From an uncultured delta proteobacterium (GTDB lineage Bacteria > Desulfobacterota > Binatia > Binatales > Binataceae): DNA of 64,000 nucleotides. Made by a program: the position numbers and the translations under genes. Below, piece by piece: positions 1 to 64,000 of the stretch (positions are counted from its first letter, which is position 1; every line of letters begins with the position of its first letter). The notes beneath the pieces are model-generated. The model saw nothing but the letters and a program-made list of their open reading frames with translations, did not search any database and was not told the origin of the DNA. Where the stretch lies: positions 2,676,144-2,740,143 of the forward strand of contig CAWKOR010000001.1 in the NCBI GenBank assembly GCA_963851325.1, written 5' to 3'.

Positions 1-785
1 GTTCGAGCACGCCGCCGAAGATAATCGCCATCAGCGGGACCGCCATGTACATCTGGAAGCTGCTGATCATCGTGGCGAAGGCGGCGCGCGCAACTTTGGG
101 CTGAAGCTTACTCAAATCCGGCATCGCGCTGCCGATGGTATGCAGATGCACCGGTAGCTTCGCCTCCTCGGCGATCGCCCAAAGCGGCTCCCAGCAGGGA
201 TCCCAGAACGGTTCGATATCAGGACGGTTGGCGATATCGAGACCGCGCAGCGCTCCTTCCCTGGCGACGCGTTTCACCTCGGCAACGGCGTCGGCGATGT
301 TGTGGCTTGGTATCGATGCCAATCCGGCATACCGATCAGGATGGGTGCGGCAGAAACCGGCGAGCCACTGATTGTAAATGCGCAGCATGTCGGTCGCGGC
401 CTCGTCGTCCTTCAGCCGCATGCTCGCGCCGAGGACGCCGTAGAGAACCTCGCCTTGAACGCCGTCCCGTTCCTGATCCTTCAGGCGCAGCTCCGGATCG
501 GTCAGCCGCCGAATGCCCTTGCGGCCGTCATCGTAGAGGCCAGTCGATGCCATTCGATCCGAACGATGGATCTGCCCGGGAACATATTCGCGTCCGGCCG
601 AACCCATCCCGTTCATCAAGCCGAACTTCGCGCCGTTCTTCGCGACCCACATCTTGCCCTTGCGCGTGTCGATGACGTAGGGCATCCGATCCTTTAAATC
701 GGCGCGTGCGTTGGAGGTGAACAGATCGGGCGGCAGCCAAATCAGATCGACGTGGCAATCGGCTGAGATGAAATCGTACTTCATC
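1..785 (-). CDS. amidohydrolase family protein (amidohydrolase_2/ACMSD-like metal-dependent hydrolase), 3' end outside the window
   Basis: Reverse-strand reading from ATG at 783-785 gives MKYDFISADCHVDLIWLPPDLF... An HxD-like start typical of amidohydrolase-2 TIM-barrel hydrolases. The ORF runs off the window edge, so it is not in the ORF track. GAGGA RBS about 7 nt upstream. Confidence 0.65.
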
Positions 786-853
786 GCAAATCCTCTGGCG
801 CGATCTTGCTCCAGTCGCATCGATGCGCGCAAACCCCGAGGATGGATGAGCAA

Positions 854-1863
854 TCAGCCGTTCCAGGCCCCGCGCAGCGAATAGGAACTCAGGACGCGGA
901 TGTAATTGGCGCGCTGGAACGCCGTCGGGTTGGGCACCTTGCGCTGGCTCATGCTGCCGCACATCTGGCCGATGGATTCGTAGTCGTGTTCCTCCATCCA
1001 GTTCTGGACGTCGCGCAAGACCACGCCGAGGTGTTCGAGGCCGTTTCGCAGCAGCGCCGAGGTCATCATGGTGGCGCGCGCTCCGGCCATCACGGCCTTC
1101 AGCACTCCCTCCGCATTGTGAATGCCTCCGGTAATCGCGAGGTCGACATTTACTCCCCCAAAGATGATTGCCACCCAATGCAGCCGGAGCAGCAGCTCCT
1201 GCGGGCTGCTCAGTTCCAGGCTCGGCACTACCTCCAGCTGCTCGAGATCCAGATCCGGTTGATAGAAGCGGTTGAACAGCACCAGCGCGTTCGCACCGGC
1301 GGCCTCGAATCGCTTCGCCATGTTTGCCGGAGCGGTAAAGAATGGCGACAGCTTCACCGCAACCGGAATCCGTACAGTTTGTTTTACCTCGCGAACCAGC
1401 TCGAGGTAGGCCCGCTCGATATGAGCCGCCGTGAGTTCCGGATCGGTGACGATCGAATACAGATTCAGCTCGATGGCGTCTGCGCCCGCCTGCTCCATCT
1501 CGTGCGCATAGCGGGTCCATCCGCCGGCCGAGACGCCGTTGAGGCTGCCAATCACGGGAATCGAAAGACCGGTTTTCGCCTTGCGAATCAGCTCCAGGTA
1601 GCCGTCCGGTCCAAGGTTATAGGTGGTCAGGTCGGGGAAGTAGTTCAGCGATTCCGCGAAACTATCAGCGCCACGCGAAAGGTCACGGTCCAGCGTTTCA
1701 CCTTCCAGCGTCAACTGCTCTTCGAAGAGCGATGGCAACACCACCGCAGCCGCGCAGTGATCTTCAAGCTGGCGAATGTGGTCGAGCGAATCGCTCAGTG
1801 GTGATGCCGATGCAACGATGGGATTCTTAAGCGCCAGGCCGAGGTAGGTCGTCGTCAGGTCGA

Positions 1864-1867
<4 letters not shown>
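854..1867 (-). CDS. dihydroorotate dehydrogenase-like (DHOD/DHPD family TIM-barrel flavoprotein), PFOR-associated
   Basis: 337-aa ORF with an FMN-binding TIM-barrel (class 1 DHOD / PreA-like). Its start ATG overlaps the nifJ stop (ATGA) and is preceded by GGAGG. Confidence 0.85.
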
Positions 1868-5472
<3,605 letters not shown>

Positions 5473-5549
5473 GTTAGCCGTGTGCAACCGGCAGTTAACA
5501 TGAGACGGATTCTCTTCGCAAAGCGCCGATGCGCGAGCGCCTGAGTTAC

Positions 5550-5978
5550 TCAGCGTGGACGCTGATCGAACTGCAGGATGGTGCCGTCGGGATCCTCGAA
5601 GAGGCAGGTCAGCACTTTGGCGCCGCCGCGCTCCCCGTATGCGATCGAATCGGCCTCGTAAGGTGGCACCAGAATCTTGACGCCCGCACTCGCGAGCTTC
5701 TCCAACCGGCTGCGCAGGTCATCCACCAGGAACGCAAAGTGATGCATCCCGACCTGATGCAGCCGCAGCGGTTTGCCCGAGGGCTCTCTGCCAAGCGTTT
5801 GCGATAGCACCAGGAACCCGCCGCCGTCGTTCCACTTCAGGTAGACCGCGCGGCGCTTGCCCTGCCCCACCGTCTCTTCCGCATCGAGCATCACCTCGAG
5901 CCCGAGCAGGTCGCGATAAAACGGCAGCGACTTCTCCATGTCGCTGACGCCGATAGCCAGATGCGAGATTCCCTTCAT
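5550..5978 (-). CDS. VOC family protein (glyoxalase/bleomycin-resistance/dioxygenase fold)
   Basis: MKGISHLAIGVSDMEKSLPFYRDLLGL... is a typical VOC N-terminus. Start taken at the internal Met of track ORF 5550..6041. Confidence 0.7.
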   Translation of the reverse strand: MKGISHLAIGVSDMEKSLPFYRDLLGLEVMLDAEETVGQGKRRAVYLKWNDGGGFLVLSQTLGREPSGKPLRLHQVGMHHFAFLVDDLRSRLEKLASAGVKILVPPYEADSIAYGERGGAKVLTCLFEDPDGTILQFDQRPR

Positions 5979-6085
5979 GGCGCACTCCTCCAAATTTGGC
6001 GGGCTTCTCCGCTTCCTACAACCCGGCGTGCATTTTGACAACCAGCGAATGTCGGGTTACTGGTCTGTCTCCCACGGAGGTCACG

Positions 6086-6895
6086 ATGCTGGACAAGGTA
6101 AGTCTCGACGGCGTTCAACTGGAGTACGAGATTCATGGCGCGGGTGAGCCGGTCATGCTGATTCATGGCAGCGTGGTCGCCGATTCGTACCTGCCGATGC
6201 TCCCTGAGCCGTCGGTCTCGCGTTACCGGATGGTGCGCTACCGGCGTCGCGGCTTCGGCAACAGCACGCATCCCGATTCGGCCATCAGCATTCGCGAGCA
6301 GGCCAACGACTGCCACGCGCTGATGCGCCATTTGAAGATCGCCAAAGCACACGTGGCGGGACATTCATATGGCGGCGTCATCGCATTGCAACTGGCGCTC
6401 GACCATCCGGAAGTCGTCCATTCGCTGGCCTTGCTCGAACCCGCCCTGGTCGGACAAATCCCCAACTCGGCGGAGTTCATGGCGGGAATGGCTCCGGTAG
6501 TGAAGACTTACCAGGACGGCGACAAACGCGGCGCGCTCAACGGATTTCTCAATTGGGTCGCCGGCCCCGGCTATCGCGCGATGTTCGAGGGCCTTCCCGG
6601 CTCATATGAGATGGCCCTCGCCGACGCCGACAACTTTTTCCGCTTCGAGATGCCTGCGGCAGGTCAGTGGAGTTTCACCCGCGACGATGCACAGCGGATC
6701 GGGCAGCCGGTCCTCGCGATGCTGGGCGCTACCAGCGCGCCGATCTTCCACGAGATTCAGAAGCTGTTGCAGGCGTGGTTTCCGAAAGCCAAGGCGGTCA
6801 CCGTGCCGAAGGCCAACCATATGCTGCAGACGGTCGAGCCACGCGCCGTCGCCGAGGTACTCGCGGGCTTCTGGGCGAGCTGGCCGCTGCGCTGA
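6086..6895 (+). CDS. alpha/beta hydrolase
   Basis: HGSVVADSY oxyanion region and GHSYGG nucleophile elbow. ATG at 6086 preceded by GGAGG. Confidence 0.8.
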   Translation: MLDKVSLDGVQLEYEIHGAGEPVMLIHGSVVADSYLPMLPEPSVSRYRMVRYRRRGFGNSTHPDSAISIREQANDCHALMRHLKIAKAHVAGHSYGGVIALQLALDHPEVVHSLALLEPALVGQIPNSAEFMAGMAPVVKTYQDGDKRGALNGFLNWVAGPGYRAMFEGLPGSYEMALADADNFFRFEMPAAGQWSFTRDDAQRIGQPVLAMLGATSAPIFHEIQKLLQAWFPKAKAVTVPKANHMLQTVEPRAVAEVLAGFWASWPLR

Positions 6896-6912
6896 GCAAT
6901 CAGATCGATGGT

Positions 6913-7815
6913 TCAGGAATTGCCGGCACGATACGCGCGTGGCGAAACTCCAAACTCAGCGCGGAAGCTGCGGATGAAATTGGAAAGATCCTCGAAGCCT
7001 ACCTCGAACGCGATCTCGGTGATCGGCTGGACGCCGGCGGTGAGTCGCCCGGCTGCCTCGCGCAGTCGCGCGCGCAAAATCCATTGATGAGGAGTGACCC
7101 CGGTCACCCTCTTGAAGGTTCGCAAAAAGTGATAGCGGCTAAGACCCGCGATACTGGCGAGCGTCTCCAGCGTATGCGGCTCTTCGAAGGCAGCCTCCAG
7201 GAGCCGCATCACATCCGCGATGCGCGAGGAGTCCCGCGTCGCGCTCGGCATGCTATGCCGGCGAATATCACCGTCCACCTGCAGGACCGCGCCCGCCAGC
7301 TCGATTCCGATCTCCTCGAGCAAAGCGGGACGCCGCAGCGCGCTGACGACGCGAGCGGTCAGTGGCGCGAGCGCCCGCAGCGGTGGCAGCCGATCGAGGC
7401 GAAACGAGGCGCGTGATGCTCCCGCATCGCGCGCGACGCTTTCGAACAGCTCCGGCGCGAACTGGAACGAGAGGCAGCGGTCACCCTCGCCGTGTTGATG
7501 CGAACATTCAAAGGTGCGCCCGATGCTCCCCAGCACCAGCGCGCCAGGTGATATCAGCGACGCACCACGATCGCTGCGATAGGAGAACGACCCCGTCAGT
7601 ACCAACGATACTGACTCCCAGGCGTGACGCTCGGCGAAAGGACGATCGTGCGGTCCAGCGGTACACAGCACGTCCAGCACGCGCCATCCCTTACCCTCGG
7701 CCACCAGTTTGCCGAAGTTCGCACCCGGCTCGCCGTCGCGTTCCTTGTGTATCAGGGCGGCGGTCAGCGGATCGCGATGGGAAATCCGGGGATTTAAAAT
7801 CTGCGATGAGAGCAA
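6913..7815 (-). CDS. AraC family transcriptional regulator (cupin sensor domain + AraC HTH)
   Basis: C-terminal YHFLRTFKRVTGVTPHQWILRARLREAAGRL...FEDLSNFIRSFRAEFGVSP is a canonical AraC HTH. Confidence 0.85.
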   Translation of the reverse strand: MLSSQILNPRISHRDPLTAALIHKERDGEPGANFGKLVAEGKGWRVLDVLCTAGPHDRPFAERHAWESVSLVLTGSFSYRSDRGASLISPGALVLGSIGRTFECSHQHGEGDRCLSFQFAPELFESVARDAGASRASFRLDRLPPLRALAPLTARVVSALRRPALLEEIGIELAGAVLQVDGDIRRHSMPSATRDSSRIADVMRLLEAAFEEPHTLETLASIAGLSRYHFLRTFKRVTGVTPHQWILRARLREAAGRLTAGVQPITEIAFEVGFEDLSNFIRSFRAEFGVSPRAYRAGNS

Positions 7816-7887
7816 TTTTTGCCAAGTCTCCGAACGGCCGGTTCAGTATAACAATCGAGTGCAAACTACCAAAAGGAGACCGCGGTC

Positions 7888-8346
7888 ATGACGCTGGCAG
7901 GTGGATGCTCGTGTGGAGCTATCCGATACAAGCTGACTAACACACCGCTAATCGTTCATGCGTGTCACTGCCGCGATTGTCAGCGCATTACCGGCGGCCC
8001 GCATGTCATCAACATCTGGATCGAGCGCAAGTTCGTCGAAGCCGGCGGCGCTGAGCCCAAGTCATTCGTGCTTAAAGGCGGCAGCGGCAAGAGGCATGAG
8101 GTCTTCTTTTGCGATAAATGCGGAACCTACGTATGGAGCCGCTACAGCATCGCACCGGGCGATTGTCTCTTTGTGCGCGCGGGCACCCTCGACCAGCCCG
8201 AAGCAGTCACTCCCGATGTGCACATCTTCACGCGAACCAAGCTGCCGTGGGTGCAACTTCCCAAGGATGCGCAGGTGTTCGACTCCATCTATACGGACCT
8301 CTCCAAGGTCTGGCGGGCCGAGAGCGTGAAGCGATTGCGCGGCTGA
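7888..8346 (+). CDS. GFA family protein (glutathione-dependent formaldehyde-activating enzyme / CENP-V-like Zn domain)
   Basis: CSCGAIRY...CHCRDCQ...CDKCG cysteine pattern of GFA/CENP-V. AAGGAG RBS. Divergent from the AraC regulator. Confidence 0.75.
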   Translation: MTLAGGCSCGAIRYKLTNTPLIVHACHCRDCQRITGGPHVINIWIERKFVEAGGAEPKSFVLKGGSGKRHEVFFCDKCGTYVWSRYSIAPGDCLFVRAGTLDQPEAVTPDVHIFTRTKLPWVQLPKDAQVFDSIYTDLSKVWRAESVKRLRG

Positions 8347-8418
8347 GGCCGGCGAACCTCGCCCCCCGCTTAACCTCTTCGGATGAGCAGCGTCCAGGTG
8401 GTCATGATGTGATGAGTT

Positions 8419-9042
8419 CTATCGATTACGTTGATGCGGGTTGATCAGGCCGGCTCGCATCGCATAAAGCGCAACTTCAACCCGGTCACGGATTCTGAGC
8501 TTCTGAAAAATGTTATTGAGGTGCTTCTTCACGGTAGCTTCGGTAATCGCCAGTTTGGTAGCGACCTCGGCGTTGCGCAGTCCCAAGGCGACATAGCGTA
8601 CGATCTCGCGCTCGCGCGAGGTGAGTTCATCTCCAGTGCGATCCAGCCGGGCCAGCTCGGCTTGCAGCGCCGGGGGCATCCAGACCAATCCCTCGACCGC
8701 GGCCCTGATGGCCTCCATCAGCGTTTCCACGGCGAAGCGCTTCTGAACCACGGCGCGGGCGCCCATTCTGATTGCCTCGAGTGCCTCCGCATTGCGTTCG
8801 CTGGCGGTCAGGACTACGACCGTCACCAGGTGCGCGAGACGCTCGATGTCGTCACCCATCCACCGCTCCATTTGCAGGTCCAGCAGCAGAACGTCGCAAG
8901 GCGTTGCGGCCAGCGCCGCTTCAAGCTCGATGGAACGGCCGACCTCGGCAACCACTTCAATCTCAGGCTGAAAGCGCAGGATCGACTTGAGGCCCTGGCG
9001 GAAGATCGCGTGATCGTCGGCGATGATGAGTCGAATCGGCAT
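8419..9042 (-). CDS. response regulator, NarL/FixJ (LuxR) family
   Basis: REC domain (IADDHAIFRQGL...LLLDLQM) plus a C-terminal LuxR HTH (LTSREREIVRYVALGLRNAEVATKLAITEATVKKHL). Confidence 0.9.
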   Translation of the reverse strand: MPIRLIIADDHAIFRQGLKSILRFQPEIEVVAEVGRSIELEAALAATPCDVLLLDLQMERWMGDDIERLAHLVTVVVLTASERNAEALEAIRMGARAVVQKRFAVETLMEAIRAAVEGLVWMPPALQAELARLDRTGDELTSREREIVRYVALGLRNAEVATKLAITEATVKKHLNNIFQKLRIRDRVEVALYAMRAGLINPHQRNR

Positions 9043-9045
9043 GAG

Positions 9046-10124
9046 CTAGGCGGCGCGCATTTCGATTTCCATATGCGCGCCTGATCGGTTCTGCCCGACA
9101 CCCGCAATTGACCACCGAACTCCGCCACCCGCGACGCGATCGCCCAGGGCGCCTCAGCCTGCTGAAAACCGATCCCATCGTCGTCGATGGTGATGCGAAC
9201 CAGGTTGTCGGCGGAATTGACCTTGACCGATGCTTCGCGCGCCTGCGCGTGACGCCGGGCATTACGCGTTCCTTCCAGCATGATCAGCAGGATCTGCTCG
9301 ACCAGCAGCCCATTGGCGGAGAAGCTGGCGGTGACATGGAAGCGCGTTTCACTGGCGGGCGAAGTGGTTTCGGCAATTTTACGATCGAGGTTTATCAGCG
9401 AACGGAGGTACTCGCGAACCTCGTCATACTCGCGAGTGATACCGATTTGCAACTCGCGCAATTCGCCGAGCACCTCGGCGGTTTCGCCCCGCGCCAGCAA
9501 TTCGCGCAAGCCTTCGAGCCGAAGATTCATTCCCGCGAGCACCTGCACATAGCCATCATGGAGCGAGCGCGCGATCTCCTCACGCTCCGCGAAGGTTTCG
9601 AGCTCGCGCATCCGCAGCTCGAAGTTTGCGCGCTGTTGCCCGAGGAAGCCAATCACGCAGCCGGTAATCGCCAGGTACGCCGGCCGCATCAGGGGCAGCG
9701 CCATCACTCCTTGTGGCGATAGCGTGATCGGCAACAGGTAGAGCAGGACGCTGACGAAAGTCACCCACAGCGTCGCGCGCAGGCCGGTGCGGCATCCCAC
9801 CGCGATGATCGCGAAAGTGAAGAAGACATAAGAGGGGCTGGTTGGGCCTTCCGTGAAGAACGCCACGGCGGTGGCGAAGAGAATGTCGAGCGCGGTGGTC
9901 GCGGCGAACACTCGCTGGGGCGCCAGGTGGCGGCGGATCAACAGGTACGCGGTCAGGCTGTATGCGAAATGGAGCGCCAGCGTCGTCAGCGCATAACGAT
10001 CGAGGGAAAAAATCCCGTATCCGGTGGTTGGATCGATGTAGATTGAAATCAGCGCGACGACTGAGAGGGCGATTCGGGCTCGCGAGACATTCAGATCGAG
10101 ATCGGCAAAGTCGAGTGCCTTCAT
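9046..10124 (-). CDS. sensor histidine kinase (multi-TM N-terminus, HisKA_3 + HATPase_c); apparent frameshift near 9085-9100
   Basis: Contains the HisKA_3 H-box LHDGYVQVLAGMNLRLE and the ATPase region through GGQLRV. The track frame then runs 75 junk codons across the RR gene. A different frame gives a plausible HK C-terminus ...GQNRSGAHMEIEMRAA with a stop at 9046-9048, 3 nt before the RR ATG. Confidence 0.75.
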
Positions 10125-10233
10125 ACCCGGTCATTTCGGGCGTTTGAGGCATCCAGGTCAAGCACCCGCGCCGAGCCGTAGTGCTACTTCGGGCAACAGG
10201 CGGACTGGCGGGACACGCAATGCTCGGCCTGTC

Positions 10234-11040
10234 TCAAACAACTTTGTCGGTGTTGCCGGTCACTGCTAGCGCGTAGCGGCGATGCGAATGCGAGAGGCTC
10301 AATCTGGCGCCAAACGCCTCGGAGAGCTGGGCAGCATTCATCACCAGGTCGCGCGGCCCCGCGGCGAGCACCCGTCCGCCCTTGAGAATCAGCACGTGCG
10401 AGAAACCCGGCATGATCTCCTCGACATGATGCGTCACCAGCACCAGACTCGGTGCGGCAGCATCCTGCGAGAGGCGCTCGAGGAATTGCAGGAATTGCTC
10501 TCGCGCAACCGGATCGAGTCCGGCGCACGGCTCATCCAGAATAAGCAGCTCCGGTTTGGCCATCAGCGCGCGTCCGATCAATACCCGCTGCCGCTCGCCT
10601 TGGGAGAGAAACCGCCACGGGCGATCCGCGATAACCTCGGCTTCGATTTGGCGGATGATGTCCAGCGCGCGCGACCGGTCATCGGCGGCGGTATCGCCCC
10701 ATAAGCCGATCATCGCGCGTTTACCGCTGACGATCGCGTCGAGCGCGGTCTCATGGCCTGGCATCAGTTGCTGAATCGCACTGCTGACGATGCCGATGCG
10801 GGTGCGCAAATCGCGCCAGTCGGTTTTGCCGTAGGTCTCGCCCAGCACGCTGATGCTGCCGGCGGTGAGCGGCAGGTATCCCGTCAAGGTGCTCAGCAGC
10901 GAGGTTTTGCCCGATCCGTTGGCCCCGAGGATCACCCAATGCTGGCCGGCCTCGACGCGCCAGTCGATGTGTTCGAGGATGACGGCCTCGCGCTCGACGC
11001 GCAGCCCCCGAATGTCGATGACGATGCTCGCGTTGCTCAT
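10234..11040 (-). CDS. ABC transporter ATP-binding protein (no adjacent permease)
   Basis: Walker A GANGSGKTSLL, signature LSQGERQRV, Walker B LLILDEP. Confidence 0.85.
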   Translation of the reverse strand: MSNASIVIDIRGLRVEREAVILEHIDWRVEAGQHWVILGANGSGKTSLLSTLTGYLPLTAGSISVLGETYGKTDWRDLRTRIGIVSSAIQQLMPGHETALDAIVSGKRAMIGLWGDTAADDRSRALDIIRQIEAEVIADRPWRFLSQGERQRVLIGRALMAKPELLILDEPCAGLDPVAREQFLQFLERLSQDAAAPSLVLVTHHVEEIMPGFSHVLILKGGRVLAAGPRDLVMNAAQLSEAFGARLSLSHSHRRYALAVTGNTDKVV

Positions 11041-11080
11041 CGAGCATCACCATCGCACAAATCGTTTGCGAGGCAAGTTG

Positions 11081-11767
11081 CTAGAGCGTCGCGGCCTTGT
11101 GAAAGGTGCCGTGCCAGACCGCGCTGACGAAGGGGCCGCCGTTGCACCGTTTGCTGCCGGAGCAGAACTGGTTCATCGACTCCGACACGACCATGGTTTT
11201 CTCATCCGGCAGCAGGGTACAGACCGAGTCAGCCATCCACTTGATGTCGATGGTTGGACCGAGGGGGAGACCGAAAAGGTGACCGCGTTGCTGCGCCGAT
11301 CCATACGATCGAAGCGCGATATGGTCGCCCGCGCTCCCAAGCGCAACGGTGCGTGAGCGGGTATTGAAAATGCGACCCTGGTTGGCCGCTTCATCGAGCG
11401 ACTGCTTGTGGTAGGCGACCTCGATTCCCGATGGAGTGCGAACAAAACATAGCGTGACGGAACCTGGAACCCATTTTTCGATCGGCGGCCCGGAGTATTG
11501 ATGCCACGCATCCGCGCGCGGTTCGCCTTCCCAGCATCCGAGATACGCGTCCGAGATTTGCAATCCCGCATTCGACGGATTCGCAGGAGGCGGCGGTTTC
11601 CGCGCCTGCGGGATGGTCTGGGACGGCGAGTCCTGTTGAGCATGAAGCGGCGGCGGGGTGGGCTCGAAATGAAAGGAACCCTGCTGGGCGCGAACGGTGC
11701 CCACGCCGGCACAGAGAAAAGCGACCGCTAAAGGCAATGACAAAAACAGCGGAGCGAGGCGACGCAT
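11081..11767 (-). CDS. hypothetical secreted protein (signal peptide, Pro/Gln-rich linker)
   Basis: N-terminal MRRLAPLFLSLPLAVAFLCAGVGTVRAQ signal peptide. No recognisable domain. Confidence 0.5.
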   Translation of the reverse strand: MRRLAPLFLSLPLAVAFLCAGVGTVRAQQGSFHFEPTPPPLHAQQDSPSQTIPQARKPPPPANPSNAGLQISDAYLGCWEGEPRADAWHQYSGPPIEKWVPGSVTLCFVRTPSGIEVAYHKQSLDEAANQGRIFNTRSRTVALGSAGDHIALRSYGSAQQRGHLFGLPLGPTIDIKWMADSVCTLLPDEKTMVVSESMNQFCSGSKRCNGGPFVSAVWHGTFHKAATL

Positions 11768-11990
11768 AGCTACTTTATAACGTCATATGTTAGCCAAGTC
11801 AACTCTAAGAGCATCGTAGCCTCACTTGGGAGCTTGGCCTGGGTGCGACGCTAAAAGTTTGCATCACCATGTTTTCGCGATGTTTTCAGCGAAATCTCAA
11901 TCCGGTATGGGGATAGCGGGTTCGACGAAATCGACGGCTGCATAGCTGCAGCCGCCGTATCGCGATCTTAGCTGAGGCGATCTCGTGAAG

Positions 11991-12926
11991 CTAGAACGGC
12001 ATCCATCCGACGACCGGGAAATCGTCGAGGCTGAAATCGATCATCCCCACCACCGCGATTTGCTGATTATGCTCGGAGTCGTGATTGAGTGGCAGTTGTA
12101 CCCCGGTGCTGATCTGGTAAGCGTCCGTCAGGTAACTGATTCCCGGAGTGGCATAGAGGGTTGGGGAACCTTGCTCGCTTCCGCTAACCACAGCATCGAA
12201 GTTGAGCTCGGCGAAGAGGCATAGGTTGCGAATCGGCCACGGAAGCTGGGTCTTCGTCAGATACTGCAAATAGGGGAAGGAGTAGTCGACGACGGGATCG
12301 AAGAATATCTCATCGCCGCCGCCATCATTCAGGATGCGCGAATATCCGAGGTCGCTATGCACCTCGAATGCGCGAAGGAAACCCAGGTTCCATTTCTCCG
12401 GAAGCGCTCCGCCACGCCCGCCCCATAACAGGGCCAGGCCGGCATTGCTGAGGCCGAAGGACTGTCCGAAATCTCCGACGCTGAACGACAGTTGAGGCGC
12501 GACGCCCGCCTGCATGTCCGGCTGATTGATGAACAGCATGCGGCTCAGAACATCGACCGTGCCGAAGCCGGCTTCGCTCGCGCCGTCGTGGGGAGCGAAA
12601 GAGTCCCACGCGCTGTCGACCTCGATGTCGAAATTCGGCGAGATCATCTTGTCCAGTCCGAAGCCGAAGCCCAGGGTTCTGCCTTCGGGGCTTCTGACCC
12701 AGTGCGGCGCGAATGGCGTCACGCTGTTGCCGGGACTCACGTCGATCGCCACCAAAGGTCCCATCATGCCCGGCCCCATGTCGCGCGCTTCCGATCCGAT
12801 TGTAAACGAAGGCGGGTCCGTATCAGCGGGCGATTGAGCGCATGCCTCGTGTGAGGAAATCGCAAGAAGAAGCAATATCGTGAGCGCTATTATCGTTCGG
12901 AAGAATCGATGGACGACCGCAGCCAT
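11991..12926 (-). CDS. putative outer-membrane beta-barrel protein (MetA-pathway/phenol-degradation-like OMP family?)
   Basis: Signal peptide, alternating beta-strand-like composition and a C-terminal Phe (…VGWMPF), as in OMPs. Confidence 0.45.
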   Translation of the reverse strand: MAAVVHRFFRTIIALTILLLLAISSHEACAQSPADTDPPSFTIGSEARDMGPGMMGPLVAIDVSPGNSVTPFAPHWVRSPEGRTLGFGFGLDKMISPNFDIEVDSAWDSFAPHDGASEAGFGTVDVLSRMLFINQPDMQAGVAPQLSFSVGDFGQSFGLSNAGLALLWGGRGGALPEKWNLGFLRAFEVHSDLGYSRILNDGGGDEIFFDPVVDYSFPYLQYLTKTQLPWPIRNLCLFAELNFDAVVSGSEQGSPTLYATPGISYLTDAYQISTGVQLPLNHDSEHNQQIAVVGMIDFSLDDFPVVGWMPF

Positions 12927-13218
12927 GAGAGCCCCCGCAGGGCGAAGGTCGTGGTCCTCAGTCGCCCTGTGGGTAGACTTACGGTCGAGGCGCGCAGGTC
13001 TCGGTGATTGGCCCTATGAGGAAGCTGCCCTTCTTAAACGTCCGATGCTGAAACGATTCCGGCGGTACGGCTGAATCTTTTTGAAACTCGGTGTTTCATC
13101 GCTGTGCAGGGCGAGGTCCCTTCCATGGTGGGCGTCGCGCACTTCACATCTCGGCACTTGACATTCAACGCTATCGGAGCGAGACGGTGCGTATCTGACC
13201 TGCTTGGAGGATCGGCCA

Positions 13219-14196
13219 ATGGCGAAAATGGATTTCAGCAAGGTTCCCCGCTTCGCAGAGCTTCCGGTGAAGAAAGGCGCGCCGGAAGATTCCTCGTGGG
13301 GCGTCTTCGGCGATGATGACGAACTCGGATGCCTCAACTTCCTCACCCCCGAGGCAATCGTCGAGGCCGCCGGGCTGGTGCGTCACGGCAAAGTTTTTCG
13401 CCTCGATACCAAAATCAATTACGCGACCCCGCCGCTCTTCAATCGCAATCCCGCCAAGCACACCATCCTGAGTTTCGAGAGCTATGGCCTGCTCGGGCAC
13501 GATGATTCGATCGACAACTACAACACCCAGGAAGGCAGCCAGTGGGACGGGCTCGGCCACGTTGGACATATCAAGCATCAGGCCTACTACAACGGGGTGA
13601 AGGACAATCAGATCAAGGACGGCCCGGACGGCAAGCTCAGCATCCACAAATGGGCCAACAAGGTAGTGGGCCGCGGCGTGCTCATCGATGCGTTCAAGTT
13701 TCGCAACGAAGCCGGCCGCCCGCTCAATCCGCTCACCGATGACAAATACACGCTGAAGGATTTGCAGGACGCGCTGAAGGCGCAGGCCGGCACCCTCAAG
13801 CCGGGATCGATCCTGCTGGTTCGCACCGGATGGATGCAGGCCTACGAGAAGGCGTCGCCCGCCGACAAAACCGCAATGGCGCCACTCGAGGTCCTCAAGG
13901 CGTGCGGCATCGAGCCGTCGCGCGAGATGGTCGCCTGGCTATGGGATAATCGGGTCGCGGCGATCGGCACCGATTGCCCGGCCGTCGAACCGTGGCCGTG
14001 GAGCTTTCAGGACACCGGCGCGATTCACTATCGCACGCTCTCGATGCTGGGGTTGCCGCTGGGCGAGCAGTTCATCCTCGATCCGCTCGCGGCTGATTGC
14101 GCGGCCGACAAACGCTACGAATTCATGATGGTATCAGTGCCGATGAACCTGGAGGGCGGTATCGCGTCGCCACCGAACGCGGTGGCGATCAAGTAG
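13219..14196 (+). CDS. cyclase family protein (kynurenine formamidase-like, PF04199)
   Basis: HxGTHxDxPxH-like region (QWDGLGHVGH) and cyclase-family architecture. ATG 13219 is 8 nt after GGAGG; the track ORF begins at TTG 13204. Confidence 0.7.
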   Translation: MAKMDFSKVPRFAELPVKKGAPEDSSWGVFGDDDELGCLNFLTPEAIVEAAGLVRHGKVFRLDTKINYATPPLFNRNPAKHTILSFESYGLLGHDDSIDNYNTQEGSQWDGLGHVGHIKHQAYYNGVKDNQIKDGPDGKLSIHKWANKVVGRGVLIDAFKFRNEAGRPLNPLTDDKYTLKDLQDALKAQAGTLKPGSILLVRTGWMQAYEKASPADKTAMAPLEVLKACGIEPSREMVAWLWDNRVAAIGTDCPAVEPWPWSFQDTGAIHYRTLSMLGLPLGEQFILDPLAADCAADKRYEFMMVSVPMNLEGGIASPPNAVAIK

Positions 14197-14240
14197 ACTG
14201 ACTTATTTCATGTCCTATCATGAGTAAGACGTGCTAATCT

Positions 14241-14421
14241 TATGAGTGGCTTTGTTTTTGCCGATCCTGGTCCCCAATGAGTGGGTTTGTTTTCGTGCCA
14301 CCGGCAAGGCAAGGAACATCGTCACAGCCGAGTTCGCCGGCTTCGATTGATAGTGGTTTTGGCCAACCCACCAGACGGAAAGTCCTTTATTTCCAAGGAT
14401 TAAGTGGGTTTGTTTTTGCAC
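14241..14421. repeat. intergenic repeat locus A: three copies of motif ~AGTGGGTTTGTTTTTGC (reverse orientation of CAAAAACAAACCCACT)
   Basis: Copies at about 14241-14262, 14276-14299 and 14399-14421. Same family as loci at 35301-35474 and 56644-56983. Followed by GC hairpin GCGGCGCCCGttttCGGGCGCCGC at about 14457-14480. Confidence 0.7.
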
Positions 14422-14629
14422 AATCACGCAGCCTCACCTGACTCCTCAAATAGCTTGCGGCGCCCGTTTTCGGGCGCCGCGATTCCGATCCTACCATAAT
14501 GTGACTCTTCGTGCATTCTCGCCTGAAAATACCGATCGTCGTGCATATCTGCGCTGAGTGACGCAACCACAGTGTCCGTGATCGAGCACTTCAAGTCCTT
14601 GCTGGGATTCTGAGCATCCGTGACAGCGG

Positions 14630-15271
14630 TCACGATGCTTTCCGCATCTGATGCGGGAGCGCTTCCCGCGCGATGACCGCGACCGCGGCGCGGATCGCAT
14701 CTTCCATCATCGCGACCGGCATGCTCGGGACGGCAGGATCGCGCGCCGACTGCGCCGCATCGAAGGGCAGGTGGATGAACCCGGCAGGGAAGTTCGGGCG
14801 CCGCCGGGTCGCATGCAGCGCGGCATACATCGCGGCGTTGCATGCGTATGCGCCCGCGCTCAGCGAAATCGACGCCGGAACCTTCCGCCGTTCCAGCGCC
14901 TTAAGAATCGGTCCCATCGGTAGTCGCGAGAAGTAAGCATCCGGAGCGTTGTTAATCACCGGATGCCCCCCGAAGCGGGCGTCGAGATGGCCGGCCTTGC
15001 GCTGCTCGAACAGATTGATCGCGATGCGTTCGAGCGACAGCGCGGGCCGGCCGCGCGCCTGGCCGAGCCCCAGGATCGCCCGCGGTCGATAGCGCACGAA
15101 CGCCGCCTCGACGCGTCGCACCGCCGCGAGGCAGTTGACCGGCAAGCGCACCGATTTGACTTGCAGGCCGCCGATGACGTCCCCGTCGAGGTTGCGCGCG
15201 ACCTCCCACGACGGGTTGATGCGCTCGCCGCCGAACGGCGCGAATCCGGTCACCACGATGATGGGCGGCAT
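14630..15271 (-). CDS. pcp: pyroglutamyl-peptidase I (pyrrolidone-carboxylate peptidase)
   Basis: N-terminal VTGFAPFGGERINPS and catalytic Cys region SAGAYACN match Pcp. Confidence 0.8.
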   Translation of the reverse strand: MPPIIVVTGFAPFGGERINPSWEVARNLDGDVIGGLQVKSVRLPVNCLAAVRRVEAAFVRYRPRAILGLGQARGRPALSLERIAINLFEQRKAGHLDARFGGHPVINNAPDAYFSRLPMGPILKALERRKVPASISLSAGAYACNAAMYAALHATRRRPNFPAGFIHLPFDAAQSARDPAVPSMPVAMMEDAIRAAVAVIAREALPHQMRKAS

Positions 15272-15292
15272 GGCGCGGCTACTTCTTGCGGC

Positions 15293-16111
15293 CTACTTTT
15301 TGCGCCGATGATGCTCGATAGGCACGTCGTCGCGATTGCCCCATTCGCCCCACGATCCCCAATAGTTGCGCACCTTCGAAAAGCCCGCGAGCCGGAGCGC
15401 GTAGTATGCGTGCGCCGCCCGGTAGCCACCCTGGCAATAGGGAATCACTTCGGCGTCGGGACTAAGTCCCAACTGCGCGAATTGCGCACGCAGCTCGTCG
15501 GGCGATTTGAATGCACCCGCCTGGTTCTGGCTCGCGGTCCAATCGAGGTGGATGGCGCCGGGAATCGCGCCGCCATGCTTGGCGCGGACCCGCTCGCTGT
15601 AGTATTCGGCGTCACTGCGTACATCGAAGATCTGCACCTCGCGATTGGCGATGCGGTTGATGATGTACCCGAGGGAAGCGGCCGCTTCGTCTGCCGGTGT
15701 CCCGTCGTACTCGACCGGCGCGAACGGCTTCGCCTCAGTGGCAAGCTTTTCGTTTGCGAACGCTTTCAGTCCGCCGTCGAGGATTTTCGCGTTGCCATGG
15801 CCCATCCATTCGAGCGCCCACGCGACTCGCGTCGCGCGCATGCCGGAATCATTCTCGTAGCATACGACCGTATGCCTGGTGGTGATTCCGAGCGCCGAAA
15901 AAATCCAGCGCAACTGATCCTTGAACTCGTTGACGCCGCGCTCGCTGCTGTCGCTGTAGTGAAATGGAAACGGATCGAAATGGCGCGCGCCCGCGAGATG
16001 GCCCGCCCAGAAATCTTTCGCCGCGCGGGTGTCGACGATCACCAGATTCGCGTCGTTCCGATGCTCAATGAGCCATCGCGCATCGACCAGGAAATCAGCT
16101 TTTGATGCCAT
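15293..16111 (-). CDS. rhodanese-domain sulfurtransferase (two rhodanese domains; thiosulfate/3-mercaptopyruvate sulfurtransferase-like)
   Basis: Tandem rhodanese domains with active-site Cys loop CQGGYRAAHA. Confidence 0.85.
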   Translation of the reverse strand: MASKADFLVDARWLIEHRNDANLVIVDTRAAKDFWAGHLAGARHFDPFPFHYSDSSERGVNEFKDQLRWIFSALGITTRHTVVCYENDSGMRATRVAWALEWMGHGNAKILDGGLKAFANEKLATEAKPFAPVEYDGTPADEAAASLGYIINRIANREVQIFDVRSDAEYYSERVRAKHGGAIPGAIHLDWTASQNQAGAFKSPDELRAQFAQLGLSPDAEVIPYCQGGYRAAHAYYALRLAGFSKVRNYWGSWGEWGNRDDVPIEHHRRKK

Positions 16112-16125
16112 CGTCCAAACCCTCT

Positions 16126-17206
16126 CTAAACCTTCGCTGCGCTGCCGACCGCTTCGCTAATAGAGCGAAATCCCTCGCGCTGGAGCAAGGTCGCCAGCTC
16201 CTTTTTCATCGACGCGATCAGCCCCGGTCCTTCGTAAATCAGCCCGGTGTAAAGCTCGATGAGGTTCGCGCCGGCCTTGATATGGCCAAACGCGTCGTCA
16301 GCATTCGTGATGCCGCCCACCCCGATTATCGGAAGCTTGCCTTGCGGTGCGACGATATACACTCGCGATGCGATTGCGCGCGAGATCTCGCAGTGGAGGT
16401 CCGCTCAGTCCGCCGGCTTCAGTGGATGCGACGCCGACCTCGCCGCGTTTCAAGGTGGTGTTGCAAACGACCATGCCGTCGAGCCGCAGCCCCATCGCGG
16501 TATCGCATATCGCGTCCAGCGTCGCGTCGTCGAGGTCCGGCGCGACTTTGAGCAGCATCACCGAACGCCCGCCGGTAGGGTTTTGCTTCATCGCGGCAAA
16601 CAACTCGCGCATCTTATCGGGCGATTGCCAGTTTCGCAGCCCGGGGGTGTTCGGCGAGCTGACGTTGATGACAATGAAATCCGCCAGCGGGGCCAGGCGC
16701 GTCATCAACGCGCCATAGTCATCAGCCACCTGCTCCACCGGCGTGTCTTTATTCGGCCCGAAGTTGAGCCCGAGCCGAATCCGCGTGCCGCCGCGCCGAA
16801 CATTCTTAGCGCGCTCAATCCGGGCTGCGACGGCCTCCATCCCCTCGCTGGGAAAGCCGAGTCGATTGATCAACGCGCGATGCTCCGGGAGCCGGAACAC
16901 TCGCGGCTTCGGATTGCCCGGCTGCGGCCGCGGCGTGATGGTTCCCAACTCGGCGAAGCCGAACCCGAGTGATTGCCACGCGCCGATCGCGATCGCATCT
17001 TTATCCATTCCCGCGGCGAGTCCGACCGGATTGGAAAACTCCATGCTCCACAGCGAGGATCGCAACTCCGGCGGATCCGGGGCGACCGGAAGAGGCGGCA
17101 TTATCGAGAGCATCGAGAGCGCCAGGTGATGCGCGATCTCGGCGTCGAGGCCGAACAGGATGGGCCGGAGCAAACCTCGATAGAGCGGACCCGGAATCAG
17201 AGACAT
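16126..17206 (-). CDS. pyrD: dihydroorotate dehydrogenase (quinone), class 2; apparent frameshift near 16350-16362
   Basis: Track ORFs 16298..17350 (N-terminal and catalytic regions) and 16126..16362 (C-terminal [11 protein letters not shown]...[12 protein letters not shown]) are consecutive PyrD segments in different frames. Start is the internal Met [13 protein letters not shown] at 17206. Confidence 0.85.
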
Positions 17207-17349
17207 CGAGGGCAATCTAGGCGGCTGCGGTGAGCGACGCAATTTGGCCATCCACAGTCTGTTCGAAAACAAAACGCTGCTCGCGTGCGTGGCGCGGCGT
17301 CGTGGCATAATATTCGTACCCCGAAGTGGACGTTGTGGAGGGGTGAGCA

Positions 17350-18198
17350 TTGAGTAACGAGGCGAAAGTCCAGGTCAAGCTGATCGATTTCGCGAAGTCG
17401 CCGCTGGAAAAACTCTACGCGGCGTTTCGCACCTGCTATTCCTCGGAAACCCCGATCGAGATCTGGGAAAAGATCGAAGCCGAGAAAATCTCGCGCGAAA
17501 AAATCCGCGAGTTCATCGGCGAGCGCCTCAAGACCGGCCACGCCTCGCCGCTCGAGCAGGTGGTATTCTGGTTCGCGATCGCCAACGTCTCGCGCTCGCT
17601 CTCGCATCAGTTCGTCCGCCATCGCATCGGCATCAGCTTCGAGCAACAGAGCCAGCGCTATGTGAAATTCAAACAGGACAAGCTCGCGTTCGTGATGCCT
17701 GAATCGTGGGAGCGCGCCGGGATGCGCGAGGAGTTCGAGGGCCTGCTCGACAAAACCTCCGACCTGTATGCGCGCGCGTTGAAAGCGGGCGTCCCGGCCG
17801 AGGACGCGCGCTTCGTCCTCCCCAATGCCGCGCCGACCAACTTCCAGGTGATGGTGAACTTCGCCGAGATGCTGCACATCTGCGACTTGCGGCTGTGCGT
17901 GCGCGCGCAGTGGGAAATTCGTCGGATGGTCGCCTTGATGCGCGCCGAGATCAAACGCGTGCTGCCCGAGATCGCGGTGTTCCTGCAGCCCAAGTGCGGC
18001 GAGAATCGGATGGGCTACTGCGACGAATCGCTCGACGAATGGGCCAAGTGCCCGCTCGGCAAGGTACGTCCGCATAAGGCGGCGATCTTCGAGATGTACG
18101 AGAAACATGGGTCGCGCAAATCGAAGCCGCTGACCGAGACGGAATTCCGCGTCGTCGAAGAAGTGGAAACCCTCGATCAGCATCCGACGAAGAAGTGA
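17350..18198 (+). CDS. thyX: FAD-dependent thymidylate synthase
   Basis: ThyX motif RHRIGISFEQQSQRY (RHRx7S). TTG start preceded by GGAGGGG. Confidence 0.9.
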   Translation: MSNEAKVQVKLIDFAKSPLEKLYAAFRTCYSSETPIEIWEKIEAEKISREKIREFIGERLKTGHASPLEQVVFWFAIANVSRSLSHQFVRHRIGISFEQQSQRYVKFKQDKLAFVMPESWERAGMREEFEGLLDKTSDLYARALKAGVPAEDARFVLPNAAPTNFQVMVNFAEMLHICDLRLCVRAQWEIRRMVALMRAEIKRVLPEIAVFLQPKCGENRMGYCDESLDEWAKCPLGKVRPHKAAIFEMYEKHGSRKSKPLTETEFRVVEEVETLDQHPTKK

Positions 18199-18581
18199 AC
18201 TCTCATCTGGTAGCGGCCATCGAGGAGTTTAATCGCGGCGAATACTTCAAGGCCGCGGAACTGTTCGAGAACGCCGCCGCCGAGTCCGATGATGCCGGCA
18301 AGACCTTCATCATCACGCTCAATCGCATCGCGGCCGGATTGCATCTTCGCTTCGAACGCGGCGGGCGTCAGGCTGCCATCAACCTGTTCTCGCAGGCGAT
18401 GCTCACACTCGATCAGATGAAGCCCAGCCGCGAGGGTGTCGATATCGAGACGCTGATCACCGAACTGCACGCCTACACCGAGGAGCTTCGCGCGACGCCC
18501 AAGGATGAGGGCGACGGGATGAAGCATCGCGCGCGCCTGTTCCTCGAGCGTCGCCGCGTCCCCAAAATCAAACCCACCTGA
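18195..18581 (+). CDS. DUF309 domain-containing protein
   Basis: FNRGEYFKAAELFE...HxxLE pattern of DUF309. GTG start overlaps the thyX stop. Confidence 0.5.
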   Translation: MNSHLVAAIEEFNRGEYFKAAELFENAAAESDDAGKTFIITLNRIAAGLHLRFERGGRQAAINLFSQAMLTLDQMKPSREGVDIETLITELHAYTEELRATPKDEGDGMKHRARLFLERRRVPKIKPT

Positions 18582-18590
18582 ACCGCGGCA

Positions 18591-19160
18591 ATGGCTACTC
18601 CATTGGCAACGTTGCAGGCTTCAATGCGTGGGTGCTGCGACTGCGCGGCGCTGGTCAAGTGCCGCTCCCGCGTGGTGCCCGGTGACGGCGCCGTGCCGGC
18701 TCAGGTGATGTTTATCGGCATCGCGCCGGGGCGCTTTGGCGGTGATGTCACCGGCATTCCATTTTCCGGCGATCGCTCGGGCATCCTGCTCCGCAGCATG
18801 ATTGCGCGCGCCAATATCGAGGATGCATTCGTCACCAACCTGGTGCGATGCAATCCGCGCGATGAAGGCGGGCGCAATCGTGATCCCTACGCCGACGAAA
18901 TCGCGAATTGTCGCAAACATCTCGATGCTGAGATCGCGATGGTGCGGCCTCGCGTCATCGTTTGCCTCGGCGCGATGGCGTGGCGTCAGCTCGCCGGGCG
19001 CGACGCGGCATTCGATCCGGCGCATCCGAAAATCCGCGAACACAACAACGCAATGCTGTATCCGATGTACCATCCGGGTTACGTGATTCGCGGCGCCTAT
19101 GATGCCCGCAGTTACCGCCGCGACTTTCGCCGCTTACGCCATCACCTGAACCCGCGTTGA
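18591..19160 (+). CDS. uracil-DNA glycosylase superfamily protein (family 4/5-like)
   Basis: GIAPG... motif region, N-terminal Cys cluster (CCDCAALVKC) and C-terminal HPGY... typical of Fe-S UDGs. Confidence 0.75.
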   Translation: MATPLATLQASMRGCCDCAALVKCRSRVVPGDGAVPAQVMFIGIAPGRFGGDVTGIPFSGDRSGILLRSMIARANIEDAFVTNLVRCNPRDEGGRNRDPYADEIANCRKHLDAEIAMVRPRVIVCLGAMAWRQLAGRDAAFDPAHPKIREHNNAMLYPMYHPGYVIRGAYDARSYRRDFRRLRHHLNPR

Positions 19161-20068
19161 CTTGGCCCGATGCGCTCGCGATGCTCGTCGCAGTGGATAT
19201 CACCCAGGAAGCTGTTCGCGCGGGACTGCGCGGCTCAAACTACATTACCAACGAGCGCGTGGAGACCGCGATTTTTCTCGCACTCGCGCTCGAAAAGCCG
19301 CTGCTCATCGAAGGCCCCGCCGGCTCCGGCAAAACCGAAGTCGCCAAGGTGATCGCCGAGATGCTCGGGACCGAATTGATTCGGCTCCAGTGCTACGAGG
19401 GACTGGATGAGGCGCGCGCACTTTACGAATGGAACTACCAGAAGCAACTGCTGCGGCTGCAGGCCGACCAGCATCAAGGCGCGCGATGGGAGGAAATCTC
19501 CGAGCATCTGTTCTCGCGCGAGTACCTGCTGGAGCGGCCGCTGCTGAAGGCGATCTCGGCACCGCGCAAGGTGGTGCTGCTGATCGACGAGATCGACAAG
19601 GCCGACGAAGAGTTCGAGGCCTTTCTGCTCGAGCTGCTGTCCGATTTTCAGGTCAGCGTTCCCGAATTGGGAACGATTCGCGCGGTCGAAATTCCAGTGG
19701 TCGTGCTGACCTCGAATCGGGCCCGCGAATTATCGGAAGCGCTGCGGCGGCGATGCCTGCATTTATTCATTGACTTTCCGGGCGCGGAACAGGAGCGTCG
19801 CATCGTGCAACTGAAGGTGCCGGGACTCGACGAGCGCCTCGCAACCGAGGCCGCGCGATTCGTCGGTGCGGTGCGCAAGCAGGGCCTCAAAAAGCCACCC
19901 TCGATCGCGGAGACGCTGGATTGGGCGCGGGCGCTGCAGCGGCTCGGCATCAAGGAATTAAACAGCGACGCGATCAAAGCCACGCTCGGCGTTTTGCTCA
20001 AGCACGAGGACGATCGTGCCAAGGTCGAGAGCAAAGCCGGCGCGCTTTCAGGCCGCGGCGCGAGGTAG
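19157..20068 (+). CDS. MoxR-like AAA+ ATPase (CoxD-like)
   Basis: Walker A GPAGSGKT and Walker B LLIDEIDKA. Start overlaps the UDG stop. Confidence 0.85.
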   Translation: MTWPDALAMLVAVDITQEAVRAGLRGSNYITNERVETAIFLALALEKPLLIEGPAGSGKTEVAKVIAEMLGTELIRLQCYEGLDEARALYEWNYQKQLLRLQADQHQGARWEEISEHLFSREYLLERPLLKAISAPRKVVLLIDEIDKADEEFEAFLLELLSDFQVSVPELGTIRAVEIPVVVLTSNRARELSEALRRRCLHLFIDFPGAEQERRIVQLKVPGLDERLATEAARFVGAVRKQGLKKPPSIAETLDWARALQRLGIKELNSDAIKATLGVLLKHEDDRAKVESKAGALSGRGAR

Positions 20069-20082
20069 CCTTTCGGATCGCG

Positions 20083-21318
20083 ATGACCACGCTTCGGGAC
20101 GAGTTGCTGCGCTTCGTCAGTCAGCTTCGTGGCGCGGGAGTTCGAGTATCGATATCCGAGACGCTCGACGCGATGAATGCGATCTCGGCGGCGGGACTCG
20201 AACGCGTTCCGATGCGCGAGGCGCTCGCAGCCACGCTCATCAAGGACGAAGACGACCGCCAGATTTTCGATGAGCTGTTTGCCGCATTCTTCGGAGGGAA
20301 TCGCCATCCCACCGATGACGGCTGGAGAAAGCCCGGAGCTGAATCATCCGCGGCGCCCGGATCGGGGCGAGTCGAAAGCGAATCGATTCGCTCGGTTCGC
20401 AAGGACAAGAAACCCGCGCAGTCTGCCGTCCGCGAAAAATCCGAATCGCGCGACGAATCGGATACTCAAGCCAAGGCGGACTCCGAGGAACCTCGCGAGC
20501 GCGAAGACTCTGAGGCAGAAGAGTCTTACGCGGACGAAGCGAGCGAGGAAGCAAGCGAAGCCGGCAAGGAGGCCGAGAGCAGGGCGTCCAGCGGGCACGA
20601 TGCGCGACGGCACAAGATCGAGCGCACGCCGTTCGAGCGCTATTCCGACCTGGAATTCGACGAGGCTCGCGACGCGCTCGCGCCGATTGCCCGACGCTTC
20701 CGGGCGCGCCTTTCCCGGCGGCTGCGAATGGCGAAGAGTGGCCGCCTCGACTTCCGGCGCACCATTCGCGCCTCGATTCAACGCGGCGGTGCCTTGTCGG
20801 ACCTGCGGTTCCGGGCGCGACGCCCGCGGCATATCGACCTCGTGATTCTCGCGGATATTTCGGGTTCGGTACGCTATTCCTCGACCCTGATGCTCGAGCT
20901 GATCGCGGGAGCATCGAGCTTTTTCCGGCGGGTGCGAAGCTTTGTTTTCATCGATCGGCTCGCGGAGGCCGAGTTCGAACAAAAGCACCTGATCATGACG
21001 CCTCCCCTCGATCTCTACGCGCGTTCGGACTTCGGCCGCGTCCTCAATGAGCTATGGGAGCGACGTGGCGAGCTGCTCAATCGCGCGACGGTGTTGGTGG
21101 TGATGGGCGACGGGCGTAACAATCGGCGCCCGCCGCGTGCAGATTTGCTTCGCGAGATGGGCCGCCTGTGCCGCGCCGTCTTCTGGCTGATACCTGAAGA
21201 GCGCGAGCGATGGGGCACCGGTGACAGCGCGATCTTTCAATATGCGCGGGAGGTCTCCGCGCTGGTGCCGTCGCGCGATTTACGCGAACTGGAAGCTGCG
21301 CTCATCAAAGTCGGCTAA
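20083..21318 (+). CDS. VWA domain-containing protein (CoxE-like) with acidic low-complexity linker
   Basis: CoxE-like N-terminus and a C-terminal VWA with MIDAS-like DxSGS (ADISGSV). Central Glu/Asp/Ser-rich linker. Start taken at the internal Met MTTLRDELL. Confidence 0.75.
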   Translation: MTTLRDELLRFVSQLRGAGVRVSISETLDAMNAISAAGLERVPMREALAATLIKDEDDRQIFDELFAAFFGGNRHPTDDGWRKPGAESSAAPGSGRVESESIRSVRKDKKPAQSAVREKSESRDESDTQAKADSEEPREREDSEAEESYADEASEEASEAGKEAESRASSGHDARRHKIERTPFERYSDLEFDEARDALAPIARRFRARLSRRLRMAKSGRLDFRRTIRASIQRGGALSDLRFRARRPRHIDLVILADISGSVRYSSTLMLELIAGASSFFRRVRSFVFIDRLAEAEFEQKHLIMTPPLDLYARSDFGRVLNELWERRGELLNRATVLVVMGDGRNNRRPPRADLLREMGRLCRAVFWLIPEERERWGTGDSAIFQYAREVSALVPSRDLRELEAALIKVG

Positions 21319-21329
21319 CCTCGGCGGTC

Positions 21330-22850
21330 TCAGCGAAGATCGAAGAGTTCCCGGACCTTCGCGACCCACCAATTGCGGCGCGCGGTAACGCCGTCACCAT
21401 CGGTTGTTTTAAGGAGCTCTTCGCGTTCCGATGCCCGATTTGCGATGACCTCGCTGATTTGCTCGACCGCTTCGGGATGTTTTTTGAACAATTCGGTAAA
21501 CGACTCGCGATTGATCTCCAGCACCTCAACGTCGGTTTGGGCCTTGTTGGTCGCGTTGCGCGGCTCGCCGGTCAGCATCCCGGCCTCGCCAATGATCTGC
21601 GAACGGCCCACGACCGCCAACTGCCGCAACGACCCGTTGTCGGTGCGTCCCAGAACCTCGACCCTGCCGCGTCTGATGATGTACATGGTGTCGCCGGTCT
21701 GACCCTGAGTAAGAATCGTTTCCCCCGCGCCGAATTCGTGCACTTGCACGTTGGGGACGAGGAGGCGCAGTTCCTCCTCCGGCATATTGCGGAGAAAATC
21801 GATCTGACGCAGCTCGCGGATGATTTCGTTTTCGAATTCCTCCTGAGGTCGTCGCGAAACCTTGCGGCGGCGCACATCGAGGGTACGGATCGGAAATGGG
21901 ATCTCCATCCCGTTACGCCGCAGCGCATACCAGAGACTGGTCACCAGCGAATTGCGGATCTGTTCCTGAAGGGCATAGTCGGGAATCCAGTATTTGACTC
22001 GATACTTGATCGAAGAATCGCCGTACTCCCAGGCCAGCACCTCGGGTGAAGGATCGGTAAGCACGTGCGGCACATCGCGCATTACCTTAAAGATCACTTC
22101 GCGCACCCGGTTAGGCGGTTCGCTATAGCTGAGGCCCACTGAGATTTCATCCGCTATCGGAGGGTCGCCGTAGTTAGTGAGCGCGTCCTTGGCAATCGCG
22201 GAGTTGGGAATCTCGAGGCGTTCGTTGGCGCGGGTAATGATAGTCGTCGACCGCACGCCGATACCCTGGACGCGGCCCAGAAACTGTCCGCTGCGAACCC
22301 AATCATTATGGTCGAAGGGACGCTGAAGCTGCAGCGCGAGGCCGCTGAAAATGTCGCCCAGCGTTTGCTGGACCGCGAAGCCGATAACCACACCCAATAC
22401 ACCGACCGACGCGACCAGCGAGTAAACGTTGACCCGAAAGTCTGCGGCGAGCACCGCGACCAGTACCGCGGCGTAGAGACTCAAACTGATCAGATCGCGC
22501 AGGATGTTGGAAACGTCGCGGCCAACGCGCCGGGAAGTGTAGTCGATCGCGTCCATCACCAGACGGACCACGCCCCAGAAGAACAGCAGCACCGCGGCCC
22601 CGCCCAGACCGGTGGCGACCCTGGTATTGGAGACCATCGAGCCGCCGACCAGATCGATAAGTGCTCCCAGTCCCAGCATCATGAAGCTGGGCGACGTCAG
22701 CATGCGCTGGCGGCGGCGCAACGCGATGGCGGCCGCAAAACATACGAACGCGAACATCAACTCGACCGCGCTGTTGTAGCGATACGGCAGATAGTCGAAG
22801 CCGAGCAGCGATTGCAGCGGGGTCAGCGGTAGCAGCGAATCGATCGGCAT
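21330..22850 (-). CDS. mechanosensitive ion channel (MscS family) with C-terminal cyclic-nucleotide-binding domain
   Basis: Multi-TM N-terminus, MscS beta domain, and cNMP-binding motif (GAGETILTQGQTGDTMYII...GEAGML). Confidence 0.85.
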   Translation of the reverse strand: MPIDSLLPLTPLQSLLGFDYLPYRYNSAVELMFAFVCFAAAIALRRRQRMLTSPSFMMLGLGALIDLVGGSMVSNTRVATGLGGAAVLLFFWGVVRLVMDAIDYTSRRVGRDVSNILRDLISLSLYAAVLVAVLAADFRVNVYSLVASVGVLGVVIGFAVQQTLGDIFSGLALQLQRPFDHNDWVRSGQFLGRVQGIGVRSTTIITRANERLEIPNSAIAKDALTNYGDPPIADEISVGLSYSEPPNRVREVIFKVMRDVPHVLTDPSPEVLAWEYGDSSIKYRVKYWIPDYALQEQIRNSLVTSLWYALRRNGMEIPFPIRTLDVRRRKVSRRPQEEFENEIIRELRQIDFLRNMPEEELRLLVPNVQVHEFGAGETILTQGQTGDTMYIIRRGRVEVLGRTDNGSLRQLAVVGRSQIIGEAGMLTGEPRNATNKAQTDVEVLEINRESFTELFKKHPEAVEQISEVIANRASEREELLKTTDGDGVTARRNWWVAKVRELFDLR

Positions 22851-22853
22851 CGG

Positions 22854-24020
22854 CTAGAGGCCCGCCTTCTCAGCGATCTCATCGAGCAACCTGGAGGCAT
22901 CGAAGTACTCAGCGGCGATTTCACGCGCAGCCTTCGCATGCCGTGGGTAGTCGGAATTGATTGTGCGGATCGCGTCGACTGCGCCATCGGCATCATCGAA
23001 ACCGAGCAGGCCCGTTCCACTCGGAATATACTTTTCGAAACCGGTGAATTGAGTAATCACCGGGCGGCCGGCCGCGAGATAGCATACCGTGCGATCGCTA
23101 AACCATCCCGAGCGAGTACGCACATACAAATCTTTCGATACGGTAAACTCTCCGCGCGAGGAGGATATGTAGTCGCGGTACTCGTCGATGTCCAAAGACA
23201 TAGGCACGACGGGACGAAATGTGAATCCTCCCGCGACCGCGCGATCGTAGTCGGAACCTGAGTTGATATCCGTGGCTATTTCGATCGGCTGATCAGCGCG
23301 CTGTGCAACTTCGAGCACTTTTTCGAAATTCACATGCTTGGACCAATAGTAAGTCGTACCGCCGATCTCGATGTCGTTGCCCTTGTTGCGCCAGGTTCCG
23401 ACGGTGGTAAATGCACGCGGATGCGCCGGACCGATGCCCGGCTGCCATTCGTCGAGCACCACCGGAGGGCGGGTGGGCTGCCAATTCACCCCTGCCGCCG
23501 GGACGCGGCAATCGGGCTTTCCGATGTTGTAGGCGTAAGTGAAAAACAGCTTGTGCGCCGATACGTTCAGCGTCGCGATCGGATCTCCGCGTTCGATCTG
23601 GATCTCGAATACGCCGGGATCGGTTTCCAGATAAATCATCATCGGACTGGCGAGGTGTTCTTCGCGCGGTTCGCTCGCGCCGCACAAATTGATCACCGCG
23701 TCAGACTCGCGGATCAACCTCAGACATTTGTCCTTCGCCATTCCGTGATAATTCTGGGTGATTGGGTCGCGAAAGCCCCACCGACCCGCGAAACCAAAGC
23801 GGTCCAGCACGCCGCCGACAAGTTTGAGGTTGTTGGCTGGATTGGGTGTCGGGGTTTGCGCGATTGCGTCGTAAACATACGCGCCGTGGTCCTCGATGTA
23901 GTACACGTCGAGGCCGAGGGCGCGCAGCCCGAGCAAATGGTGAAGCAACTGCCAGACGACGCCCGCGAACGGGAATCGCATCGCCAAGTGGAGAACAACA
24001 ATCCTGCCTTTGCGTTTCAC
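22854..24020 (-). CDS. putative glycosyltransferase (GT-B fold, GT4-like C-terminal half)
   Basis: C-terminal region YLAAGRPVITQFTGFEKYI...GLLGFDDADGAVDAI resembles the GT-B donor-binding half. Family uncertain. Confidence 0.5.
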   Translation of the reverse strand: MKRKGRIVVLHLAMRFPFAGVVWQLLHHLLGLRALGLDVYYIEDHGAYVYDAIAQTPTPNPANNLKLVGGVLDRFGFAGRWGFRDPITQNYHGMAKDKCLRLIRESDAVINLCGASEPREEHLASPMMIYLETDPGVFEIQIERGDPIATLNVSAHKLFFTYAYNIGKPDCRVPAAGVNWQPTRPPVVLDEWQPGIGPAHPRAFTTVGTWRNKGNDIEIGGTTYYWSKHVNFEKVLEVAQRADQPIEIATDINSGSDYDRAVAGGFTFRPVVPMSLDIDEYRDYISSSRGEFTVSKDLYVRTRSGWFSDRTVCYLAAGRPVITQFTGFEKYIPSGTGLLGFDDADGAVDAIRTINSDYPRHAKAAREIAAEYFDASRLLDEIAEKAGL

Positions 24021-24066
24021 CTCGGTCCAGCTTGCGATTCTAGTCGCGCGACGCGGGTTAGGATAG

Positions 24067-24711
24067 TCAGTCTGATACTAAGTCATCGCTTTGTGAAGCA
24101 ATGATTTGGAGGTCGTCGCGGAGTCTCAAGAGCGCCTTTTTGCGCTGACTCAATCGCGCTTCCTCATCCTCGCCGAGTTCGCCGAGATAGCATGACAACT
24201 CGGGAAGCCACAGCACCGCACGATAAGGGAAGCCCGGGCGGACTTCAGGGTAGACGCGCGGCGCGATCAAGCCTTCGATCGAATCCTCGGCGACGACCTC
24301 TCGTACACCGCTCTTATCTTTATAGATGAGAGCAACTGCTGCGCGGATTCGCGCGGTGCGGCGCGGCTTCTCGATGCTCTCCATGCGCCGAATGACTTCC
24401 TCGGCGAGCGCGCGATCAGTACTCGCCTCGCTGCCGAGCCATCGATGCGACCGGACTCCCGGCGCGCCGCCCAACGCATCGACCTCGAGCCCGCCGTCAT
24501 CGGCCAGCGTCGCGAGGCCACTCCGCTCGAAGTAGAAGCGTCCTTTTGCAAGCGCGTTGCCGTGGAAAGTCTCGGCGGTTTCCTCTGGGACCTCGCGGAT
24601 CCCAGCCTCGGCGAGCGACACCGTTTCGAGGTTGATCTCCATCTGGCGCAACAAAATCCGGTACTCCGCCAGCTTGGCAGGATTGGTGGTGGCGATGAGG
24701 ATGCGGTTCAC
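24067..24711 (-). CDS. rdgB: non-canonical purine NTP pyrophosphatase (dITP/XTP pyrophosphatase, HAM1/RdgB family)
   Basis: ILIATTNPAKLAEY... and overall Maf/Ham1 signature. Confidence 0.85.
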   Translation of the reverse strand: MNRILIATTNPAKLAEYRILLRQMEINLETVSLAEAGIREVPEETAETFHGNALAKGRFYFERSGLATLADDGGLEVDALGGAPGVRSHRWLGSEASTDRALAEEVIRRMESIEKPRRTARIRAAVALIYKDKSGVREVVAEDSIEGLIAPRVYPEVRPGFPYRAVLWLPELSCYLGELGEDEEARLSQRKKALLRLRDDLQIIASQSDDLVSD

Positions 24712-24719
24712 GAAGTCTT

Positions 24720-25880
24720 CTAAGACGTGCGTTTGGGATGGAAACTGAACTTCAACGCGGCGCGTTCACGATGGTCTTCGAGCGCGAGTTCGATCAGTCG
24801 ATCGATCAGTTTCGGAAGCGGAAGGCCCGAGGCCTCCCACAGCTTGGGATACATGCTGATAGAAGTGAAGCCGGGAATGGTGTTCACCTCATTGACGAAA
24901 ATTTTTCTGAGGTCGCGCCGCCCAAGGAAATCCACCCGCGCCATCCCGCGCAGCGAGAGCGCCTTGAAAGCCTCCACCGCCATCTTGCGAATCGTATTGA
25001 GCACCGCCTTCGGAAGCTTGGCGGGAATCCGGGTCTCCGAGCCCTTCTCGTCGACGTATTTGGATTCGTAACTGTAGAACTCGTGACCATGCGTGACGAT
25101 GACCTCGCCAACCGTCGAAGCCTCGGGACGATCGTTGCCGAGCACCGCGCATTCGAATTCTCGTCCCTCGCATGATTCTTCGATGAGCGCCTTGCGATCG
25201 TACTGGAACGCGTCGTGAAGCGCCGCATCGAGGTCGCCGGGGCGCTTAACCTTGCTGATGCCGATCGAAGAACCCAGCGCATTGGGCTTCACGAAGACCG
25301 GGTAGCGAAGTTCCCGCGCATATCTCCGGGCTAGCGCCGGATGCTCTTCGTAGTCCGCGCGAATGATCGAATGATACTTCACTACCGGGACTCCGGCGTC
25401 GCGCAGCACGCGCTTTTGGGTGTCTTTGTCCATGCCCACCGCGGAGCCGAGGACGCCTGCGCCTACGTAGGGAACGCCCGCGAGTTCCAGCAACCCTTGC
25501 ACCGTGCCGTCCTCACCGAAGGTGCCGTGCAACACCGGAAACACCACGTCGAGCGGACCGCCGAGGCTTCTCTGGTTGAGGGTGGCGACGGCGTCTGTGG
25601 ATGGAGTCGGGACCAGCGTGCGGCTGTCATTATGCGGCAGCAAGGTGACGGGAGTATCGCCCGCGCTCAATGCGCCCAGGTCCGGGGTGGTTTGGGCGAG
25701 CACCTTGAGCGCATTATTTTCGAGGAACCAGCGACCTTCGTGATCGATGCCGATGGGCACAATGTCGTAGCGCGCAGGATCCATCGCGGACATCACGGTC
25801 AGCGCGGATCGCAGCGATATCTCATGCTCGCCCGAGCGTCCACCGAATAGCACGCCGACCCTGATTTTGTGTTCCATCAT
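24720..25880 (-). CDS. ddl: D-alanine--D-alanine ligase
   Basis: IRVGVLFGGRSGEHEISLRSA N-terminus and ATP-grasp motifs. Confidence 0.9.
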   Translation of the reverse strand: MMEHKIRVGVLFGGRSGEHEISLRSALTVMSAMDPARYDIVPIGIDHEGRWFLENNALKVLAQTTPDLGALSAGDTPVTLLPHNDSRTLVPTPSTDAVATLNQRSLGGPLDVVFPVLHGTFGEDGTVQGLLELAGVPYVGAGVLGSAVGMDKDTQKRVLRDAGVPVVKYHSIIRADYEEHPALARRYARELRYPVFVKPNALGSSIGISKVKRPGDLDAALHDAFQYDRKALIEESCEGREFECAVLGNDRPEASTVGEVIVTHGHEFYSYESKYVDEKGSETRIPAKLPKAVLNTIRKMAVEAFKALSLRGMARVDFLGRRDLRKIFVNEVNTIPGFTSISMYPKLWEASGLPLPKLIDRLIELALEDHRERAALKFSFHPKRTS

Positions 25881-25990
25881 CCGCGCCTCATCCGGCGAAA
25901 CAATTTCGGTTTGATTCTGTCACGAGATCGTGCGGGCTTCGAGGTCATTTCTGAACGCTGTCACCTTAAAAAAGGGCGAAATCCGGGTAG

Positions 25991-26127
25991 GGGTCGTTCG
26001 CGAACGACCCGCAGCGATAGCACGGCCGCGATAACCCTCATTGCTGCCCAACCGACCTGGCAATGATTGGGTGATCGGGAAAGTTTCTGGTTCACCCACC
26101 ATCGCTGCGGGCGGTTCGCGAACCGCC
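25991..26127. repeat. composite palindromic element: GGGTCGTTCGCGAACGACCC-CGCAGCGAT ... ATCGCTGCG-GGCGGTTCGCGAACCGCC (about 28-bp imperfect terminal inverted repeats around an ~75-bp core with an internal 7-bp hairpin)
   Basis: Two near-identical TTCGCGAA-centred perfect palindromes (25991-26010 and 26110-26127), each extended by CGCAGCGAT/ATCGCTGCG so the pair is itself an inverted repeat. Lies between the guaB stop and the ddl start. Confidence 0.7.
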
Positions 26128-26220
26128 TCTCCCGGAAAAACGCCGGGGCATCGGTGCGACGTTAGATAATCTTGTAATCACTTGTCGGCCGCCCAGGCGA
26201 CCACTACAGCGGCGACCTCG

Positions 26221-27678
26221 TCAGCCCCGATAGTTGGGCGACTCCTTGGTGATGAAGACATCATGCACGTGGCTCTCGCGCTGGCCCGCCTCACTCACCC
26301 GGATGAACTTCGCGCGCCGCACCAACTCGCCAAGGCTATGCGCCCCGACATAACCCATCCCGGCCTGCAAACCGCCGATAAGCTGATCGACATTCGAGGC
26401 CAGCGTGCCGCGATAGGGGACCCGGCCCTCGACGCCCTCGGGCACAATCTTGCCGTCGCTAACGTCCTGCTGCATGTAGCGATCGCGCACGCGCTCGCTC
26501 ATCGCGCCGATCGAGCCCATGCCGCGATACTCCTTGTAGGTGCGACCCTGGTACAGCACTGTCTCGCCGGGGCTTTCCTCGGTTCCCGCGAACAGCGAGC
26601 CGATCATCACGGTGGATGCTCCGGCGGCCAGCGCCTTGACGATGTCGCCGGAGAAACGCACGCCGCCGTCGGCAATGATCGGGACCTTGCGAGGCTCACC
26701 GATCGCGACGCAATCCATGATCGCGGTCATTTGCGGCACGCCGACGCCGGAAACCACGCGCGTGGTGCAGATCGAGCCCGGTCCGATGCCGACTCGCAGC
26801 GCGTCGGCGCCCGCATCGATCAGAGCCTTGGCGCCATCGCTGGTCGCGACGTTGCCCGCGATGACTTCGATATCGCCGGCCTCGCGTTTGGTCGAACGCA
26901 GTGCGTCGATGACATTTTGCGAATGCCCATGAGCGGTATCGATGAGGAGCACATCGACGCCGGCCTTCAGCAAAGTCGCGACCCGCTGCTCGCGATCCGG
27001 CCCGACGCCGACCGCGGCGCCGACCCGTAAACGCCCCAGCGAGTCCTTGCTGGAATTCGGATGGCGGGTGGCCTTGTCCATGTCCTTTACCGTGATGAGG
27101 CCGCGCAGACGCCCGTGTTCGTCGGTGAGCGGAAGCTTCTCGATGCGATTTGCCTGCAGGATGGATTTTGCTTCTTCGAGGCTGATGCCGGGCCGGGCGG
27201 TAATCAGGCGCGTGGTCATGACTTCGCGCACCTGGCGATCGAGGCGCTTTTCGAATCGTAGATCGCGATTGGTCAGGATCCCGACCAGGCGGTGGCCCTC
27301 GACGACCACCGGAACCCCGGAGATCCGGTAGCGCTCCATGATCTGTAGCGCCTCGCCGATCTTCTGATCAGGATGCACCGTGACCGGATCGGTGATCATC
27401 CCGCTTTCGTATTTTTTGACGGTTTCGACTTCGGCGGCTTGTTGCTCGACGGTGAGATTGCGATGCACGATACCGATACCGCCGACCTGCGCCAGCGTGA
27501 TCGCGGTGCGCGATTCGGTGACGGTATCCATCGGGCTTGAGACCAGCGGAATGTGCAGCCGGATTTTCGGCGTGAGCAGGGTTGAGACGTCGCATTGCGA
27601 AGGGAGCACGTCGGAGGCCTGCGGCAGCAACAGCAGATCATCGTACGTGAGACCCTCGCGAAGCTCCTGATGCAGCAT
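26221..27678 (-). CDS. guaB: IMP dehydrogenase
   Basis: 485-aa ORF with a CBS pair and catalytic loop [22 protein letters not shown]. Confidence 0.95.
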
Positions 27679-27696
27679 AAATCTCCCTCCGTTGGT

Positions 27697-27733
27697 AAAA
27701 AAAAGCCCGCAGAAATTCCTGCGGGCCTTTTGA
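27697..27733 (-). terminator. rho-independent terminator-like hairpin (GCCCGCAG-aaattc-CTGCGGGC) with U8 on the minus strand, 6 nt upstream of the guaB RBS
   Basis: 8-bp GC stem followed by TTTTTTTT on the minus strand and an A-run on the other side. Also a weaker + strand terminator (TTTT). Confidence 0.7.
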
Positions 27734-27846
27734 GCCTATAAAAAAATCGCGGCCTTGTTATGGGCTCGCGCCATAATCGTTGATATCAGAGTTACGAGGC
27801 TGGATCAATTCGTCATCCTCGGAACGCGAAGATTTGAACTTCGCGG

Positions 27847-28206
27847 CTAGGGAACTTGTTTCGGCTGGGGAGTCGAATCCGGATAGGTGGGCACCGGCGG
27901 CATGTTCTCCAGCGCTGCCTCGCGCTTGACCTCCTCGTACAGCAGAACCACCCCCGCCATACCCGCGGCGCCAATCAGAATCGAGGCCGGGTAGGATTGG
28001 TTCGCGGAAGCTGCGAACACCAATCCCGAACCCGCGCCAATCACCCCGGCAACCGCAGCCGCCGCGAGTTCCTGCTGGACCGTCATTGGTTGAGTCGAGC
28101 ATCCGAGGAACAGCAGCGCGGCGAACGAGGCTGCAAATCGGTAGGAGCGACACCTTGTTCGGCCAAACGGCGCGCGCTGATCGAAGCAGGAAATTCTCAT
28201 AGCCAT
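27847..28206 (-). CDS. small lipoprotein with glycine-zipper-like TM segment
   Basis: Lipobox LFLGCST, and a Gly/Ala-rich hydrophobic segment (AAVAGVIGAGSGLVFAA...IGAAGMAGVVLL). Confidence 0.5.
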   Translation of the reverse strand: MAMRISCFDQRAPFGRTRCRSYRFAASFAALLFLGCSTQPMTVQQELAAAAVAGVIGAGSGLVFAASANQSYPASILIGAAGMAGVVLLYEEVKREAALENMPPVPTYPDSTPQPKQVP

Positions 28207-28268
28207 CCGTTCTAGATCATTCGCTCACCCGAAAGCGAGAATCGCAGCGGCGCGCACCGCATAGCTCT

Positions 28269-29048
28269 CTACTTGCCGCACCAGACCGGCTTGCGTTTTT
28301 CCAGAAACGCGCCGATGCCTTCCTGCGCGTCGGCAGCCATCGCGTTCTGACTCATCACTTCCCTCGTGTGTTCGTAAGCCTTGGCTTGGTCCAGATCGAT
28401 TTGCTTGTAGAAGGCCTGCTTTCCGATGGCGATGGTCAGCGAACTCGCGTCCGCAATGAGCATCGCGAATTTGCGCGTTTCGGCTACCAGCTCCGCATCG
28501 GCGACAACTCGATTGACCAAGCCCCACTCGGCTGCGGTTCGCGCGTCGATGGGCTGTCCGGAGAGCAGCATCTCCATCGCACGTTTGCGGCCGACCGCGC
28601 GCGACAATGCGACCATCGGCGTCGAGCAGAAGAGTCCGATCTTCACCCCGGGAGTCGCGAACCTCGCATTCTCGCCGGCCAGCGCGAGGTCGCAGGTGGC
28701 AACCAACTGGCAACCCGCGGCAGTGGCGATGCCGTGGACCCTGGCAATCACGGGCTGCGGGATACTCTGCACGGTTTGCATCAAGCGGGAGCATAAATCG
28801 AATTCATAGCGATAGAACTCGAGGTCGCGATGGCGCATCTCACTGAGGTCGTGGCCCGCGCTGAATGCGACTCCCGCGCCGGCCAGGATGACGGCTCGGA
28901 TCTCACGCCGCTGCCCCAACTTTTCGAACGTCCCGATCAGCGCAGACATCATCGCGGTCGAAAGCGGATTGCGCTTCTCACCGCGATTCATGGTGACCGT
29001 GGCGAGACCCTCTTCCTCTTCGAGGAGCACATATGGTTGTTCGGGCAT
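28269..29048 (-). CDS. enoyl-CoA hydratase/isomerase family protein
   Basis: Crotonase fold motifs (AGAGVAFSAGHDLSE, oxyanion hole). Start at the internal ATG (MPEQPY), 6 nt after AGGAGG. Confidence 0.85.
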   Translation of the reverse strand: MPEQPYVLLEEEEGLATVTMNRGEKRNPLSTAMMSALIGTFEKLGQRREIRAVILAGAGVAFSAGHDLSEMRHRDLEFYRYEFDLCSRLMQTVQSIPQPVIARVHGIATAAGCQLVATCDLALAGENARFATPGVKIGLFCSTPMVALSRAVGRKRAMEMLLSGQPIDARTAAEWGLVNRVVADAELVAETRKFAMLIADASSLTIAIGKQAFYKQIDLDQAKAYEHTREVMSQNAMAADAQEGIGAFLEKRKPVWCGK

Positions 29049-29081
29049 GACTGCCTCCTGCGGCATACGGAAATTGATCTG

Positions 29082-29903
29082 CTACTCTTCGCGCTTCCAT
29101 TCCTCGGGATAGAGCAGCAGCAGATCGCGCCCCAGCGCCTTAACGAGGAAGCGCTGGATCTCGTTGATGCTGCGTTCCAAAGCGCGGCCACCGATAAGCC
29201 AATGACCGCGGCTGCCGACCTTGACGATTGGCGCATTTATACGATGCGCCAACTGCGCAGTTTTTTCATATGGCGCGAAGATGTCCGACTCGCCCGCCAC
29301 GATGAGGCGGGGCGAGGCTTCCTTCGAAGCGGCAAGCGCGATGTCGCCGCTGGCCACTTCCAGTGCGGCAGCGGTTGCTCCCGGAGTGAGCGTTTTGATG
29401 ATCTGCGCGCGCGAGTGCACATCAGCGTCGCCGACGAATTCGAAAAGCGTCCGGCCGGCTGGCGGATTGAGGGGACGTCCCTGCCAAATCGCGAGACGAT
29501 TCCACCCGCGCATAAACGGCGGGGTGCGAAAACCGGGCACCAGCGGCGCCATCGCAACTGCCGCCTTCACTCCCGGACGTTCTGCGAGCTTCAGCGCCGC
29601 GAGGCCACCGATTCCGTGACCGACCACGATCGCTTCGCGTCCGAGCGCGGCGAGCGCCTCGGCGGCGAGATCCACCATCATTTCGAAATTGACTTTTTCC
29701 AGCGGCGGAGTTTCGCCGTGTCCGATGACGACGTGCAAATCGGGCGCGTAGACTTCCCATCCGATGGTCGCGAAATATCCCACCAGCATCGCGAGATGCC
29801 GCGAGGTCGTGAACAGCTCCGGCAGCACTACAATCGGCCACGCAAACTTCAGCGGCTCCGGAATCTCCGCCTGGCTGGGGAAGCGACCGAGGTTGGTTTC
29901 CAC
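29082..29903 (-). CDS. alpha/beta hydrolase
   Basis: GHGIGG nucleophile elbow. GTG start without a clear RBS, so the start is uncertain. Confidence 0.7.
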   Translation of the reverse strand: METNLGRFPSQAEIPEPLKFAWPIVVLPELFTTSRHLAMLVGYFATIGWEVYAPDLHVVIGHGETPPLEKVNFEMMVDLAAEALAALGREAIVVGHGIGGLAALKLAERPGVKAAVAMAPLVPGFRTPPFMRGWNRLAIWQGRPLNPPAGRTLFEFVGDADVHSRAQIIKTLTPGATAAALEVASGDIALAASKEASPRLIVAGESDIFAPYEKTAQLAHRINAPIVKVGSRGHWLIGGRALERSINEIQRFLVKALGRDLLLLYPEEWKREE

Positions 29904-29906
29904 TTT

Positions 29907-31172
29907 TCAGGCGGCGGCGCGGCTGCGTGCCATCAGGCGTGCGAAACGAAACGATGGAAATGGAATTTCGCCATTGGCCATCTGTGCGAAACGCACCATC
30001 TCTTCGGCCGCCCAGCCCTCGCGATTGGCCGCCAGATGAGCGCGCAGCGAGCTGCGATCGAGCCCCAGATGCTGCGAGACTTTCAGGCTCGCTTTATAAT
30101 ATGGCATCAGCGCGGCGTCGCGCCGCGAAGTGAATTCATTCATGGCGTAGCGACTAACGAATTCTCCTCGCGATGCCTCGAACCACGAGGGCGCGAGTTC
30201 GCCGAATATTTCCGCGCCGAGCAGCGCGAACGAATGTCCCTGGCCGAACAGCGGATCGACATGCAGGCCGGCATCGCCGAGCAGGATAGCGCCGTCGCAC
30301 AGTGGGTCACGCCAGGTATTCAGCAAAAGGCCCGACGAACGAATTTTTCCGACCATCCGCGCGCCTCTGAGAATTTCGCCCAGAACCGACGAATCGCCTA
30401 TGTAGCTCATGAAGTTGGATGAAAGATCGGTGCGGAAGTCGCGCATTTCGCGAGCATCGAATGCGACTCCCACCACCACCAGGTCGCCGTTGCATCGGCA
30501 GGCGAGGCTCGCGGTCCCGGGGCTGGTTTCGAATTCAGTGATCAGCGCGCCATCAAGTTTGGCTCGCGGCACTCCTTCGAAGTATGCGTAATAGTAAGCG
30601 CGCGCGCAGGGCACGTCCTTACGTTCGAACGCGCCGATTTTTTCCGCCGCGAGTCTTGCGAAGGTGCTGCGAAGGCCATCCGCGGCAATCACCAGCGGCG
30701 CCTCGAAAACGTGCGTGCCGGAGGAATCCTCGCCGCGAATTCCCGCGATGACGCCATCGTTGACCACGATATCCGTGACGCGGAATTGCTCGCGCATCGC
30801 GACGCATTCGATGCTTCGTGCGGCGTCGGCCATCGCGGAGTCCATTTTGTCGCGGGTCAGGCACAATCCTCGGAGGTCTTTGGAATTCTCGAGTTGCGCC
30901 GAGTAGTCGAATCCGGGACCGACCGTGCGCATCGAGCAGAAGCGTACGCCGCCCAAGCGCTCCAGCGTTTCGAGCATGCCGAGCCGATCCAGCACTTGAG
31001 TCCCGCCCGCGAGCACAATGTGGGTTGAGATAGTGTCGGAAGGAAAGGCGCTTTTGTCGACGAGCAAAACCTTAAGGTGCTTGCGTCCCAGCATGATCGC
31101 GGCGGCGGAGCCGGCGACACGGGCGCCCACGATGATCGCATCGAAGTTCTGTGCGGCGGAAGACACGCACAA
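29907..31172 (-). CDS. FAD-dependent oxidoreductase (geranylgeranyl reductase / flavin monooxygenase-like)
   Basis: N-terminal Rossmann-like FDAIIVGARVAGSAAAIML and a DG...ALLGDAG FAD-binding core. The track ORF extends to 31265, but that extension reads through a terminator hairpin. The start is probably TTG/GTG near 31166-31172. Confidence 0.7.
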   Translation of the reverse strand: MCVSSAAQNFDAIIVGARVAGSAAAIMLGRKHLKVLLVDKSAFPSDTISTHIVLAGGTQVLDRLGMLETLERLGGVRFCSMRTVGPGFDYSAQLENSKDLRGLCLTRDKMDSAMADAARSIECVAMREQFRVTDIVVNDGVIAGIRGEDSSGTHVFEAPLVIAADGLRSTFARLAAEKIGAFERKDVPCARAYYYAYFEGVPRAKLDGALITEFETSPGTASLACRCNGDLVVVGVAFDAREMRDFRTDLSSNFMSYIGDSSVLGEILRGARMVGKIRSSGLLLNTWRDPLCDGAILLGDAGLHVDPLFGQGHSFALLGAEIFGELAPSWFEASRGEFVSRYAMNEFTSRRDAALMPYYKASLKVSQHLGLDRSSLRAHLAANREGWAAEEMVRFAQMANGEIPFPSFRFARLMARSRAAA

Positions 31173-31211
31173 ATAGTGCGGCGCTGAATGGTCGTGCGCA
31201 AGGCGTGCGCG

Positions 31212-31252
31212 GCAAAAGAAAGAGCCCCCTTTTTCAAGGGGGCTCTCCCCGT
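31212..31252 (-). terminator. rho-independent terminator on minus strand (AGAGCCCCC-ttgaaaaa-GGGGGCTCT followed by TTCTTTTG)
   Basis: 9-bp GC-rich stem plus a T-rich tract when read on the minus strand, downstream of the small lysine-rich ORF. Confidence 0.7.
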
Positions 31253-31349
31253 TTTGCGAGGCCATCGAAAGCCTCGGCTTAATCCAGCAGCAGTTCCGGC
31301 ATCTGGCCAGCCTCCGGAACGATCATTCCGGAGGGAAACTTGTCAAAAG

Positions 31350-31451
31350 TTACTTCTTCTTCTTTTTGGGGGCTTTCTTTTTCATAGCACTCTTTAACTT
31401 TGGTTTGGATTTGGTCGCCCTTTTTGGGGCCTTCTTTCTCGAAACTGGCAT
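31350..31451 (-). CDS. hypothetical 33-aa lysine-rich basic peptide (MPVSRKKAPKRATKSKPKLKSAMKKKAPKKKKK)
   Basis: ATG 5 nt downstream of GAGGAGG. TAA stop, followed about 100 nt later by a strong intrinsic terminator. Lies in an unusually AT-rich intergenic segment. Below the ORF-track size cutoff. Confidence 0.3.
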   Translation of the reverse strand: MPVSRKKAPKRATKSKPKLKSAMKKKAPKKKKK

Positions 31452-31660
31452 AGACACCTCCTCTCTTTTTGCCGCTGCTGGAGAAGCACCCTTCGTATTA
31501 GATAGCCTTTGCTATCTGTGCTGATGGCAGCCACTATATAAATGCGTTATGCAGAACGCAATAGGTTGCGAGGCCAATATATAAAGAAATTTTAAAGTGG
31601 GAACAAAGCCGGATGTACCGATGCTTTTCATCCCACGGATGCGTTTTATTCATTAGCCCG

Positions 31661-31696
31661 CTTGAATTGACACGGCCCCCTGCTTTACCATTGACG
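31661..31696 (+). promoter_or_regulatory. putative sigma70-like promoter upstream of ftsB-like gene (TTGACA-N17-TACCAT)
   Basis: A TTGACA hexamer followed 17 bp later by TACCAT, immediately 5' of the 31699 ATG. Lies in the AT-rich segment. Confidence 0.3.
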
Positions 31697-31698
31697 CG

Positions 31699-32112
31699 AT
31701 GTTTCGCTTAAGTAACTGGTTCCGGCGCGAGTGGGCCAATCTAATGCTGTCGGCGATCCTCGTGGGGTTGCTCGGCAACGCCTTGCTGGCCGCGATGGGC
31801 CCCCGTGATCTGCTCCTTCTGCGCGATCGACGCGCGCAGTTGGAGGCGCAGCGGACCGAACTGATAGTTCGCAAAGCCGGACTTGAAACGACCGTTCAGA
31901 ACTTACGTTCAAATGATCGCTACCTCGAGCATCGCATCCGCACCGAACTCGGCTACGCGCGTCCGGATGAAATGGTTTACAAATTCACCGCGGACGCATC
32001 GTCGGATCCGCGCCAGAGTCCGCCTGAAACCACTCGTAGCAAAACTCGCCGATCTGTAATTGCAGGCCTGACGCTGGAACTCCTCTCCGAGATCGGAGTC
32101 GTTCACCGATAG
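31699..32112 (+). CDS. ftsB: septum formation initiator family protein (FtsB/DivIC-like)
   Basis: Short cytoplasmic N-terminus, a single TM (LMLSAILVGLLGNALLAAM), then a coiled-coil (RDRRAQLEAQRTELIVRKAGLETTVQNLR). Confidence 0.6.
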   Translation: MFRLSNWFRREWANLMLSAILVGLLGNALLAAMGPRDLLLLRDRRAQLEAQRTELIVRKAGLETTVQNLRSNDRYLEHRIRTELGYARPDEMVYKFTADASSDPRQSPPETTRSKTRRSVIAGLTLELLSEIGVVHR

Positions 32113-32134
32113 CCGCCGCGCGCTCGCTACCTCG

Positions 32135-33469
32135 CTACAAGGTCGACCGCGCGAGCAGTCCGTATTCGCGCGCCTGGCGCTCCAGCGGCTCCCGGAAGTC
32201 GGGATGCGCAAGTCCGATGAGCGCCCGCGCGCGTTCGTGAATGGACTTGCCCTTCAGATTCACAATCCCGTACTCGGTGACTACATACATTACGTCGGTG
32301 CGCGGCGTAGTCACCACGTTGGATTCATCGATGCGCGCGACGATGCGGCTGGCGCGTTTTCCGCCGCGCTCGTAGGTCGAAGCGAGACACAGAAACGCCT
32401 TGCCGCCACGCGATGCGTAGGCGCCGCGGATGAACTGAAGCTGGCCGCCGGTGCCGCTGATCTGGCGCAGGCCGGCGGTCTCCGAACACGCCTGGCCGAA
32501 CAGATCGATCTGCGCCGCGTTACAAATCGCCACCGCGTTGTCGTTTTGCATGATGTGATGCGGCAGGTTGGTGTAGTCGACTGGTCCCGCGAAGCAGGCG
32601 GTGTTGCGATTGAGGAACTGATACATCCGCGATGAGCCGGCGGCGAAGCAATAGGCCATCTGGTAGCGGTTCAGATGCTTATGCGCGCCGGTGACTTTTC
32701 CGGCTTCATACAAATCCACCAGCGAGTCGACGAACATCTCGGTGTGGACACCGAGATCCTTTATCGCGGAGCGGGTGAGAAGTTCGCACACCGCATTGGG
32801 CATTCCGCCGATGCCGATCTGGACGCACGCGCCGTCCTGAATTTCATTGGCGATGATCGCCGCGACTTTCTGATCGATTTCGGTGGCCGCGGGATTTTTC
32901 AATTCGGGCAGCTCGGTCTTGCCGCCATTGATGACGTAATCCACCTCGCTGATATGCACGCCGTTCTCGACGCCGTAAACGTAAGGCATCGATTCGTCAG
33001 TTTCGATGATTAAGGTCTTGGCGCGTTCGGTGATCGCTTTATGGTAAGTGACCGACACGCCGAAGTTGAAAAAACCGTGCTCGTCCATCGGCGCGGCCTT
33101 GAGCACCGCAAAGTCGACGTCGATGAAACGGCGATAGTAGTCGGGCGCCTCGCCAAAATTCATCGGGATGTGGCAACACAGTCCGCGGTCGTGCATCTTG
33201 CGTTCGAGTCCCGAAAAATACCACGAGTGATAAGCAGCGTGACGCGATTCCGGATCAGCCTCGATGACCATGCGTGGCCGCATCGCGAGGCAGCCTCGAA
33301 TCCGCAGGTCATGCAGTTTGGTGATCCGCGACGCCAGGGCCTGGTCGAAGAGGTCGGGTTGCGCAGCGCCGAAGCCATACTCGAGCCAGGTGTCCGATTT
33401 CACCATCGAGGCGGCCTGCTCGGGCCCGATCGTCTTACGCTTTAGTTCCGCTTGATCTGAAAGTGCCAT
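32135..33469 (-). CDS. acetyl-CoA hydrolase/transferase family protein (4-hydroxybutyrate / succinyl-CoA:acetate CoA-transferase-like)
   Basis: 444-aa ORF with the acetyl-CoA hydrolase/transferase N- and C-domains (…IQDGACVQIGIGGMPNAV…). Confidence 0.85.
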   Translation of the reverse strand: MALSDQAELKRKTIGPEQAASMVKSDTWLEYGFGAAQPDLFDQALASRITKLHDLRIRGCLAMRPRMVIEADPESRHAAYHSWYFSGLERKMHDRGLCCHIPMNFGEAPDYYRRFIDVDFAVLKAAPMDEHGFFNFGVSVTYHKAITERAKTLIIETDESMPYVYGVENGVHISEVDYVINGGKTELPELKNPAATEIDQKVAAIIANEIQDGACVQIGIGGMPNAVCELLTRSAIKDLGVHTEMFVDSLVDLYEAGKVTGAHKHLNRYQMAYCFAAGSSRMYQFLNRNTACFAGPVDYTNLPHHIMQNDNAVAICNAAQIDLFGQACSETAGLRQISGTGGQLQFIRGAYASRGGKAFLCLASTYERGGKRASRIVARIDESNVVTTPRTDVMYVVTEYGIVNLKGKSIHERARALIGLAHPDFREPLERQAREYGLLARSTL

Positions 33470-33559
33470 AAACTAAGGTGTCCCCCTTTCGTGGAGCAGT
33501 CACTTGACTGTGCCCGATGCGTAGGATTTTCTGCAACGCGCGCAGCATCGTCAACATAA

Positions 33560-34774
33560 ATGCCTAGTCTGGAAGCAACCAAGCAAGTGCCCGAATCGAC
33601 CCAACCGGCGGCCTCCGCGCGCCTGATCCTGTTTATCACGGTGTTCATCGATCTGCTGGGCTTCGGAATCGTGATTCCGCTGCTGCCGATGTTCGCCGGC
33701 CGGATCGGAATTTCATTCACCGGCATCGGCGCGATAATGGCGGTCTACTCGCTGGCGCAATTCATCTTCGCGCCGATCCTGGGGCGGATTTCCGATCGCA
33801 TCGGGCGTCGCCCGGTTATCATGTTGGGACTGCTCGGTTCGTCGGTCGGCTATCTTATTTATGGATTTGCGGGATCGTTCGTCGGGCTTTTTATTTCGCG
33901 CGCCGTGCACGGTGCTTGCGCCGCGACCATCTCGACCGCGCAGGCCTACATCGCGGATACCACCGACGAGTCCAATCGCGCGCGCGGGATGGGCATGATT
34001 GGCGCCGCGTTCGGACTCGGCTTCGTGATCGGCCCCGCGATTGGCGGATTGCTCGGGCACAGCGACTTGCGTATACCGGGATTTTTCGCGGCCGCGCTGA
34101 CCTTTGCGAATCTGCTGTTCGCCGCGCTGCGGCTCCCCGAATCGCATCAACCGGAGCCCGGCGCGCGCATCGACGCCTCGGTGATCGTCGCCCCGATTCG
34201 AGATCTTCCGCTCCAGCTTTTCACCCATCATTTGTCGCGATTGTTTTCCGTCGCGTTCCTCACCACTTTCGCGCTGGCAGCATTCGAAACCACCTTCGCG
34301 ATCATGATCCCAAGCGTATACGGCTATGGCCCCACCGGCATCGGCGCGCTGCTCGCGTTCGCGGGCCTGATGCAGGCGCTCGCGCAAGGCTATCTGGTCG
34401 GGAAATTTGTAAAGCGCATCGGCGAGGCGCGGCTGCTTTCGATCGGCATAATCATGTTCGCGATCGGCCTCGCCCCGATGGCGAACCTGCCGCTACCGTC
34501 GACCCTGCTGCTCGCGCTCGCGCTGCTGTCGTTAGGTTACGGATTCGCCAGTCCGGCCATCGCGAGCCTCATTTCAAAGCGAACCGAGCGCACGCTGGAG
34601 GGCGAGGCGTTGGGCATCAACCAGTCAGCCTCGTCAATGGCGCGAATCCTCGGTCCGCTGGCGGGCGGGCTGGCCTACGCGGCGCTGGGTGCCTCGGCGC
34701 CGTATATGGGTGGTGCGGTTGTAGCGGTCGTGGCATTTATACTTGCGCGCGGCATCAACGAGCCGATGGGCTAG
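33560..34774 (+). CDS. MFS transporter (DHA1/TetA-like)
   Basis: 12-TM MFS with motif A GRISDRIGRRPV. Confidence 0.85.
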   Translation: MPSLEATKQVPESTQPAASARLILFITVFIDLLGFGIVIPLLPMFAGRIGISFTGIGAIMAVYSLAQFIFAPILGRISDRIGRRPVIMLGLLGSSVGYLIYGFAGSFVGLFISRAVHGACAATISTAQAYIADTTDESNRARGMGMIGAAFGLGFVIGPAIGGLLGHSDLRIPGFFAAALTFANLLFAALRLPESHQPEPGARIDASVIVAPIRDLPLQLFTHHLSRLFSVAFLTTFALAAFETTFAIMIPSVYGYGPTGIGALLAFAGLMQALAQGYLVGKFVKRIGEARLLSIGIIMFAIGLAPMANLPLPSTLLLALALLSLGYGFASPAIASLISKRTERTLEGEALGINQSASSMARILGPLAGGLAYAALGASAPYMGGAVVAVVAFILARGINEPMG

Positions 34775-34791
34775 GCCGCCAGGAGAACAAT

Positions 34792-35220
34792 TTGGGCAAC
34801 GTCATCGGCTGGCTACTGGTTTTTCACTTGTTCGGGGTGATCTTCTGGATTGGAAGCTTGCTCCTAATCGCGAGCCTGCTCGCGATGGTCTCCGACGAAG
34901 TGGGAGTCGCGAAAGAGCGCTTCATCATGGTCGCGAGCACTCTGTTCTATGGCGGATGCAATATCGGCGGCGCGGTAACGCTTATCTTCGGCATCCTCCT
35001 GATGGTGATGGTGCCGGACGTTCTGCGCCACGGATGGTTTCACGTCAAACTGACCTTCGTGTTCATCCTGCTGCTGGTGCACCTTCGACTGCATCGCAGA
35101 ATCGTCGCGTTGAGCGACAACCCTTCCTCGGTAACGCGGGCGGAGTTTCGCGTCATTCATGGAGTCGTCAGCGTGGTGTTGCTGGCCATCCTCGTGATGG
35201 CGCTCCTTAGGCCGTTCTAG
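34792..35220 (+). CDS. small polytopic membrane protein, HemJ/CopD-like (UPF0093/TIGR00701-like)
   Basis: 142-aa ORF with four hydrophobic helices, WLLVFHLFGVIFWIGSLL and a conserved His in helix 1. TTG start 7 nt after AGGAGA, 17 nt after the MFS stop. Confidence 0.45.
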   Translation: MGNVIGWLLVFHLFGVIFWIGSLLLIASLLAMVSDEVGVAKERFIMVASTLFYGGCNIGGAVTLIFGILLMVMVPDVLRHGWFHVKLTFVFILLLVHLRLHRRIVALSDNPSSVTRAEFRVIHGVVSVVLLAILVMALLRPF

Positions 35221-35300
35221 TGGTCGAAATCTGCTACAATGCGGATCGCGGCCTTCCTTGAGCCGTGCGTCGATACGGTCATGACGCGAGCACTGATGTG

Positions 35301-35474
35301 GAAATTACCAAACGAACCCACCGAGGGGACGGCATCGGCGAGCGAAAGGTGAAAAACAAACCCATTAAGGGAGCTCGGAACGATCGTCATGCTGAGGTCG
35401 GAATTACATAAACGAACCCACCGAAGGAACTCTGTCGGCATAGGGAAAATTGAAAAAACAAACCCATTAAATCG
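35301..35474. repeat. intergenic repeat locus B: alternating motif types ATTAC(C/A)(A/T)AAACGAACCCACCGA (x2) and AAAAACAAACCCATTAA (x2) in two ~100-bp tandem units
   Basis: Copies at about 35301-35328, 35349-35371, 35401-35427 and 35450-35474. Same family as loci A and C. In a convergent intergenic region. Confidence 0.7.
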
Positions 35475-35660
35475 AGGAAAATAAAGGGTTTTCTTCCAGA
35501 CAATCGGTCGCGCAATCCCCGATCATGTCGTGCTGTTCTCCCCACTCTCATCCGCCCGTCACGGTTCTCGCATCGAAGCCAGCGCGAGAACCGCGCCAAG
35601 CGCCTTCTCTCGCTAGCGAGCGCAGCGACTCATTGGAGTATCGACACAATGTCGGTAAGC

Positions 35661-36419
35661 CTATGGCACTACAATCGACCCACCGCTGATGCTGATGACC
35701 TCGCCGGTGATGTAGGACGACATGTCGCTGGCAAGGAAGAGCGCCAGATTCGCCACTTCGCTCGGCTCGCCCAGGCGGCCCATCGGGTTGCGCTTCTTGG
35801 CGCCCTCGAACATTGACTTGGGATAGATCCGTTCCAGGAACTCGTTGTAGATGACACTGGGCGCGATGGCGTTGACGCGGATGCCCTTGCCCGCGAGTTC
35901 GCCGGCCGCCGCGCGCGTCAGTCCCATCACACCGGCCTTGGCCGCGGAGTACGGCGCCTCGCCACCGGAGGACGCGATCCATCCTGCCGCCGAGGCCATG
36001 TTAACGATCGCGCCCTTGCCCTGTTTGATCATGTGCGGAATCACGGCGCGCATGGTCCACATGGTGCCGCGCAGGCACACATTCATCACCAGGTCCCAGG
36101 TCTCATCCTTGATTTCCCAGATCGGTTCGAGCTTGTTGATGCCGGCGTTGTTGAACAGGATGTCGATGCGGCCGAACTTATCGATCGTCGCCGCGACTGC
36201 ATCTTCGACCTGCTTGCGATTGGTGACGTCGACGCCAATGCCGGGGACTTCGCGATTGAACTGCTTGCTCAGTTCCTCGGCGGCCTCGGCGGTGCGACGC
36301 GGATGCGCATCGGTGATGACGACATTGGCGCCTTCTTCGAGGAAGCGGGTTGCGACCGCGCGTCCGATGCCGACTCCGGCGCCGGCGGTGATCAGGGCAA
36401 CTCTGTCTTTCAGCAGCAT
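35661..36419 (-). CDS. SDR family oxidoreductase
   Basis: TGxxxGIG (ITAGAGVGIGRA), NNAG and YxxxK motifs. Confidence 0.9.
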   Translation of the reverse strand: MLLKDRVALITAGAGVGIGRAVATRFLEEGANVVITDAHPRRTAEAAEELSKQFNREVPGIGVDVTNRKQVEDAVAATIDKFGRIDILFNNAGINKLEPIWEIKDETWDLVMNVCLRGTMWTMRAVIPHMIKQGKGAIVNMASAAGWIASSGGEAPYSAAKAGVMGLTRAAAGELAGKGIRVNAIAPSVIYNEFLERIYPKSMFEGAKKRNPMGRLGEPSEVANLALFLASDMSSYITGEVISISGGSIVVP

Positions 36420-36604
36420 GATGGTCTCCTATCTTTGATGTTCCTCAGACTAGGCTGCGCTCCGCACCTTAAAGATCGCCTCGGGCTCTGCTGGTGCTCC
36501 GCCTCGGCGGCTTCGCGGAAGCGGCTGCGCCGCGGCTTCGCCCGCTTCGCGCCTCATTCGTCGATAGCCTCGTTGTGTGGCAAGGTGGCGCAACTCGATT
36601 TGCC

Positions 36605-36886
36605 CTAGGCGAATTCGAGCCGCCGGAGTTTAATCCGGTCAGCGCGCACGTGGGCAAGGTCGTATTGTGCCTGCTGCGTAAGCCAACTTTCTGCACTGCC
36701 CCCGAATACCTGCGACAGTCGAACCGCCATCTCCGGCGAGATGCCGCGCTTCTCATTCACAAGCTCCGAAAGCGTGGTGCGGGTCACGCCCAGAGCGGCG
36801 GCAGTGGCTGTGATAGTCAGACCGAGCGGCTCGATGCATTGACGAAGCACCACGCCGCCCGGATGGGGAGGATTTTTCATAGCCAT
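36605..36886 (-). CDS. higA: HigA-family antitoxin-like HTH protein (XRE family), no adjacent HigB
   Basis: [11 protein letters not shown]... N-terminus characteristic of HigA, plus an XRE HTH. Start at the internal Met with GAGG 9 nt upstream. Confidence 0.65.
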
Positions 36887-36973
36887 GGTAATGACCTCGC
36901 TAATGGTAATGCATGGAACCAGCCCCGGCAAAATGCTCACAGGACCTCGGCCGAGCTACAGCATTCTTGCGCT

Positions 36974-37363
36974 TTAGGTCGCCGACGCGATCGAGGCGTG
37001 AATGTGCTGGATGCGCCATCCATTGGCGCCCTTGGTCATCACAAAGGACCGCCGATGCAGCGGGCCCGGCAGCCGCAAATGAAATGTGATGAGCGCGACG
37101 TTCGGCGCCAGCTCGCGCGCATCGATGTCCTGCGGCTCGATTTTCAATCCGCCACCGGGTTGACTCTTGACCACTTCCAGAATGGATTCGAACTGCTTGC
37201 CGATCGCGCCGCGGCCATCCAGGCGGGTGTCATAGGTTCCGAGCGGCGAGAACATCTGCGCGTCGTCGTTGAAGAACGCCATGATCCGATCGTGCTTCTG
37301 TGACATCACTGCGGCGAGGAATTGGTTGAGCGTATCGAGCGCTTCACTGGTAACTTGCGACAT
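36974..37363 (-). CDS. NTF2-like/SnoaL-like (DUF4440-type) protein
   Basis: About 129 aa with a nuclear-transport-factor-2-like fold pattern. Weak assignment. Confidence 0.5.
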   Translation of the reverse strand: MSQVTSEALDTLNQFLAAVMSQKHDRIMAFFNDDAQMFSPLGTYDTRLDGRGAIGKQFESILEVVKSQPGGGLKIEPQDIDARELAPNVALITFHLRLPGPLHRRSFVMTKGANGWRIQHIHASIASAT

Positions 37364-37443
37364 CAGAATCCTCCGGTTCGAAGAATTACACGAATTCGGT
37401 TCATCGTTGCGGGCGGCGCTTCGCGAAGCGCCCCTACCGGGAA

Positions 37444-38220
37444 TCAGAAGCGATCTTTGAGTTCGCGGGCCTTGGCGAAAATGGAAATCGGATCGTTGCC
37501 GATTTGCGGATCGGCACGCTTCACGCTCGCCTGCAGCTCCGCGCTGTCAGCGCGCAGAAATGGATTGGTGAGCTTCTCATCCTCGATGGTCGAGGGCACC
37601 GTGTGGCCGCCCTCCGAAACCACCTTTTTCGACCATTCGTGCTTCGCCTTCAGGCGCTGGTTGTTGGGCTCCAACGTCAACGCGAAGCGCAGATTCTTTT
37701 CGGTGTACTCGTGCCCGCAGTAAACCCTGGTATCGTCGGGAAGCGACGCGAGTTTTTTCAGCGACTCCACCATCGTCGCCGCTTTGCCCTCAAACACGCG
37801 ACCGCATCCGCCGACGAACAAGGTGTCGCCGGTGAACACCGCTTTGAGTTGCGGAAAATAGTAGGCGACGTGGCCGTTGGTATGCGCCGGAATACCAATC
37901 ACGCGCGCTTCCAGCGATCCCACTTTGAACTTGTCGCCATCGGCGACCGGATTGGTCAGCGCGGGGATGCGACCGTTCTCGGCACTGGCGCCGAACACGC
38001 GCAGCCCCGGAACCTTGCTCACGATGTCCGCATTGCCGCCGCTGTGGTCGGGATGCCAATGGGTGGTCAGCACCGACTTGAGATTCAACTTATGACGTTT
38101 GACTGCATCGATGACCTTGTCGGCCTCGGCGCAATCGACCACCGCGCATTCGCCACTGGCGTCATCAGAAATCAGATATGCGAAATTGTCGGAGAGTTGG
38201 GGAACGATCGTAATAGCCAT
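37444..38220 (-). CDS. gloB: hydroxyacylglutathione hydrolase (glyoxalase II), MBL fold
   Basis: THWHPDHSGG metal motif and C-terminal HAGH domain features. Start at the internal Met 9 nt after GGAGG. Confidence 0.8.
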   Translation of the reverse strand: MAITIVPQLSDNFAYLISDDASGECAVVDCAEADKVIDAVKRHKLNLKSVLTTHWHPDHSGGNADIVSKVPGLRVFGASAENGRIPALTNPVADGDKFKVGSLEARVIGIPAHTNGHVAYYFPQLKAVFTGDTLFVGGCGRVFEGKAATMVESLKKLASLPDDTRVYCGHEYTEKNLRFALTLEPNNQRLKAKHEWSKKVVSEGGHTVPSTIEDEKLTNPFLRADSAELQASVKRADPQIGNDPISIFAKARELKDRF

Positions 38221-38279
38221 CGCAGAGGCCTCCATGCGGCTCAGGTGATGCCATCAGCCGGGCGATGTCATACGCCCGA

Positions 38280-39050
38280 TCAGATTCCGACGATACTATA
38301 ACCAACGTCCACGTAAACCGTCTGCCCGGTGACGCCGCTGCCCAGATCGCTGAGCAATGCGGCGGCCATCCCACCGACCTCGTCGTTTCGCATTGCGCGG
38401 CGCAGGGGCGCGCGCTGTTCGACCTCATGCGCCATCGAGTGGAAATCGCGAATCGCCGACGACGATAGGGTCCGCGCGGGCCCGGCGCTGATCGCATTGA
38501 CGCGGATGTTCTTCGGCCCGAGGTCACTGGCCAGATAGCGTACGCAGGCTTCCAGAGCGGCCTTCGCTACACCCATCACGTTGTAGTTGGGGATGGCGCG
38601 CATCGCGCCAATGTAGGTGAGCGTCACGATGGAACCTCCGTTGGCTTCCATCAACGGCTCGGCGGCGCGCGCCAGCGCCACCAGCGAGTAGGCGCTGATC
38701 TCCAGCGAGCGGGCGAAATTCCTGCGGCTCACATTCAGAAAGCGATCGCGCAGGTCCTCGCGCTCGGCGAAGGCGACCGCGTGCACCAGCATATCGAGGC
38801 CGCCCCACAATGCTTTGACTTTCGCCAGCGTCGATTCGATCTGCTCATCGACAGTGACGTCGAGCTCGCCGATGATGCTTGCGCCAACCTGCTCCGCGAG
38901 CGGCTCAACGCGCTTCTTGAGCGCCTCGCCCTGGTAGGTCAGGGCAATTTTCGCGCCCTGTTTGTGCAATTCCTGGGTAATCGACCACGCGAGGCTGTGG
39001 TCGTTGGCGACGCCGATAACCAGCGCCCGTTTGCCGTCAGCGATTCCCAT
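38280..39050 (-). CDS. fabI: enoyl-[acyl-carrier-protein] reductase (NADH)
   Basis: KRALVIGVANDHSLAW N-terminus and Tyr/Lys catalytic region of FabI. Confidence 0.9.
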   Translation of the reverse strand: MGIADGKRALVIGVANDHSLAWSITQELHKQGAKIALTYQGEALKKRVEPLAEQVGASIIGELDVTVDEQIESTLAKVKALWGGLDMLVHAVAFAEREDLRDRFLNVSRRNFARSLEISAYSLVALARAAEPLMEANGGSIVTLTYIGAMRAIPNYNVMGVAKAALEACVRYLASDLGPKNIRVNAISAGPARTLSSSAIRDFHSMAHEVEQRAPLRRAMRNDEVGGMAAALLSDLGSGVTGQTVYVDVGYSIVGI

Positions 39051-39089
39051 CGGCAGTACTTCCTTGGTTTCAGATGCGGTCGACGGGCT

Positions 39090-39875
39090 TCACAGTTCGA
39101 GCTTCATTCCGTCGAAGCCCATCTCGATTTCGATTTCGCGCGCATGGTTGATGGTCTCGCGCCCGAGGTGGGTCAGAATCATCCGTTTCACGTTGAAGCG
39201 ATCGAGATTGCGCCGCAGCTCGGGATAGTTGATGTGGAAGCGCAGATGATCCGATTCGAAATAGGTGCATTCGCACAGCAACAGGTTGGCGCCTGCGCTG
39301 AAGTCCACCAGCTTGTCGTTCCAGCCCGTGTCACCTGAGAAGACGAAAGTTTTTCCGTTAACTCCGATCTTCAGGGAGAGCGATACATCGGGCTTGGTAT
39401 GCGGACTTCTGATGGTGCTGAGCCTGAGGCCGGCCAGCTTGACACTCTTGCCGGGCTCCAGCACCACCCATTTCACCTGGTGTTCCAGATCCTTGAGGTT
39501 GAATCGCGAGAACATGGTGCGCATGAGAATCCAGGTCCGCTTCTCGAGGTTCTTCGGCCCCGCGATGATTACCGGATGCTTGCGCGGACGCTCCCACATA
39601 TATTCGAGAAACAGGAATGGAAGCCCGCAGAAATGATCGCCGTGCAAATGACTGATGATGATCGCATCGAGCGAGTCAGCCTCGATGCCGTTGCGCTTCA
39701 TCTCAGCCAGCACACCGGGACCCGCTTCAAGCAGGATTCGTTTCCCGGCCGCCTCCAGAAGATATCCGGCCTGGGCACGACCCCCACTAGCGAACGCATC
39801 ACCGGTACCTAGTATGGTGAGGGTGACCGGCTTCCCCTTTGAGCCATCTCTGCCATTGGCGGCGCTGTCAACCAT
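39090..39875 (-). CDS. MBL fold metallo-hydrolase
   Basis: HxHxDH motif (ISHLHGDHFCG). Start chosen at the internal Met before the conserved LTILGTG. The track ORF extends to 39935. Confidence 0.7.
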   Translation of the reverse strand: MVDSAANGRDGSKGKPVTLTILGTGDAFASGGRAQAGYLLEAAGKRILLEAGPGVLAEMKRNGIEADSLDAIIISHLHGDHFCGLPFLFLEYMWERPRKHPVIIAGPKNLEKRTWILMRTMFSRFNLKDLEHQVKWVVLEPGKSVKLAGLRLSTIRSPHTKPDVSLSLKIGVNGKTFVFSGDTGWNDKLVDFSAGANLLLCECTYFESDHLRFHINYPELRRNLDRFNVKRMILTHLGRETINHAREIEIEMGFDGMKLEL

Positions 39876-39934
39876 GAAATTGGGAAGCAATGCTAATATC
39901 ATGCGGCTGCATAGGCAAACTTGGGAGAATGACA

Positions 39935-40888
39935 ATGAAGCAAATTAAAGTCGGAGTTGGGTTCGGATTGTGGCGCCTCGGGATGCCCGCGCCGGAGACC
40001 ATCGTCAAGGTCGCCGAGCGCGCCGAGGACTGGGGCCTCGATTCTTTCTGGCTCTCCGACCATCTGCTGTCGCCCTCCCCCGAGCTCGATGTCATCGCGA
40101 CGCTTTCCCTGCTGGCCTCGCGCACCTCGCGCATGAAGCTGGGGCCCAGCGTGTTGCTGCTCAACCTGCGCCATCCCCTGCTGGTCGCGAAAGCCTTTGC
40201 ATCGCTCGACTATCTCTCCAAGGGCCGGATGGTGATGGCGGTCGGCACCGGCGCGAACCTCGCCGACTATGCCGCATGCGGCATACCTACCGAGGGGCGC
40301 GGCAAGCGGCTGGAGGAAGGCATCGAGGTCCTGCGCACCGTGTGGCGGGAGAAGAACGCCAGCTACCACGGGCGCTTCTTCAACTTCGACAATATCACCA
40401 TCGAGCCGCGGCCGGTGGCGCGTACCAACAATGACTTCGGCACCATGGACATCTGGGTCGGTGGCAAATCGGAAGCGGCGCTGAAACGAACGGCGAAGAT
40501 GGGTGACGGATTTTTCGCCTCGTTCCAGACCCCCGACGAATACGCCCGGAGCATGGCTTCGATTCGCAAATACGCGGTCGAATTCGGACGCGCCAACGCA
40601 CACATCGAGTCAGGTCTCATCCTGCTATGTCGCATCGCCAGCTCGCGGCAGAAGGCGCTCGATGAAATGGAGCCGATGCTCAAGGCGCTCGGACGCGGCG
40701 CCGAGCAGTTCCTCGAGCGCACCGTCTACGGCACTGCCGAAGACGTCATCGGGCGCGTTTCGGAGTACACCGGGCACGGATTGGACAAATTCGTGCTATG
40801 GCCCATCGCCACTCCTGATGCGTGGGCGAAGCAGGTCGAGTTAGTCGGCAGCGAGATTGCGAATCACTATATGAAAGTGGCTGCCTGA
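39935..40888 (+). CDS. LLM class (luciferase-like) flavin/F420-dependent oxidoreductase
   Basis: Luciferase-like TIM barrel (DSFWLSDHL...). ATG 7 nt after GGGAGA. Confidence 0.8.
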   Translation: MKQIKVGVGFGLWRLGMPAPETIVKVAERAEDWGLDSFWLSDHLLSPSPELDVIATLSLLASRTSRMKLGPSVLLLNLRHPLLVAKAFASLDYLSKGRMVMAVGTGANLADYAACGIPTEGRGKRLEEGIEVLRTVWREKNASYHGRFFNFDNITIEPRPVARTNNDFGTMDIWVGGKSEAALKRTAKMGDGFFASFQTPDEYARSMASIRKYAVEFGRANAHIESGLILLCRIASSRQKALDEMEPMLKALGRGAEQFLERTVYGTAEDVIGRVSEYTGHGLDKFVLWPIATPDAWAKQVELVGSEIANHYMKVAA

Positions 40889-40890
40889 CG

Positions 40891-41487
40891 ATGCGGCGCG
40901 TCCTCCCATCGCGAATCGCGATTTCGATAGTGCTCGTGATGGCCGGCGCCCTGCTTGCGGGATGCAGCAAGACGCCGGCGCCAGTCGCCTCCAGCGCGAC
41001 GACGCGCTTCGCCAGTGCCGGGCAGGTCGAGGAGAACTTCCGCGGGAGAAGTTTCATCCTCGGCGACAATGCAGCCATCGCGATGGTGCGGCCGGTCGAT
41101 TCGCCGAAAGATCAATGGCTCAGGTTGCCCTTCTGGTTCGGCATCAACCCGATGGTTCCGGGCTCGCTGCAACCGAAGGAAGGCGACTACTACGTCATCA
41201 GCGAGGCGCGCCTGATCAAGACGCTTGACACCCCCGGCGAATGGATGATCGAGGCCGGCAGCTCGATGATCAAGCGGCAAACCGTCCTGCAGACCACCCG
41301 CACACACTACCTGGGCACCGGGAAAATTCTTCCAACCGTGGTGCAGTTCATTGGGATGCGCGATTTCAAGACCGAGGACGGCAAGACCATCCAGATGCCT
41401 ATCCTGCGCGAGGTTTCGCTCCCGATGAAGTGGACCCTGGGTGGTGGCGGCGTTCCTGCCAGTTACGCGAGGTTTCGCAGCGGATGA
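40891..41487 (+). CDS. hypothetical lipoprotein (paralog 1 of tandem pair)
   Basis: Lipobox LLAGCS. Shares blocks LPFWFGINPMVP / THYLGTGKILPTVVQFIG / PILREVSLPM with the next gene. Confidence 0.5.
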   Translation: MRRVLPSRIAISIVLVMAGALLAGCSKTPAPVASSATTRFASAGQVEENFRGRSFILGDNAAIAMVRPVDSPKDQWLRLPFWFGINPMVPGSLQPKEGDYYVISEARLIKTLDTPGEWMIEAGSSMIKRQTVLQTTRTHYLGTGKILPTVVQFIGMRDFKTEDGKTIQMPILREVSLPMKWTLGGGGVPASYARFRSG

Positions 41488-42119
41488 AGCTTCTGAGGCG
41501 AGTTATCAGCGCAATCGCGATCGTCATTACACTCTCGGCATGCACCCCGGACAAGGCTATGGACTTCGGGCCGACCGGCGAGATCGATACCGCGCCCGCG
41601 GACGAGCTCAGCCGGCAGATTTTGCACGACTTCAATGGACGCGATTTCGAGCTCGGCACCAACGATCGCGAAGCAGTGGTGCGGCTGACCGATTGGCCCG
41701 AGGGCAAGCATGTCATCATCCCATTCTGGCTGGGGATAAATCCGCTGATGCCGTACTTCCACCGTCCGCAAATCGGCAGAATTTACGTGATGAGCGAATC
41801 GGTGATGGTGCGTGAGCTGAGTAAGAATCGCTATCTGATTCGCGCCGGCTCCAAGGCCTTCAAGAGCGATGCGATCTTCGAGGCAACCCATACTCACTAC
41901 GACGGCAGCGGCAAGATGCTGCCGACGGTGGTGCGCTTCGTCGGCACCGAGGTCGCGACCTTAGCCCTCGATGCGCCGCGGACTGGAACTATCACTGAGA
42001 AGGTTCCGGTGCTGCGCGAAATTTCGCTCCCGATGCGTATCGAAGCGGTGAAACCCGGCTACGCGAAGTTCACGGTGATGCAGCAGGTGCCATCACCTCC
42101 GACCGCCGATCGCGGCTGA
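41484..42119 (+). CDS. hypothetical lipoprotein (paralog 2 of tandem pair)
   Basis: Lipobox LSACTP. Blocks IPFWLGINPLMP / THYDGSGKMLPTVVRFVG / PVLREISLPM. Start overlaps the paralog 1 stop (ATGA). Confidence 0.5.
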   Translation: MKLLRRVISAIAIVITLSACTPDKAMDFGPTGEIDTAPADELSRQILHDFNGRDFELGTNDREAVVRLTDWPEGKHVIIPFWLGINPLMPYFHRPQIGRIYVMSESVMVRELSKNRYLIRAGSKAFKSDAIFEATHTHYDGSGKMLPTVVRFVGTEVATLALDAPRTGTITEKVPVLREISLPMRIEAVKPGYAKFTVMQQVPSPPTADRG

Positions 42120-42220
42120 TTCTTGTAATGGCTAAATTGCGCTCGAACCCCAGTCGAAACCGCGATGCCCCGGCTGTTTTGAGCCGCCGTCTGGAGCCAT
42201 TCGATCAGCCCCGGCATCAG

Positions 42221-42622
42221 CTATCTCACGACCACTTGCTTACTGACTGTTACGATGCTGGTCAGACCGTCGCTGCTTTGCTCGGTGCTTGTTTGCGACT
42301 GAAGAGTTTGAGCACCTGCCGAAGGTTGGCACATGAACACGCCCGGGACCGACATGAACATGGCTGAACATATACTTGCGTGTTGAACTCCGATCACGAC
42401 AAACCCCGCGTACCAAGTCCCATCGTCGAGTTGGCCAGTCGAGTATGAGTGCGTCATACTCCAGTTCGGCAGCATGTTCAGCTGCCAATTTACATCGCCC
42501 AGAGATTGATAGCCGCACTCATCGATCGCTATGTAGCATTGCTTTGCAAGTGCGCTGTTAGTCGTCATGAGGATCGCCAGAGCAACCAGTGCAAACTGAC
42601 CGACCATTCGAAGAAATTTCAT
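42221..42622 (-). CDS. hypothetical secreted Cys-containing protein (~133 aa) in lower-GC islet
   Basis: Signal peptide MKFLRMVGQFALVALAILMTTNSALA. No recognisable domain. Local GC is about 52% versus about 65% in the flanks. Confidence 0.4.
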   Translation of the reverse strand: MKFLRMVGQFALVALAILMTTNSALAKQCYIAIDECGYQSLGDVNWQLNMLPNWSMTHSYSTGQLDDGTWYAGFVVIGVQHASICSAMFMSVPGVFMCQPSAGAQTLQSQTSTEQSSDGLTSIVTVSKQVVVR

Positions 42623-43144
42623 TGACCCGCTCCCCGACGAAACTTTTGCATTTCTCTGCGTCCTCGTTCTCGACGGATAGATGCAGGAGCAACTAACCTG
42701 CCAAAGTTCCCTCGTCGCTGAGGTTGGGTTGATCGCCACTGGTGTCAGTGCAAAGCAGACCGTTCTAGCGCCTCGAAAAGTGCATGGAACCAACGGCTCT
42801 CGCCAGCATCGTGAGTCCGAACGATGCAACAAGCAGTTTATCTGACTCGATCGGCAGCACCGGCGGTGAATGAAGGTTGCTCCGGTGCATCGCAAACTGA
42901 ACCGGCGCTACTTGTGGAGCGTTAGGCATTCCTGTTCTGTCCTCAGCGTCGCATACTCAGTCTTTCGCGACCATTTTGTTGGTGCTTCAAATGAGGATTT
43001 CCAAATCATCGTCGCGCCAATCGCTGATCGCGCCGACTGCTGGCCACCCTGAGTTTTGGTCAATCGGCAGGAATCCGCGCTACGCCAAGTGACCGGAAAT
43101 CACCATTTTCGGTATGCTCTTCTGGAAACGCAGTCTGGAGAAAT

Positions 43145-43402
43145 CTAGAGGACTGGAAACACCGCCGCGTCAGTCATCAGGCTTGCGAAGCTCGCCGCGG
43201 TCGGGCGGAAGATTTGCCAGGGTTCGGCGTGGCGGAACCAGATGCGATGGTAGAAGCCTCGCGCCGGATTCCAATCCAGCACCGCGAGATCGATGCGCGC
43301 GCATCCGCGTGACTTCGCGATCTTCGCGACCGCCGCGATGAGCTTGCGCCCGATGCCCGATTTGCGCGCCGACTCCTCGACAAAAATATCTTCGATGTAG
43401 AG
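43145..43402 (-). pseudogene. truncated duplicate of GNAT acetyltransferase 3' half (fragment)
   Basis: About 240 nt that are >90% identical at the nucleotide level to 44308-44548. Encodes ...YIEDIFVEESARKSGIGRKLIAAVAKIAKSRGCARIDLAVLDWNPARGFYHRI... but lacks the N-terminal half. Confidence 0.6.
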
Positions 43403-43490
43403 GCAGAGCGGCGGCACCTGGAGGCGTGATTGCGCAGTCAACAGCTTGGCGGGCCCGTCAATTAAGTAAACGTTGAGAGGTTTTGGACTG

Positions 43491-44114
43491 ATGACAGAAA
43501 GCGACTTTTCAGTTCCACTACGGGTTGAAAGGCTGATGCGGGGATTCCGTCCTCCGTGGGCTATTGCTGGCGGATGGACGATCGATTTGTACCTTGGCCG
43601 CGTTACCAGGCGCCATAAGGACGTCGAGATTGCGATATTTCGAGGCGATCAATGCAAGCTACATACTCATCTTTCACCAGGGTTCGACCTACGCTTAGTG
43701 CGAAATGGCAGGGCCGGTCAGCCAGCTCGTCGCGAGCCGTGGAGTGTCGCGCACCGATTGGAATCGTCGATACATCAACTCGAAGCGATCGATAGAGCTG
43801 ACGGCTTTGTCCTGGAGATCCTGCTAGACGAGCGCGACAACGGCAACTGGCGCTTTCGTCGTAATTTGAGAATTTGCATGCCGCTTGAGTCAGCAATCAA
43901 GACCAGCGAAGTCGCCGCCGTCCCACACATAGCTCCCGAAATCGCACTACTATTCAAAGCAAAGAAACCTCGCGCCGAGGATGAAGCAGACTTTCGCCAG
44001 GTACTGCAGATCTTGCCGACGCAATCGCGAGATTGGCTCAAAGCAGCTGTGAACCAATGCCATCCGGGGCACGGTTGGTCTCATCTGCTAGGCGGTCCGA
44101 ACCGAAGTTCGTAA
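43491..44114 (+). CDS. aminoglycoside 2''-nucleotidyltransferase family protein (ANT(2'')-Ia/AadB-like, PF10706)
   Basis: WAIAGGWTIDLYLGRVTRRHKDVEI closely parallels the AadB core W-GGGWAIDxxLGRVTRKHxDxD (nucleotidyltransferase GS motif + DxD). Confidence 0.75.
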   Translation: MTESDFSVPLRVERLMRGFRPPWAIAGGWTIDLYLGRVTRRHKDVEIAIFRGDQCKLHTHLSPGFDLRLVRNGRAGQPARREPWSVAHRLESSIHQLEAIDRADGFVLEILLDERDNGNWRFRRNLRICMPLESAIKTSEVAAVPHIAPEIALLFKAKKPRAEDEADFRQVLQILPTQSRDWLKAAVNQCHPGHGWSHLLGGPNRSS

Positions 44115-44287
44115 GAAGATCGTTTGTGGAGATGATGTTTTGCAATCTCAGTCTCCAGAATGCCCTGAATTTACATCGATTACAAAAGTCCTTACGCCTA
44201 CCTCGCCAAAGATCCGGCGTACGAACTCGAACCCGAACTGGATCTACGGCTGAAGTGGCTTCCGTACACCCTCCACATTCCGGATTT

Positions 44288-44791
44288 CTAAGCGACTGGA
44301 AAATCCGCGCCTTCGTCGATCAGGTTGGCGAAGCTCGACGCGGTCAGGCGGAAAATCTGCCAGGGCTCAGCGTGGCGGAACCCGATGCGATGGTAGAAGC
44401 CCCGCGCCGGGTTCCAATCCAGCACCGCGAGATCGATGCGCGCGCATCCCCGCGACTTCGCAATCTTCGCGACCGCTGCGATGAGCTTGCGCCCGATGCC
44501 CGATTTGCGCGCCGACTCCTCGACGAAAATATCTTCGATGTAGAGGCCTGGCTTTCCTTCCCAGGTCGAGTAGTTCGGAAAGAACAGCGCGAAGCCGGCC
44601 GGCTTGCGATCGACTTCCGCGATTAGAACTTCGAAGCGGCGAGTAGGCCCGAAGCAGTCGCGAAGTACGTCGGCCTCGGTAATCTTTACCTGCTCGACTG
44701 GTTCCTTTTCGAAGATCGCCAGCGCGCGAATGAAGTGTACGATCAGCGCCGCGTCGCGCTCGGTTGCCCAACGGATGCGAGTCTCTGCCAT
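44288..44791 (-). CDS. GNAT family N-acetyltransferase (diamine/SSAT-like)
   Basis: Acetyl-CoA binding motif A (VEESARKSGIGRKLI), STWEGKPGLYIEDIFV. Start taken at the internal Met MAETRIRWATE. Confidence 0.8.
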   Translation of the reverse strand: MAETRIRWATERDAALIVHFIRALAIFEKEPVEQVKITEADVLRDCFGPTRRFEVLIAEVDRKPAGFALFFPNYSTWEGKPGLYIEDIFVEESARKSGIGRKLIAAVAKIAKSRGCARIDLAVLDWNPARGFYHRIGFRHAEPWQIFRLTASSFANLIDEGADFPVA

Positions 44792-44833
44792 CAAAGGTTC
44801 CTCGCTATCAGAGACGATCGATTTCACGGCGTA

Positions 44834-46210
44834 TCAAGACCTGCCCGCTTCCTCGGGCGATATCGTTTCGAGTTCCAAGCCCGCGGTTTCGGGAAAGAAC
44901 AGCAACATGATGATTCCGGGCACGAACCACGCGAGCGTCACGTATCGAATCGCGACCCAATGCGACCCGGTCGAGCGAAACAGCAGCCCCTCGAGGAAGA
45001 AGCCCAGCGCGCCGCCGGTGGTGCCTGTGACTGCCAGCACACTGCCGGCGGTTGAGCGGTAGGAGGTCGGGAACAGCTCCGCACTATAGGCGGTTCCGAT
45101 GGTGCTCGAGGCGACATCAAAGAACAGCAGAAAGATCCAGATCGGAATTACCGCGCTGAACGAGGTGCCAAAGACCGGCAGCGTGAATCTCGCCGAGCTG
45201 TACGAGGAATACAAGAAGATCGCGAGCAGCGGCGCCAAAAGGTAGAAAAATGCGCCCATCCGGCGGCGTCCGAAACGATCGCTCATCCGCCCGGATACGA
45301 TATTGCCCATGATGCCGAGCGCGCCGCCGATGAAGTACAGGCTGGAAACATTGCCCGGCGACCAGCCATGCGCTTCCTGCAAATACTTCGAGAAGAAAAA
45401 TCCCTGCGGGTTCCCGCCCAGGTTGCCCGCGAACGACGCCGCCACCAGCATCAGCAAGCGTCCCGGATACGCGCTGAACAGCGCCTTCAAGGGCGCCAGG
45501 ATGTTGCGCGGCCCGCTCCCTTCTAGCTGTTCGCGCTCGAAGCGCCGGCTCTCCGGCAACGCCCGACGCAACGGAATGATCAGCACCAGTGGAATCAGCG
45601 CCAGCGCATACAGCCCGCGCCATCCGTATGGAACTACGTTGATGCCGGCGAAGGCCAGCGCCGCGATCCCGAACCCGACCGAGGATAGTGCGGCGAGCAG
45701 ACCGATGGCCCATCCGCGCACTCCGGCATCGACCTCCTCGGACAGGATCACGAGCGCGATGGTTCCTTCCGCGCCGGCAAAAACGCGCGCCAGCATTTGG
45801 CATGCGACGAAGACGTTTGCGTTGGGAGCGATCGCGGCGAGGCCGGTGAAGAGCGTGTAGGCAACCACGGTGTAGAGCAGCAACCGGCGGCGGCCGAAGA
45901 CGTCGGCGAGCGGGGTTACCAGCAGCGAGCCGATGTAACCGAGACGGATCAGCGTGAGCATGTTGCCCAGCGCGCGTTCGGAAATCTGGAGGCCTTTCTG
46001 GATCTGTTTCAGCGCAAGAGTCAGCAGCGCCCGATCATACTGATCGAAAAATCCAGCCGTGGTCGCGATCAGAAAAACGCGGCGCTGACGCTTGGTAAAT
46101 GGTGGCGTTCGGCCAAAGAATCCGAGTGGGATGCCCCAGCGTTCTTCCTCCGGTGAAGCTTCGATGGTGTTCTGTTCGGCGCCATCGACAATCGGTAACG
46201 GCTCGCTCAC
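44834..46210 (-). CDS. MFS transporter
   Basis: 12-TM MFS with motif GRMSDRFGRRR. Confidence 0.85.
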   Translation of the reverse strand: MSEPLPIVDGAEQNTIEASPEEERWGIPLGFFGRTPPFTKRQRRVFLIATTAGFFDQYDRALLTLALKQIQKGLQISERALGNMLTLIRLGYIGSLLVTPLADVFGRRRLLLYTVVAYTLFTGLAAIAPNANVFVACQMLARVFAGAEGTIALVILSEEVDAGVRGWAIGLLAALSSVGFGIAALAFAGINVVPYGWRGLYALALIPLVLIIPLRRALPESRRFEREQLEGSGPRNILAPLKALFSAYPGRLLMLVAASFAGNLGGNPQGFFFSKYLQEAHGWSPGNVSSLYFIGGALGIMGNIVSGRMSDRFGRRRMGAFFYLLAPLLAIFLYSSYSSARFTLPVFGTSFSAVIPIWIFLLFFDVASSTIGTAYSAELFPTSYRSTAGSVLAVTGTTGGALGFFLEGLLFRSTGSHWVAIRYVTLAWFVPGIIMLLFFPETAGLELETISPEEAGRS

Positions 46211-46261
46211 AAGGCCTCCCCGCTTGAAATGATCGAGTAGTCAGATTTCACGTCAGGTGGC

Positions 46262-47548
46262 CTATTCAATCGCCATCGGAAGCGCGGCAAGTCCACGCAG
46301 GAAGTATGAGCCCTTGTATTGCAACTTCGCGCCGGGCTCCCGCAGCCGGAGATGGGGAAACCGCTGCAGCATCGCAGAGAATGCAATTTGCGCCTCGAGG
46401 CGGGCCAGCGGCGAGCCGATGCAAAAGTGGATGCCCTCTCCGAAGGCCAGGTGATCATTGGGATCGCGCGTAATGTCGAAGCGATCGGGGTCCGGGAACT
46501 GGGCCGGATCACGATTGGCCGCCGCCAGGATCACGAAGATCGGAAATCCCGCCGGGAAAAACGTCCCGCCCAGTTCGATGTCGCTCTTGGTGAAGCGCGC
46601 GGTCGATTGCACCGGCCCGTCATAGCGCAGCATCTCCTCGATCGCGCGCGGCAACAACGACGCCTCGCGTTGCAGCATCTTCATCTGATCGGGATTGCGC
46701 CCCAGCGCCAGGGTTCCGTTGCCGATCAGGTTGGTAGTGGTTTCATTTCCCGCCAGCAACAGCAGGATGACGAAGGCCATCAGCTCGTCGGCACTCAACG
46801 CTTCGGATTCGGTATGCGCGGTGACCAGCGCGCTGACCAGGTCAGGCCCCGGGGTTTGGCGCCGCTTCTCAATTTGCGCGGAAAAGTAAGCGCGCAAATC
46901 GTCCACCGAGGAGGTGAATTCTGGCGGCACCGGATTTCCCGGCAAGGTGTTGTCGCCGGCGATTATCGCATCGGACCAGCGCTTGAAGGTCGCGTAGAGG
47001 TCGCGCTCGACCCCCAGCATCTCGGCGATCACCATCACCGGGAGCGGATTGGCAAGGTCGCCCATCACCTCGAAGCTTCCCCGTTCGGCGACTTTGTCGA
47101 GCAGCATGTTGGTGAGCTCGCGGATGCGCGGCTCCAGCTCGCGAATTCGCCGCGGCGTGAAGTCGCGGCTCACCAGCTTGCGCAGGCGGGTATGCACCGG
47201 GGGGTCCGAGAAGAGCATCGTGGGCGCACCCTTGAAGGGCCCACGTTCTCGTTCCATCACATCGAGCTCTGACTCGCGGGCGGGACGCGCGCTGGAAAAA
47301 TGCTCCGGGTCCCGAAGCAGCTTCAGGCAATCCTGGTAGCGCGTGGCAAGGCCGGTTGGCAGCGGAATTTCTTTGACGCCCGCGCCCTCGATACCAAACA
47401 TCTTCAGCAACTCGGGAGTCGCCGGGATGGTGATGTTGATGATGCGCGGAGGCCCGGCCAGCATCGCCTTGTAATGCGGATAAGGATTGGCCCGAAACTC
47501 CGGGTCCCATTGATTGAAATAGATTTCTTGCGCTGCTGATTCAGGCAT
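46262..47548 (-). CDS. cytochrome P450
   Basis: Heme-binding FGEGIHFCIGSPLARLE, ExxR and I-helix AGNETT. Confidence 0.9.
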   Translation of the reverse strand: MPESAAQEIYFNQWDPEFRANPYPHYKAMLAGPPRIINITIPATPELLKMFGIEGAGVKEIPLPTGLATRYQDCLKLLRDPEHFSSARPARESELDVMERERGPFKGAPTMLFSDPPVHTRLRKLVSRDFTPRRIRELEPRIRELTNMLLDKVAERGSFEVMGDLANPLPVMVIAEMLGVERDLYATFKRWSDAIIAGDNTLPGNPVPPEFTSSVDDLRAYFSAQIEKRRQTPGPDLVSALVTAHTESEALSADELMAFVILLLLAGNETTTNLIGNGTLALGRNPDQMKMLQREASLLPRAIEEMLRYDGPVQSTARFTKSDIELGGTFFPAGFPIFVILAAANRDPAQFPDPDRFDITRDPNDHLAFGEGIHFCIGSPLARLEAQIAFSAMLQRFPHLRLREPGAKLQYKGSYFLRGLAALPMAIE

Positions 47549-47776
47549 GACTGCGCGCCTCCTCTAGAAACGAGGTTTCAGGTTCGTGACCGAAGCAGTG
47601 TACCTGCTTGGGCAACGACTCGGCTATCAGCAATCTCGATGCCGTCGGGCCAGCGCGGAAACGCCGACAGCGGGCAGGGAACTCAATTCAAAATAGCAGA
47701 AGTCTCGTGCATGGTCGCGGCTGCACGCAGCAGGCGCGCGGCATAAGTCAGCCGAGGAGCCGTAATGCGATGGAGC

Positions 47777-48994
47777 TTACGCTGCAACCATCGGCAGAGC
47801 CTTCAGGCTGCGCACGAAGAACGACGTCTTGTAGTCCAGCTTGGGTTGGCCGTCGAGCCGGAGTTGCGGGAAGCGATCCAGCATACTGCCGAAGGCGACC
47901 GCCCCCTCCAGCCGCGCCAGTGGGGCTCCCAGGCAGTAGTGAATTCCTTCGCCGAAGGAGAGATGATCGTTTTCCTCGCGGGTGATGTCGAACACGTCGG
48001 GGCGCTCGAATTTGGCGGCGTCGCGATTGGCCGATCCCACCATCAGGAAAACGCCGCTGCCCTTTTCGATCAGGGTGCCGCCAATTTCGGCCTCTTCTTT
48101 GGCGGTGCGAAAAACCGACTGCACCGGGCTGTCGTAGCGCAACATTTCCTCGATTGCGCGTGGCAGCAGCGTCGGATCGCGGCGCAGCAGTTTCATCTGC
48201 TCAGGATGCTCCTGCAGCGCCAGCATCCCGTTGCCGATCAGGTTGGTGGTGGTTTCGTTGCCCGCGATCAGCAGGATGACCAGGAATTGCATCAGTTCGC
48301 CGGCGCTCAGCATTTCCGTATCTTCGTGGGCGGAAACCAGCGAACTCATCAGGTCGGTGCCGGGATGACGGCGCCGACGCTCGATTTCCTCGGCAAAGTA
48401 ACCGCGCATCTCGACCAGGTTGCCGCGCACTGAGTCCGCCATCGGGGTACCGGGCGGCAAACTGGTCAACTCGATCAGCGTATCCGACCAGCGCTTGAAG
48501 GTTTCGTAGCGTTCACCCGGAATGCCGAGAATGCTGGCGATGATTCTGACCGGAAGCGGAATCGCGAAATCAGCCACCAGATCGAAGTGGCGCTTCTGTG
48601 CGACCTCGTCAAGCAGCGCATTGGTGAGCGCGCGCACCCGCGGTTCCAGTTCGCGGATCGCACGCGGGCCGAAATCGCGGCTGACCAGCTTGCGCATGCG
48701 GGTATGAATCGGCGGATCGGAACTGACGATGCTGGGCGCGTCGCCGAAGACTTCGGCGGTCTCGGTCGTCATCCGATTGCGCACCGGCACGCTGGAGAAG
48801 CGGATTTGATCGCGCAACGTCGCCAGCACGTCGGCATAGCGCGAAATGATGGCGACCGGAATGAAGAAGCGCAGCACCGGGGGCGGGCTGGTTCGAAGCG
48901 GCTGATAGAAGGAATAAGGATTGCGCCGAAAATTCTCGTCCCATGGATTGAAGGTCAGTCCAGCGCCGGCGGCTTGCTCAGCCATTCCACTCAT
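47777..48994 (-). CDS. cytochrome P450
   Basis: Heme-binding FGEGIHYCLGAPLARLE and I-helix AGNETT. Paralogous to the downstream P450. Confidence 0.9.
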   Translation of the reverse strand: MSGMAEQAAGAGLTFNPWDENFRRNPYSFYQPLRTSPPPVLRFFIPVAIISRYADVLATLRDQIRFSSVPVRNRMTTETAEVFGDAPSIVSSDPPIHTRMRKLVSRDFGPRAIRELEPRVRALTNALLDEVAQKRHFDLVADFAIPLPVRIIASILGIPGERYETFKRWSDTLIELTSLPPGTPMADSVRGNLVEMRGYFAEEIERRRRHPGTDLMSSLVSAHEDTEMLSAGELMQFLVILLIAGNETTTNLIGNGMLALQEHPEQMKLLRRDPTLLPRAIEEMLRYDSPVQSVFRTAKEEAEIGGTLIEKGSGVFLMVGSANRDAAKFERPDVFDITREENDHLSFGEGIHYCLGAPLARLEGAVAFGSMLDRFPQLRLDGQPKLDYKTSFFVRSLKALPMVAA

Positions 48995-49656
48995 TAAATT
49001 TCCCCCCGCGATCCATATCGGCTTTCTTCCTTTGCGCCAAGGATTTCCCGTGCGGTCCTTTTCAGGTCGTCCAGCGACCTGACCAAATCGGGGGGGTCCG
49101 GCTCGTCCGGGTCGAGCAACGCGCGCTCCAGCGCCATCGATTCCAGTTTCCCGAAGGCGATCTCGACCACGCGCGTCAAACGCTCCGCGCGATCCGGCGG
49201 CGCAAGGTCGTCATCGAGAAATTTCGCGAACGCCTTTCGAATGCCGATGGCAAGCCTGCGATTGGTCTCGCGCACCGCCACCCGCAGTATCGGTTCGGTG
49301 CGGCTGGCCACCAGCAGCTCCAGCCATGCGTAGAAGCTGGGGCCGCGGAACGCAGTCCACATCAGGTCGATCAGCGTCTCCACCCGGAACTCCAGTCCCC
49401 CGATAGGAAGCTCCTCGAACGCGAATTCAAGTTCGGCGAGGCGGCGCGCGCAAATATGCTCCAGCGCTCCGATCACAAGTTCTTCCTTGTGCCGGAAGTG
49501 ATGCACCTGGGCGCCGCGCGAAACTCCGGCGCGCCCCGCAATCTCTGTAGTCGTGGTCCCCGTATACCCCCGCTCATTGAGGCACGCGATGGCGGCTTCC
49601 AGCAGCCGCTTGCGCGTTTCCGCGCTACGTTCCTCCTGCAGACTACTTCGAGGCAT
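48994..49656 (-). CDS. TetR/AcrR family transcriptional regulator
   Basis: N-terminal TetR HTH (GYTGTTTTEIAGRAGVSRGAQVHHFRHKEEL). Stop overlaps the P450 start codon by 1 nt. Confidence 0.85.
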   Translation of the reverse strand: MPRSSLQEERSAETRKRLLEAAIACLNERGYTGTTTTEIAGRAGVSRGAQVHHFRHKEELVIGALEHICARRLAELEFAFEELPIGGLEFRVETLIDLMWTAFRGPSFYAWLELLVASRTEPILRVAVRETNRRLAIGIRKAFAKFLDDDLAPPDRAERLTRVVEIAFGKLESMALERALLDPDEPDPPDLVRSLDDLKRTAREILGAKEESRYGSRGEI

Positions 49657-49787
49657 AAAACTCGCCAGAGAGTTTTATGACATACCGTACTGGATGTTGC
49701 AAACAGGCGAGAATGTCTACTTAAAGTCTAATAACGCGGAGGAGGTCGGATGGCTAGTCCCGCTTCGCCAGATATCCGACCAAACCG

Positions 49788-50591
49788 CTATTTTCCTTGG
49801 AAATTCGGACGCCGCTTCTCCAAAAATGCCTTGACCCCCTCCCGATAGTCCTCGCTGTCGAAGCATTGCGCGACCAGCGCGGCTACCGTCTTGCCGTTGC
49901 GATGTTCCGGGTCCTTGAGCGATTCGCGAATCGCAGCCTTGGCCGCCAGCATCGTCAGCGGCGCGTTGGTCGCCATCTTGAGCGCATACTCGCGAACCGC
50001 TTCCTCCAACTGCGCGCTGTCGACCATCCGATTGACCAGCCCCATCGCGAATGCCTCTTCGGTATCGAACAGCCGCGCCGACAGCAGGATGTCGCGCGCA
50101 TTGGCGGGGCCGACCACATTGATCAGCGCGTTTACGCCATCGAGCGGGTAGGCGAGGCCGAGCCGGGCGGCGGGAACGCCGAAGCGGGTGCCTCGCGCGG
50201 CGATCCGGATGTCGCATGATAACCCGACCTGCAGACCGCCTCCGATGCACACCCCCGACAGCATTCCGATCACAGGCTTGGGTGACTCGGTCATCGCGGC
50301 GATCGCGTTGTTAGGGGCGTCGCGATAGGCGCGCGCCTGCTCTGCATTCGCACGCATCGCGGGAAATTCCGAAATATCGGCCCCCGCGATGAACGCTTCG
50401 GGAGTCGCGCCGCGCATGATGATCACGCGCACCGCGGGGTCGGCGTCGAGTTCCTTCATACCCTCGGCGATGCGCAGCCAACTCCGCAGGTTGAGCGCGT
50501 TGCGGACCTCGGGGCGATTGAGGGTCAGCCATCCGAGCGGCGGCTCATGGGTTACAATCAGGGGATCGCGCGTGCTGTGATGTTCGCTCAC
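49788..50591 (-). CDS. enoyl-CoA hydratase/isomerase family protein
   Basis: Crotonase fold (AFIAGADISEF..., GGGLQVGLSCDIRIAA). Confidence 0.85.
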   Translation of the reverse strand: MSEHHSTRDPLIVTHEPPLGWLTLNRPEVRNALNLRSWLRIAEGMKELDADPAVRVIIMRGATPEAFIAGADISEFPAMRANAEQARAYRDAPNNAIAAMTESPKPVIGMLSGVCIGGGLQVGLSCDIRIAARGTRFGVPAARLGLAYPLDGVNALINVVGPANARDILLSARLFDTEEAFAMGLVNRMVDSAQLEEAVREYALKMATNAPLTMLAAKAAIRESLKDPEHRNGKTVAALVAQCFDSEDYREGVKAFLEKRRPNFQGK

Positions 50592-50690
50592 GGAAATGTC
50601 CTCGGGTTAGACTGTCGCCATGCTGCGCATCACCCGCGCCGAATGGCAAGGGTCGGGGGCGTCTGAAGGCGCCTCCAAAAGCAGGCTTCG

Positions 50691-51275
50691 GTGAACATGA
50701 AAGATGAACTGACCATCCTGCTGATCCGGCACGCGGAATCAGCGCCGCCCAAAGATGGTGTCGGCGCCGAGCGCGAGCGCAATCGGCCGCTGACCGAGCG
50801 CGGTATCCGCGATGCGGAGGTCCTCGCCGAGACGCTGGCCGCGATCAAACCCGACCGCGTTTACTCGAGTCCCTATCGGCGCTCGATTCAGACCGTAGCT
50901 CCCATCGCCGCGCGCAATTCAATGGAGGTCGAGCTCATCGAGGACCTGCGCGAGCGGCTGCTTTCTCCCGCTGCGCTGCCCGACTTCCGCGACCATCTGC
51001 GACGATGCTGGCTTGATTTCGACTACGCTCCCCTCGGCGGCGAAAGCAGCGCGATCGCGCAGGCGCGGGTGAGGTCGGTGTTCGACGATTTGCGGCGACG
51101 CCATCGCGAGGGCCTGCTGGTGGTCGGGAGTCACGGGAATCTGATCAGCCTCGCGCTGCACGCGATCGAGCCTACGGTGAACTACGATTTCTGGAATGCG
51201 ATTCCGACGCCGGCGGTTTATCGCATCGCGTTCCGCGATGGCCGTGTCTGTGAATTGAGTGGTCCGGGATTTTAG
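50691..51275 (+). CDS. histidine phosphatase family protein (phosphoglycerate-mutase-like)
   Basis: RHAES catalytic motif (LIRHAESA) and C-terminal GSHGN. Confidence 0.8.
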   Translation: MNMKDELTILLIRHAESAPPKDGVGAERERNRPLTERGIRDAEVLAETLAAIKPDRVYSSPYRRSIQTVAPIAARNSMEVELIEDLRERLLSPAALPDFRDHLRRCWLDFDYAPLGGESSAIAQARVRSVFDDLRRRHREGLLVVGSHGNLISLALHAIEPTVNYDFWNAIPTPAVYRIAFRDGRVCELSGPGF

Positions 51276-51356
51276 CTTGTGTGATCGAGGATGAGCAGCA
51301 TCACGGGATGCATCATCCGGACTACGGCTATTGATTGAGATGACAATCTGAAAATG

Positions 51357-51387
51357 AAAAGGGCGGCCATCGCGGCCGCCCTTTTTT
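51357..51387. terminator. bidirectional rho-independent terminator (GGGCGGCC-atcgc-GGCCGCCC flanked by A-run and T6)
   Basis: Perfect 8-bp GC stem with TTTTTT 3' on the + strand and an A-rich 5' side (T-run on the minus strand), between convergent genes ending at 51275 and 51410. Confidence 0.8.
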
Positions 51388-51409
51388 GGCAACATCTGGT
51401 TGCAGAACA

Positions 51410-51850
51410 CTACTCCGAACCGACCTGGTAAAAAGTCACCCGCCATTCGCCGTTCCGTTGCTTCTTGACGAGGACCGTCTCGGTTTCCGCCTTCGAGTGT
51501 TCGAATGAACTGTCGTAATGGACCCGAACGTACTCGCCGGGCGGCTCGTTCTCCGGATTCTTCTCATAGGTCTGGTCCTTCAAGGAACGGCTGAGCTCCT
51601 TACCCAGCGCGGTGCGCGTCAGGGTCATCTTCTTTACGAACTTGCGCCGGTACATGGCAGCAGGTTTCATCTGCTCATCGGCTACTTCCCACGCTTCACT
51701 GTATTTGCCCTGGTCTATCATCTCGAGCCAGTGGGTTGCCGCTGCCGCGCCCTGTTTTGCCGATTCGCTGGGAGAGGTGCATCCGGCCAGGGTCGTCAGC
51801 AGCAGCGCGGTCAGCGCGATTGCCGCGAATCGTCGGACTCCCATCGTCAT
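51410..51850 (-). CDS. hypothetical lipoprotein (DUF4019-like?)
   Basis: Lipobox LLTTLAGCTS. No confident domain. Confidence 0.5.
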   Translation of the reverse strand: MTMGVRRFAAIALTALLLTTLAGCTSPSESAKQGAAAATHWLEMIDQGKYSEAWEVADEQMKPAAMYRRKFVKKMTLTRTALGKELSRSLKDQTYEKNPENEPPGEYVRVHYDSSFEHSKAETETVLVKKQRNGEWRVTFYQVGSE

Positions 51851-52704
51851 CGTGCGATCACCTCATTGCCCATTTTCTCGAGTCCGCGGGTCAGGCCCTC
51901 CTGATCGAACGCGGGAGGCGGCACTACCACCCGCGTAATGCCGATGTCCTCAAACGCCTTGAGCACCTCGGGCTTCGCGCGGCCCATGCATGACAACTCG
52001 ATATGGGTCGCGGCGCGGCCGGCCTTCTGCGCCTCGGTGGCCATCATCGCGAATAGTTCTTTGAGCTTGGGAATTTCACCGAGCGCGGGAAAGAAGCCAT
52101 CGCCATAGCGTCCCGCACGCTTCGCAGCGGCCGGCGAATGCCCACCCACGATGATCGGGATGCCGCTCTTGTTGAATGGCTTGGGGTACATCTTCACGTT
52201 ATCGAAGCTGTAATGCTTACCGTGAAAAGTCGCGGCGCCATCGCTCCAGAGTGCGCGCATCGCTTTGATCGCCTCATCGGTCATCGCGCCACGCTGGTGA
52301 AAATCCAGCCCCAGCGCCTGGAACTCTTCCGCGAGCCATCCGCTCCCGATGCCGAGCAGCAAGCGCCCCTTGGATAGCTGATCGATGGTGGCGGTTTCCT
52401 TCGCGACATAGATCGGGTGGCGCTGCGGAAGAATCAGGATGCCGGTCGCGAGTTTCAGGTTTTTGGTCAGCGCCGCGGCGAATGACAGCGGCTGCAATGG
52501 ATCGGGGATCGAAACGTCCTCACCGCCGGGAATTTTGCCGGTCGACGAGTATGGATACGGAGATTTGTAGTCGTGCGGAATGACGACATGCTCGACGGTC
52601 CAGATCGATTCGATGCCAACCTTCTCGGCGGTGGTTACGAGATGGGCGAAGAGATCGGGATTGGTGAAAGGTCCGGAATTGGCGAACATCAGACCGATTT
52701 TCAT
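51847..52704 (-). CDS. LLM class (luciferase-like) F420/flavin-dependent oxidoreductase
   Basis: Luciferase-like TIM barrel. Start at the internal Met MKIGLMF, 7 nt after GAGG. The track ORF extends further upstream. Confidence 0.8.
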   Translation of the reverse strand: MKIGLMFANSGPFTNPDLFAHLVTTAEKVGIESIWTVEHVVIPHDYKSPYPYSSTGKIPGGEDVSIPDPLQPLSFAAALTKNLKLATGILILPQRHPIYVAKETATIDQLSKGRLLLGIGSGWLAEEFQALGLDFHQRGAMTDEAIKAMRALWSDGAATFHGKHYSFDNVKMYPKPFNKSGIPIIVGGHSPAAAKRAGRYGDGFFPALGEIPKLKELFAMMATEAQKAGRAATHIELSCMGRAKPEVLKAFEDIGITRVVVPPPAFDQEGLTRGLEKMGNEVIAR

Positions 52705-52927
52705 AGCTGCCTCGCAAGTAGTGGATTCGCGACAATTTAGCGCGGGCACGCAAATGAATGAAACGCATTTCGCCAAGTCGAGGAGAGTGCTTTTGTTAGG
52801 CTGAGGATCTTGGCGTGCCGAAGAACAGAAAGCTGACGCGTGTCGTAATTGATGACGATGCTTTGATTGAAGAGGCAATGCGCCAGCCTTGAGCATCGGG
52901 CGATGCCTGCGCTACTTAGGGATCACT

Positions 52928-53803
52928 ATGGAACTCGGAAAAGTTGGATTGTGGTTTTTCCTCGATGCGATGACTGCGCCGCAAAGCGCGGAGTTCGCGC
53001 AAAAGGTCGAAAAACTCGGCTACCAAACCCTCTGGATTCCCGAGGCGGTCGGCCGCGAACCATTTCCCCATGCGGCTTATCTGCTCGACAAGACCAGCCG
53101 CCTCAACATCGCCACCGGCATCGCCAATATTTATGGACGCGACCCGATTACGATGTCGGCCGCTTCCAAGACGGTGGCGGAGCTCTCCGGCGGACGCTTT
53201 CTGCTTGGAATCGGCGTAAGTCACAAGCCGCTGGTCAGCAATCTGCGCGGGCACAGCTATGACAAGCCCTACTCCTACATGAAGGAGTATCTGCCCAAGA
53301 TGAAGAGTGCCCTCTATCAGGCGCCCGCGCCCAAGGAGCCGGTGCCGGTGGTGCTGGCCGCGCTGCATCCCAAAATGCTCGCGCTCTGCGCCGCCGAGAC
53401 ACAGGGGACGCATACCTACTTCGTGCCGCCGGAGCATACCGCCAAGGTCCGCGCGCAAATCGGTCCGAAGCCGTGGATCTGCGTCGAGCAGAAGGTCATC
53501 CTCGACACCGACGCCAGCAAGGCTCGCACCGCCGCGCGCCACTTCATGAAGACCTACGTGCCGCGGCTGCCCAACTACACCAACAACCTCAAGAACCTGG
53601 GGTGGAAGGACGAGGAGTTCGAGAACGGATGCAGCGATCGGCTGGTCGATGCGATCGTAGCGTGGGGCACCGAGACCCAAATCAACGATCGCATCCAGGC
53701 GCATTTCAAAGCGGGCGCCACCCACGTCTGCATCCAGCCACTGCGCACCGACATGGCGAACTTGCCTGATGAACGTGCGATGGAAGCATTGGCGCCGAAA
53801 TAA
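52928..53803 (+). CDS. LLM class (luciferase-like) F420/flavin-dependent oxidoreductase
   Basis: Luciferase-like TIM barrel (MELGKVGLWFFLDAMT...). Start at the internal Met. Confidence 0.8.
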   Translation: MELGKVGLWFFLDAMTAPQSAEFAQKVEKLGYQTLWIPEAVGREPFPHAAYLLDKTSRLNIATGIANIYGRDPITMSAASKTVAELSGGRFLLGIGVSHKPLVSNLRGHSYDKPYSYMKEYLPKMKSALYQAPAPKEPVPVVLAALHPKMLALCAAETQGTHTYFVPPEHTAKVRAQIGPKPWICVEQKVILDTDASKARTAARHFMKTYVPRLPNYTNNLKNLGWKDEEFENGCSDRLVDAIVAWGTETQINDRIQAHFKAGATHVCIQPLRTDMANLPDERAMEALAPK

Positions 53804-53904
53804 GCTCCTACCGTTTGGAAAATCGTAAATTTTGCGAAAGTCGACCGCGCTCCGATAACGGAGCGCGGTCTGCTAGGATCGGCGCTTCGTTTGGGGCCGT
53901 AGCT

Positions 53905-54366
53905 ATGCCACTCGCATCGAAATCACTCCACATTGGAAGGACACTGGGTATCGGCGCATCGTTGGTGCTCGCGGTTGCCATGGCGGGATGCTCTGCCGTC
54001 CGCGAGAAAGATGCTGAGGATGCCGAGGCTGCTGCCGCGCGCTCACAGGCATCGGCGGAGCGCGCGGAACAAGCAGCTGATAAGGCGCTCGAATCTTCCG
54101 CAGCCGCGATGAAAGCCGCGGACCATGCGGCCGCCGCGGTCAAGGAAGCGACCAAGGAAATGGATCGCGTCTCGGCGCACCTCGAGCAATTGCTGAAGGA
54201 GCGCGAGGCGGAGGAGGCCGAGGACGCGGCGGAGGAGGCCAAGCCGAAGCCTCATCATCATAAGACCGCCGCGGTCGCGAACAATTCATCGGCGGAGGAC
54301 AAATCGGCGAATATTACGCGCGCAAGCAACCCCTCGCCGGCCGCAACTGCCTCGCCGGCGCGGTAG
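53905..54366 (+). CDS. hypothetical lipoprotein with Ala/Glu-rich coiled-coil region
   Basis: Signal/lipobox LAVAMAGCSA, then an Ala/Glu-rich helical low-complexity region and a His-rich patch (KPHHHKT). Confidence 0.45.
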   Translation: MPLASKSLHIGRTLGIGASLVLAVAMAGCSAVREKDAEDAEAAAARSQASAERAEQAADKALESSAAAMKAADHAAAAVKEATKEMDRVSAHLEQLLKEREAEEAEDAAEEAKPKPHHHKTAAVANNSSAEDKSANITRASNPSPAATASPAR

Positions 54367-54399
54367 CGCGGCCAAGCTCAACAACCCGAGGTAGAGCCT

Positions 54400-55455
54400 A
54401 TGCCTGCCAGCTCGAAATTTTCGCATCGCCAGAGCGAAGAAGACCTCACTCCCGAGGAACTCGAGGCTCGCCGCCGCGCGGCCGAGGTCCGCGGTGAGTT
54501 GCTCGCGCCCAAAACCCGCCGCCACGCATGGCTCAACATTGCGGGTCCACTGGGCGCCGTGGCGATCGCGATCATGCTTGCGGCGTTCTACAAAAATCCC
54601 ATCGGCGTGCTGCGCTGGGTGCAATCCACCAGCCTCGGCTGGTCGGGCGTCACCAAGGCCGAAGTCGGTCTCGACGAAGGGTTGATGACCTACTACATCA
54701 ACGGCGGCTATCCAAACATGGATCCCGTCATCATGATCCATGGTCTCGGGCCCAATGCCGCGCTGGTATGGCGCGACGTGATGGCGCCGATCGGCGCGGG
54801 TCACTACAAGGTGATGGCGCCCAACCTGTATGGGTTCGCGGATTCCGAGCACCGGCAGGTCGATCATTCGATCGCATACCAGGCAGCCGCGATCGGCAAG
54901 TTCATCGACCAGATGCAAATCGACAAGATCAATCTGATCGGATGGGACATCGGCGCCGACGTCGCGCTCTACTATGCGGTGGATCATCCCGACAAGGTGG
55001 AGAGATTGATCCTGGTCTCGGGTGGTCTGTTCGGCGAGGCCGCTGCCAAGAAGCTGCGCCAGGATTTGTTGCCGACTTCGATCGAGGCAATGCAGCAGCA
55101 GGCGAAAGACAGCTTCTTCGATCTGCCCACGATGCCGGGCTTCATCTACGAACGCATGATGGAACAGCTCTCGGGCGACTTGCAGGCGGAAACCGAGATG
55201 CTCAATTCGATTCCCCGCGACGAAGGCCACATCCGTTCGCGGCTGGGGCAAATTTTCAACCTGCTTACGGTCATTACCTGGGGCGGCAAGGACCCGTATT
55301 TCGGCGCGCACCAGGGCGAGGCGATTCACGGAGCGCTGCCCGGGTCGGCGACGATCGTGTTCAAGACCTCGGGCCATTACCCGCAACTCGAGCATCCGGA
55401 AGAGTTCACCGACTCGATCCTGTTTGTGTTCAAGCAGACTGAGGGTGGGCAGTGA
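54400..55455 (+). CDS. alpha/beta hydrolase with Asp nucleophile (epoxide hydrolase / haloalkane dehalogenase-like), N-terminal TM anchor
   Basis: HGLGPN oxyanion motif and nucleophile elbow GWDIG (Asp in place of Ser). TM segment LNIAGPLGAVAIAIMLAAF. Confidence 0.7.
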   Translation: MPASSKFSHRQSEEDLTPEELEARRRAAEVRGELLAPKTRRHAWLNIAGPLGAVAIAIMLAAFYKNPIGVLRWVQSTSLGWSGVTKAEVGLDEGLMTYYINGGYPNMDPVIMIHGLGPNAALVWRDVMAPIGAGHYKVMAPNLYGFADSEHRQVDHSIAYQAAAIGKFIDQMQIDKINLIGWDIGADVALYYAVDHPDKVERLILVSGGLFGEAAAKKLRQDLLPTSIEAMQQQAKDSFFDLPTMPGFIYERMMEQLSGDLQAETEMLNSIPRDEGHIRSRLGQIFNLLTVITWGGKDPYFGAHQGEAIHGALPGSATIVFKTSGHYPQLEHPEEFTDSILFVFKQTEGGQ

Positions 55456-55509
55456 GCTTGCCATTGCGGCGGACGTTTTGAGATAAGCGATCCACAACGA
55501 GGAGCATCA

Positions 55510-56151
55510 ATGAAACTTTATCAAAGCAATCTCTCCAACTACGCAACCAAGACGCGAATTGTGATCTACGAGAAGGGGCTCAAGGTCGATTTCGTTGATC
55601 CGCCGGGCGGGCTCCATTCGGCGGAGTATCAGAAGATCAATCCACTGGACAAAATCCCCTGCCTCGATGTCGATGGGCTCATCATTCCGGAGTCCGAAAT
55701 CATCAACGAGTATCTCGAAGAGAAATATCCCGAGAAACCGCTGCTGCCGAAATCACCGGAAGCGCGCGCCAAGGTTCGCCTCTTCGGCCGCTTCCACGAT
55801 CTCTACCTCGAGCCGCCGCTGCGCGCGCTGTTCGGGCAAATGAATCCCAAGGCGCGCGATGACAAAGTCGTCAACGAGAAGCTGACTGAGGTAAACAAGC
55901 GCCTCGACGAGCTGGAGAAGATGCTCGGTGAGAGCGGCTTCGCGGCGGGCGCCGATTTTACTCTGGCCGATTGCTCGGTCGCGCCGACGATTTTCTTCTG
56001 CAACGCGCTGCTGCCCTCATTCGGCGCCAAACCGCCGTTGGAGGGGCGTCCCAAGATCGCGTCATGGTGGACTCACGTGCAGACGCGCCCGTCAGTGAAG
56101 AAGGGCCTCGGCGAGATGCAGGAAGCGCTCGCGGCAATGAACAGGAAATAG
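55510..56151 (+). CDS. glutathione S-transferase
   Basis: N-terminal thioredoxin-like GST domain (MKLYQSNLSNYATKTRIVIYEKGL...) and a C-terminal alpha domain. GAGGAG RBS. Confidence 0.85.
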   Translation: MKLYQSNLSNYATKTRIVIYEKGLKVDFVDPPGGLHSAEYQKINPLDKIPCLDVDGLIIPESEIINEYLEEKYPEKPLLPKSPEARAKVRLFGRFHDLYLEPPLRALFGQMNPKARDDKVVNEKLTEVNKRLDELEKMLGESGFAAGADFTLADCSVAPTIFFCNALLPSFGAKPPLEGRPKIASWWTHVQTRPSVKKGLGEMQEALAAMNRK

Positions 56152-56195
56152 ATCCAAAACACGCCAGGCCGCAAAATTCGGCCGGGTGGAGCTAA

Positions 56196-56224
56196 GCGGC
56201 ATCCGAGAGGGTGCCGCTTTTTTT
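56196..56224 (+). terminator. rho-independent terminator (GCGGCA-tccgagagggt-TGCCGC followed by T7)
   Basis: 6-bp stem plus TTTTTTT, 45 nt downstream of the GST stop. Confidence 0.7.
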
Positions 56225-56591
56225 CGAGTTGTCGCTCGCAAGCTCCCTGATCTAATTTCGCGCGCGAAAGAAAATGTCCCAGGCATCCCAACACGATTGG
56301 AGGGAACCGGCGTTCGTGGAAGCTCAAACCAGGTACCGACGGTGCCGGAGTGCGCGGGCGGGTTTGCCAACCTCGCGGTCGCGAAGACCCGCATCCTGCA
56401 AAGCAGCCGCCTCAACATCAACAGCCTGTCGAAAGGAAAACATCTGTTCCAGTGCTGCATCCATCCGTGGATGCGGATGGAGGTAGACGTGAAATAGCCT
56501 GCTGGTTCGGCTGTGAGCGATGGGACCCCGAAATCGGCGATAGGATGGCGAAAGTAGCACCACCAGTCACAACCTGATATCATCAAGAGAA

Positions 56592-56625
56592 CGGCGCCCG
56601 CAGGGGTGCCGTTCCCTTTTCGGAG
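56592..56625 (+). terminator. terminator-like hairpin (AACGGCGCC-cgcagg-GGTGCCGTT followed by CCCTTTTC)
   Basis: 9-bp stem with one wobble and a short T-run, at the end of an ~400-nt noncoding stretch. Confidence 0.4.
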
Positions 56626-56643
56626 CGGAGGAATCGCGCGGAT

Positions 56644-56983
56644 GCGAAATTACATAAACGAACCCACCGCGAGCATCGCGAGCGGTGGTCCTGAGGCTCT
56701 GCGAAGGACCTCGAATTGCACCATGCCGAATGCTCAAATCGCAAAAACAAACCCACGGCGAACATCGTGAGCAGTGGTCCTGAGGCTCTGCGAAGGACCT
56801 CGAATTGCACCATGCCGAATGCTCAAATCGCAAAAACAAACCCACTGCGAACATCGTGAGCAGTGGTCCTGAGCGTCCTCGCGAAGGACCTCAGATGGCA
56901 CGGTGACGATCGCGAAATGCATAAACGAACCCACCGCCCAGCTCGGTGGACATTCGAAGTGCAAAAACAAACCCACTGCAAGG
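56644..56983. repeat. intergenic repeat locus C: ~89-bp tandem array (about 3.5 units) carrying motifs GCGAAAT(T/G)(A/C)CATAAACGAACCCACCGC and GCAAAAACAAACCCAC(G/T)GC, each followed by a hairpin whose 3' arm is complementary to CCAC(C/T)GC
   Basis: Units start at about 56644, 56740, 56829 and 56912/56959. Units 2 and 3 are near-identical over 89 bp. Recurrent 6-bp hairpin GGTCCT-N12-AGGACC. Same motif family as loci A and B. A further 8-bp palindrome GGCGATAT...ATATCGCC at 57009-57033. Confidence 0.75.
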
Positions 56984-57066
56984 ATCAGGAGAATGGATGG
57001 TGTAACGTGGCGATATCATTAGGAAATATCGCCACTCAGAAGCAGCGAGCTACGGCAAAAGTCCGC

Positions 57067-58227
57067 TCACATCGAGGCATACAGCGCGTTGAACAGGCGC
57101 GCCGCGCGCGGGTCCAGCAGCGGATCGGATCCCATCTGGTTCATCGTGTAGCCGAACCCGACTTTCGCCGTGGGGTCTGCGAAACCGAGCGAGCCGCCCG
57201 CGCCCGGATGCCCAAAGGTATGCGGGTTGGGTCCCAGTTCAACGCCCGGCTGCGACAGCATGAAGCCCAAGCCGACCCGGGTCTTCTGCTTGAGGACCTC
57301 GTCCATGCCGAATGACTGCTCGGTGTAGCATCGCTCGATGCTCCCCGGGGTCAGCACGCGATAGCCGTCTATTTCGCCGCCACGGGCAAGCGCCGCGTAT
57401 GCCTTGGCAATCGAGCGCGCCGTCGCATGACCATTGGCCGATGGCAGTTCCATCCCGCGCCATGCGCGGCTGTTGACGACGCCGGGGTCGAGCACCGCCC
57501 CGGGGTTCATGATCGCCTTGAAGGTGATCGATTCGGGATCGGCCATCAGGGCGGCGAGCGGATTCACTTCTCCGGGGCCAGAGGGCGGCGCGGGAATGAT
57601 GTTGGTAGTTCGCGAATCGTCCTTCGCATCGAGGCCTATATGAGCGTCGAGGCCGAGCGGAGTGACTATTTCATCGCGGAAGTAAGTACCCAGAGTTTTG
57701 CCACTCGCGCGCCTGACTACCTCGCCCACCAGCCATCCGTAGGTAATCGCATGGTAGCCGTGTTTGGTTCCCGGCACCCACCACGGTTCTTGCGCCGCGA
57801 GGGCGTCAGTCATGGTCTTCCAATCGTACAATGCCTCGGGTGGAAGCGTCTTCCGGATCGCGGGCAATCCGGCGCGATGGCTCAACAGAAATCGCACCGG
57901 AAGTTTATCCTTGCCGGCTTGTGCGAACTCCGGCCAGTACTTCGCAACCGGCGCATCGAGATCGAGTTTGCCCTGATCTACCAGGCGATGCGCGCACATC
58001 GCAGCGAGACCCTTGGTGGTCGAATAGATGTTCACCAGGGTGTCGCGCGTCCACGGCCGGGTGCGCGCCTGATCGGTGTGGCCACCCCACAGATCGACTA
58101 CCAGCTTGCCGTCGATATACATCGCGACCGAAGCGCCGACTTCATTGGTGGTTTCGAAGTTGGCGGCAAAGGCGCCCTTGACGCGGTTGAAACGAGGATC
58201 GCAAGTTCCCTCGATGCTAATCGCCAT
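57067..58227 (-). CDS. serine hydrolase, beta-lactamase/transpeptidase-like (class C beta-lactamase / EstB family)
   Basis: S-x-x-K motif STTK, followed by YxN-like and KTG-like elements. Confidence 0.85.
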   Translation of the reverse strand: MAISIEGTCDPRFNRVKGAFAANFETTNEVGASVAMYIDGKLVVDLWGGHTDQARTRPWTRDTLVNIYSTTKGLAAMCAHRLVDQGKLDLDAPVAKYWPEFAQAGKDKLPVRFLLSHRAGLPAIRKTLPPEALYDWKTMTDALAAQEPWWVPGTKHGYHAITYGWLVGEVVRRASGKTLGTYFRDEIVTPLGLDAHIGLDAKDDSRTTNIIPAPPSGPGEVNPLAALMADPESITFKAIMNPGAVLDPGVVNSRAWRGMELPSANGHATARSIAKAYAALARGGEIDGYRVLTPGSIERCYTEQSFGMDEVLKQKTRVGLGFMLSQPGVELGPNPHTFGHPGAGGSLGFADPTAKVGFGYTMNQMGSDPLLDPRAARLFNALYASM

Positions 58228-58291
58228 TATGTCTTTCTCCCGATCGCCAACCAGCTATTCGACTGAGTAATCCATTGACTAGCCAATCTAA

Positions 58292-59167
58292 CTAGCCAAT
58301 CCGGGTCGTGTCGGCCGGTTCGTTGATTACGCGATGCTCGATGCTGCCGATTCCTTCGACCTCGATCTTCACCACGTCGCCGGCCTTCAACCACTTGGGC
58401 GGTTTCATAGCCGCCGCGACGCCGCCCGGCGTTCCGGTTGAGATGATGGTGCCGGGCAGCAGCGTGCAAACCGTCGAAAGAGTCTCGACCTGCGCGAAGC
58501 AATCGAAGATCAGGTTTTTGGTGTTCGAATGCTGCCGGAGTTCGCCATTTACCCAGGTGCGCAATTCGAGTTTGTGGGGGTCGGTCATTTCGTCAGTCGT
58601 GACGATCCACGGCCCGATCGGGCCATGGGTGTCGAATGACTTGCCCAGCGTCATGGTCTGCGCGCGCCGCTGCCAGTCCCGCACGCTCACATCGTCGACG
58701 ATCAGATAGCCCGCGATCACTTCATGCGCGCGGGCGCGCGGGACGTGACGGCAGCGCTTGCCGATAACGATGCCGAGTTCGCCTTCGTAGTCGAGCGCTT
58801 CCGACACGCGCGGCAGATGAATCGGATCGAAGGGCGCGTTGACGCAGGTCGACTGCTTGTTGAAGAACATCGGAAACTCGGGCTGCTTCATTCCGGTTTC
58901 GGCCACGTGGTCGGCGTAGTTGAGCCCGATCGCGAGAAACTCGGGCGGCCGCGCCACCGGCGCTTCGAGCTTCACTTCCGTCAGCGGAAACGATCGCACC
59001 TTGTCGCGAACCGCGATGCGCGCGCGATCGAGCGCATCCTTGCCGGCGATGAGGAACGAGACCATATCGCGCGGAAGTTCCGCCACCGCGCCAAGGTCGA
59101 CAATCGAATCATCGACCACCACGCCGATCCGGGTGACGTTGTTATGGGTAAAGCTGGCGAGCCTCAT
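58292..59167 (-). CDS. fumarylacetoacetate hydrolase (FAH) family protein (2-keto-4-pentenoate hydratase / HpaG-like)
   Basis: FAH fold motifs (GLNYADH, DYEGELGIVIGK, ISTGTPGGV). Confidence 0.85.
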   Translation of the reverse strand: MRLASFTHNNVTRIGVVVDDSIVDLGAVAELPRDMVSFLIAGKDALDRARIAVRDKVRSFPLTEVKLEAPVARPPEFLAIGLNYADHVAETGMKQPEFPMFFNKQSTCVNAPFDPIHLPRVSEALDYEGELGIVIGKRCRHVPRARAHEVIAGYLIVDDVSVRDWQRRAQTMTLGKSFDTHGPIGPWIVTTDEMTDPHKLELRTWVNGELRQHSNTKNLIFDCFAQVETLSTVCTLLPGTIISTGTPGGVAAAMKPPKWLKAGDVVKIEVEGIGSIEHRVINEPADTTRIG

Positions 59168-59177
59168 GTTGCTCCTG

Positions 59178-59771
<594 letters not shown>

Positions 59772-60070
59772 GTTGCGCCTCCTCGAATGTGCGTCGTCAT
59801 GGCGACCATAGATCGATGATCGCGGCGCGGCAATCGTCCGTGGGCCACCTCGGGCCGGCACCTCGGTCGCATCGAGGCCACCGGGATGTGGCAGAAGTGC
59901 TCTTGCGGGGCTCCCAGATTGCGACACAGAGAGCGTTAGCATCTCGCAACCGGCGCGGAAGCCGATTGAAAGGGTCCAATCCGATGGCATGACCGTTGCG
60001 TTTCTCCGATCCGGGGGGCTGATCCGCGAACTCGCCGGAGCGCGCGGTTCAGTTCAATGGTCAGAGAAAA

Positions 60071-63262
<3,192 letters not shown>

Positions 63263-63398
63263 AATCGTACGCTGCAATTCCGGTTGCTAAGTCGCGAGGG
63301 AGCGCTAGACTCGTTGTTGGTCCCGCCCTAGTCTATCGACGGGTAATCTTTTGCGAAGCGTGCTTCGGACTGGCGCTGAATTGAATCAAGGGGGCGCT

Positions 63399-63698
63399 AT
63401 GTACGGCGTGTTATTACTGCCATTTCACGGAGAACCGACGCTGGTGTCGTCCTTTCGTTCGCGCCGTGAATTCCTTGCCGCGATGAGCCTCGACGACAGC
63501 CCCGAAGGTTGGGAGGCCGCGCTCAGATATGAACGGGCGGTTTACGAGATCGTCAGCCCGGCCGAGATCGAAGTGGTCTTGCGCGAAGTTTCCTCCACCT
63601 TTCCCGATTTGTTCGAAGGATGTGCGATCCAGATTGCCGAATGGGTCGATACCCAGCGCGCCAACTCAATCCTCCCCGAAGAGGTCACCTCCGAATAG
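63399..63698 (+). CDS. hypothetical protein
   Basis: About 100-aa ORF with no recognisable domain. Start at the internal Met. Confidence 0.35.
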   Translation: MYGVLLLPFHGEPTLVSSFRSRREFLAAMSLDDSPEGWEAALRYERAVYEIVSPAEIEVVLREVSSTFPDLFEGCAIQIAEWVDTQRANSILPEEVTSE

Positions 63699-63890
63699 AC
63701 CGGTCTACATTCTGTAGGCCGATTCGATTCCTGCCCCACGGCTGATGCGACTTCGCTGCGGCTGGTTGATCTGACCAAACGGTTTTTCCGCGCCCGTGCG
63801 GAACGTTATCTGCGATGTGAGTCCGGCGTGCTTTTCATGCTAGATGTCAGAGAATCCTGACCGCCAGCATTAAAGGTAGAGCAAGCTACT

Positions 63891-64000
63891 CATGATTCCG
63901 AGCAACCTTCTGATCGCCAATCGAGGCGAGATCGCCATTCGCGTGATGCGCGCCGCCGCCGAATTGGGGATTCGCACCACCGCGGTTTTTTCCGAAGACG
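63891..64000 (+). CDS. biotin carboxylase subunit of a biotin-dependent carboxylase (acetyl/propionyl-CoA or pyruvate carboxylase), N-terminal fragment; continues beyond window
   Basis: [36 protein letters not shown] is the canonical biotin carboxylase N-terminus. Confidence 0.7.

Follow-up and report, generated by a model that had tools for sequence, protein, structure and literature searches.

Among the described systems closest to the repeats reported here are the REP/BIME elements with their RAYT transposase; copies clustered into a BIME alternate in orientation (PMC2817692). The stretch of DNA analysed, hereafter the window, is 64 kb of a 4.34 Mb contig from a Binataceae (Binatota) genome and carries 12 copies of a short motif in three arrays (loci A, B and C). 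REP/BIME–RAYT systems are further characterized by a high copy number, with more than 100 copies per genome, and CRISPR arrays by near-identical repeats of 23–50 nt with unique spacers of similar length. A CRISPR array was considered for these loci and rejected, since only 11–16 nt are conserved and the spacing between cores ranges from 35 to 123 nt.

Motif copies in the window

A search of the window for AAACRAACCCAC with at most one mismatch gave 13 matches against 0.26 expected, a count reached in none of 100 dinucleotide shuffles of the same sequence; the 11-mer AAAC(A/G)AACCCA returned the same 13 matches, with 0.95 expected. Twelve of these lie inside loci A, B and C, with an exact core in 11, and the other (AATCAAACCCAC, position 18566) is isolated and looks like a chance match. 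Each locus contains at least two same-strand AAAC(A/G)AACCCA cores within 300 nt, the definition of the family used here. Locus A occupies the gap between convergent genes for a cyclase and a pyroglutamyl peptidase, locus B that between the convergent UPF0093 and SDR genes, and locus C the convergent gap between GST plus a small ORF on one side and a beta-lactamase-fold protein on the other. The initial annotation had described at least 12 copies in three loci between convergent genes, forming a repeat family rather than a chance occurrence, and all of this is confirmed, with 12 array copies at the positions listed in Table 1.

The two related motif types that had been proposed are real: type 1 reads (A)ATTAC(A/C)(T)AAACGAACCCACCG and type 2 reads (T)GCAAAAACAAACCCA(C/T)T. 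Their alternation, claimed for loci B and C alike, is strict in locus B (spacings of 44, 56 and 46 nt), but the order in locus C is 1-2-2-1-2 with spacings of 89, 89, 89 and 42 nt, because three tandem units of 89–91 nt are found there by repeat search. These 89 nt units are whole-unit duplications, C2 being 91% identical to C1.

No inverted repeat pair was found by the repeat search in any of the three loci. With no terminal inverted repeats, the array is unlike a MITE, to which it had been compared, and the same-direction copies within each array speak against a REP-like element in the BIME sense. Rfam 15 gave no match in the window at the gathering threshold and only chance-level matches for locus C at E values up to 10; tRNAs were the only matches in 18 array-bearing loci. 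The earlier remark that the repeat could not be assigned to a recognised class agrees with the lack of an Rfam match.

Table 1
Positions of motif copies, units and associated hairpins in and around loci A, B and C
Feature	Position	Strand	Remarks
Locus A, copy A1	14246..14257	-	AAACAAAGCCAC; type 2, one mismatch
Locus A, copy A2	14281..14292	-	Type 2; short hairpin between the motif's CCCA and a TGGG 5 nt downstream
Locus A, copy A3 with hairpin	14365..14415	-	Motif 14404-14415
A3 hairpin arms AACCCAC/GTGGGTT	14404-14410 and 14365-14371	-	
GC-rich palindrome GCGGCGCCCG-TTTT-CGGGCGCCGC	14457..14480	.	About 40 nt 5' of array A (- strand)
Locus B, copy B1 with following hairpin	35310..35338	+	Type 1; CCGA-N10-TCGG
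Locus B, copy B2	35354..35365	+	Type 2; AAAAACAAACCCATTAAG
Locus B, copy B3 with hairpin	35410..35438	+	Type 1; CCGA-N10-TCGG
Locus B, copy B4	35456..35467	+	Type 2
Hairpin GAACGGCGCCC-GCAG-GGGTGCCGTTC, then CCTTTTCGG	56589..56623	+	Just 5' of array C
Locus C, unit C1	56647..56735	+	89 nt; type 1 motif 56656-56667
C1 hairpin 1 (CCACCGC/GCGGTGG)	56664-56688	+	
C1 hairpin 2 (TCCT/AGGA)	56689-56708	+	
Locus C, unit C2	56736..56824	+	89 nt; type 2 motif 56745-56756
C2 hairpin 1	56753-56777	+	
C2 hairpin 2	56778-56797	+	
Locus C, unit C3	56825..56914	+	About 90 nt; type 2 motif 56834-56845
C3 hairpin 1 (CCACTGC/GCAGTGG)	56842-56866	+	
C3 hairpin 2	from 56867	+	
Locus C, copy C4 with hairpin	56923..56949	+	Type 1; CCACCG-N7-CGGTGG
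Locus C, copy C5 with distal segment	56965..57035	+	Type 2 motif 56965-56976
C5 distal hairpin GTGGCGATAT...ATATCGCCAC	57007-57035	+	Ends the distal segment

Hairpins similar to the palindrome near array A (GCGGCGCC) precede the arrays of loci L004, L023 and L024 in other genomes, and the palindrome may therefore be part of the module. The hairpin 5' of array C resembles an intrinsic terminator and would serve the plus-strand gene upstream of it.

Hairpins and covariation

A predicted hairpin begins in the motif's own CCA in C1–C4, A2 and A3; those of B1 and B3 are weaker and start just after the CCA, and in the remaining window copies the hairpin is weak or absent. C5 belongs to this last group; the hairpin from the motif's 3' end that had been claimed for every copy of locus C is predicted for C1–C4. 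The units of the window lineage have one or two hairpins, with stems kept by compensatory changes. Across nine units 91% of cells are paired and five of the ten pairs have changed on both sides, a covariation score attained by none of 500 shuffles, and slid controls were 27–46% paired. Counts of G-U versus A-C in these stems favoured neither strand. Across phyla, the CCC of the motif serves as an arm of a hairpin in 69 of 367 instances compared with about 83 after shuffling; the hairpin is a feature of some lineages and does not characterise the family as a whole. The proposal of a structured-RNA family thus holds as far as compensatory stem changes in this lineage are concerned, but does not extend to the hairpin in general.

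These stems could be taken, in line with the initial annotation, to mark a series of small structured RNAs or a single noncoding RNA with several hairpins, acting independently of the protein X introduced below and using the A/C-rich core as a seed or protein-sponge site. The two hairpins per unit with their compensatory changes are consistent with this, as are the G- and U-poor core, which is predicted to be single-stranded and lies 5' of the hairpins, the strong sigma-70-like promoter (TTGACC-N17-TATAAT, read by eye) before the L022 array and a multi-copy layout that recalls sponges of the CsrB/RsmZ type. We consider it very unlikely in view of the lack of an Rfam match at either the gathering or the E-value threshold, a search of locus C in which no promoter-like site was found, hairpins that are not family-wide, and a motif that also occurs inside coding sequence and reversed relative to X.

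The hairpins might also act, as a local by-function, as tandem intrinsic terminators on the opposite strand for the convergent gene (beta-lactamase-fold, SDR or cyclase). On that strand the units of C, B and A consist of a hairpin followed by GGGTT(T/C)GTTT(T)T, and a scan of locus C gave three minus-strand sites against 1.4 expected, two of which come from motif units and one of which (57048-57029) lies outside the array. The Qrr-like terminator alignment and the reverse-strand folds agree, and at three of three window loci the gene facing the reverse strand of the motif has no other obvious terminator. Such a role nevertheless leaves the cross-phylum nucleotide conservation and the link to X unexplained, no enrichment of hairpins abutting the motif is seen across phyla, and outside the window more arrays precede a gene of the same direction (61) than face a convergent gene (33); we regard it as decidedly unlikely.

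Distribution and association with protein family X

The repeat had been thought specific to one genome. A search of other genomes contradicts this: same-strand clusters of the identical 11-mer occur in at least eight phyla with GC contents of 35–70%, the array-bearing groups being Planctomycetota, Acidobacteriota, Verrucomicrobiota, Zixibacteria, Chloroflexota, Armatimonadota, Binatota/'delta' and Alpha- and Gammaproteobacteria. Cultured carriers are Tundrisphaera, Planctomyces sp. SH-PL62 and Sulfitobacter sp. OXR-159. Selection by motif yielded at least 119 array loci. In a logo of 371 instances conservation is confined to about 16 nt, and what is common to the phyla is only the 11–16 nt core, (g)C(a/g)AAAC(G/A)AACCCA(a)(t)(t), with variable spacers. 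Copies share a single strand within each window array and within nearly all arrays examined elsewhere.

The key fact, which is not visible from the window alone, is how tightly the motif is linked to the 3' end of one conserved hypothetical gene. The encoded protein, of about 190–320 amino acids, belongs to an uncharacterised family for which we coin the label X. Among metagenome loci selected by X, the motif lies within -250 to +700 nt of the stop codon in 37 of 64, where about 0.015 per locus would be expected by chance; the other 27 have no motif at up to one mismatch. Forward-strand motif density is 1.19 per kb at the X stop codon and 0.089 per kb elsewhere. The array begins at or just after this codon or is embedded in the C-terminal coding region, and in some X subfamilies the motif is reversed, inside the ORF or upstream of it. 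Approached from the motif, 10 of the 119 selected loci listed have a same-strand X immediately 5' of the array, as do L124 and L126, and about 90% of the listed arrays have no X within the 8 kb covered. The link is also present on plasmids of cultured Planctomyces and Sulfitobacter.

The X family comprises 33,028 clusters at 50% identity, and its N-terminal basic signature, ANRxNAxxSTGPRTxxGKxxSxxNAxKHG, is the sole part conserved across phyla. Searches of Pfam, NCBIfam, PADLOC and the PDB gave no match to X, which shows only weak PHROGs matches to families of unknown function (best E value 0.002), is absent from the phage collections searched and carries no HUH/Y1, DDE, serine- or tyrosine-recombinase signature. 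The structure model is helical (pLDDT 66) and matches coiled coils only; no nucleic-acid-binding fold is recognisable in it. In Binatia-type X the ORF is open through the array in eight of eight genes and encodes a conserved Arg-rich C-terminal tail, NAKTNPLSSMFxGNRHERRRAxALARR, with changes that are synonymous. This tail and the hairpins co-occur in the Binatia lineage only. The peptide by which phage P22 N binds the boxB hairpin is GNAKTRRHERRRKLAIER (PMC2700067, PMC11480772), with which the tail has NAKT and RHERRR in common, and we treat this resemblance as a lead.

An hmmsearch with the X profile against the six-frame translation of the 64 kb window found no X, and the window arrays are therefore orphans. 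Their relationship to X loci can be traced nonetheless. The units of locus C have homologues inside X genes of related bacteria: unit C1 is homologous to an X-embedded unit of L144, and the locus C units align with those of L142, L144, L148 and L083 and have covarying stems in common with them. Type 2 copies in A and B show similarity to the final X unit (E values of about 1e-3), and B2 carries the extension that is found in this final unit in Binatia-type X genes. What the orphan arrays have in common with the X loci is the 3' module alone.

Comparison with close relatives

Relatives with flanking proteins of 90% identity or more lack arrays A and B. The pcp–cyclase gap measures 141 nt there compared with 433 nt in the window, and the SDR–UPF0093 gap 13 nt compared with 440 nt. 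Set against the empty sites of L134 and L136, the filled gaps are composite with no duplicated flank visible, and neither a target-site duplication nor a clean insertion boundary can be seen for A or B. Array C is retained in close relatives with a different number of units; between the window's copy of this array and its L225 orthologue the spacers have diverged while cores and stems are intact, and the distal segment of C5 is conserved.

The absence of A and B from these shorter gaps is consistent with a mobile repeat of the non-autonomous kind, following the logic of REP/RAYT or SINE/LINE pairs, with X as the mobilising enzyme of a small selfish unit, the arrays as its recognised end and the orphans as transposed or 5'-truncated copies without the gene. 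X genes stand in unrelated contexts, many on very short contigs, as is common for multi-copy elements; that the orphans retain only the 3' module would fit, and the conserved single-stranded head with a covarying hairpin resembles REP anatomy. We nevertheless judge this unlikely. X lacks both the transposase and recombinase signatures and a Pfam match, the repeats lack terminal inverted repeats, and neither a target-site duplication nor a clean boundary is visible. Homology between X loci runs from a promoter-like region about 90 nt before the ATG to the stop codon, and no second element end is seen. Furthermore, the spacers between cores are unconserved, unlike those of recent transposition copies, and array C is kept orthologously in a relative.

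The arrays could instead be functionless debris, left by X genes whose 3' ends decayed and were multiplied by slippage. A frame of locus C reads ...GGPEALRRTSNCTMPNAQIAKTNP..., similar to ...SGPEALRRASNGRMASAKAQKQTH... of the L142 X protein but broken by stops, and the variable unit number would suit this history. We give it little credence, as cores and stems persist between the window and L225 while spacers diverge, the core is exact in all but one of the 12 copies, and three separate orphan arrays occur within 64 kb with flanking genes too near to leave room for a former X gene.

Proposed function

In our view, the arrays are best read as platforms with multiple sites recognised by X, on RNA or on DNA, which spread and multiply as modules, a reading to which we assign a probability of roughly 0.4. 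Loci A, B and C would be copies, lacking the gene, of a widespread and so far undescribed repeat module that normally resides at the 3' end of the X gene. The core would be the putative recognition site, either as single-stranded RNA, which we prefer for this lineage, or as DNA, and the arrays would present it in multivalent form to an oligomeric, coiled-coil X. Orphan arrays may have arisen by duplication and dispersal of the 3' module together with tandem amplification, and may act as additional platforms for binding on nearby transcripts or DNA, or as decoys. Candidate outcomes of X binding are effects on RNA stability, termination or antitermination, and spread of the element. Counted against the platform reading are the X model without a recognisable nucleic-acid-binding fold, the X-less window, the large X-less fraction of the listed arrays and the motif-less X loci, and the placement of the window arrays where no downstream gene could be regulated. 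The reversed motif of some X subfamilies is easier to reconcile with a site on DNA than with one on RNA.

The word is conserved letter for letter across phyla and its usual place is the end of X, which points to an undescribed protein-plus-repeat system and not to a quirk of one genome. An 11 nt word that is identical in at least eight phyla, in genomes whose GC content varies two-fold, must have a conserved reader; X is the sole conserved partner found, and no curated library describes the family. More tentatively, and at rather worse than even odds, X and the AAACRAACCCA arrays may constitute a new cross-phylum protein–nucleic-acid system, either a new class of selfish repeat spread by a non-HUH, non-DDE protein or a new global control layer. 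If so, X would be a new nucleic-acid-binding or -processing family with the arrays as its dispersed platforms and a recognition word unchanged between genomes of 35% and 70% GC, and the control layer, post-transcriptional or transcriptional, would operate in soil and sediment phyla. Should X read the word, a function could be assigned to a very large dark family with a short oligonucleotide and a small protein, and a common class of intergenic repeats and of assembly breaks in genomes of Planctomycetota, Acidobacteriota, Verrucomicrobiota and Binatota could be accounted for as well.

Comparison with known systems

Like MITEs, the arrays are small, non-coding and intergenic and vary in presence between close relatives, but they lack terminal inverted repeats and whole-element identity between copies, no target-site duplication is visible, and no parent IS with a known transposase is found. 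A direct-repeat array beside a small protein gene also recalls ToxI of type III toxin–antitoxin systems, in which units of equal length lie head to tail upstream of the toxin (ToxN/AbiE-type) gene; a type III system was rejected on account of the irregular spacing, the position of the array 3' of X and the lack of a PADLOC match for X. On the opposite strand the window units, with a hairpin and then a T-rich tract, resemble Rho-independent terminators, but these show neither cross-phylum nucleotide conservation nor a tie to one gene family, and the array hairpin is missing in most lineages.

Many short recognition words, variable spacers, hairpins and a proposed role as a multivalent platform for one protein are shared with the CsrB/RsmZ RNAs that bind CsrA. 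The present word has no GGA and goes with another protein family, while its arrays often lie within or right after the X gene and their transcription is putative. In the Binatia lineage, a linear word followed by a small hairpin, and an Arg-rich RHERRR tail comparable to P22 N, are reminiscent of the phage N/nut (boxA–boxB) system, although that likeness amounts to a short Arg-rich stretch in a protein absent from the phage collections searched, and the arrays are multi-copy, in many cases with no gene downstream.

The REP/BIME–RAYT systems (PMC2817692) are close in organization. They too are short interspersed intergenic repeats that favour convergent gaps, cluster and form related sub-types, have a conserved single-stranded head before a stem-loop, and flank the gene of a cognate protein while many orphan copies lie elsewhere. 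Copies in a window cluster point the same way, whereas those of a BIME alternate. A REP is a genome-specific imperfect palindrome, while the repeat here is an A/C-rich word of 11–16 nt common to several phyla; a predicted stem-loop starts in the motif itself in loci C and A, the hairpins of locus B follow the CCA, and hairpins are found in some lineages only. X is not a HUH/Y1 (IS200/IS605-like) transposase, and its repeat lies 3' of the gene or inside the C-terminal coding region. Knowing what X reads would show whether a repeat–gene pairing in the style of REP and RAYT has evolved with a different kind of protein.

Motif copies in the window

A search of the 64 kb window for AAACRAACCCAC with at most one mismatch returned 13 matches where 0.26 were expected, a count that no shuffle reached, and an 11-mer search recovered the same 13 sites (0.95 expected). 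Twelve of the 13 are confined to three gaps, loci A, B and C, each flanked by a convergent pair of unrelated housekeeping genes. The repeat family claimed in the initial annotation is thus well beyond chance, and its placement between convergent genes holds at all three loci. The remaining one-mismatch copy, AATCAAACCCAC, is probably a chance occurrence. The GST, short-chain dehydrogenase (SDR) and peptidase of the window cluster at ≥90% identity with Candidatus Binataceae proteins.

Coordinates of the arrays and associated features (L numbers are loci or contigs fetched from other genomes, metagenomes or plasmids)
Feature	Location	Strand	Copies	Context
Locus A	window 14246-14415	-	3	cyclase-family protein and pyroglutamyl peptidase, convergent
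Locus B	window 35310-35467	+	4	UPF0093 and SDR, convergent
Locus C	window 56656-56976	+	5	GST plus small ORF and beta-lactamase-fold protein, convergent
Lone copy	window 18566-18577		1	end of ORF 18195-18581, outside the three arrays
GC-rich hairpin	window 14457-14480, 56589-56614; L004, L023, L024			a short way 5' of array
Second REP-like repeat	window 35540-35640; L136 ~3650-3770; L225 ~1760-1850
TTTTTATGCAAAACAAACCCAATTT first-motif region	L124 5775-5900; L126 4621-4776; L032 673-940; also L078, L050, L101
Satellite of 10-11 nt period, AAACGAACCCAAAACGAACCCA...	L032 770-830; L012 ~7330-7420	- (L012)
Satellite of 23 nt period, CGACGAAACGAACCCAATTGCCG	L028 2240-2400		7
Non-coding stretch (1.3 kb)	L124 3640-5000			upstream of X, Sedimentisphaerales
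X homologue, short repeats and ParA gene	L222 3001-5769			plasmid pPL62-1; motif-like copies within ORF at 4029 and 4108

Locus C contains three tandem units of 89-91 nt which are 84-91% mutually identical. The units are not peptide genes: their 89 nt period is not divisible by three, stops occur in every frame and the three frames are inconsistent. ARAGORN found no tRNA or tmRNA in the window loci, which rules out relics of either. The Rfam search that had been proposed gave no match for the window or for locus C, and only tRNAs on 18 array-bearing loci.

Hairpins and strand

Fold predictions on the motif strand place a hairpin behind the majority of the copies in C and A, with a weaker one in B, so that the hairpin described in the initial annotation is real. 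Its 5' arm starts inside or directly after the motif's own CCA at all three loci, and units C1-C3 of locus C have an additional hairpin, TCCT...AGGA. A two-hairpin structure on nine locus-C-like units paired 91% of cells, compared with only 27-46% for partner-slid controls; five of the ten stem pairs are changed on both sides, and the covariation score was reached by none of 500 shuffles. Compensatory changes, which the initial annotation had suggested looking for, are therefore present in these Binatia-lineage stems. With so few units, several of them tandem copies of one another, the covariation should be viewed as supportive of the two-hairpin structure rather than conclusive.

Read on the opposite strand, the window units look like intrinsic terminators, with the hairpin followed by GGGTTTGTTTTTGC; given these readings of both strands, the functional strand may be either one. 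Termination on the opposite strand as a local by-function is a further reading, which we consider distinctly unlikely. Across phyla, the CCC of the motif forms a hairpin arm in 69 of 367 instances, compared with 72-89 after shuffling. Since it has no preference for a hairpin arm, the hairpin is a feature of the lineage and not of the family, and a general terminator reading was rejected. A reverse-strand sigma-54 promoter was also rejected: the GG-N10-GC pattern is matched by TGGGTTTGTTTTTGCA of the Binatia type 2 form alone (one of two motif forms differing in flanking letters), and the versions of other lineages, read by eye, have N9 instead of N10. We also note a GC-rich hairpin, GCGGCGCC...GGCGCCGC, approximately 35-45 nt before arrays of the Binatia/'delta' group, which may belong to the module and not be the upstream gene's own terminator.

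The motif in other phyla

The same clusters occur well outside this genome. In a scan of 185,579 species genomes, pairs of motif copies separated by 20-50 nt were present at no fewer than 119 loci, with GC contents of 35-70%, and the motif is therefore not the genome-specific repeat that had been supposed. The loci listed include Planctomycetota (Phycisphaerae, Pirellulales and Isosphaeraceae, including complete Tundrisphaera genomes), Acidobacteriota (Bryobacterales and Terriglobia), Verrucomicrobiota, Zixibacteria, Chloroflexota, Armatimonadota, Alpha- and Gammaproteobacteria, as well as Binataceae and 'delta' MAGs. Across 371 exact instances, conservation does not extend beyond roughly 16 nt, (g)C(a/g)AAAC(G>A)AACCCA(a)(t)(t). 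Among the loci listed, arrays contain 2-17 copies on a single strand, and the spacing of the cores ranges from 10-11 nt in head-to-tail satellites (L032, L012) through a 23 nt period (L028) to more than 100 nt. With periods of 10-11 and 23 nt, each satellite copy spans roughly one or two turns of the helix. L011 likewise contains a head-to-tail satellite of the motif.

Arrays are found in every kind of gap. By crude, GC3-aided gene calls, 61 lie upstream of a co-directional gene and 33 face a convergent gene; the convergent class resembling the window is a minority of 14 cases. In IMG/VR the tandem pattern occurs in 29 stretches. Three contigs of 72-83 kb and approximately 30% GC labelled as viral (UViG_2757320477; L229-L256) contain AT-rich satellites of 9/18/27 nt that include AAACAAACCCA, with up to 66 motif matches in 6.7 kb on both strands. 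We judged these dense satellites to be an unrelated low-complexity coincidence in which AAACAAACCCA is merely contained. Full-text literature searches, made with the motif strings and on repeats in Binatia, turned up nothing beyond primers and papers on other subjects.

Association with gene X

All-versus-all BLAST of the array-flanking ORFs identified a single recurrent family neighbour, the conserved hypothetical gene X, the next most frequent ORFs being generic ABC ATPases and response regulators. By profile, X is present in ten of the 119 motif-selected loci listed. Nine of these have X immediately 5' of a same-strand array, the first motif of which falls at the X stop codon or within the final stretch of the ORF; in the exception, L019, the motif copies are upstream of the X start. 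The X-then-array arrangement is also seen in L124 and L126.

In order to avoid ascertainment by motif, 80 metagenome loci were fetched by X alone, and the 64 with at least 150 nt past the stop were counted (forward motif, at most one mismatch, -250 to +700 nt). A forward motif was present in 37 of the 64, with a chance expectation of about 0.015 per locus. In most of these the motif sits between +8 and +45 nt, or else some 80-200 nt inside the ORF. The forward-strand density was 1.19 per kb near the stop versus 0.089 per kb elsewhere, and the ratio of forward to reverse motifs was 49:12. The link extends to plasmids of the cultured Planctomyces sp. SH-PL62 and Sulfitobacter sp. OXR-159. The former, pPL62-1, encodes an X homologue of 516 residues as annotated; short CCTTGG/CCCTGG-type repeats occupy the next 1.2 kb, and a ParA gene comes after them. 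In some X subfamilies the copies are reversed: they lie inside the ORF in L155, L161 and L171 (encoding ...IGFVSQ..., about 160 nt before the stop) and 180-290 nt upstream of X in L164, L165 and L191. L155 also has a forward copy, which meets the reversed one head to head to form a near-palindrome.

In Phycisphaerae/Sedimentisphaerales the first motif is TTTTTATGCAAAACAAACCCAATTT, the ATG of which often shares its reading frame with a 13-codon block, MN[IVL]T...T[KR]xYEN, starting 16-18 nt past the motif. The Tyr codons vary synonymously, the I/V/L changes are conservative and the source annotates a 51-residue ORF here; translation of the block is nonetheless uncertain, because its frame is broken in L094, L113 and L032. 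The non-coding stretch upstream of X in L124 is filled with another repeat, (T)TGTCCTGAGCGAAGTCGAA(T/G)GGATC, and simple-sequence runs.

Protein X

X is approximately 190 residues long in PVC bacteria and 265-320 in a Binatia-like group, and its cross-phylum conservation consists mainly of ANRxNAxxSTGPRTxxGKxxSxxNAxKHG and a later RYExRxE block. One query gave 2,942 clusters at 90% identity, and the profile (E ≤ 0.001) gave 33,028 at 50% identity. Pfam had no match for 12 diverse members, NCBIfam and PADLOC had none for X, and no PDB sequence matched the profile or the Arg-rich tail. The predicted structure is all-helical with long helices; at a pLDDT of 66 the model is uninformative, and Foldseek against the PDB returned only coiled coils. 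Matches to PHROGs were weak (best E 0.002) and to families of unknown function. A phage origin was rejected, X having no match in INPHARED and no relative in IMG/VR.

The window arrays as X 3' modules

The X profile search found no X encoded in the window. The X subfamily nearest to this lineage (L083, L142-L149) has its array embedded in the 3' region of the ORF. Two to five units are read through without a stop in all eight of these ORFs, which share a conserved C-terminal tail, NAKTNPLSSMFxGNRHERRRAxALARR; codons of the tail differ synonymously, and the last motif copy encodes KTNP. The X-internal units are homologous to those of locus C (L144 CAAAAACAAACCCATTGCGAGCATCGCGAGCAATGGTCCTGAGCGCTGCGCGAAGGACCTCGAA; window C1 ATAAACGAACCCACCGCGAGCATCGCGAGCGGTGGTCCTGAGGCTCTGCGAAGGACCTCGAA), and the type 2 copies in A and B align with the final X unit, AAATGCAAAAACAAACCCATTAAGT, with E of about 1e-3. 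Judged by this homology, the window arrays represent the X 3' module in orphan form. Inert remains of X genes would also leave such homology; the window gaps are too short to have contained an X gene, and we regard this explanation as highly improbable. A small-RNA array independent of X would accommodate the covarying stems; we consider it very unlikely.

Gain and loss between relatives

Relatives were compared where the flanking proteins are at least 90% identical to those of the window. Array B is absent from their SDR/UPF0093 gap, which is 13 nt versus 440 nt in the window, and their peptidase/cyclase gap (141 versus 433 nt) has a different REP-like repeat in place of array A. Array C is present in relative L225 with one 89 nt unit, compared with three in the window, and with an insertion of that same REP-like repeat; the cores, stems and distal hairpin are retained while the spacers are divergent. 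The arrays are therefore acquired or lost, and expanded, over short evolutionary times, and their cores appear to be constrained despite this turnover.

The second REP-like repeat is unrelated to the motif and consists of CCCCACTCTCATCCG, a GC-rich hairpin and then GCGCCA..CCTTCTCTCGCT(A/T)AGCGAGAGAAGG. The window has one copy, beside array B; in relatives it occupies other convergent gaps, including the inside of the array C orthologue.

Interpretation and comparison with known systems

An explanation must account for a word that is fixed at the nucleotide level from phylum to phylum and recurs several times per cluster on one strand, for the abundance of orphan arrays, for the rapid turnover and for a tight positional link to X, whose sole cross-phylum conserved part is a basic N-terminal motif. 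The accessory parts are lineage-specific: Binatia have the hairpins, whereas PVC bacteria have a conserved block that may contain a mini-ORF. In our view, the core word may be the recognition site of X, and the arrays would be multivalent platforms for X that spread as modules. We give this reading a probability of about 0.4; it covers most of the facts listed. For the Binatia lineage an RNA-level site would be favoured, on account of the covarying stems and of the arginine-rich tail that X has there. That tail has NAKT and RHERRR in common with the boxB-binding peptide of P22 N, the string of which is confirmed in published papers (PMC2700067, PMC11480772); the likeness is a lead only. A DNA-level site would be compatible with the reversed copies in other X subfamilies.

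The arrays failed membership tests for MITE, CRISPR, ToxI and all Rfam families. No description of the motif or of X was found in curated libraries or in the searchable literature, an absence that applies only within those collections. A mobile repeat that X drives, similar to REP/RAYT or SINE/LINE, would agree with the turnover and the link to X, and we think it unlikely. The MITE part of the label 'REP/MITE-like' given initially is not supported. REP/BIME with RAYT is the closest analogue in logic to X and its arrays, although three of its defining features, namely alternation of orientation, a transposase of the HUH type and a palindrome throughout the family, fail or lack generality in these arrays. 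That X and its arrays constitute a new kind of system is a serious possibility, if less likely than not; we rate them as a dispersed repeat paired with a cognate gene, which is a known kind of arrangement.

Follow-up and report, generated by a model that had tools for sequence, protein, structure and literature searches.

Analysis of a 64,000-nucleotide stretch of a Candidatus Binataceae genome (the window) located a nucleotidyltransferase (NTase) gene within a discrete module that is foreign in composition, recurs at other loci, and is absent from all eight orthologous loci of related genomes, which also lack the partial gene copy at its left end. The module lies between an intact GNAT acetyltransferase gene and a truncated copy of the 3′ half of that gene, as an earlier note on this DNA had described. 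Its proposal that the NTase is an insertion tied to the duplication of the GNAT 3′ half agrees with the absence of both elements from relatives and with the foreign composition. We conclude that the locus bears the ordinary, well-preserved marks of a horizontal gene transfer and is not an antibiotic-resistance cluster.

The stretch from 42120 to 44287 has a GC content of 54.8%, the lowest of all 2168-nt stretches in the 64 kb (mean, 60.7%; standard deviation, 1.5). Its left part is an islet (42120-43143; GC, 0.539) that is equaled by just 0.04% of same-size windows and adjoins the stop codon of the GNAT fragment directly downstream. The low GC seen earlier is real, with a value of 53.9% for 42120-43140 and not ∼52%. 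The islet carries a 133-aa secreted Cys-containing open reading frame (ORF) on the minus strand (42224-42622; GC3, 0.60), which had been called an orphan; in 5.8 billion proteins it matched only itself and one near-identical metagenome copy (P0175), and no homologue occurs in 60 related loci. A tblastx search of the islet against all loci gave no match. PADLOC found no defense-system match, Rfam gave no match at an E value of ≤1 over 40000-47000, and a scan for promoter and terminator consensus sequences did not rise above shuffled sequences. The 64-kb window holds no tRNA gene, so the locus is not a tRNA-linked island.

The intact GNAT gene (44288-44791, minus strand; 167 aa) matches PF00583 at 68.9 bits, and its full-length similarity qualifies the product as a putative SSAT-like diamine/thialysine N-acetyltransferase. 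In the PDB, the closest proteins, at E values of 1e-18 to 1e-26, are GNAT8/NATA1, thialysine acetyltransferase, and SSAT1/2 (1e-24 over residues 5-154 for 2fe7, 12jc, and 2bei; 1e-26 for the plant GNAT8/NATA1), compared with ∼1e-4 for AACs. Scores against the NCBIfam models AAC(6′)-III (37.9 bits, the highest for any AAC family; cut-off, 305) and AAC(6′) group E (35.9 bits; cut-off, 140) and against the PaiA equivalog model (25 bits; cut-off, 250) all fall below the cut-offs. The protein shares with characterized SSAT/thialysine N-acetyltransferase GNATs (2bei, 2b4d, 8yv7, and 8xj9) a full-length match (1e-17 to 1e-26) and the acetyl-coenzyme A motif RKSGIGRKL, but the gene is here coupled to a major facilitator superfamily (MFS) transporter gene, after two P450 genes.

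This MFS gene (44834-46210, minus strand; PF07690, 114.8 bits), which lies 6 nt upstream of GNAT, served as the anchor for finding orthologous loci and recovered 60 related loci in Binataceae MAGs at 55 to 93% identity. Eight of them, with an MFS identity of 82 to 93%, share the order P450-P450-MFS-GNAT. The GNAT orthologues of these eight relatives are 73 to 88% identical and always follow the MFS gene, and neither the NTase module nor the GNAT fragment is present in any of them. The GNAT gene of the window is the last gene of this native MFS-GNAT pair, which makes its adjacency to the NTase secondary. The sequence past the GNAT stop (TAGA) is different in every relative, so the end of both repeat copies at the stop codon corresponds to a natural synteny break. 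In a sliding identity scan, the 3′ half of the window's MFS gene is nearest to that of locus L008 (0.86 to 0.92), whereas the GNAT gene is not (0.70 to 0.85), which suggests a recombination breakpoint near 44850; it could have arisen in the L008 lineage instead, and the scan cannot tell which.

The GNAT fragment (H′; 43144-43404, minus strand) is a 261-nt copy of GNAT codons 83 to 167 plus the stop codon. It forms with 44287-44547 (H) a direct repeat of 89.3% identity (BLAST E value of ∼1e-97) at a spacing of 1143 nt; over 43165-43402 the identity is 90.3%, in keeping with the >90% first reported. The fragment ORF (43145-43441, minus strand) matches PF00583 at 47.8 bits, and its GC3 of 0.79 is native-like. 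H and H′ are mutually closest (88.8% versus ≤83.7% to any orthologue), with a dS of 0.30. Polarized against outgroups at a dS of ∼0.8, with small counts that make the result noisy, the fragment branch shows ∼4 synonymous and 10 nonsynonymous nucleotide changes and the intact GNAT branch shows 8 synonymous and ∼4 nonsynonymous changes. The substitutions are pseudogene-like: G56W, L68P, and D82V hit positions that are invariant in the eight orthologues. Their pattern indicates that the fragment is probably a decaying pseudogene. Its branch looks neutral along most of its length, and if it is neutral, the fragment could predate the module.

The module (43402-44169, plus strand; ∼770 bp) consists of ∼89 nt of upstream sequence, the NTase ORF (43491-44114, plus strand; 207 aa), and ∼55 nt of downstream sequence. 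It is foreign in composition, with a GC of 0.544 and a GC3 of 0.54 versus 0.75 to 0.79 in native genes. The module occurs in three other contexts, and the flanks are unrelated every time: L001 to L006 (93.5% nucleotide identity over 43402-44135), L007 with L095 to L102 (97.2% over 43439-44169), and L068 (92.6% over 43460-44162). At least one host of these contexts belongs to the Binataceae. Depending on the context, the left end lies at 43402, 43439, or 43460, and the right end lies at 44135, at 44169, or beyond 44194. No GNAT gene occurs in the three other contexts; in L001 the module is flanked by two NUDIX genes. The dS of the NTase to the other copies is 0.05 to 0.10, and dN/dS among close copies ranges from 0.44 to 0.90, which suggests weak constraint. 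The copy in L007 is frameshifted.

The NTase matches PF10706 (Aminoglyc_resit) at 30 bits (E value of 6.7e-7), above the 21-bit gathering threshold; the alignment covers only NTase residues 17 to 65 (profile positions 4 to 52 of 149), and of the 38 longer family members, 37 match the same profile too. With the ANT(2″)-Ia model NF000064 the score is 24.2 bits (cut-off, 350), with residues 28 to 58 aligned, and phmmer aligned 33 N-terminal residues to ANT(2″)-Ia in the PDB (E value of 1.7e-4). The sequence match to LnuA has an E value of 0.36. The AF2 model (pLDDT, 92) found only NTases among its fold matches, and Foldseek ranked the PDB entries as LnuA (4fo1) followed by MenT1 (8an5) and ANT(2″)-Ia, at 14 to 18% identity. 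With a score so far below the cut-off, so short an alignment, and LnuA as the best fold match, the “AadB-family” label given to this gene in the earlier note was overstated. The AadB core motif quoted there is present approximately, as W-AIAGGW-TIDLYLGRVTRRH-K-D-V-E, with AGGW in place of GGGW and D-x-E in place of D-x-D.

The protein has the features of a Pol-beta-type NTase fold, namely hG[GS], the metal-binding [DE]h[DE]h pair, and, on the strand that follows, a third carboxylate. Little or no variation occurs at G27-G28, D44-V-E46, and E109 across 24 homologues, and R123 is conserved too; G27-G28, D44, E46, and E109 are the predicted catalytic residues. The family comprises 706 clusters at an E value of ≤1e-30 and has roughly 2300 members. 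Judged by its sequence, the protein is assigned to this large uncharacterized LnuA/ANT(2″)-like family and not to ANT(2″)-Ia. The NTase is predicted to be active and Mg-dependent, with a small molecule as its substrate, as in LnuA and ANT(2″)-Ia. Its own conserved upstream sequence would drive its expression, and its function would be independent of GNAT.

LnuA (4fo1) and ANT(2″)-Ia/AadB (4wqk, 5cfs, and 5kqj) are likewise small (160 to 210 aa), two-lobed Pol-beta-type NTases. They match the model at Foldseek E values of 2e-6 to 2e-5 and share the N-terminal motif W-x3-GGW-x-D-x3-G-x5-H-x-D-x-[DE], in which D44 and E46 correspond to D44 and D46 of ANT(2″)-Ia. Read by eye, the C-terminal motif PE-x2-LLF-K/H ... 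D-x2-DF is similar to one in LnuA. The NTase of the window differs from both in its low identity to them and in its length, which exceeds theirs by 30 to 45 residues and includes an additional beta-hairpin region (residues 65 to 105). The tRNA-modifying NTase toxin MenT1 (Rv0078A; 8an4/8an5) is similar in size and fold (Foldseek E value of 5e-6; TM score, 0.55 to 0.62). Unlike MenT1, the module is a single ORF with no antitoxin gene, and its neighbors differ in the window, L001, L068, and L095.

The left junction of the module is defined to the base. The GNAT homology stops at ...GTAGAGGC, the homology to L001 begins at GGCAGAGC, and the two share a GGC microhomology (43402-43404) that is common to the GNAT sequence and to the native left flank of the module as found in L001. 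At its right end the module adjoins, at 44169, an internal relic of a DsbA-like (2-hydroxychromene-2-carboxylate-isomerase-like) gene (44169-44288, plus strand), which retains 40 codons (residues 8 to 47). By tblastn, 37 of 40 residues are identical to those of the 196-aa gene that is intact in L008 (E value of 2e-21), and nucleotide identity to L008 and L009 is 79 to 83%. In both of those loci the DsbA-like gene is intact, convergent to GNAT, and lies 8 nt after the GNAT stop. In the window a TAA comes after the relic, which directly adjoins the GNAT stop codon, with a GAA microhomology where they meet (TAGAA|ATCC). A search left of the fragment for a remnant of the DsbA-like 3′ part gave just a weak “FWKRSLE” match (E value of 4.3), which we treat as chance. 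The relic had escaped the earlier note, as had the discrete boundaries of the module and its copies at other loci. An 8-nt inverted repeat (TCGATGTA/TACATCGA) lies at both module junctions, in the host sequences on either side. An inversion between the two 8-mers was considered and rejected, since neither possible inversion simplifies the change from the ancestral to the present order; fold-back and template-switch models were set aside because they would give inverted and not direct duplications.

The reading we favor, to which we give about an even chance of being right, is that the foreign NTase module integrated at a variable hotspot by recombination anchored on GNAT homology, through a single crossover or through homology-facilitated illegitimate recombination (HFIR). 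The insertion point would be just downstream of the native MFS-GNAT pair, where the relatives diverge after the GNAT stop. The incoming DNA would have been [NTase module - DsbA-like relic - GNAT 3′ half], with the GNAT 3′ half as the anchor. This DNA would have entered the chromosome through a homologous exchange, located in GNAT or deeper in GNAT/MFS, together with one illegitimate join at the GGC microhomology. The insert would then be flanked by a complete GNAT and by the 261-nt half-copy, which would later have decayed as a pseudogene. Both a Campbell-type single crossover of a circular molecule and HFIR of a linear one would fit. We infer that the two GNAT pieces derive from two diverged Binataceae lineages, which fits the module dS of 0.05 to 0.10 against the H/H′ dS of 0.30 better than a recent copy made in situ. 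The model needs two prior changes in the donor: its DsbA-like gene must have received the module at the 5′ end and lost ∼450 nt by deletion. It also leaves the 8-nt inverted repeat unexplained. Neither a donor with [module - DsbA relic - GNAT] nor a recipient with [islet - intact GNAT] was found among the loci compared.

Integration of this kind has precedents. In Escherichia coli, a circle carrying part of lacZ integrated by a single crossover and left duplications of 109 to 950 bp flanking the insert (PMC3240628), and HFIR has been proposed to explain how 3′ remnants of genes came to be orphaned in T6SS/Rhs loci (PMC5361080, citing de Vries & Wackernagel 2002, Prudhomme et al. 2002, and Meier & Wackernagel 2003). 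The window shows the corresponding scar: the foreign DNA has the anchor gene intact on one side and repeated in part, in direct orientation, on the other, one joint is illegitimate and falls at a short, GC-rich microhomology, and an orphaned 3′ remnant persists, like those proposed for T6SS/Rhs arrays. It differs from these cases in that we infer the process from the scar alone, the copies are 11% diverged, a relic of a third gene lies within the insert, and an 8-nt inverted repeat is found at both module ends.

The same arrangement could be the product of separate events. The fragment may be an old remnant that an earlier rearrangement left at the hotspot, and the module may later have landed at its edge by chance; the H/H′ dS far above that of the module to its nearest copies, the neutral appearance of the fragment's decay, and a region rearranged differently in each relative would all be expected. 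This is unlikely, since the left end of the module and the end of the GNAT homology match to the base, with microhomology, and no relative has the fragment without the module. Tandem duplication in situ appears slightly less likely still. A module already beside GNAT would have undergone an unequal exchange at GGC that duplicated [module - relic - GNAT 3′ half], and a later deletion or replacement would have taken away the left-hand module with its relic and introduced the islet. The joint between the end of H′ and the module start is the exact novel joint of such a duplication, and the mutual closeness of H and H′ is as it predicts. The extra deletion must however have ended exactly one base past the fragment's stop codon, no second relic or module trace lies left of 43144, the H/H′ divergence is 3 to 6 times that of the module from its other copies, and the 8 synonymous changes on the intact branch exceed the ∼3.4 expected from the neutral divergence of the fragment. 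Very unlikely, in our estimation, is that the module represents a new kind of minimal mobile unit, a single ORF with ∼30 to 90 nt of its own upstream sequence, without a recombinase, terminal repeats of its own, or fixed ends, found with 93 to 97% identity at four or more loci that are unrelated, in Binataceae and in soil bacteria of lower GC; an unrecognized mechanism may then guide insertion, and the 8-nt inverted repeat could be its footprint.

An assembly chimera, with halves from different loci or strains joined through the NTase repeat, is highly improbable. Two contigs of one JGI sample reproduce the arrangement in halves: L094 (99.35%) from lipo2 through the islet, including the 133-aa ORF, and the fragment to the 5′ part of the NTase, and L093 (99.96%) from the 3′ end of the NTase through the DsbA relic and GNAT to MFS. 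In favor of a chimera, both end within the module, 43936-44154 is in neither, and the module is present in several genomes of the same communities. Against it, the window lies in a 4.34-Mb contig, and the joins in L094 and L093 are those that one continuous copy predicts; the arrangement is therefore not an artifact of this one record. An equally slight chance attaches to a functional cluster for resistance to aminoglycosides or other antibiotics, in which NTase and GNAT act on one drug and their adjacency is selected. GNAT is the domain most commonly fused in the wider NTase family (5 to 6 of 38 long representatives), a homologue in L091 (45% identical) lies 31 nt after a GNAT gene, and NUDIX, the type of gene on both sides of the module in L001, is fused in two further representatives. 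The pairing as aminoglycoside-modifying enzymes raised in the earlier note is nevertheless unlikely: the GNAT is SSAT-like and far from AACs, the NTase falls short of the ANT(2″)-Ia model, eight relatives keep the MFS-GNAT pair without an NTase, and the other module contexts lack GNAT. The two genes are also convergent and so are not cotranscribed, the NTase is under weak constraint, and its copy in L007 is frameshifted.

The gene aadB is itself mobile as an integron gene cassette, and the module is cassette-like in that it consists of one promoter-proximal ORF of ∼0.75 kb and turns up in several contexts unrelated to each other. No attC-like R″/R′ pair or cassette array was seen at the module, and an integron cassette is ruled out by its ragged ends, with three left and three right positions across four contexts.

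The locus leaves the current understanding unchallenged. The PF10706 “aminoglycoside-2″-adenylyltransferase” label should not be taken to denote a resistance gene, the family being about as near to LnuA as to AadB, and the fusion and adjacency of family members with GNAT and NUDIX would gain meaning if the substrate of the NTase were found. On the integration favored here, the locus would provide a natural example, from an uncultured soil phylum, of one foreign gene entering a chromosome via homology to a resident gene, with scars that can be dated, one a pseudogene made of half a gene and the other the 40 codons that are left of a third gene.

The comparison of orthologous loci was anchored on the MFS transporter gene (44834-46210) directly upstream of GNAT, the intact SSAT-like acetyltransferase gene, and recovered 60 loci, nearly all from MAGs of Candidatus Binataceae/Binatia, the uncultured phylum of soil bacteria that PMC8262859 describes. 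The eight closest loci, in which MFS is 56 to 93% identical to that of the window, all carry P450, MFS, and GNAT genes in the same order, with a second P450 in most. All eight lack the NTase gene, which encodes a nucleotidyltransferase, and a second piece of GNAT. Both are therefore lineage-specific additions, the opposite of the old, stable arrangement against which the earlier note had set its proposal of an insertion. Past the GNAT stop codon, the relatives all diverge from the first or second base (TAGA, then unrelated sequence), and the genes downstream vary as well, which indicates a recurrent synteny break and explains why both copies of the repeat described below end at the stop codon. 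A sliding identity scan places the MFS 3′ half clearly closest to the relative L008 (0.86 to 0.92); from ∼44850 into GNAT, identity to L008 is 0.70 to 0.85 and the relatives L009 and L011 are best. These values indicate that one lineage or another has a recombination breakpoint near 44850, where MFS and GNAT meet, and give a further hint of the history proposed below.

Adjacent paralogous cytochrome P450 genes (46262-47548 and 47777-48994, minus strand; ∼50% identical) lie upstream of MFS-GNAT and are conserved in relatives, with three in L016. Tandem paralogous lipoprotein-like genes (40822-41487 and ∼41499-42119, plus strand) have short repeats in common and no Pfam or NCBIfam match, and their copy number differs among relatives, reaching three in L011. 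An orphan 133-amino-acid secreted Cys-containing ORF (42224-42622, minus strand) is known only from this population; different secreted Cys-rich ORFs occupy the equivalent post-GNAT position in two relatives (L013, 11902-12666; L014, 12934-13695). The lower-GC islet claimed earlier is borne out: no other stretch of equal length in the 64 kb is as GC-poor as 42120-44287 (54.8%; mean, 60.7%; standard deviation, 1.5). Further 500-nt windows with GC of 0.53 to 0.55 lie within 31001-32000, 35001-35500, and 52501-53000.

The copy of the GNAT 3′ half noted earlier on the left of the NTase gene proved to be part of a 261-nt direct repeat (43144-43404 and 44287-44547; 89.3% identical, 1,143-nt spacing). 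On the right, the repeat forms the 3′ half of the intact GNAT gene (44288-44791, minus strand; 167 amino acids; PF00583, 68.9 bits); on the left, it is a truncated ORF in which just the C-terminal 86 codons and the stop codon survive, with a native-like GC3 of 0.79. The two are mutually closest, at 88.8% identity versus at most 83.7% to any orthologue (dS 0.30, dN 0.072). When their 29 differences were polarized against the eight orthologues, the fragment branch received ∼4 synonymous and 10 nonsynonymous nucleotide changes, among which G56W, L68P, and D82V hit invariant positions, and the intact branch received ∼8 synonymous and 4 nonsynonymous changes. This pattern of substitution identifies the fragment as a decaying pseudogene and the intact copy as a gene under purifying selection.

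The intact 207-amino-acid NTase ORF (43491-44114, plus strand), which lies between both GNAT copies, is part of a discrete module of ∼770 bp (43402-44169). Positions 43402-44135 are 93.5% identical to six JGI contigs (L001 to L006), where two NUDIX genes flank the NTase gene; 43439-44169 match nine or more contigs (L007 and L095 to L102) at 97.2% identity, where it lies between an SDR gene and a GST/glutamine synthetase III cluster; and 43460-44162 match L068 at 92.6% identity, in a further, different setting. None of these flanks has anything in common with those of the window, and the module ends vary by context. The left end falls exactly, to the nucleotide, where GNAT homology stops, at a GGC common to both. 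On the right, L095 and L068 have 25 nt in common beyond the module end of the window, so that 44169 is a true breakpoint there. The module copies differ among themselves by a dS of 0.05 to 0.10, with dN/dS of 0.44 to 0.90. The composition check suggested earlier marks the NTase gene as foreign, its GC3 being 0.54 versus 0.75 to 0.79 for the GNAT, MFS, P450, LLM oxidoreductase, and lipoprotein genes. The module is just as foreign in L096 (flanking GC3, 0.69 to 0.79), whose host we judge to be also a member of the Binataceae from a glutamine synthetase III 86 to 88% identical to proteins named for that family, and it is near local composition in L068 and L001. One copy (L007, 617-1239) is frameshifted and its counterpart, in a context 99.8% identical, is intact (L095, 4001-4624), a sign that the gene is dispensable.

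The arrangement in the window is independently supported by two contigs of one JGI metagenome. L094 matches 41795-43935 at 99.35% identity, spanning the lipoprotein gene, the islet, the fragment, the junction, and the NTase 5′ part, and L093 matches 44155-46681 at 99.96% identity, spanning the last 14 nt of the module, a short relic described below, GNAT, MFS, and P450. Each terminates within the module, as expected of a sequence that more than one or two genomes of a community carry, and the middle 220 nt of the NTase gene, covered by neither, leaves a small doubt. The window and these contigs represent two near-identical strains; of the 14 differences between them on the left side (L094), 6 are concentrated in a 290-nt section of the NTase gene (43578-43865), and the right side holds one difference in 2,527 nt. 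A possible reading is allelic exchange between the module and its other copies in that community.

The AadB-family identity proposed for the NTase in the earlier note did not hold. It scores 24.2 bits against ANT(2′′)-Ia, for which the curated-model cutoff is 350, and only 33 residues align with the PDB sequences of that enzyme. The quoted motif is present, with AGGW and D-V-E in place of GGGW and D-x-D, and the PF10706 match (30 bits; threshold, 21) covers the N-terminal 50 residues only. A profile built from 24 homologues and searched against 1.84 billion representatives retrieved 706 clusters at an E value of ≤1e-30 and 2,338 at ≤1e-10, and the NTase therefore belongs to a large, uncharacterized family of proteins of ∼190 to 210 amino acids. 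The best PDB fold match of its confident AlphaFold model (pLDDT 92) is LnuA (E value, 2e-6; TM, 0.55/0.69), followed by the MenT1 toxin, ANT(2′′)-Ia, and TM1012, all at 14 to 18% identity. Residues G27-G28, D44, E46, and E109 are conserved, and D44 and E46 align with D44 and D46 of ANT(2′′)-Ia, so that an active nucleotidyltransferase is predicted. The gene brings no companion with it from place to place, and its neighbors differ in every context, which makes a toxin role unlikely; a search for defense systems gave no PADLOC match.

The earlier description of the repeat, NTase, and GNAT layout was accurate and overlooked a 120-nt relic before the GNAT stop codon (44169-44288, plus strand). This relic corresponds to residues 8 to 47 of a DsbA-like (2-hydroxychromene-2-carboxylate-isomerase-type) protein (37/40 residues identical; E value, 2e-21), whose intact counterpart in L008 and L009 is a 196-amino-acid gene convergent to GNAT, 8 nt past its stop. 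In the window, 40 internal codons remain, the 5′ seven and ∼150 3′ codons being missing, and the relic runs into a TAA and abuts the GNAT stop. Comparison with L008 and L009 reveals GAA microhomology at the 3′ deletion joint (TAGAA|ATCC). A perfect 8-nt inverted repeat (TCGATGTA, 43392-43399; TACATCGA, 44172-44179) lies 3 to 5 nt outside both module junctions (resampling P of ∼0.006 for inverted alone, ∼0.013 for inverted or direct); each arm lies in native coding sequence (GNAT "LYIE" for one, DsbA-like "IYID" for the other). Among inversion or fold-back models built on this repeat, no simple one reproduces the present gene order.

The earlier claim that the NTase gene was inserted beside GNAT by duplicative recombination agrees with the lineage-specific NTase gene and fragment, the foreign composition of the former, and the half-copy of GNAT. 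The most likely history, held with middling confidence, is an integration anchored on GNAT homology. The donor DNA would have come from a related Binataceae lineage and carried the module, the DsbA-like relic, and the GNAT 3′ half, possibly with more of GNAT/MFS; the recipient chromosome would have had GNAT followed by the islet. One exchange would have been homologous, inside GNAT or deeper in the operon, and the other an illegitimate join at GGC, giving islet, GNAT 3′ half, module, relic, and intact GNAT in that order. A single-crossover circle and homology-facilitated illegitimate recombination (HFIR) of a linear fragment would yield an identical product. Experiments offer a precedent for each route. 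In Escherichia coli, single crossover of a circle with partial lacZ produced 109- to 950-bp duplications flanking the insert (PMC3240628), and orphaned 3′ remnants at T6SS and Rhs loci have been attributed to HFIR (PMC5361080). Among the loci that the capped collection scans listed, no donor-type or recipient-type genome was present. Divergence between the GNAT copies is several-fold above that of the module from its other copies (dS 0.30 versus 0.05 to 0.10), and a recent in situ copy cannot account for both numbers. That the fragment is older and the module inserted later at its edge seems improbable, and a tandem duplication in situ with subsequent loss of the left unit slightly more so.

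The earlier suggestion that NTase and GNAT form an aminoglycoside-modifying pair was not sustained. GNAT is SSAT/thialysine-acetyltransferase-like over its full length (E values, 1e-17 to 1e-26) and remote from aminoglycoside acetyltransferases. The adjacency in the window is secondary and not meaningful, since the genes are convergent and the module occurs elsewhere without a GNAT neighbor. Among 38 longer representatives of the NTase family, GNAT is the commonest fused domain (5 to 6 cases); NUDIX comes next (2), and GrpB, methyltransferase, AAA_18, and ComB-type phosphatase occur once each (fusions include P0034, P0159, P0079, P0133, P0118, and P0142), and a 45%-identical homologue lies 31 nt past a GNAT gene (L091, 3293-4372). 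These family-level fusions and this adjacency may point to loose groupings of enzymes that modify small molecules. We reject the reading of the locus as an AadB gene or aminoglycoside-modification cluster; what it holds is an accessory gene gained by horizontal transfer, together with the scars of its recombination, at a variable position in a Binataceae chromosome, a finding that is real, well preserved, and ordinary in kind.

Follow-up and report, generated by a model that had tools for sequence, protein, structure and literature searches.

What is the tandem repeat of about 89 bp that lies between a GST gene and a convergent esterase gene in this Binataceae genome: a functional array in its own right, or a local state of something more general? 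A preliminary description, made from the sequence of the 64,000-nt stretch analysed here (the window), treated the repeat as the unit of interest and proposed a tandem small-RNA array or a satellite-like regulatory array. The locus is instead one member of a dispersed family of head-body-tail elements, a membership that this description had missed, and the conserved feature is that architecture and not the 89-bp period. We hold with high confidence that the segment at 56575-57006 is a copy of a dispersed modular family whose tandem was made by recent duplication.

Structure and gene context of the locus

Tandem Repeats Finder bore out the ~89-bp repeat as the sole long-period tandem array of the 64-kb window (56656-56892, period 89, 2.6 copies, 93% matches, score 400), and a repeat search located a 23-nt box five times, at 56648, 56737, 56826, 56915 and 56957, giving spacings of 89, 89, 89 and 42 nt. 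What had been counted as about 3.5 copies of one unit proved to be three two-hairpin units of 89-91 nt followed by two shorter units that share only the box with them (Table 1).

The locus has as neighbours genes for GST, a beta-lactamase-family hydrolase and an FAA hydrolase. The ORF-poor stretch of about 400 nt that had been placed 3′ of the array was misplaced, as the convergent beta-lactamase-family gene lies there; a stretch of about 400 nt without a Pfam-supported gene is found upstream, at 56220-56575. The span originally given for the array also took in the hairpin at 57007-57035, which we assign to the 3′ end of the esterase gene because its fold is more stable on the esterase strand in all four orthologues (for example, −11.6 versus −3.1 kcal/mol in L001). 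At the orthologous locus, unit 5, this hairpin and the end of the esterase gene together show 86% mean column identity over a 121-column alignment. The closest relatives, members of Candidatus Binataceae, are 92-94% identical in the hydrolase protein (scan with one genome per species).

Table 1 Features of the locus and of its two sister elements in the window.
Feature	Position	Strand	Remarks
Box-array element, one copy	56575-57006	+	Head and five box units
Head part 1: extended −10-like TGATATCAT	56575-56583	+	Family consensus (TR)TGnTAnnAT; putative promoter
Head part 2: GC-rich hairpin AAGAGAACGGCGCCC / GGGTGCCGTTCCCTT, then TTTT	56585-56618	+	15-nt arms, 87% complementary
Purine-rich linker, head hairpin to first box	56619-56646	+	Length and composition conserved, sequence not
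Unit 1: G-type box (ATTACATAAACGAACCCACCG) and two-hairpin module T1	56647-56735	+	Model R1, 88 bits; helices backed by covariation
Unit 2: A-type box (TCGCAAAAACAAACCCAC) and T1	56736-56824	+	Chimera; 48/49 to unit 3, 40/40 to unit 1
Unit 3: A-type box and T1	56825-56914	+	3′ half diverged; model R1, 76 bits
Unit 4: G-type box and simple hairpin CCACCG-N7-CGGTGG	56915-56956	+	42 nt; minus strand flagged terminator-like in scan
Unit 5: A-type box and conserved purine-rich segment TCAGGAGAATGGATGGTGTAACG	56957-57006	+	Kept at orthologous locus of L001, L002 and L003
Hairpin GTGGCGATAT-N9-ATATCGCCAC	57007-57035	−	3′ end of convergent esterase transcript, outside array
GST gene	55510-56151	+	Clear intrinsic terminator at 56194-56219
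103-codon ORF	between GST gene and array		No Pfam match
Beta-lactamase-family serine hydrolase (esterase) gene	57067-58227	−	Convergent; stop codon ~30 nt from array end
Sister element 1: head TGCTACAAT at 35232, boxes at 35310, 35354, 35410 and 35456 (G-A-G-A), tail module	35232-35500	+	Between convergent genes
Sister element 2: head TGGTAGGAT at 14496, GCGGCGCCCG hairpin, boxes at 14415, 14292 and 14257	14200-14500	−	Between convergent genes

A dispersed family of box arrays

Each unit opens with the box, an A/C-rich sequence of about 20 nt with the core AAACRAACCCA. Copies of the core AAACRAACCCAC number 13 in the window, where 0.26 would be expected (~50-fold; 0 of 100 shuffles reach 13), and 12 of the 13 fall in three intergenic arrays, at 14247-14415 (−), at 35310-35467 (+) and at the present locus. 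Two box types are found in the body, G-type (TTACMWAAACGAACCCACCG) and A-type (GTGCAAAAACAAACCCAYT), often alternating and then followed by interchangeable modules. When about 20 arrays were cut at their boxes, a plan of head, body and tail became visible, and most Binataceae-type arrays fit it. Arrays hold two to five units; in the sister arrays the distance from box to box ranges from 35 to ~170 nt and the content is unrelated, the inserts between boxes being about 15 to 150 nt long and some of them duplicated. Tails often carry AAACCCAYTWAAW...GGGTTTT and a TTATCGAC-N5-GTCGATAA hairpin.

The exact box is present in 6 of 78 fetched genome loci, to which a slightly relaxed core adds few. Arrays of at least two boxes occur in seven of the 78 loci, from five metagenome-assembled genomes (MAGs), three of them the window's closest relatives; the family is therefore confined to a sub-clade of Candidatus Binataceae. 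Carrier genomes have roughly one element per 20 kb, and short-read assemblies break at array loci. All three arrays of the window lie in gaps between convergent genes, although just 8 of its 53 gaps are convergent; across Binataceae-type loci the orientation of the flanking genes is mixed, divergent and co-directional upstream positions included. Clustering of all ORFs within 2.5 kb of about 130 arrays recovered no recurrent gene family beyond orthologous flanks, the neighbours being unrelated housekeeping genes.

A promoter-like head at a fixed distance

The head has a constant order: TGnTAnnAT (often TGTGCTAGGAT), 5-7 nt, a GGCGCC-type hairpin of 8-10 bp, a short U-run and a purine-rich linker. 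The positions TG.TA..(A)T are invariant among 12 aligned heads, and several copies have the TRTG form. These invariant positions correspond to the informative positions of a sigma-70 extended −10 element, and the head varies where a sigma-70 −10 is free. The −10-like element precedes the first box by 77-82 nt in every genome-derived copy, and the head signature (the element with a GGCGYY hairpin), found seven times in the window and the 78 genome loci (~1.4 Mb), is followed by a box array in all seven cases. We infer from this pattern that the head element is a promoter; no −35 element was found at the head, and a simple promoter scan of the locus returned no matches.

The head hairpin is strand-specific. 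In the 12 heads, 94% of cells are paired, including 11 G.U cells that become C.A on the opposite strand, and in 14 of 15 heads the fold of the box-sense strand is the more stable one, by ~5 kcal/mol on average. L002, L003, L141a and L154 have a divergent upstream gene and show the same bias; there the head hairpin therefore cannot be the terminator of the upstream gene.

Module T1 and the folding of the array

Units 1-3 carry the same module, T1, which consists of hairpin 1, CCAC(C/T)GC...GC(G/A)GTGG, and hairpin 2, GGTCCT-N12-AGGACC, the stem of the latter being lengthened by tandem G.A pairs. Both hairpins had been described, and both are supported by compensatory changes in an alignment of 14 T1 copies from several genomes, in which 80% of cells are paired and 7 of 12 pairs show double-sided changes. 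Because the covariation score (0.293) exceeds that of shuffled alignments (0.150; 0 of 500 reach 0.293) and of slid controls (at most 0.17), we regard the T1 hairpins as real. The paired arm differences reported earlier hold in part: unit 1 (CCACCGC/GCGGTGG) and unit 3 (CCACTGC/GCAGTGG) do differ in a compensatory way, but the pair originally cited, CCACGGC versus CCACTGC with GCAGTGG constant, does not, for the G of the unit 2 arm CCACGGC gives a G.A mismatch against GCAGTGG.

With 5 G.U cells versus 6 A.C cells, the T1 stems favour neither strand, and these hairpins could act just as well in DNA or on either strand. Folding of the whole locus gave z = −4.4 on the plus (sense) strand versus −2.0 on the minus (antisense) strand; the earlier suggestion that the array is structured and that an RNA product is plausible is supported. 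A rule that every box closes a hairpin was rejected for the family: in minimum-free-energy folds, boxes pair with downstream sequence at 48% versus 44% in shuffled controls. A search with model R1 detected no further T1 modules outside the known carriers. Array ends yielded no convincing terminator on the sense strand, the purine-rich end module of unit 5 and many tail units are terminator-like on neither strand, and a scan of the units found no promoter-like site on either strand.

Origin of the 89-bp tandem and turnover of units

Over the stretch that runs from its box to GGTCCTGAG, unit 2 agrees with unit 3 at 48 of 49 positions, and beyond that point it agrees with unit 1 at 40 of 40. Because unit 2 is thus a chimera of its neighbours, we conclude that one unequal crossover turned two T1 units into three. 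Unit 2 is what such a crossover between an ancestral G-type T1 and an A-type T1 should yield.

A comparison with relatives points the same way. In L001 the orthologous locus holds a single full T1 along with other units, one of them a weaker, degenerate T1 copy; in L003 it holds one T1 and in L002 none, so that full T1 units number 1, 0 and 1 against three here. Since relatives have one T1 or none, a pattern that the preliminary description had itself linked to recent duplication, the 89-bp tandem is a recent duplication. Taken together, units that lack a promoter-like site of their own, a tandem state that is not conserved and a chimeric middle unit argue against the tandem small-RNA array or satellite proposed before.

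The head and the hydrolase-proximal unit 5 are kept in all four genomes (the window, L001, L002 and L003). In a second, probably orthologous pair, the sister element at 35232-35500 has four units versus two in L174. From the differing units at the orthologous locus and in this pair, we therefore conclude that units turn over fast and that the plan is kept. Both T1 subtypes also recur at other loci of another genome (L141), at ~88% identity by hand count; modules have therefore been exchanged or have spread between arrays.

Box arrays in other metagenome contigs

At least 120 metagenome contigs carry two boxes 20-50 nt apart, with ~2 estimated by chance. Among the matches listed, about 15 contigs are Binataceae-like; most of the other listed contigs have a GC content of 31-66%, come from sediments, peat and soils, and bear arrays of aatATGCRAAACRAACCCAATyt. 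These other arrays reach 14 boxes with G-poor inserts, include runs with an 11-nt period (for example, ATTCAAACCCAATTCAAAGCCAATACAAACCCA) and frequently show a ~90-nt unit, for which no consensus secondary structure was obtained on either strand.

The boxes of the other contigs and the A-type box of Binataceae have TGCA(A)AAACRAACCCA in common, including flanking bases that lay outside the search pattern, and the G and AAAGCC box variants are likewise common to both groups. One array, L161, mixes the Binataceae-type and other-contig styles. A shared recognition partner would be the simplest explanation for the common box. A bolder proposal, which we consider doubtful, is that box arrays form a widespread undescribed class of elements, present in Binataceae and in quite different bacteria, whose ~17-nt core TGCA(A)AAACRAACCCA would be read by a conserved host factor, the Binataceae members being own-promoter, multi-box decoy or platform RNAs with a CsrB/CrcZ-like logic and many loci per genome.

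Proposed reading and its rivals

Our favoured interpretation, to which we give a probability of roughly 0.45, is that the element is an independently transcribed, modular non-coding RNA of the plus strand with its own extended −10 promoter. Transcription would start from the head and yield a non-coding RNA of roughly 400-450 nt, stabilised by a 5′-terminal stem-loop and with several box copies set between hairpin modules. The functional core would be the boxes rather than the hairpins, with the boxes serving as repeated recognition sites for a hypothetical box-binding factor, so that the RNA would act as a multivalent decoy or platform. Because the boxes are direct repeats, units should be readily gained, lost and swapped by recombination, and such recombination would explain the rapid turnover of content among close relatives. 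Observations in line with an RNA product are the head at a fixed distance, its strand-biased hairpin, the folding z of the sense strand, the covariation of T1 and the independence from neighbours (mixed orientation, no recurring neighbour family). Those on the other side are the missing −35, the lack of a convincing sense terminator, T1 stems without strand bias, a density of roughly one element per 20 kb, which exceeds what one expects of a regulatory RNA and is usual among selfish repeats, and the placement of all three window copies in convergent gaps, like parasitic or terminator-type repeats.

Several of the latter observations would be expected if the element were a REP/BIME/BOX-like interspersed DNA repeat that has no dedicated RNA product and spreads, or is tolerated, in 3′ intergenic space, an explanation that we think possible but somewhat less likely. 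On the minus strand, a T1 or G-type unit would then supply a hairpin followed by GUUUGUUUUUGC, stacked as weak intrinsic terminators or acting as 3′ stabilisers of the esterase mRNA, with the head hairpin playing that part for plus-strand transcripts. The array and its immediate flanks indeed contain three minus-strand terminator-like sites, of which two lie at boxes; the expectation for the entire scanned region was 1.3. The preference for convergent gaps in the window, the abundance and modularity of the elements, the unit number varying between relatives, the unbiased T1 stems and the breaking of short-read assemblies fit as well, and pneumococcal BOX, RUP and SPRITE repeats share these traits (PMC3049150). 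However, orientation to neighbours is mixed across Binataceae-type loci, box pairing near the shuffled level means that a hairpin abutting a U-tract is not a family rule, unit 5 and many tail units are terminator-like on neither strand, and the box arrays of other metagenome contigs lack hairpins. A DNA repeat also leaves unexplained the −10-like element at its fixed distance and the sense-only G.U pairs that persist where the upstream gene is divergent. We therefore rank the own-promoter RNA above the DNA repeat; the two are not exclusive, since expression is compatible with mobility or recombination.

Other readings are less probable still. The earlier version of the RNA hypothesis, in which each ~89-bp unit is a separate sRNA gene and transcription unit as in NsiR1, draws on the periodic, structured units, on the hairpin and U-run that end the minus strand of each unit and on the existence of tandem sRNA genes with their own promoters (PMC4030482). 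We dismiss it as very improbable because the units have no promoters: one −10-like head serves each array. The changing number of full units at orthologous loci, the recent recombinant in the middle and the sister-array units of 35 to ~170 nt with unrelated content count against it too. Somewhat less remote, although still improbable, is a role of the boxes as duplex-DNA binding sites in iteron-like, centromere-like or nucleoid-protein arrays; it is by primary sequence, and not by a hairpin, that the box is defined, the 11-nt period in other contigs is about one helical turn and their ~90-nt unit has no consensus structure. Yet spacing in Binataceae-type arrays is irregular (35 to ~170 bp), the covariation of the hairpins and the G.U pairs confined to the sense strand suggest a single-stranded nucleic acid, and no DNA-binding gene lies consistently near the arrays. 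Least credible are a repeat RNA of the antitoxin or CRISPR type and a series of very short coding repeats. The direct repetition around inserts that vary recalls the former, and some frames cross several boxes (by eye; not significant). CRISPR identity, already denied in the preliminary description, was rejected because inserts are irregular in length and duplicated and no cas gene recurs near the arrays; no toxin gene recurs there either. Coding units were rejected because a period of 89 nt is not divisible by 3, because reading frames are not maintained with respect to the boxes, and because ORFs are not conserved between L055 and L058.

Relation to known systems

Judged by its architecture, the element appears closest in kind to composite interspersed repeats such as BOX. 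Like BOX, it is a dispersed intergenic composite repeat with fixed end modules, variable tandem internal modules and predicted stem-loops, its copy number varies between strains, and it is over-represented in convergent gaps, in the case of the Binataceae element within this window only. About 20 arrays follow a BOX-type composite plan, with fixed ends, two to five units and a dispersed intergenic location, which is a likeness of kind and not of sequence family; homology to the boxA, boxB or boxC sequences is very unlikely, given an unrelated host phylum and 61% GC. Among pneumococcal and streptococcal BOX elements (boxA-(boxB)n-boxC), module diversity can be larger in some lineages, such as S. 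suis (PMC3049150). The Binataceae elements differ in that all units start with the same ~20-nt box and only the remainder is interchangeable, in the −10-like element and strand-specific hairpin of the head, and in the presence of the box in arrays of very different metagenome contigs. The promoter-like, strand-specific head and a box recurring across distant lineages set the element apart from BOX-like repeats.

The parallel with REP elements is looser. REP and BIME sequences of enterobacteria and pseudomonads are abundant, clustered extragenic palindromes that can act as terminators or mRNA stabilisers; REPs carry a 5′ GTAG, alternate in orientation within BIMEs and are associated with RAYT, an IS200/IS605-like Y1 transposase. 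Abundant clustered units and a conserved short 5′ motif beside a hairpin with a variable stem are features in common, whereas the Binataceae units are all direct, have AAACRAACCCA as the conserved motif in place of GTAG, and do not consistently include the box in a hairpin. No RAYT-like gene was seen among the array neighbours inspected.

Multi-site decoy RNAs such as CsrB and RsmZ, with GGA motifs, and CrcZ, with AAnAAnAA motifs, are encoded at one to three loci per genome. They share with the Binataceae elements one promoter (here predicted), a short single-stranded motif repeated between hairpins and a motif number that varies among relatives; unlike them, the Binataceae elements occupy tens to hundreds of loci per genome, have no clear terminator and are not enriched in GGA. 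The NsiR1 genes of heterocystous cyanobacteria are tandem, structured sRNA repeats, each with its own promoter (PMC4030482). These are also tandem direct repeats, and the Binataceae array may, like NsiR1, encode a structured small RNA, but NsiR1 has a promoter and terminator for each repeat at one conserved locus, whereas the Binataceae family has one head per array, heterogeneous units and many loci. CRISPR arrays and type III antitoxins (ToxI) likewise have a leader ahead of direct repeats that are separated by other sequence; the Binataceae inserts differ in their range of about 15 to 150 nt and their occasional duplication, with no cas or toxN-like gene nearby. The Binataceae repeat, moreover, is not palindromic and lacks CRISPR-like regularity, as the spacing of 89, 89, 89 and 42 illustrates.

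Significance

Binataceae (phylum Binatota) are uncultured bacteria common in soils, and a search of titles and abstracts under the taxon names returned no literature on their non-coding genome. A small structured non-coding RNA is the function that we favour, and the REP/BIME/BOX-like DNA repeat giving minus-strand terminators is a serious rival. If transcribed, these elements would give Binatota its first candidate regulatory RNA family and would show with unusual clarity how a modular RNA evolves when units are shuffled between boxes in direct repeat. Should the elements prove selfish or structural, they would still have practical weight: short-read assemblies break at them, they mark synteny breakpoints, and their unit number could help to tell strains apart. 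That arrays of unrelated metagenome contigs contain the same box is a hint of a conserved recognition partner.

Searches for a known family, partner or origin

Rfam returned no match in the window at the gathering threshold, all hits in 56100-57200 at E ≤ 10 being far below cut-off, and only tRNAs at gathering on 20 related loci. A tRNA-derived origin was rejected, there being no tRNA in the window. A literature string search for the box sequence retrieved only unrelated primer sequences, a plasmid collection gave no match for a Binataceae array or an other-contig array, and two matches in viral contigs were both unrelated repeats. The esterase protein had no record in public assemblies.

Known binding motifs were also considered as identities for the box. 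One array (L145) lies upstream of mraZ, but an MraZ site was rejected because mraZ has separate GTGG-N6 repeats and the box differs. The Hfq/Crc motif AAnAAnAA is matched by the A-type box AAAAACAAA but not by the G-type box or the boxes of other contigs. A sigma-54 promoter on the minus strand (GTGGGTTTGTTTTTGCA, GG-N10-GC) was rejected because the A-type box alone fits (by eye); the G-type box lacks the sigma-54 GC, and the box of other metagenome contigs is one base short. A CsrA decoy was rejected on the count of GGA, which occurs 131 times in 5.7 kb of arrays versus 125 ± 8.5 in dinucleotide-shuffled sequence (z = 0.7). AGGA is mildly enriched in the same 5.7 kb (z = 3.8).

Distribution and setting of the box arrays

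Among the matches listed from a metagenome scan for paired boxes (contigs L079-L198), many contigs, spanning 31-66% GC, hold arrays of the same box, with as many as 14 boxes per array and the consensus aatATGCRAAACRAACCCAATyt. Inserts in these arrays are G-poor and include runs with an 11-nt period. A unit of ~90 nt, which includes ATGAACGTAA-N10-AACAAAGGATTATGAAAA, is recurrent; no consensus RNA structure was found for it on either strand, and it translates as a short frame, 'MNVxxxxTKDYEN', whose ATG is lost in some copies. Convergent gaps account for only 8 of 53 in the window, yet they hold all three of its box arrays; in other genomes, arrays were found in tandem and divergent gaps too. 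A single further box match in the window (AATCAAACCCAC, one mismatch), with no second box or head nearby, is probably due to chance.

Coordinates of arrays and associated features (window coordinates unless a locus is named)
Feature	Position	Strand	Remark
Example metagenome array	L097:6013-6706	-	
Example metagenome array	L087:6821-7045	-	
Example metagenome array	L100:5035-5097	+	
Example metagenome array	L100:7896-7958	-	
Array-bearing convergent gap	14196-14630		
Array-bearing convergent gap	34774-35661		
Array-bearing convergent gap	56497-57067		
Lone box match	18566-18577	+	end of coding ORF
Recurrent hairpin	L055:~12760-12790		
Recurrent hairpin	L058:~12830-12860		
Recurrent hairpin	L141:~6740-6770		
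Recurrent hairpin	L177:~2375-2400		
Recurrent hairpin	L101:~5255-5280		
Three direct repeats, 10-nt period	L145:4320-4380	-	directly before mraZ start codon
Transposase-like ORF call	L057:18769-20607	-	~400 nt downstream of array
103-codon ORF	56186-56497	+	between GST terminator and array head
Unit-5 short frame	56994-57023	+	also orthologous positions, L001-L003
Contig end, L201			9 nt past GST gene
Contig end, L202	~56679		inside unit 1

Elements accompanying arrays at other loci

A hairpin, TTATCGAC-N5-GTCGATAA, recurs ~40-50 nt beyond the last box in several arrays, one copy carrying the compensatory variant ACCGAC/GTCGGT; none was found in the window's three arrays. At locus L145, the repeats preceding mraZ (GTGGCGGAAG GTGGTTGAAC GCGGAAGTTT) look similar to the MraZ operator of other bacteria, and the box array lies ~180 nt farther upstream. 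At locus L057, a crude ORF call fuses an IS3-family-like transposase N-terminus, at its start, to an unrelated membrane-protein-like region; it probably reflects a disrupted gene or a mis-call.

Flanks of the array downstream of GST

The 103-codon ORF had no Pfam match and no significant PDB match. Its C-terminus (HLFQCCIHPWMRMEVDV) looks, on visual inspection, like Cys-x2-His-x2-Met, the copper site found in amicyanin and other small cupredoxins, and the ORF could be a gene remnant. A short frame opens at the AGGAGAATG conserved in unit 5 and reads M-D/N-x-V-T-x-R-N/Y-H... in the window and in the relatives' loci L001-L003; in the latter it is 29-31 codons long and enters the end of the hydrolase gene in antisense orientation, and the window's version stops after 9 codons owing to a TGG to TAG change. 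Its translation seems unlikely because the SD-like motif lies only 1-2 nt from the ATG.

Two further public assemblies (L201 and L202) encode an identical GST, and the contigs of both end at the array or shortly ahead of it, as is typical of a repeat that cannot be spanned by short reads. Relative to the window, L202 carries two substitutions adjoining the head hairpin, one of which restores pairing at a mismatch in the extended stem.
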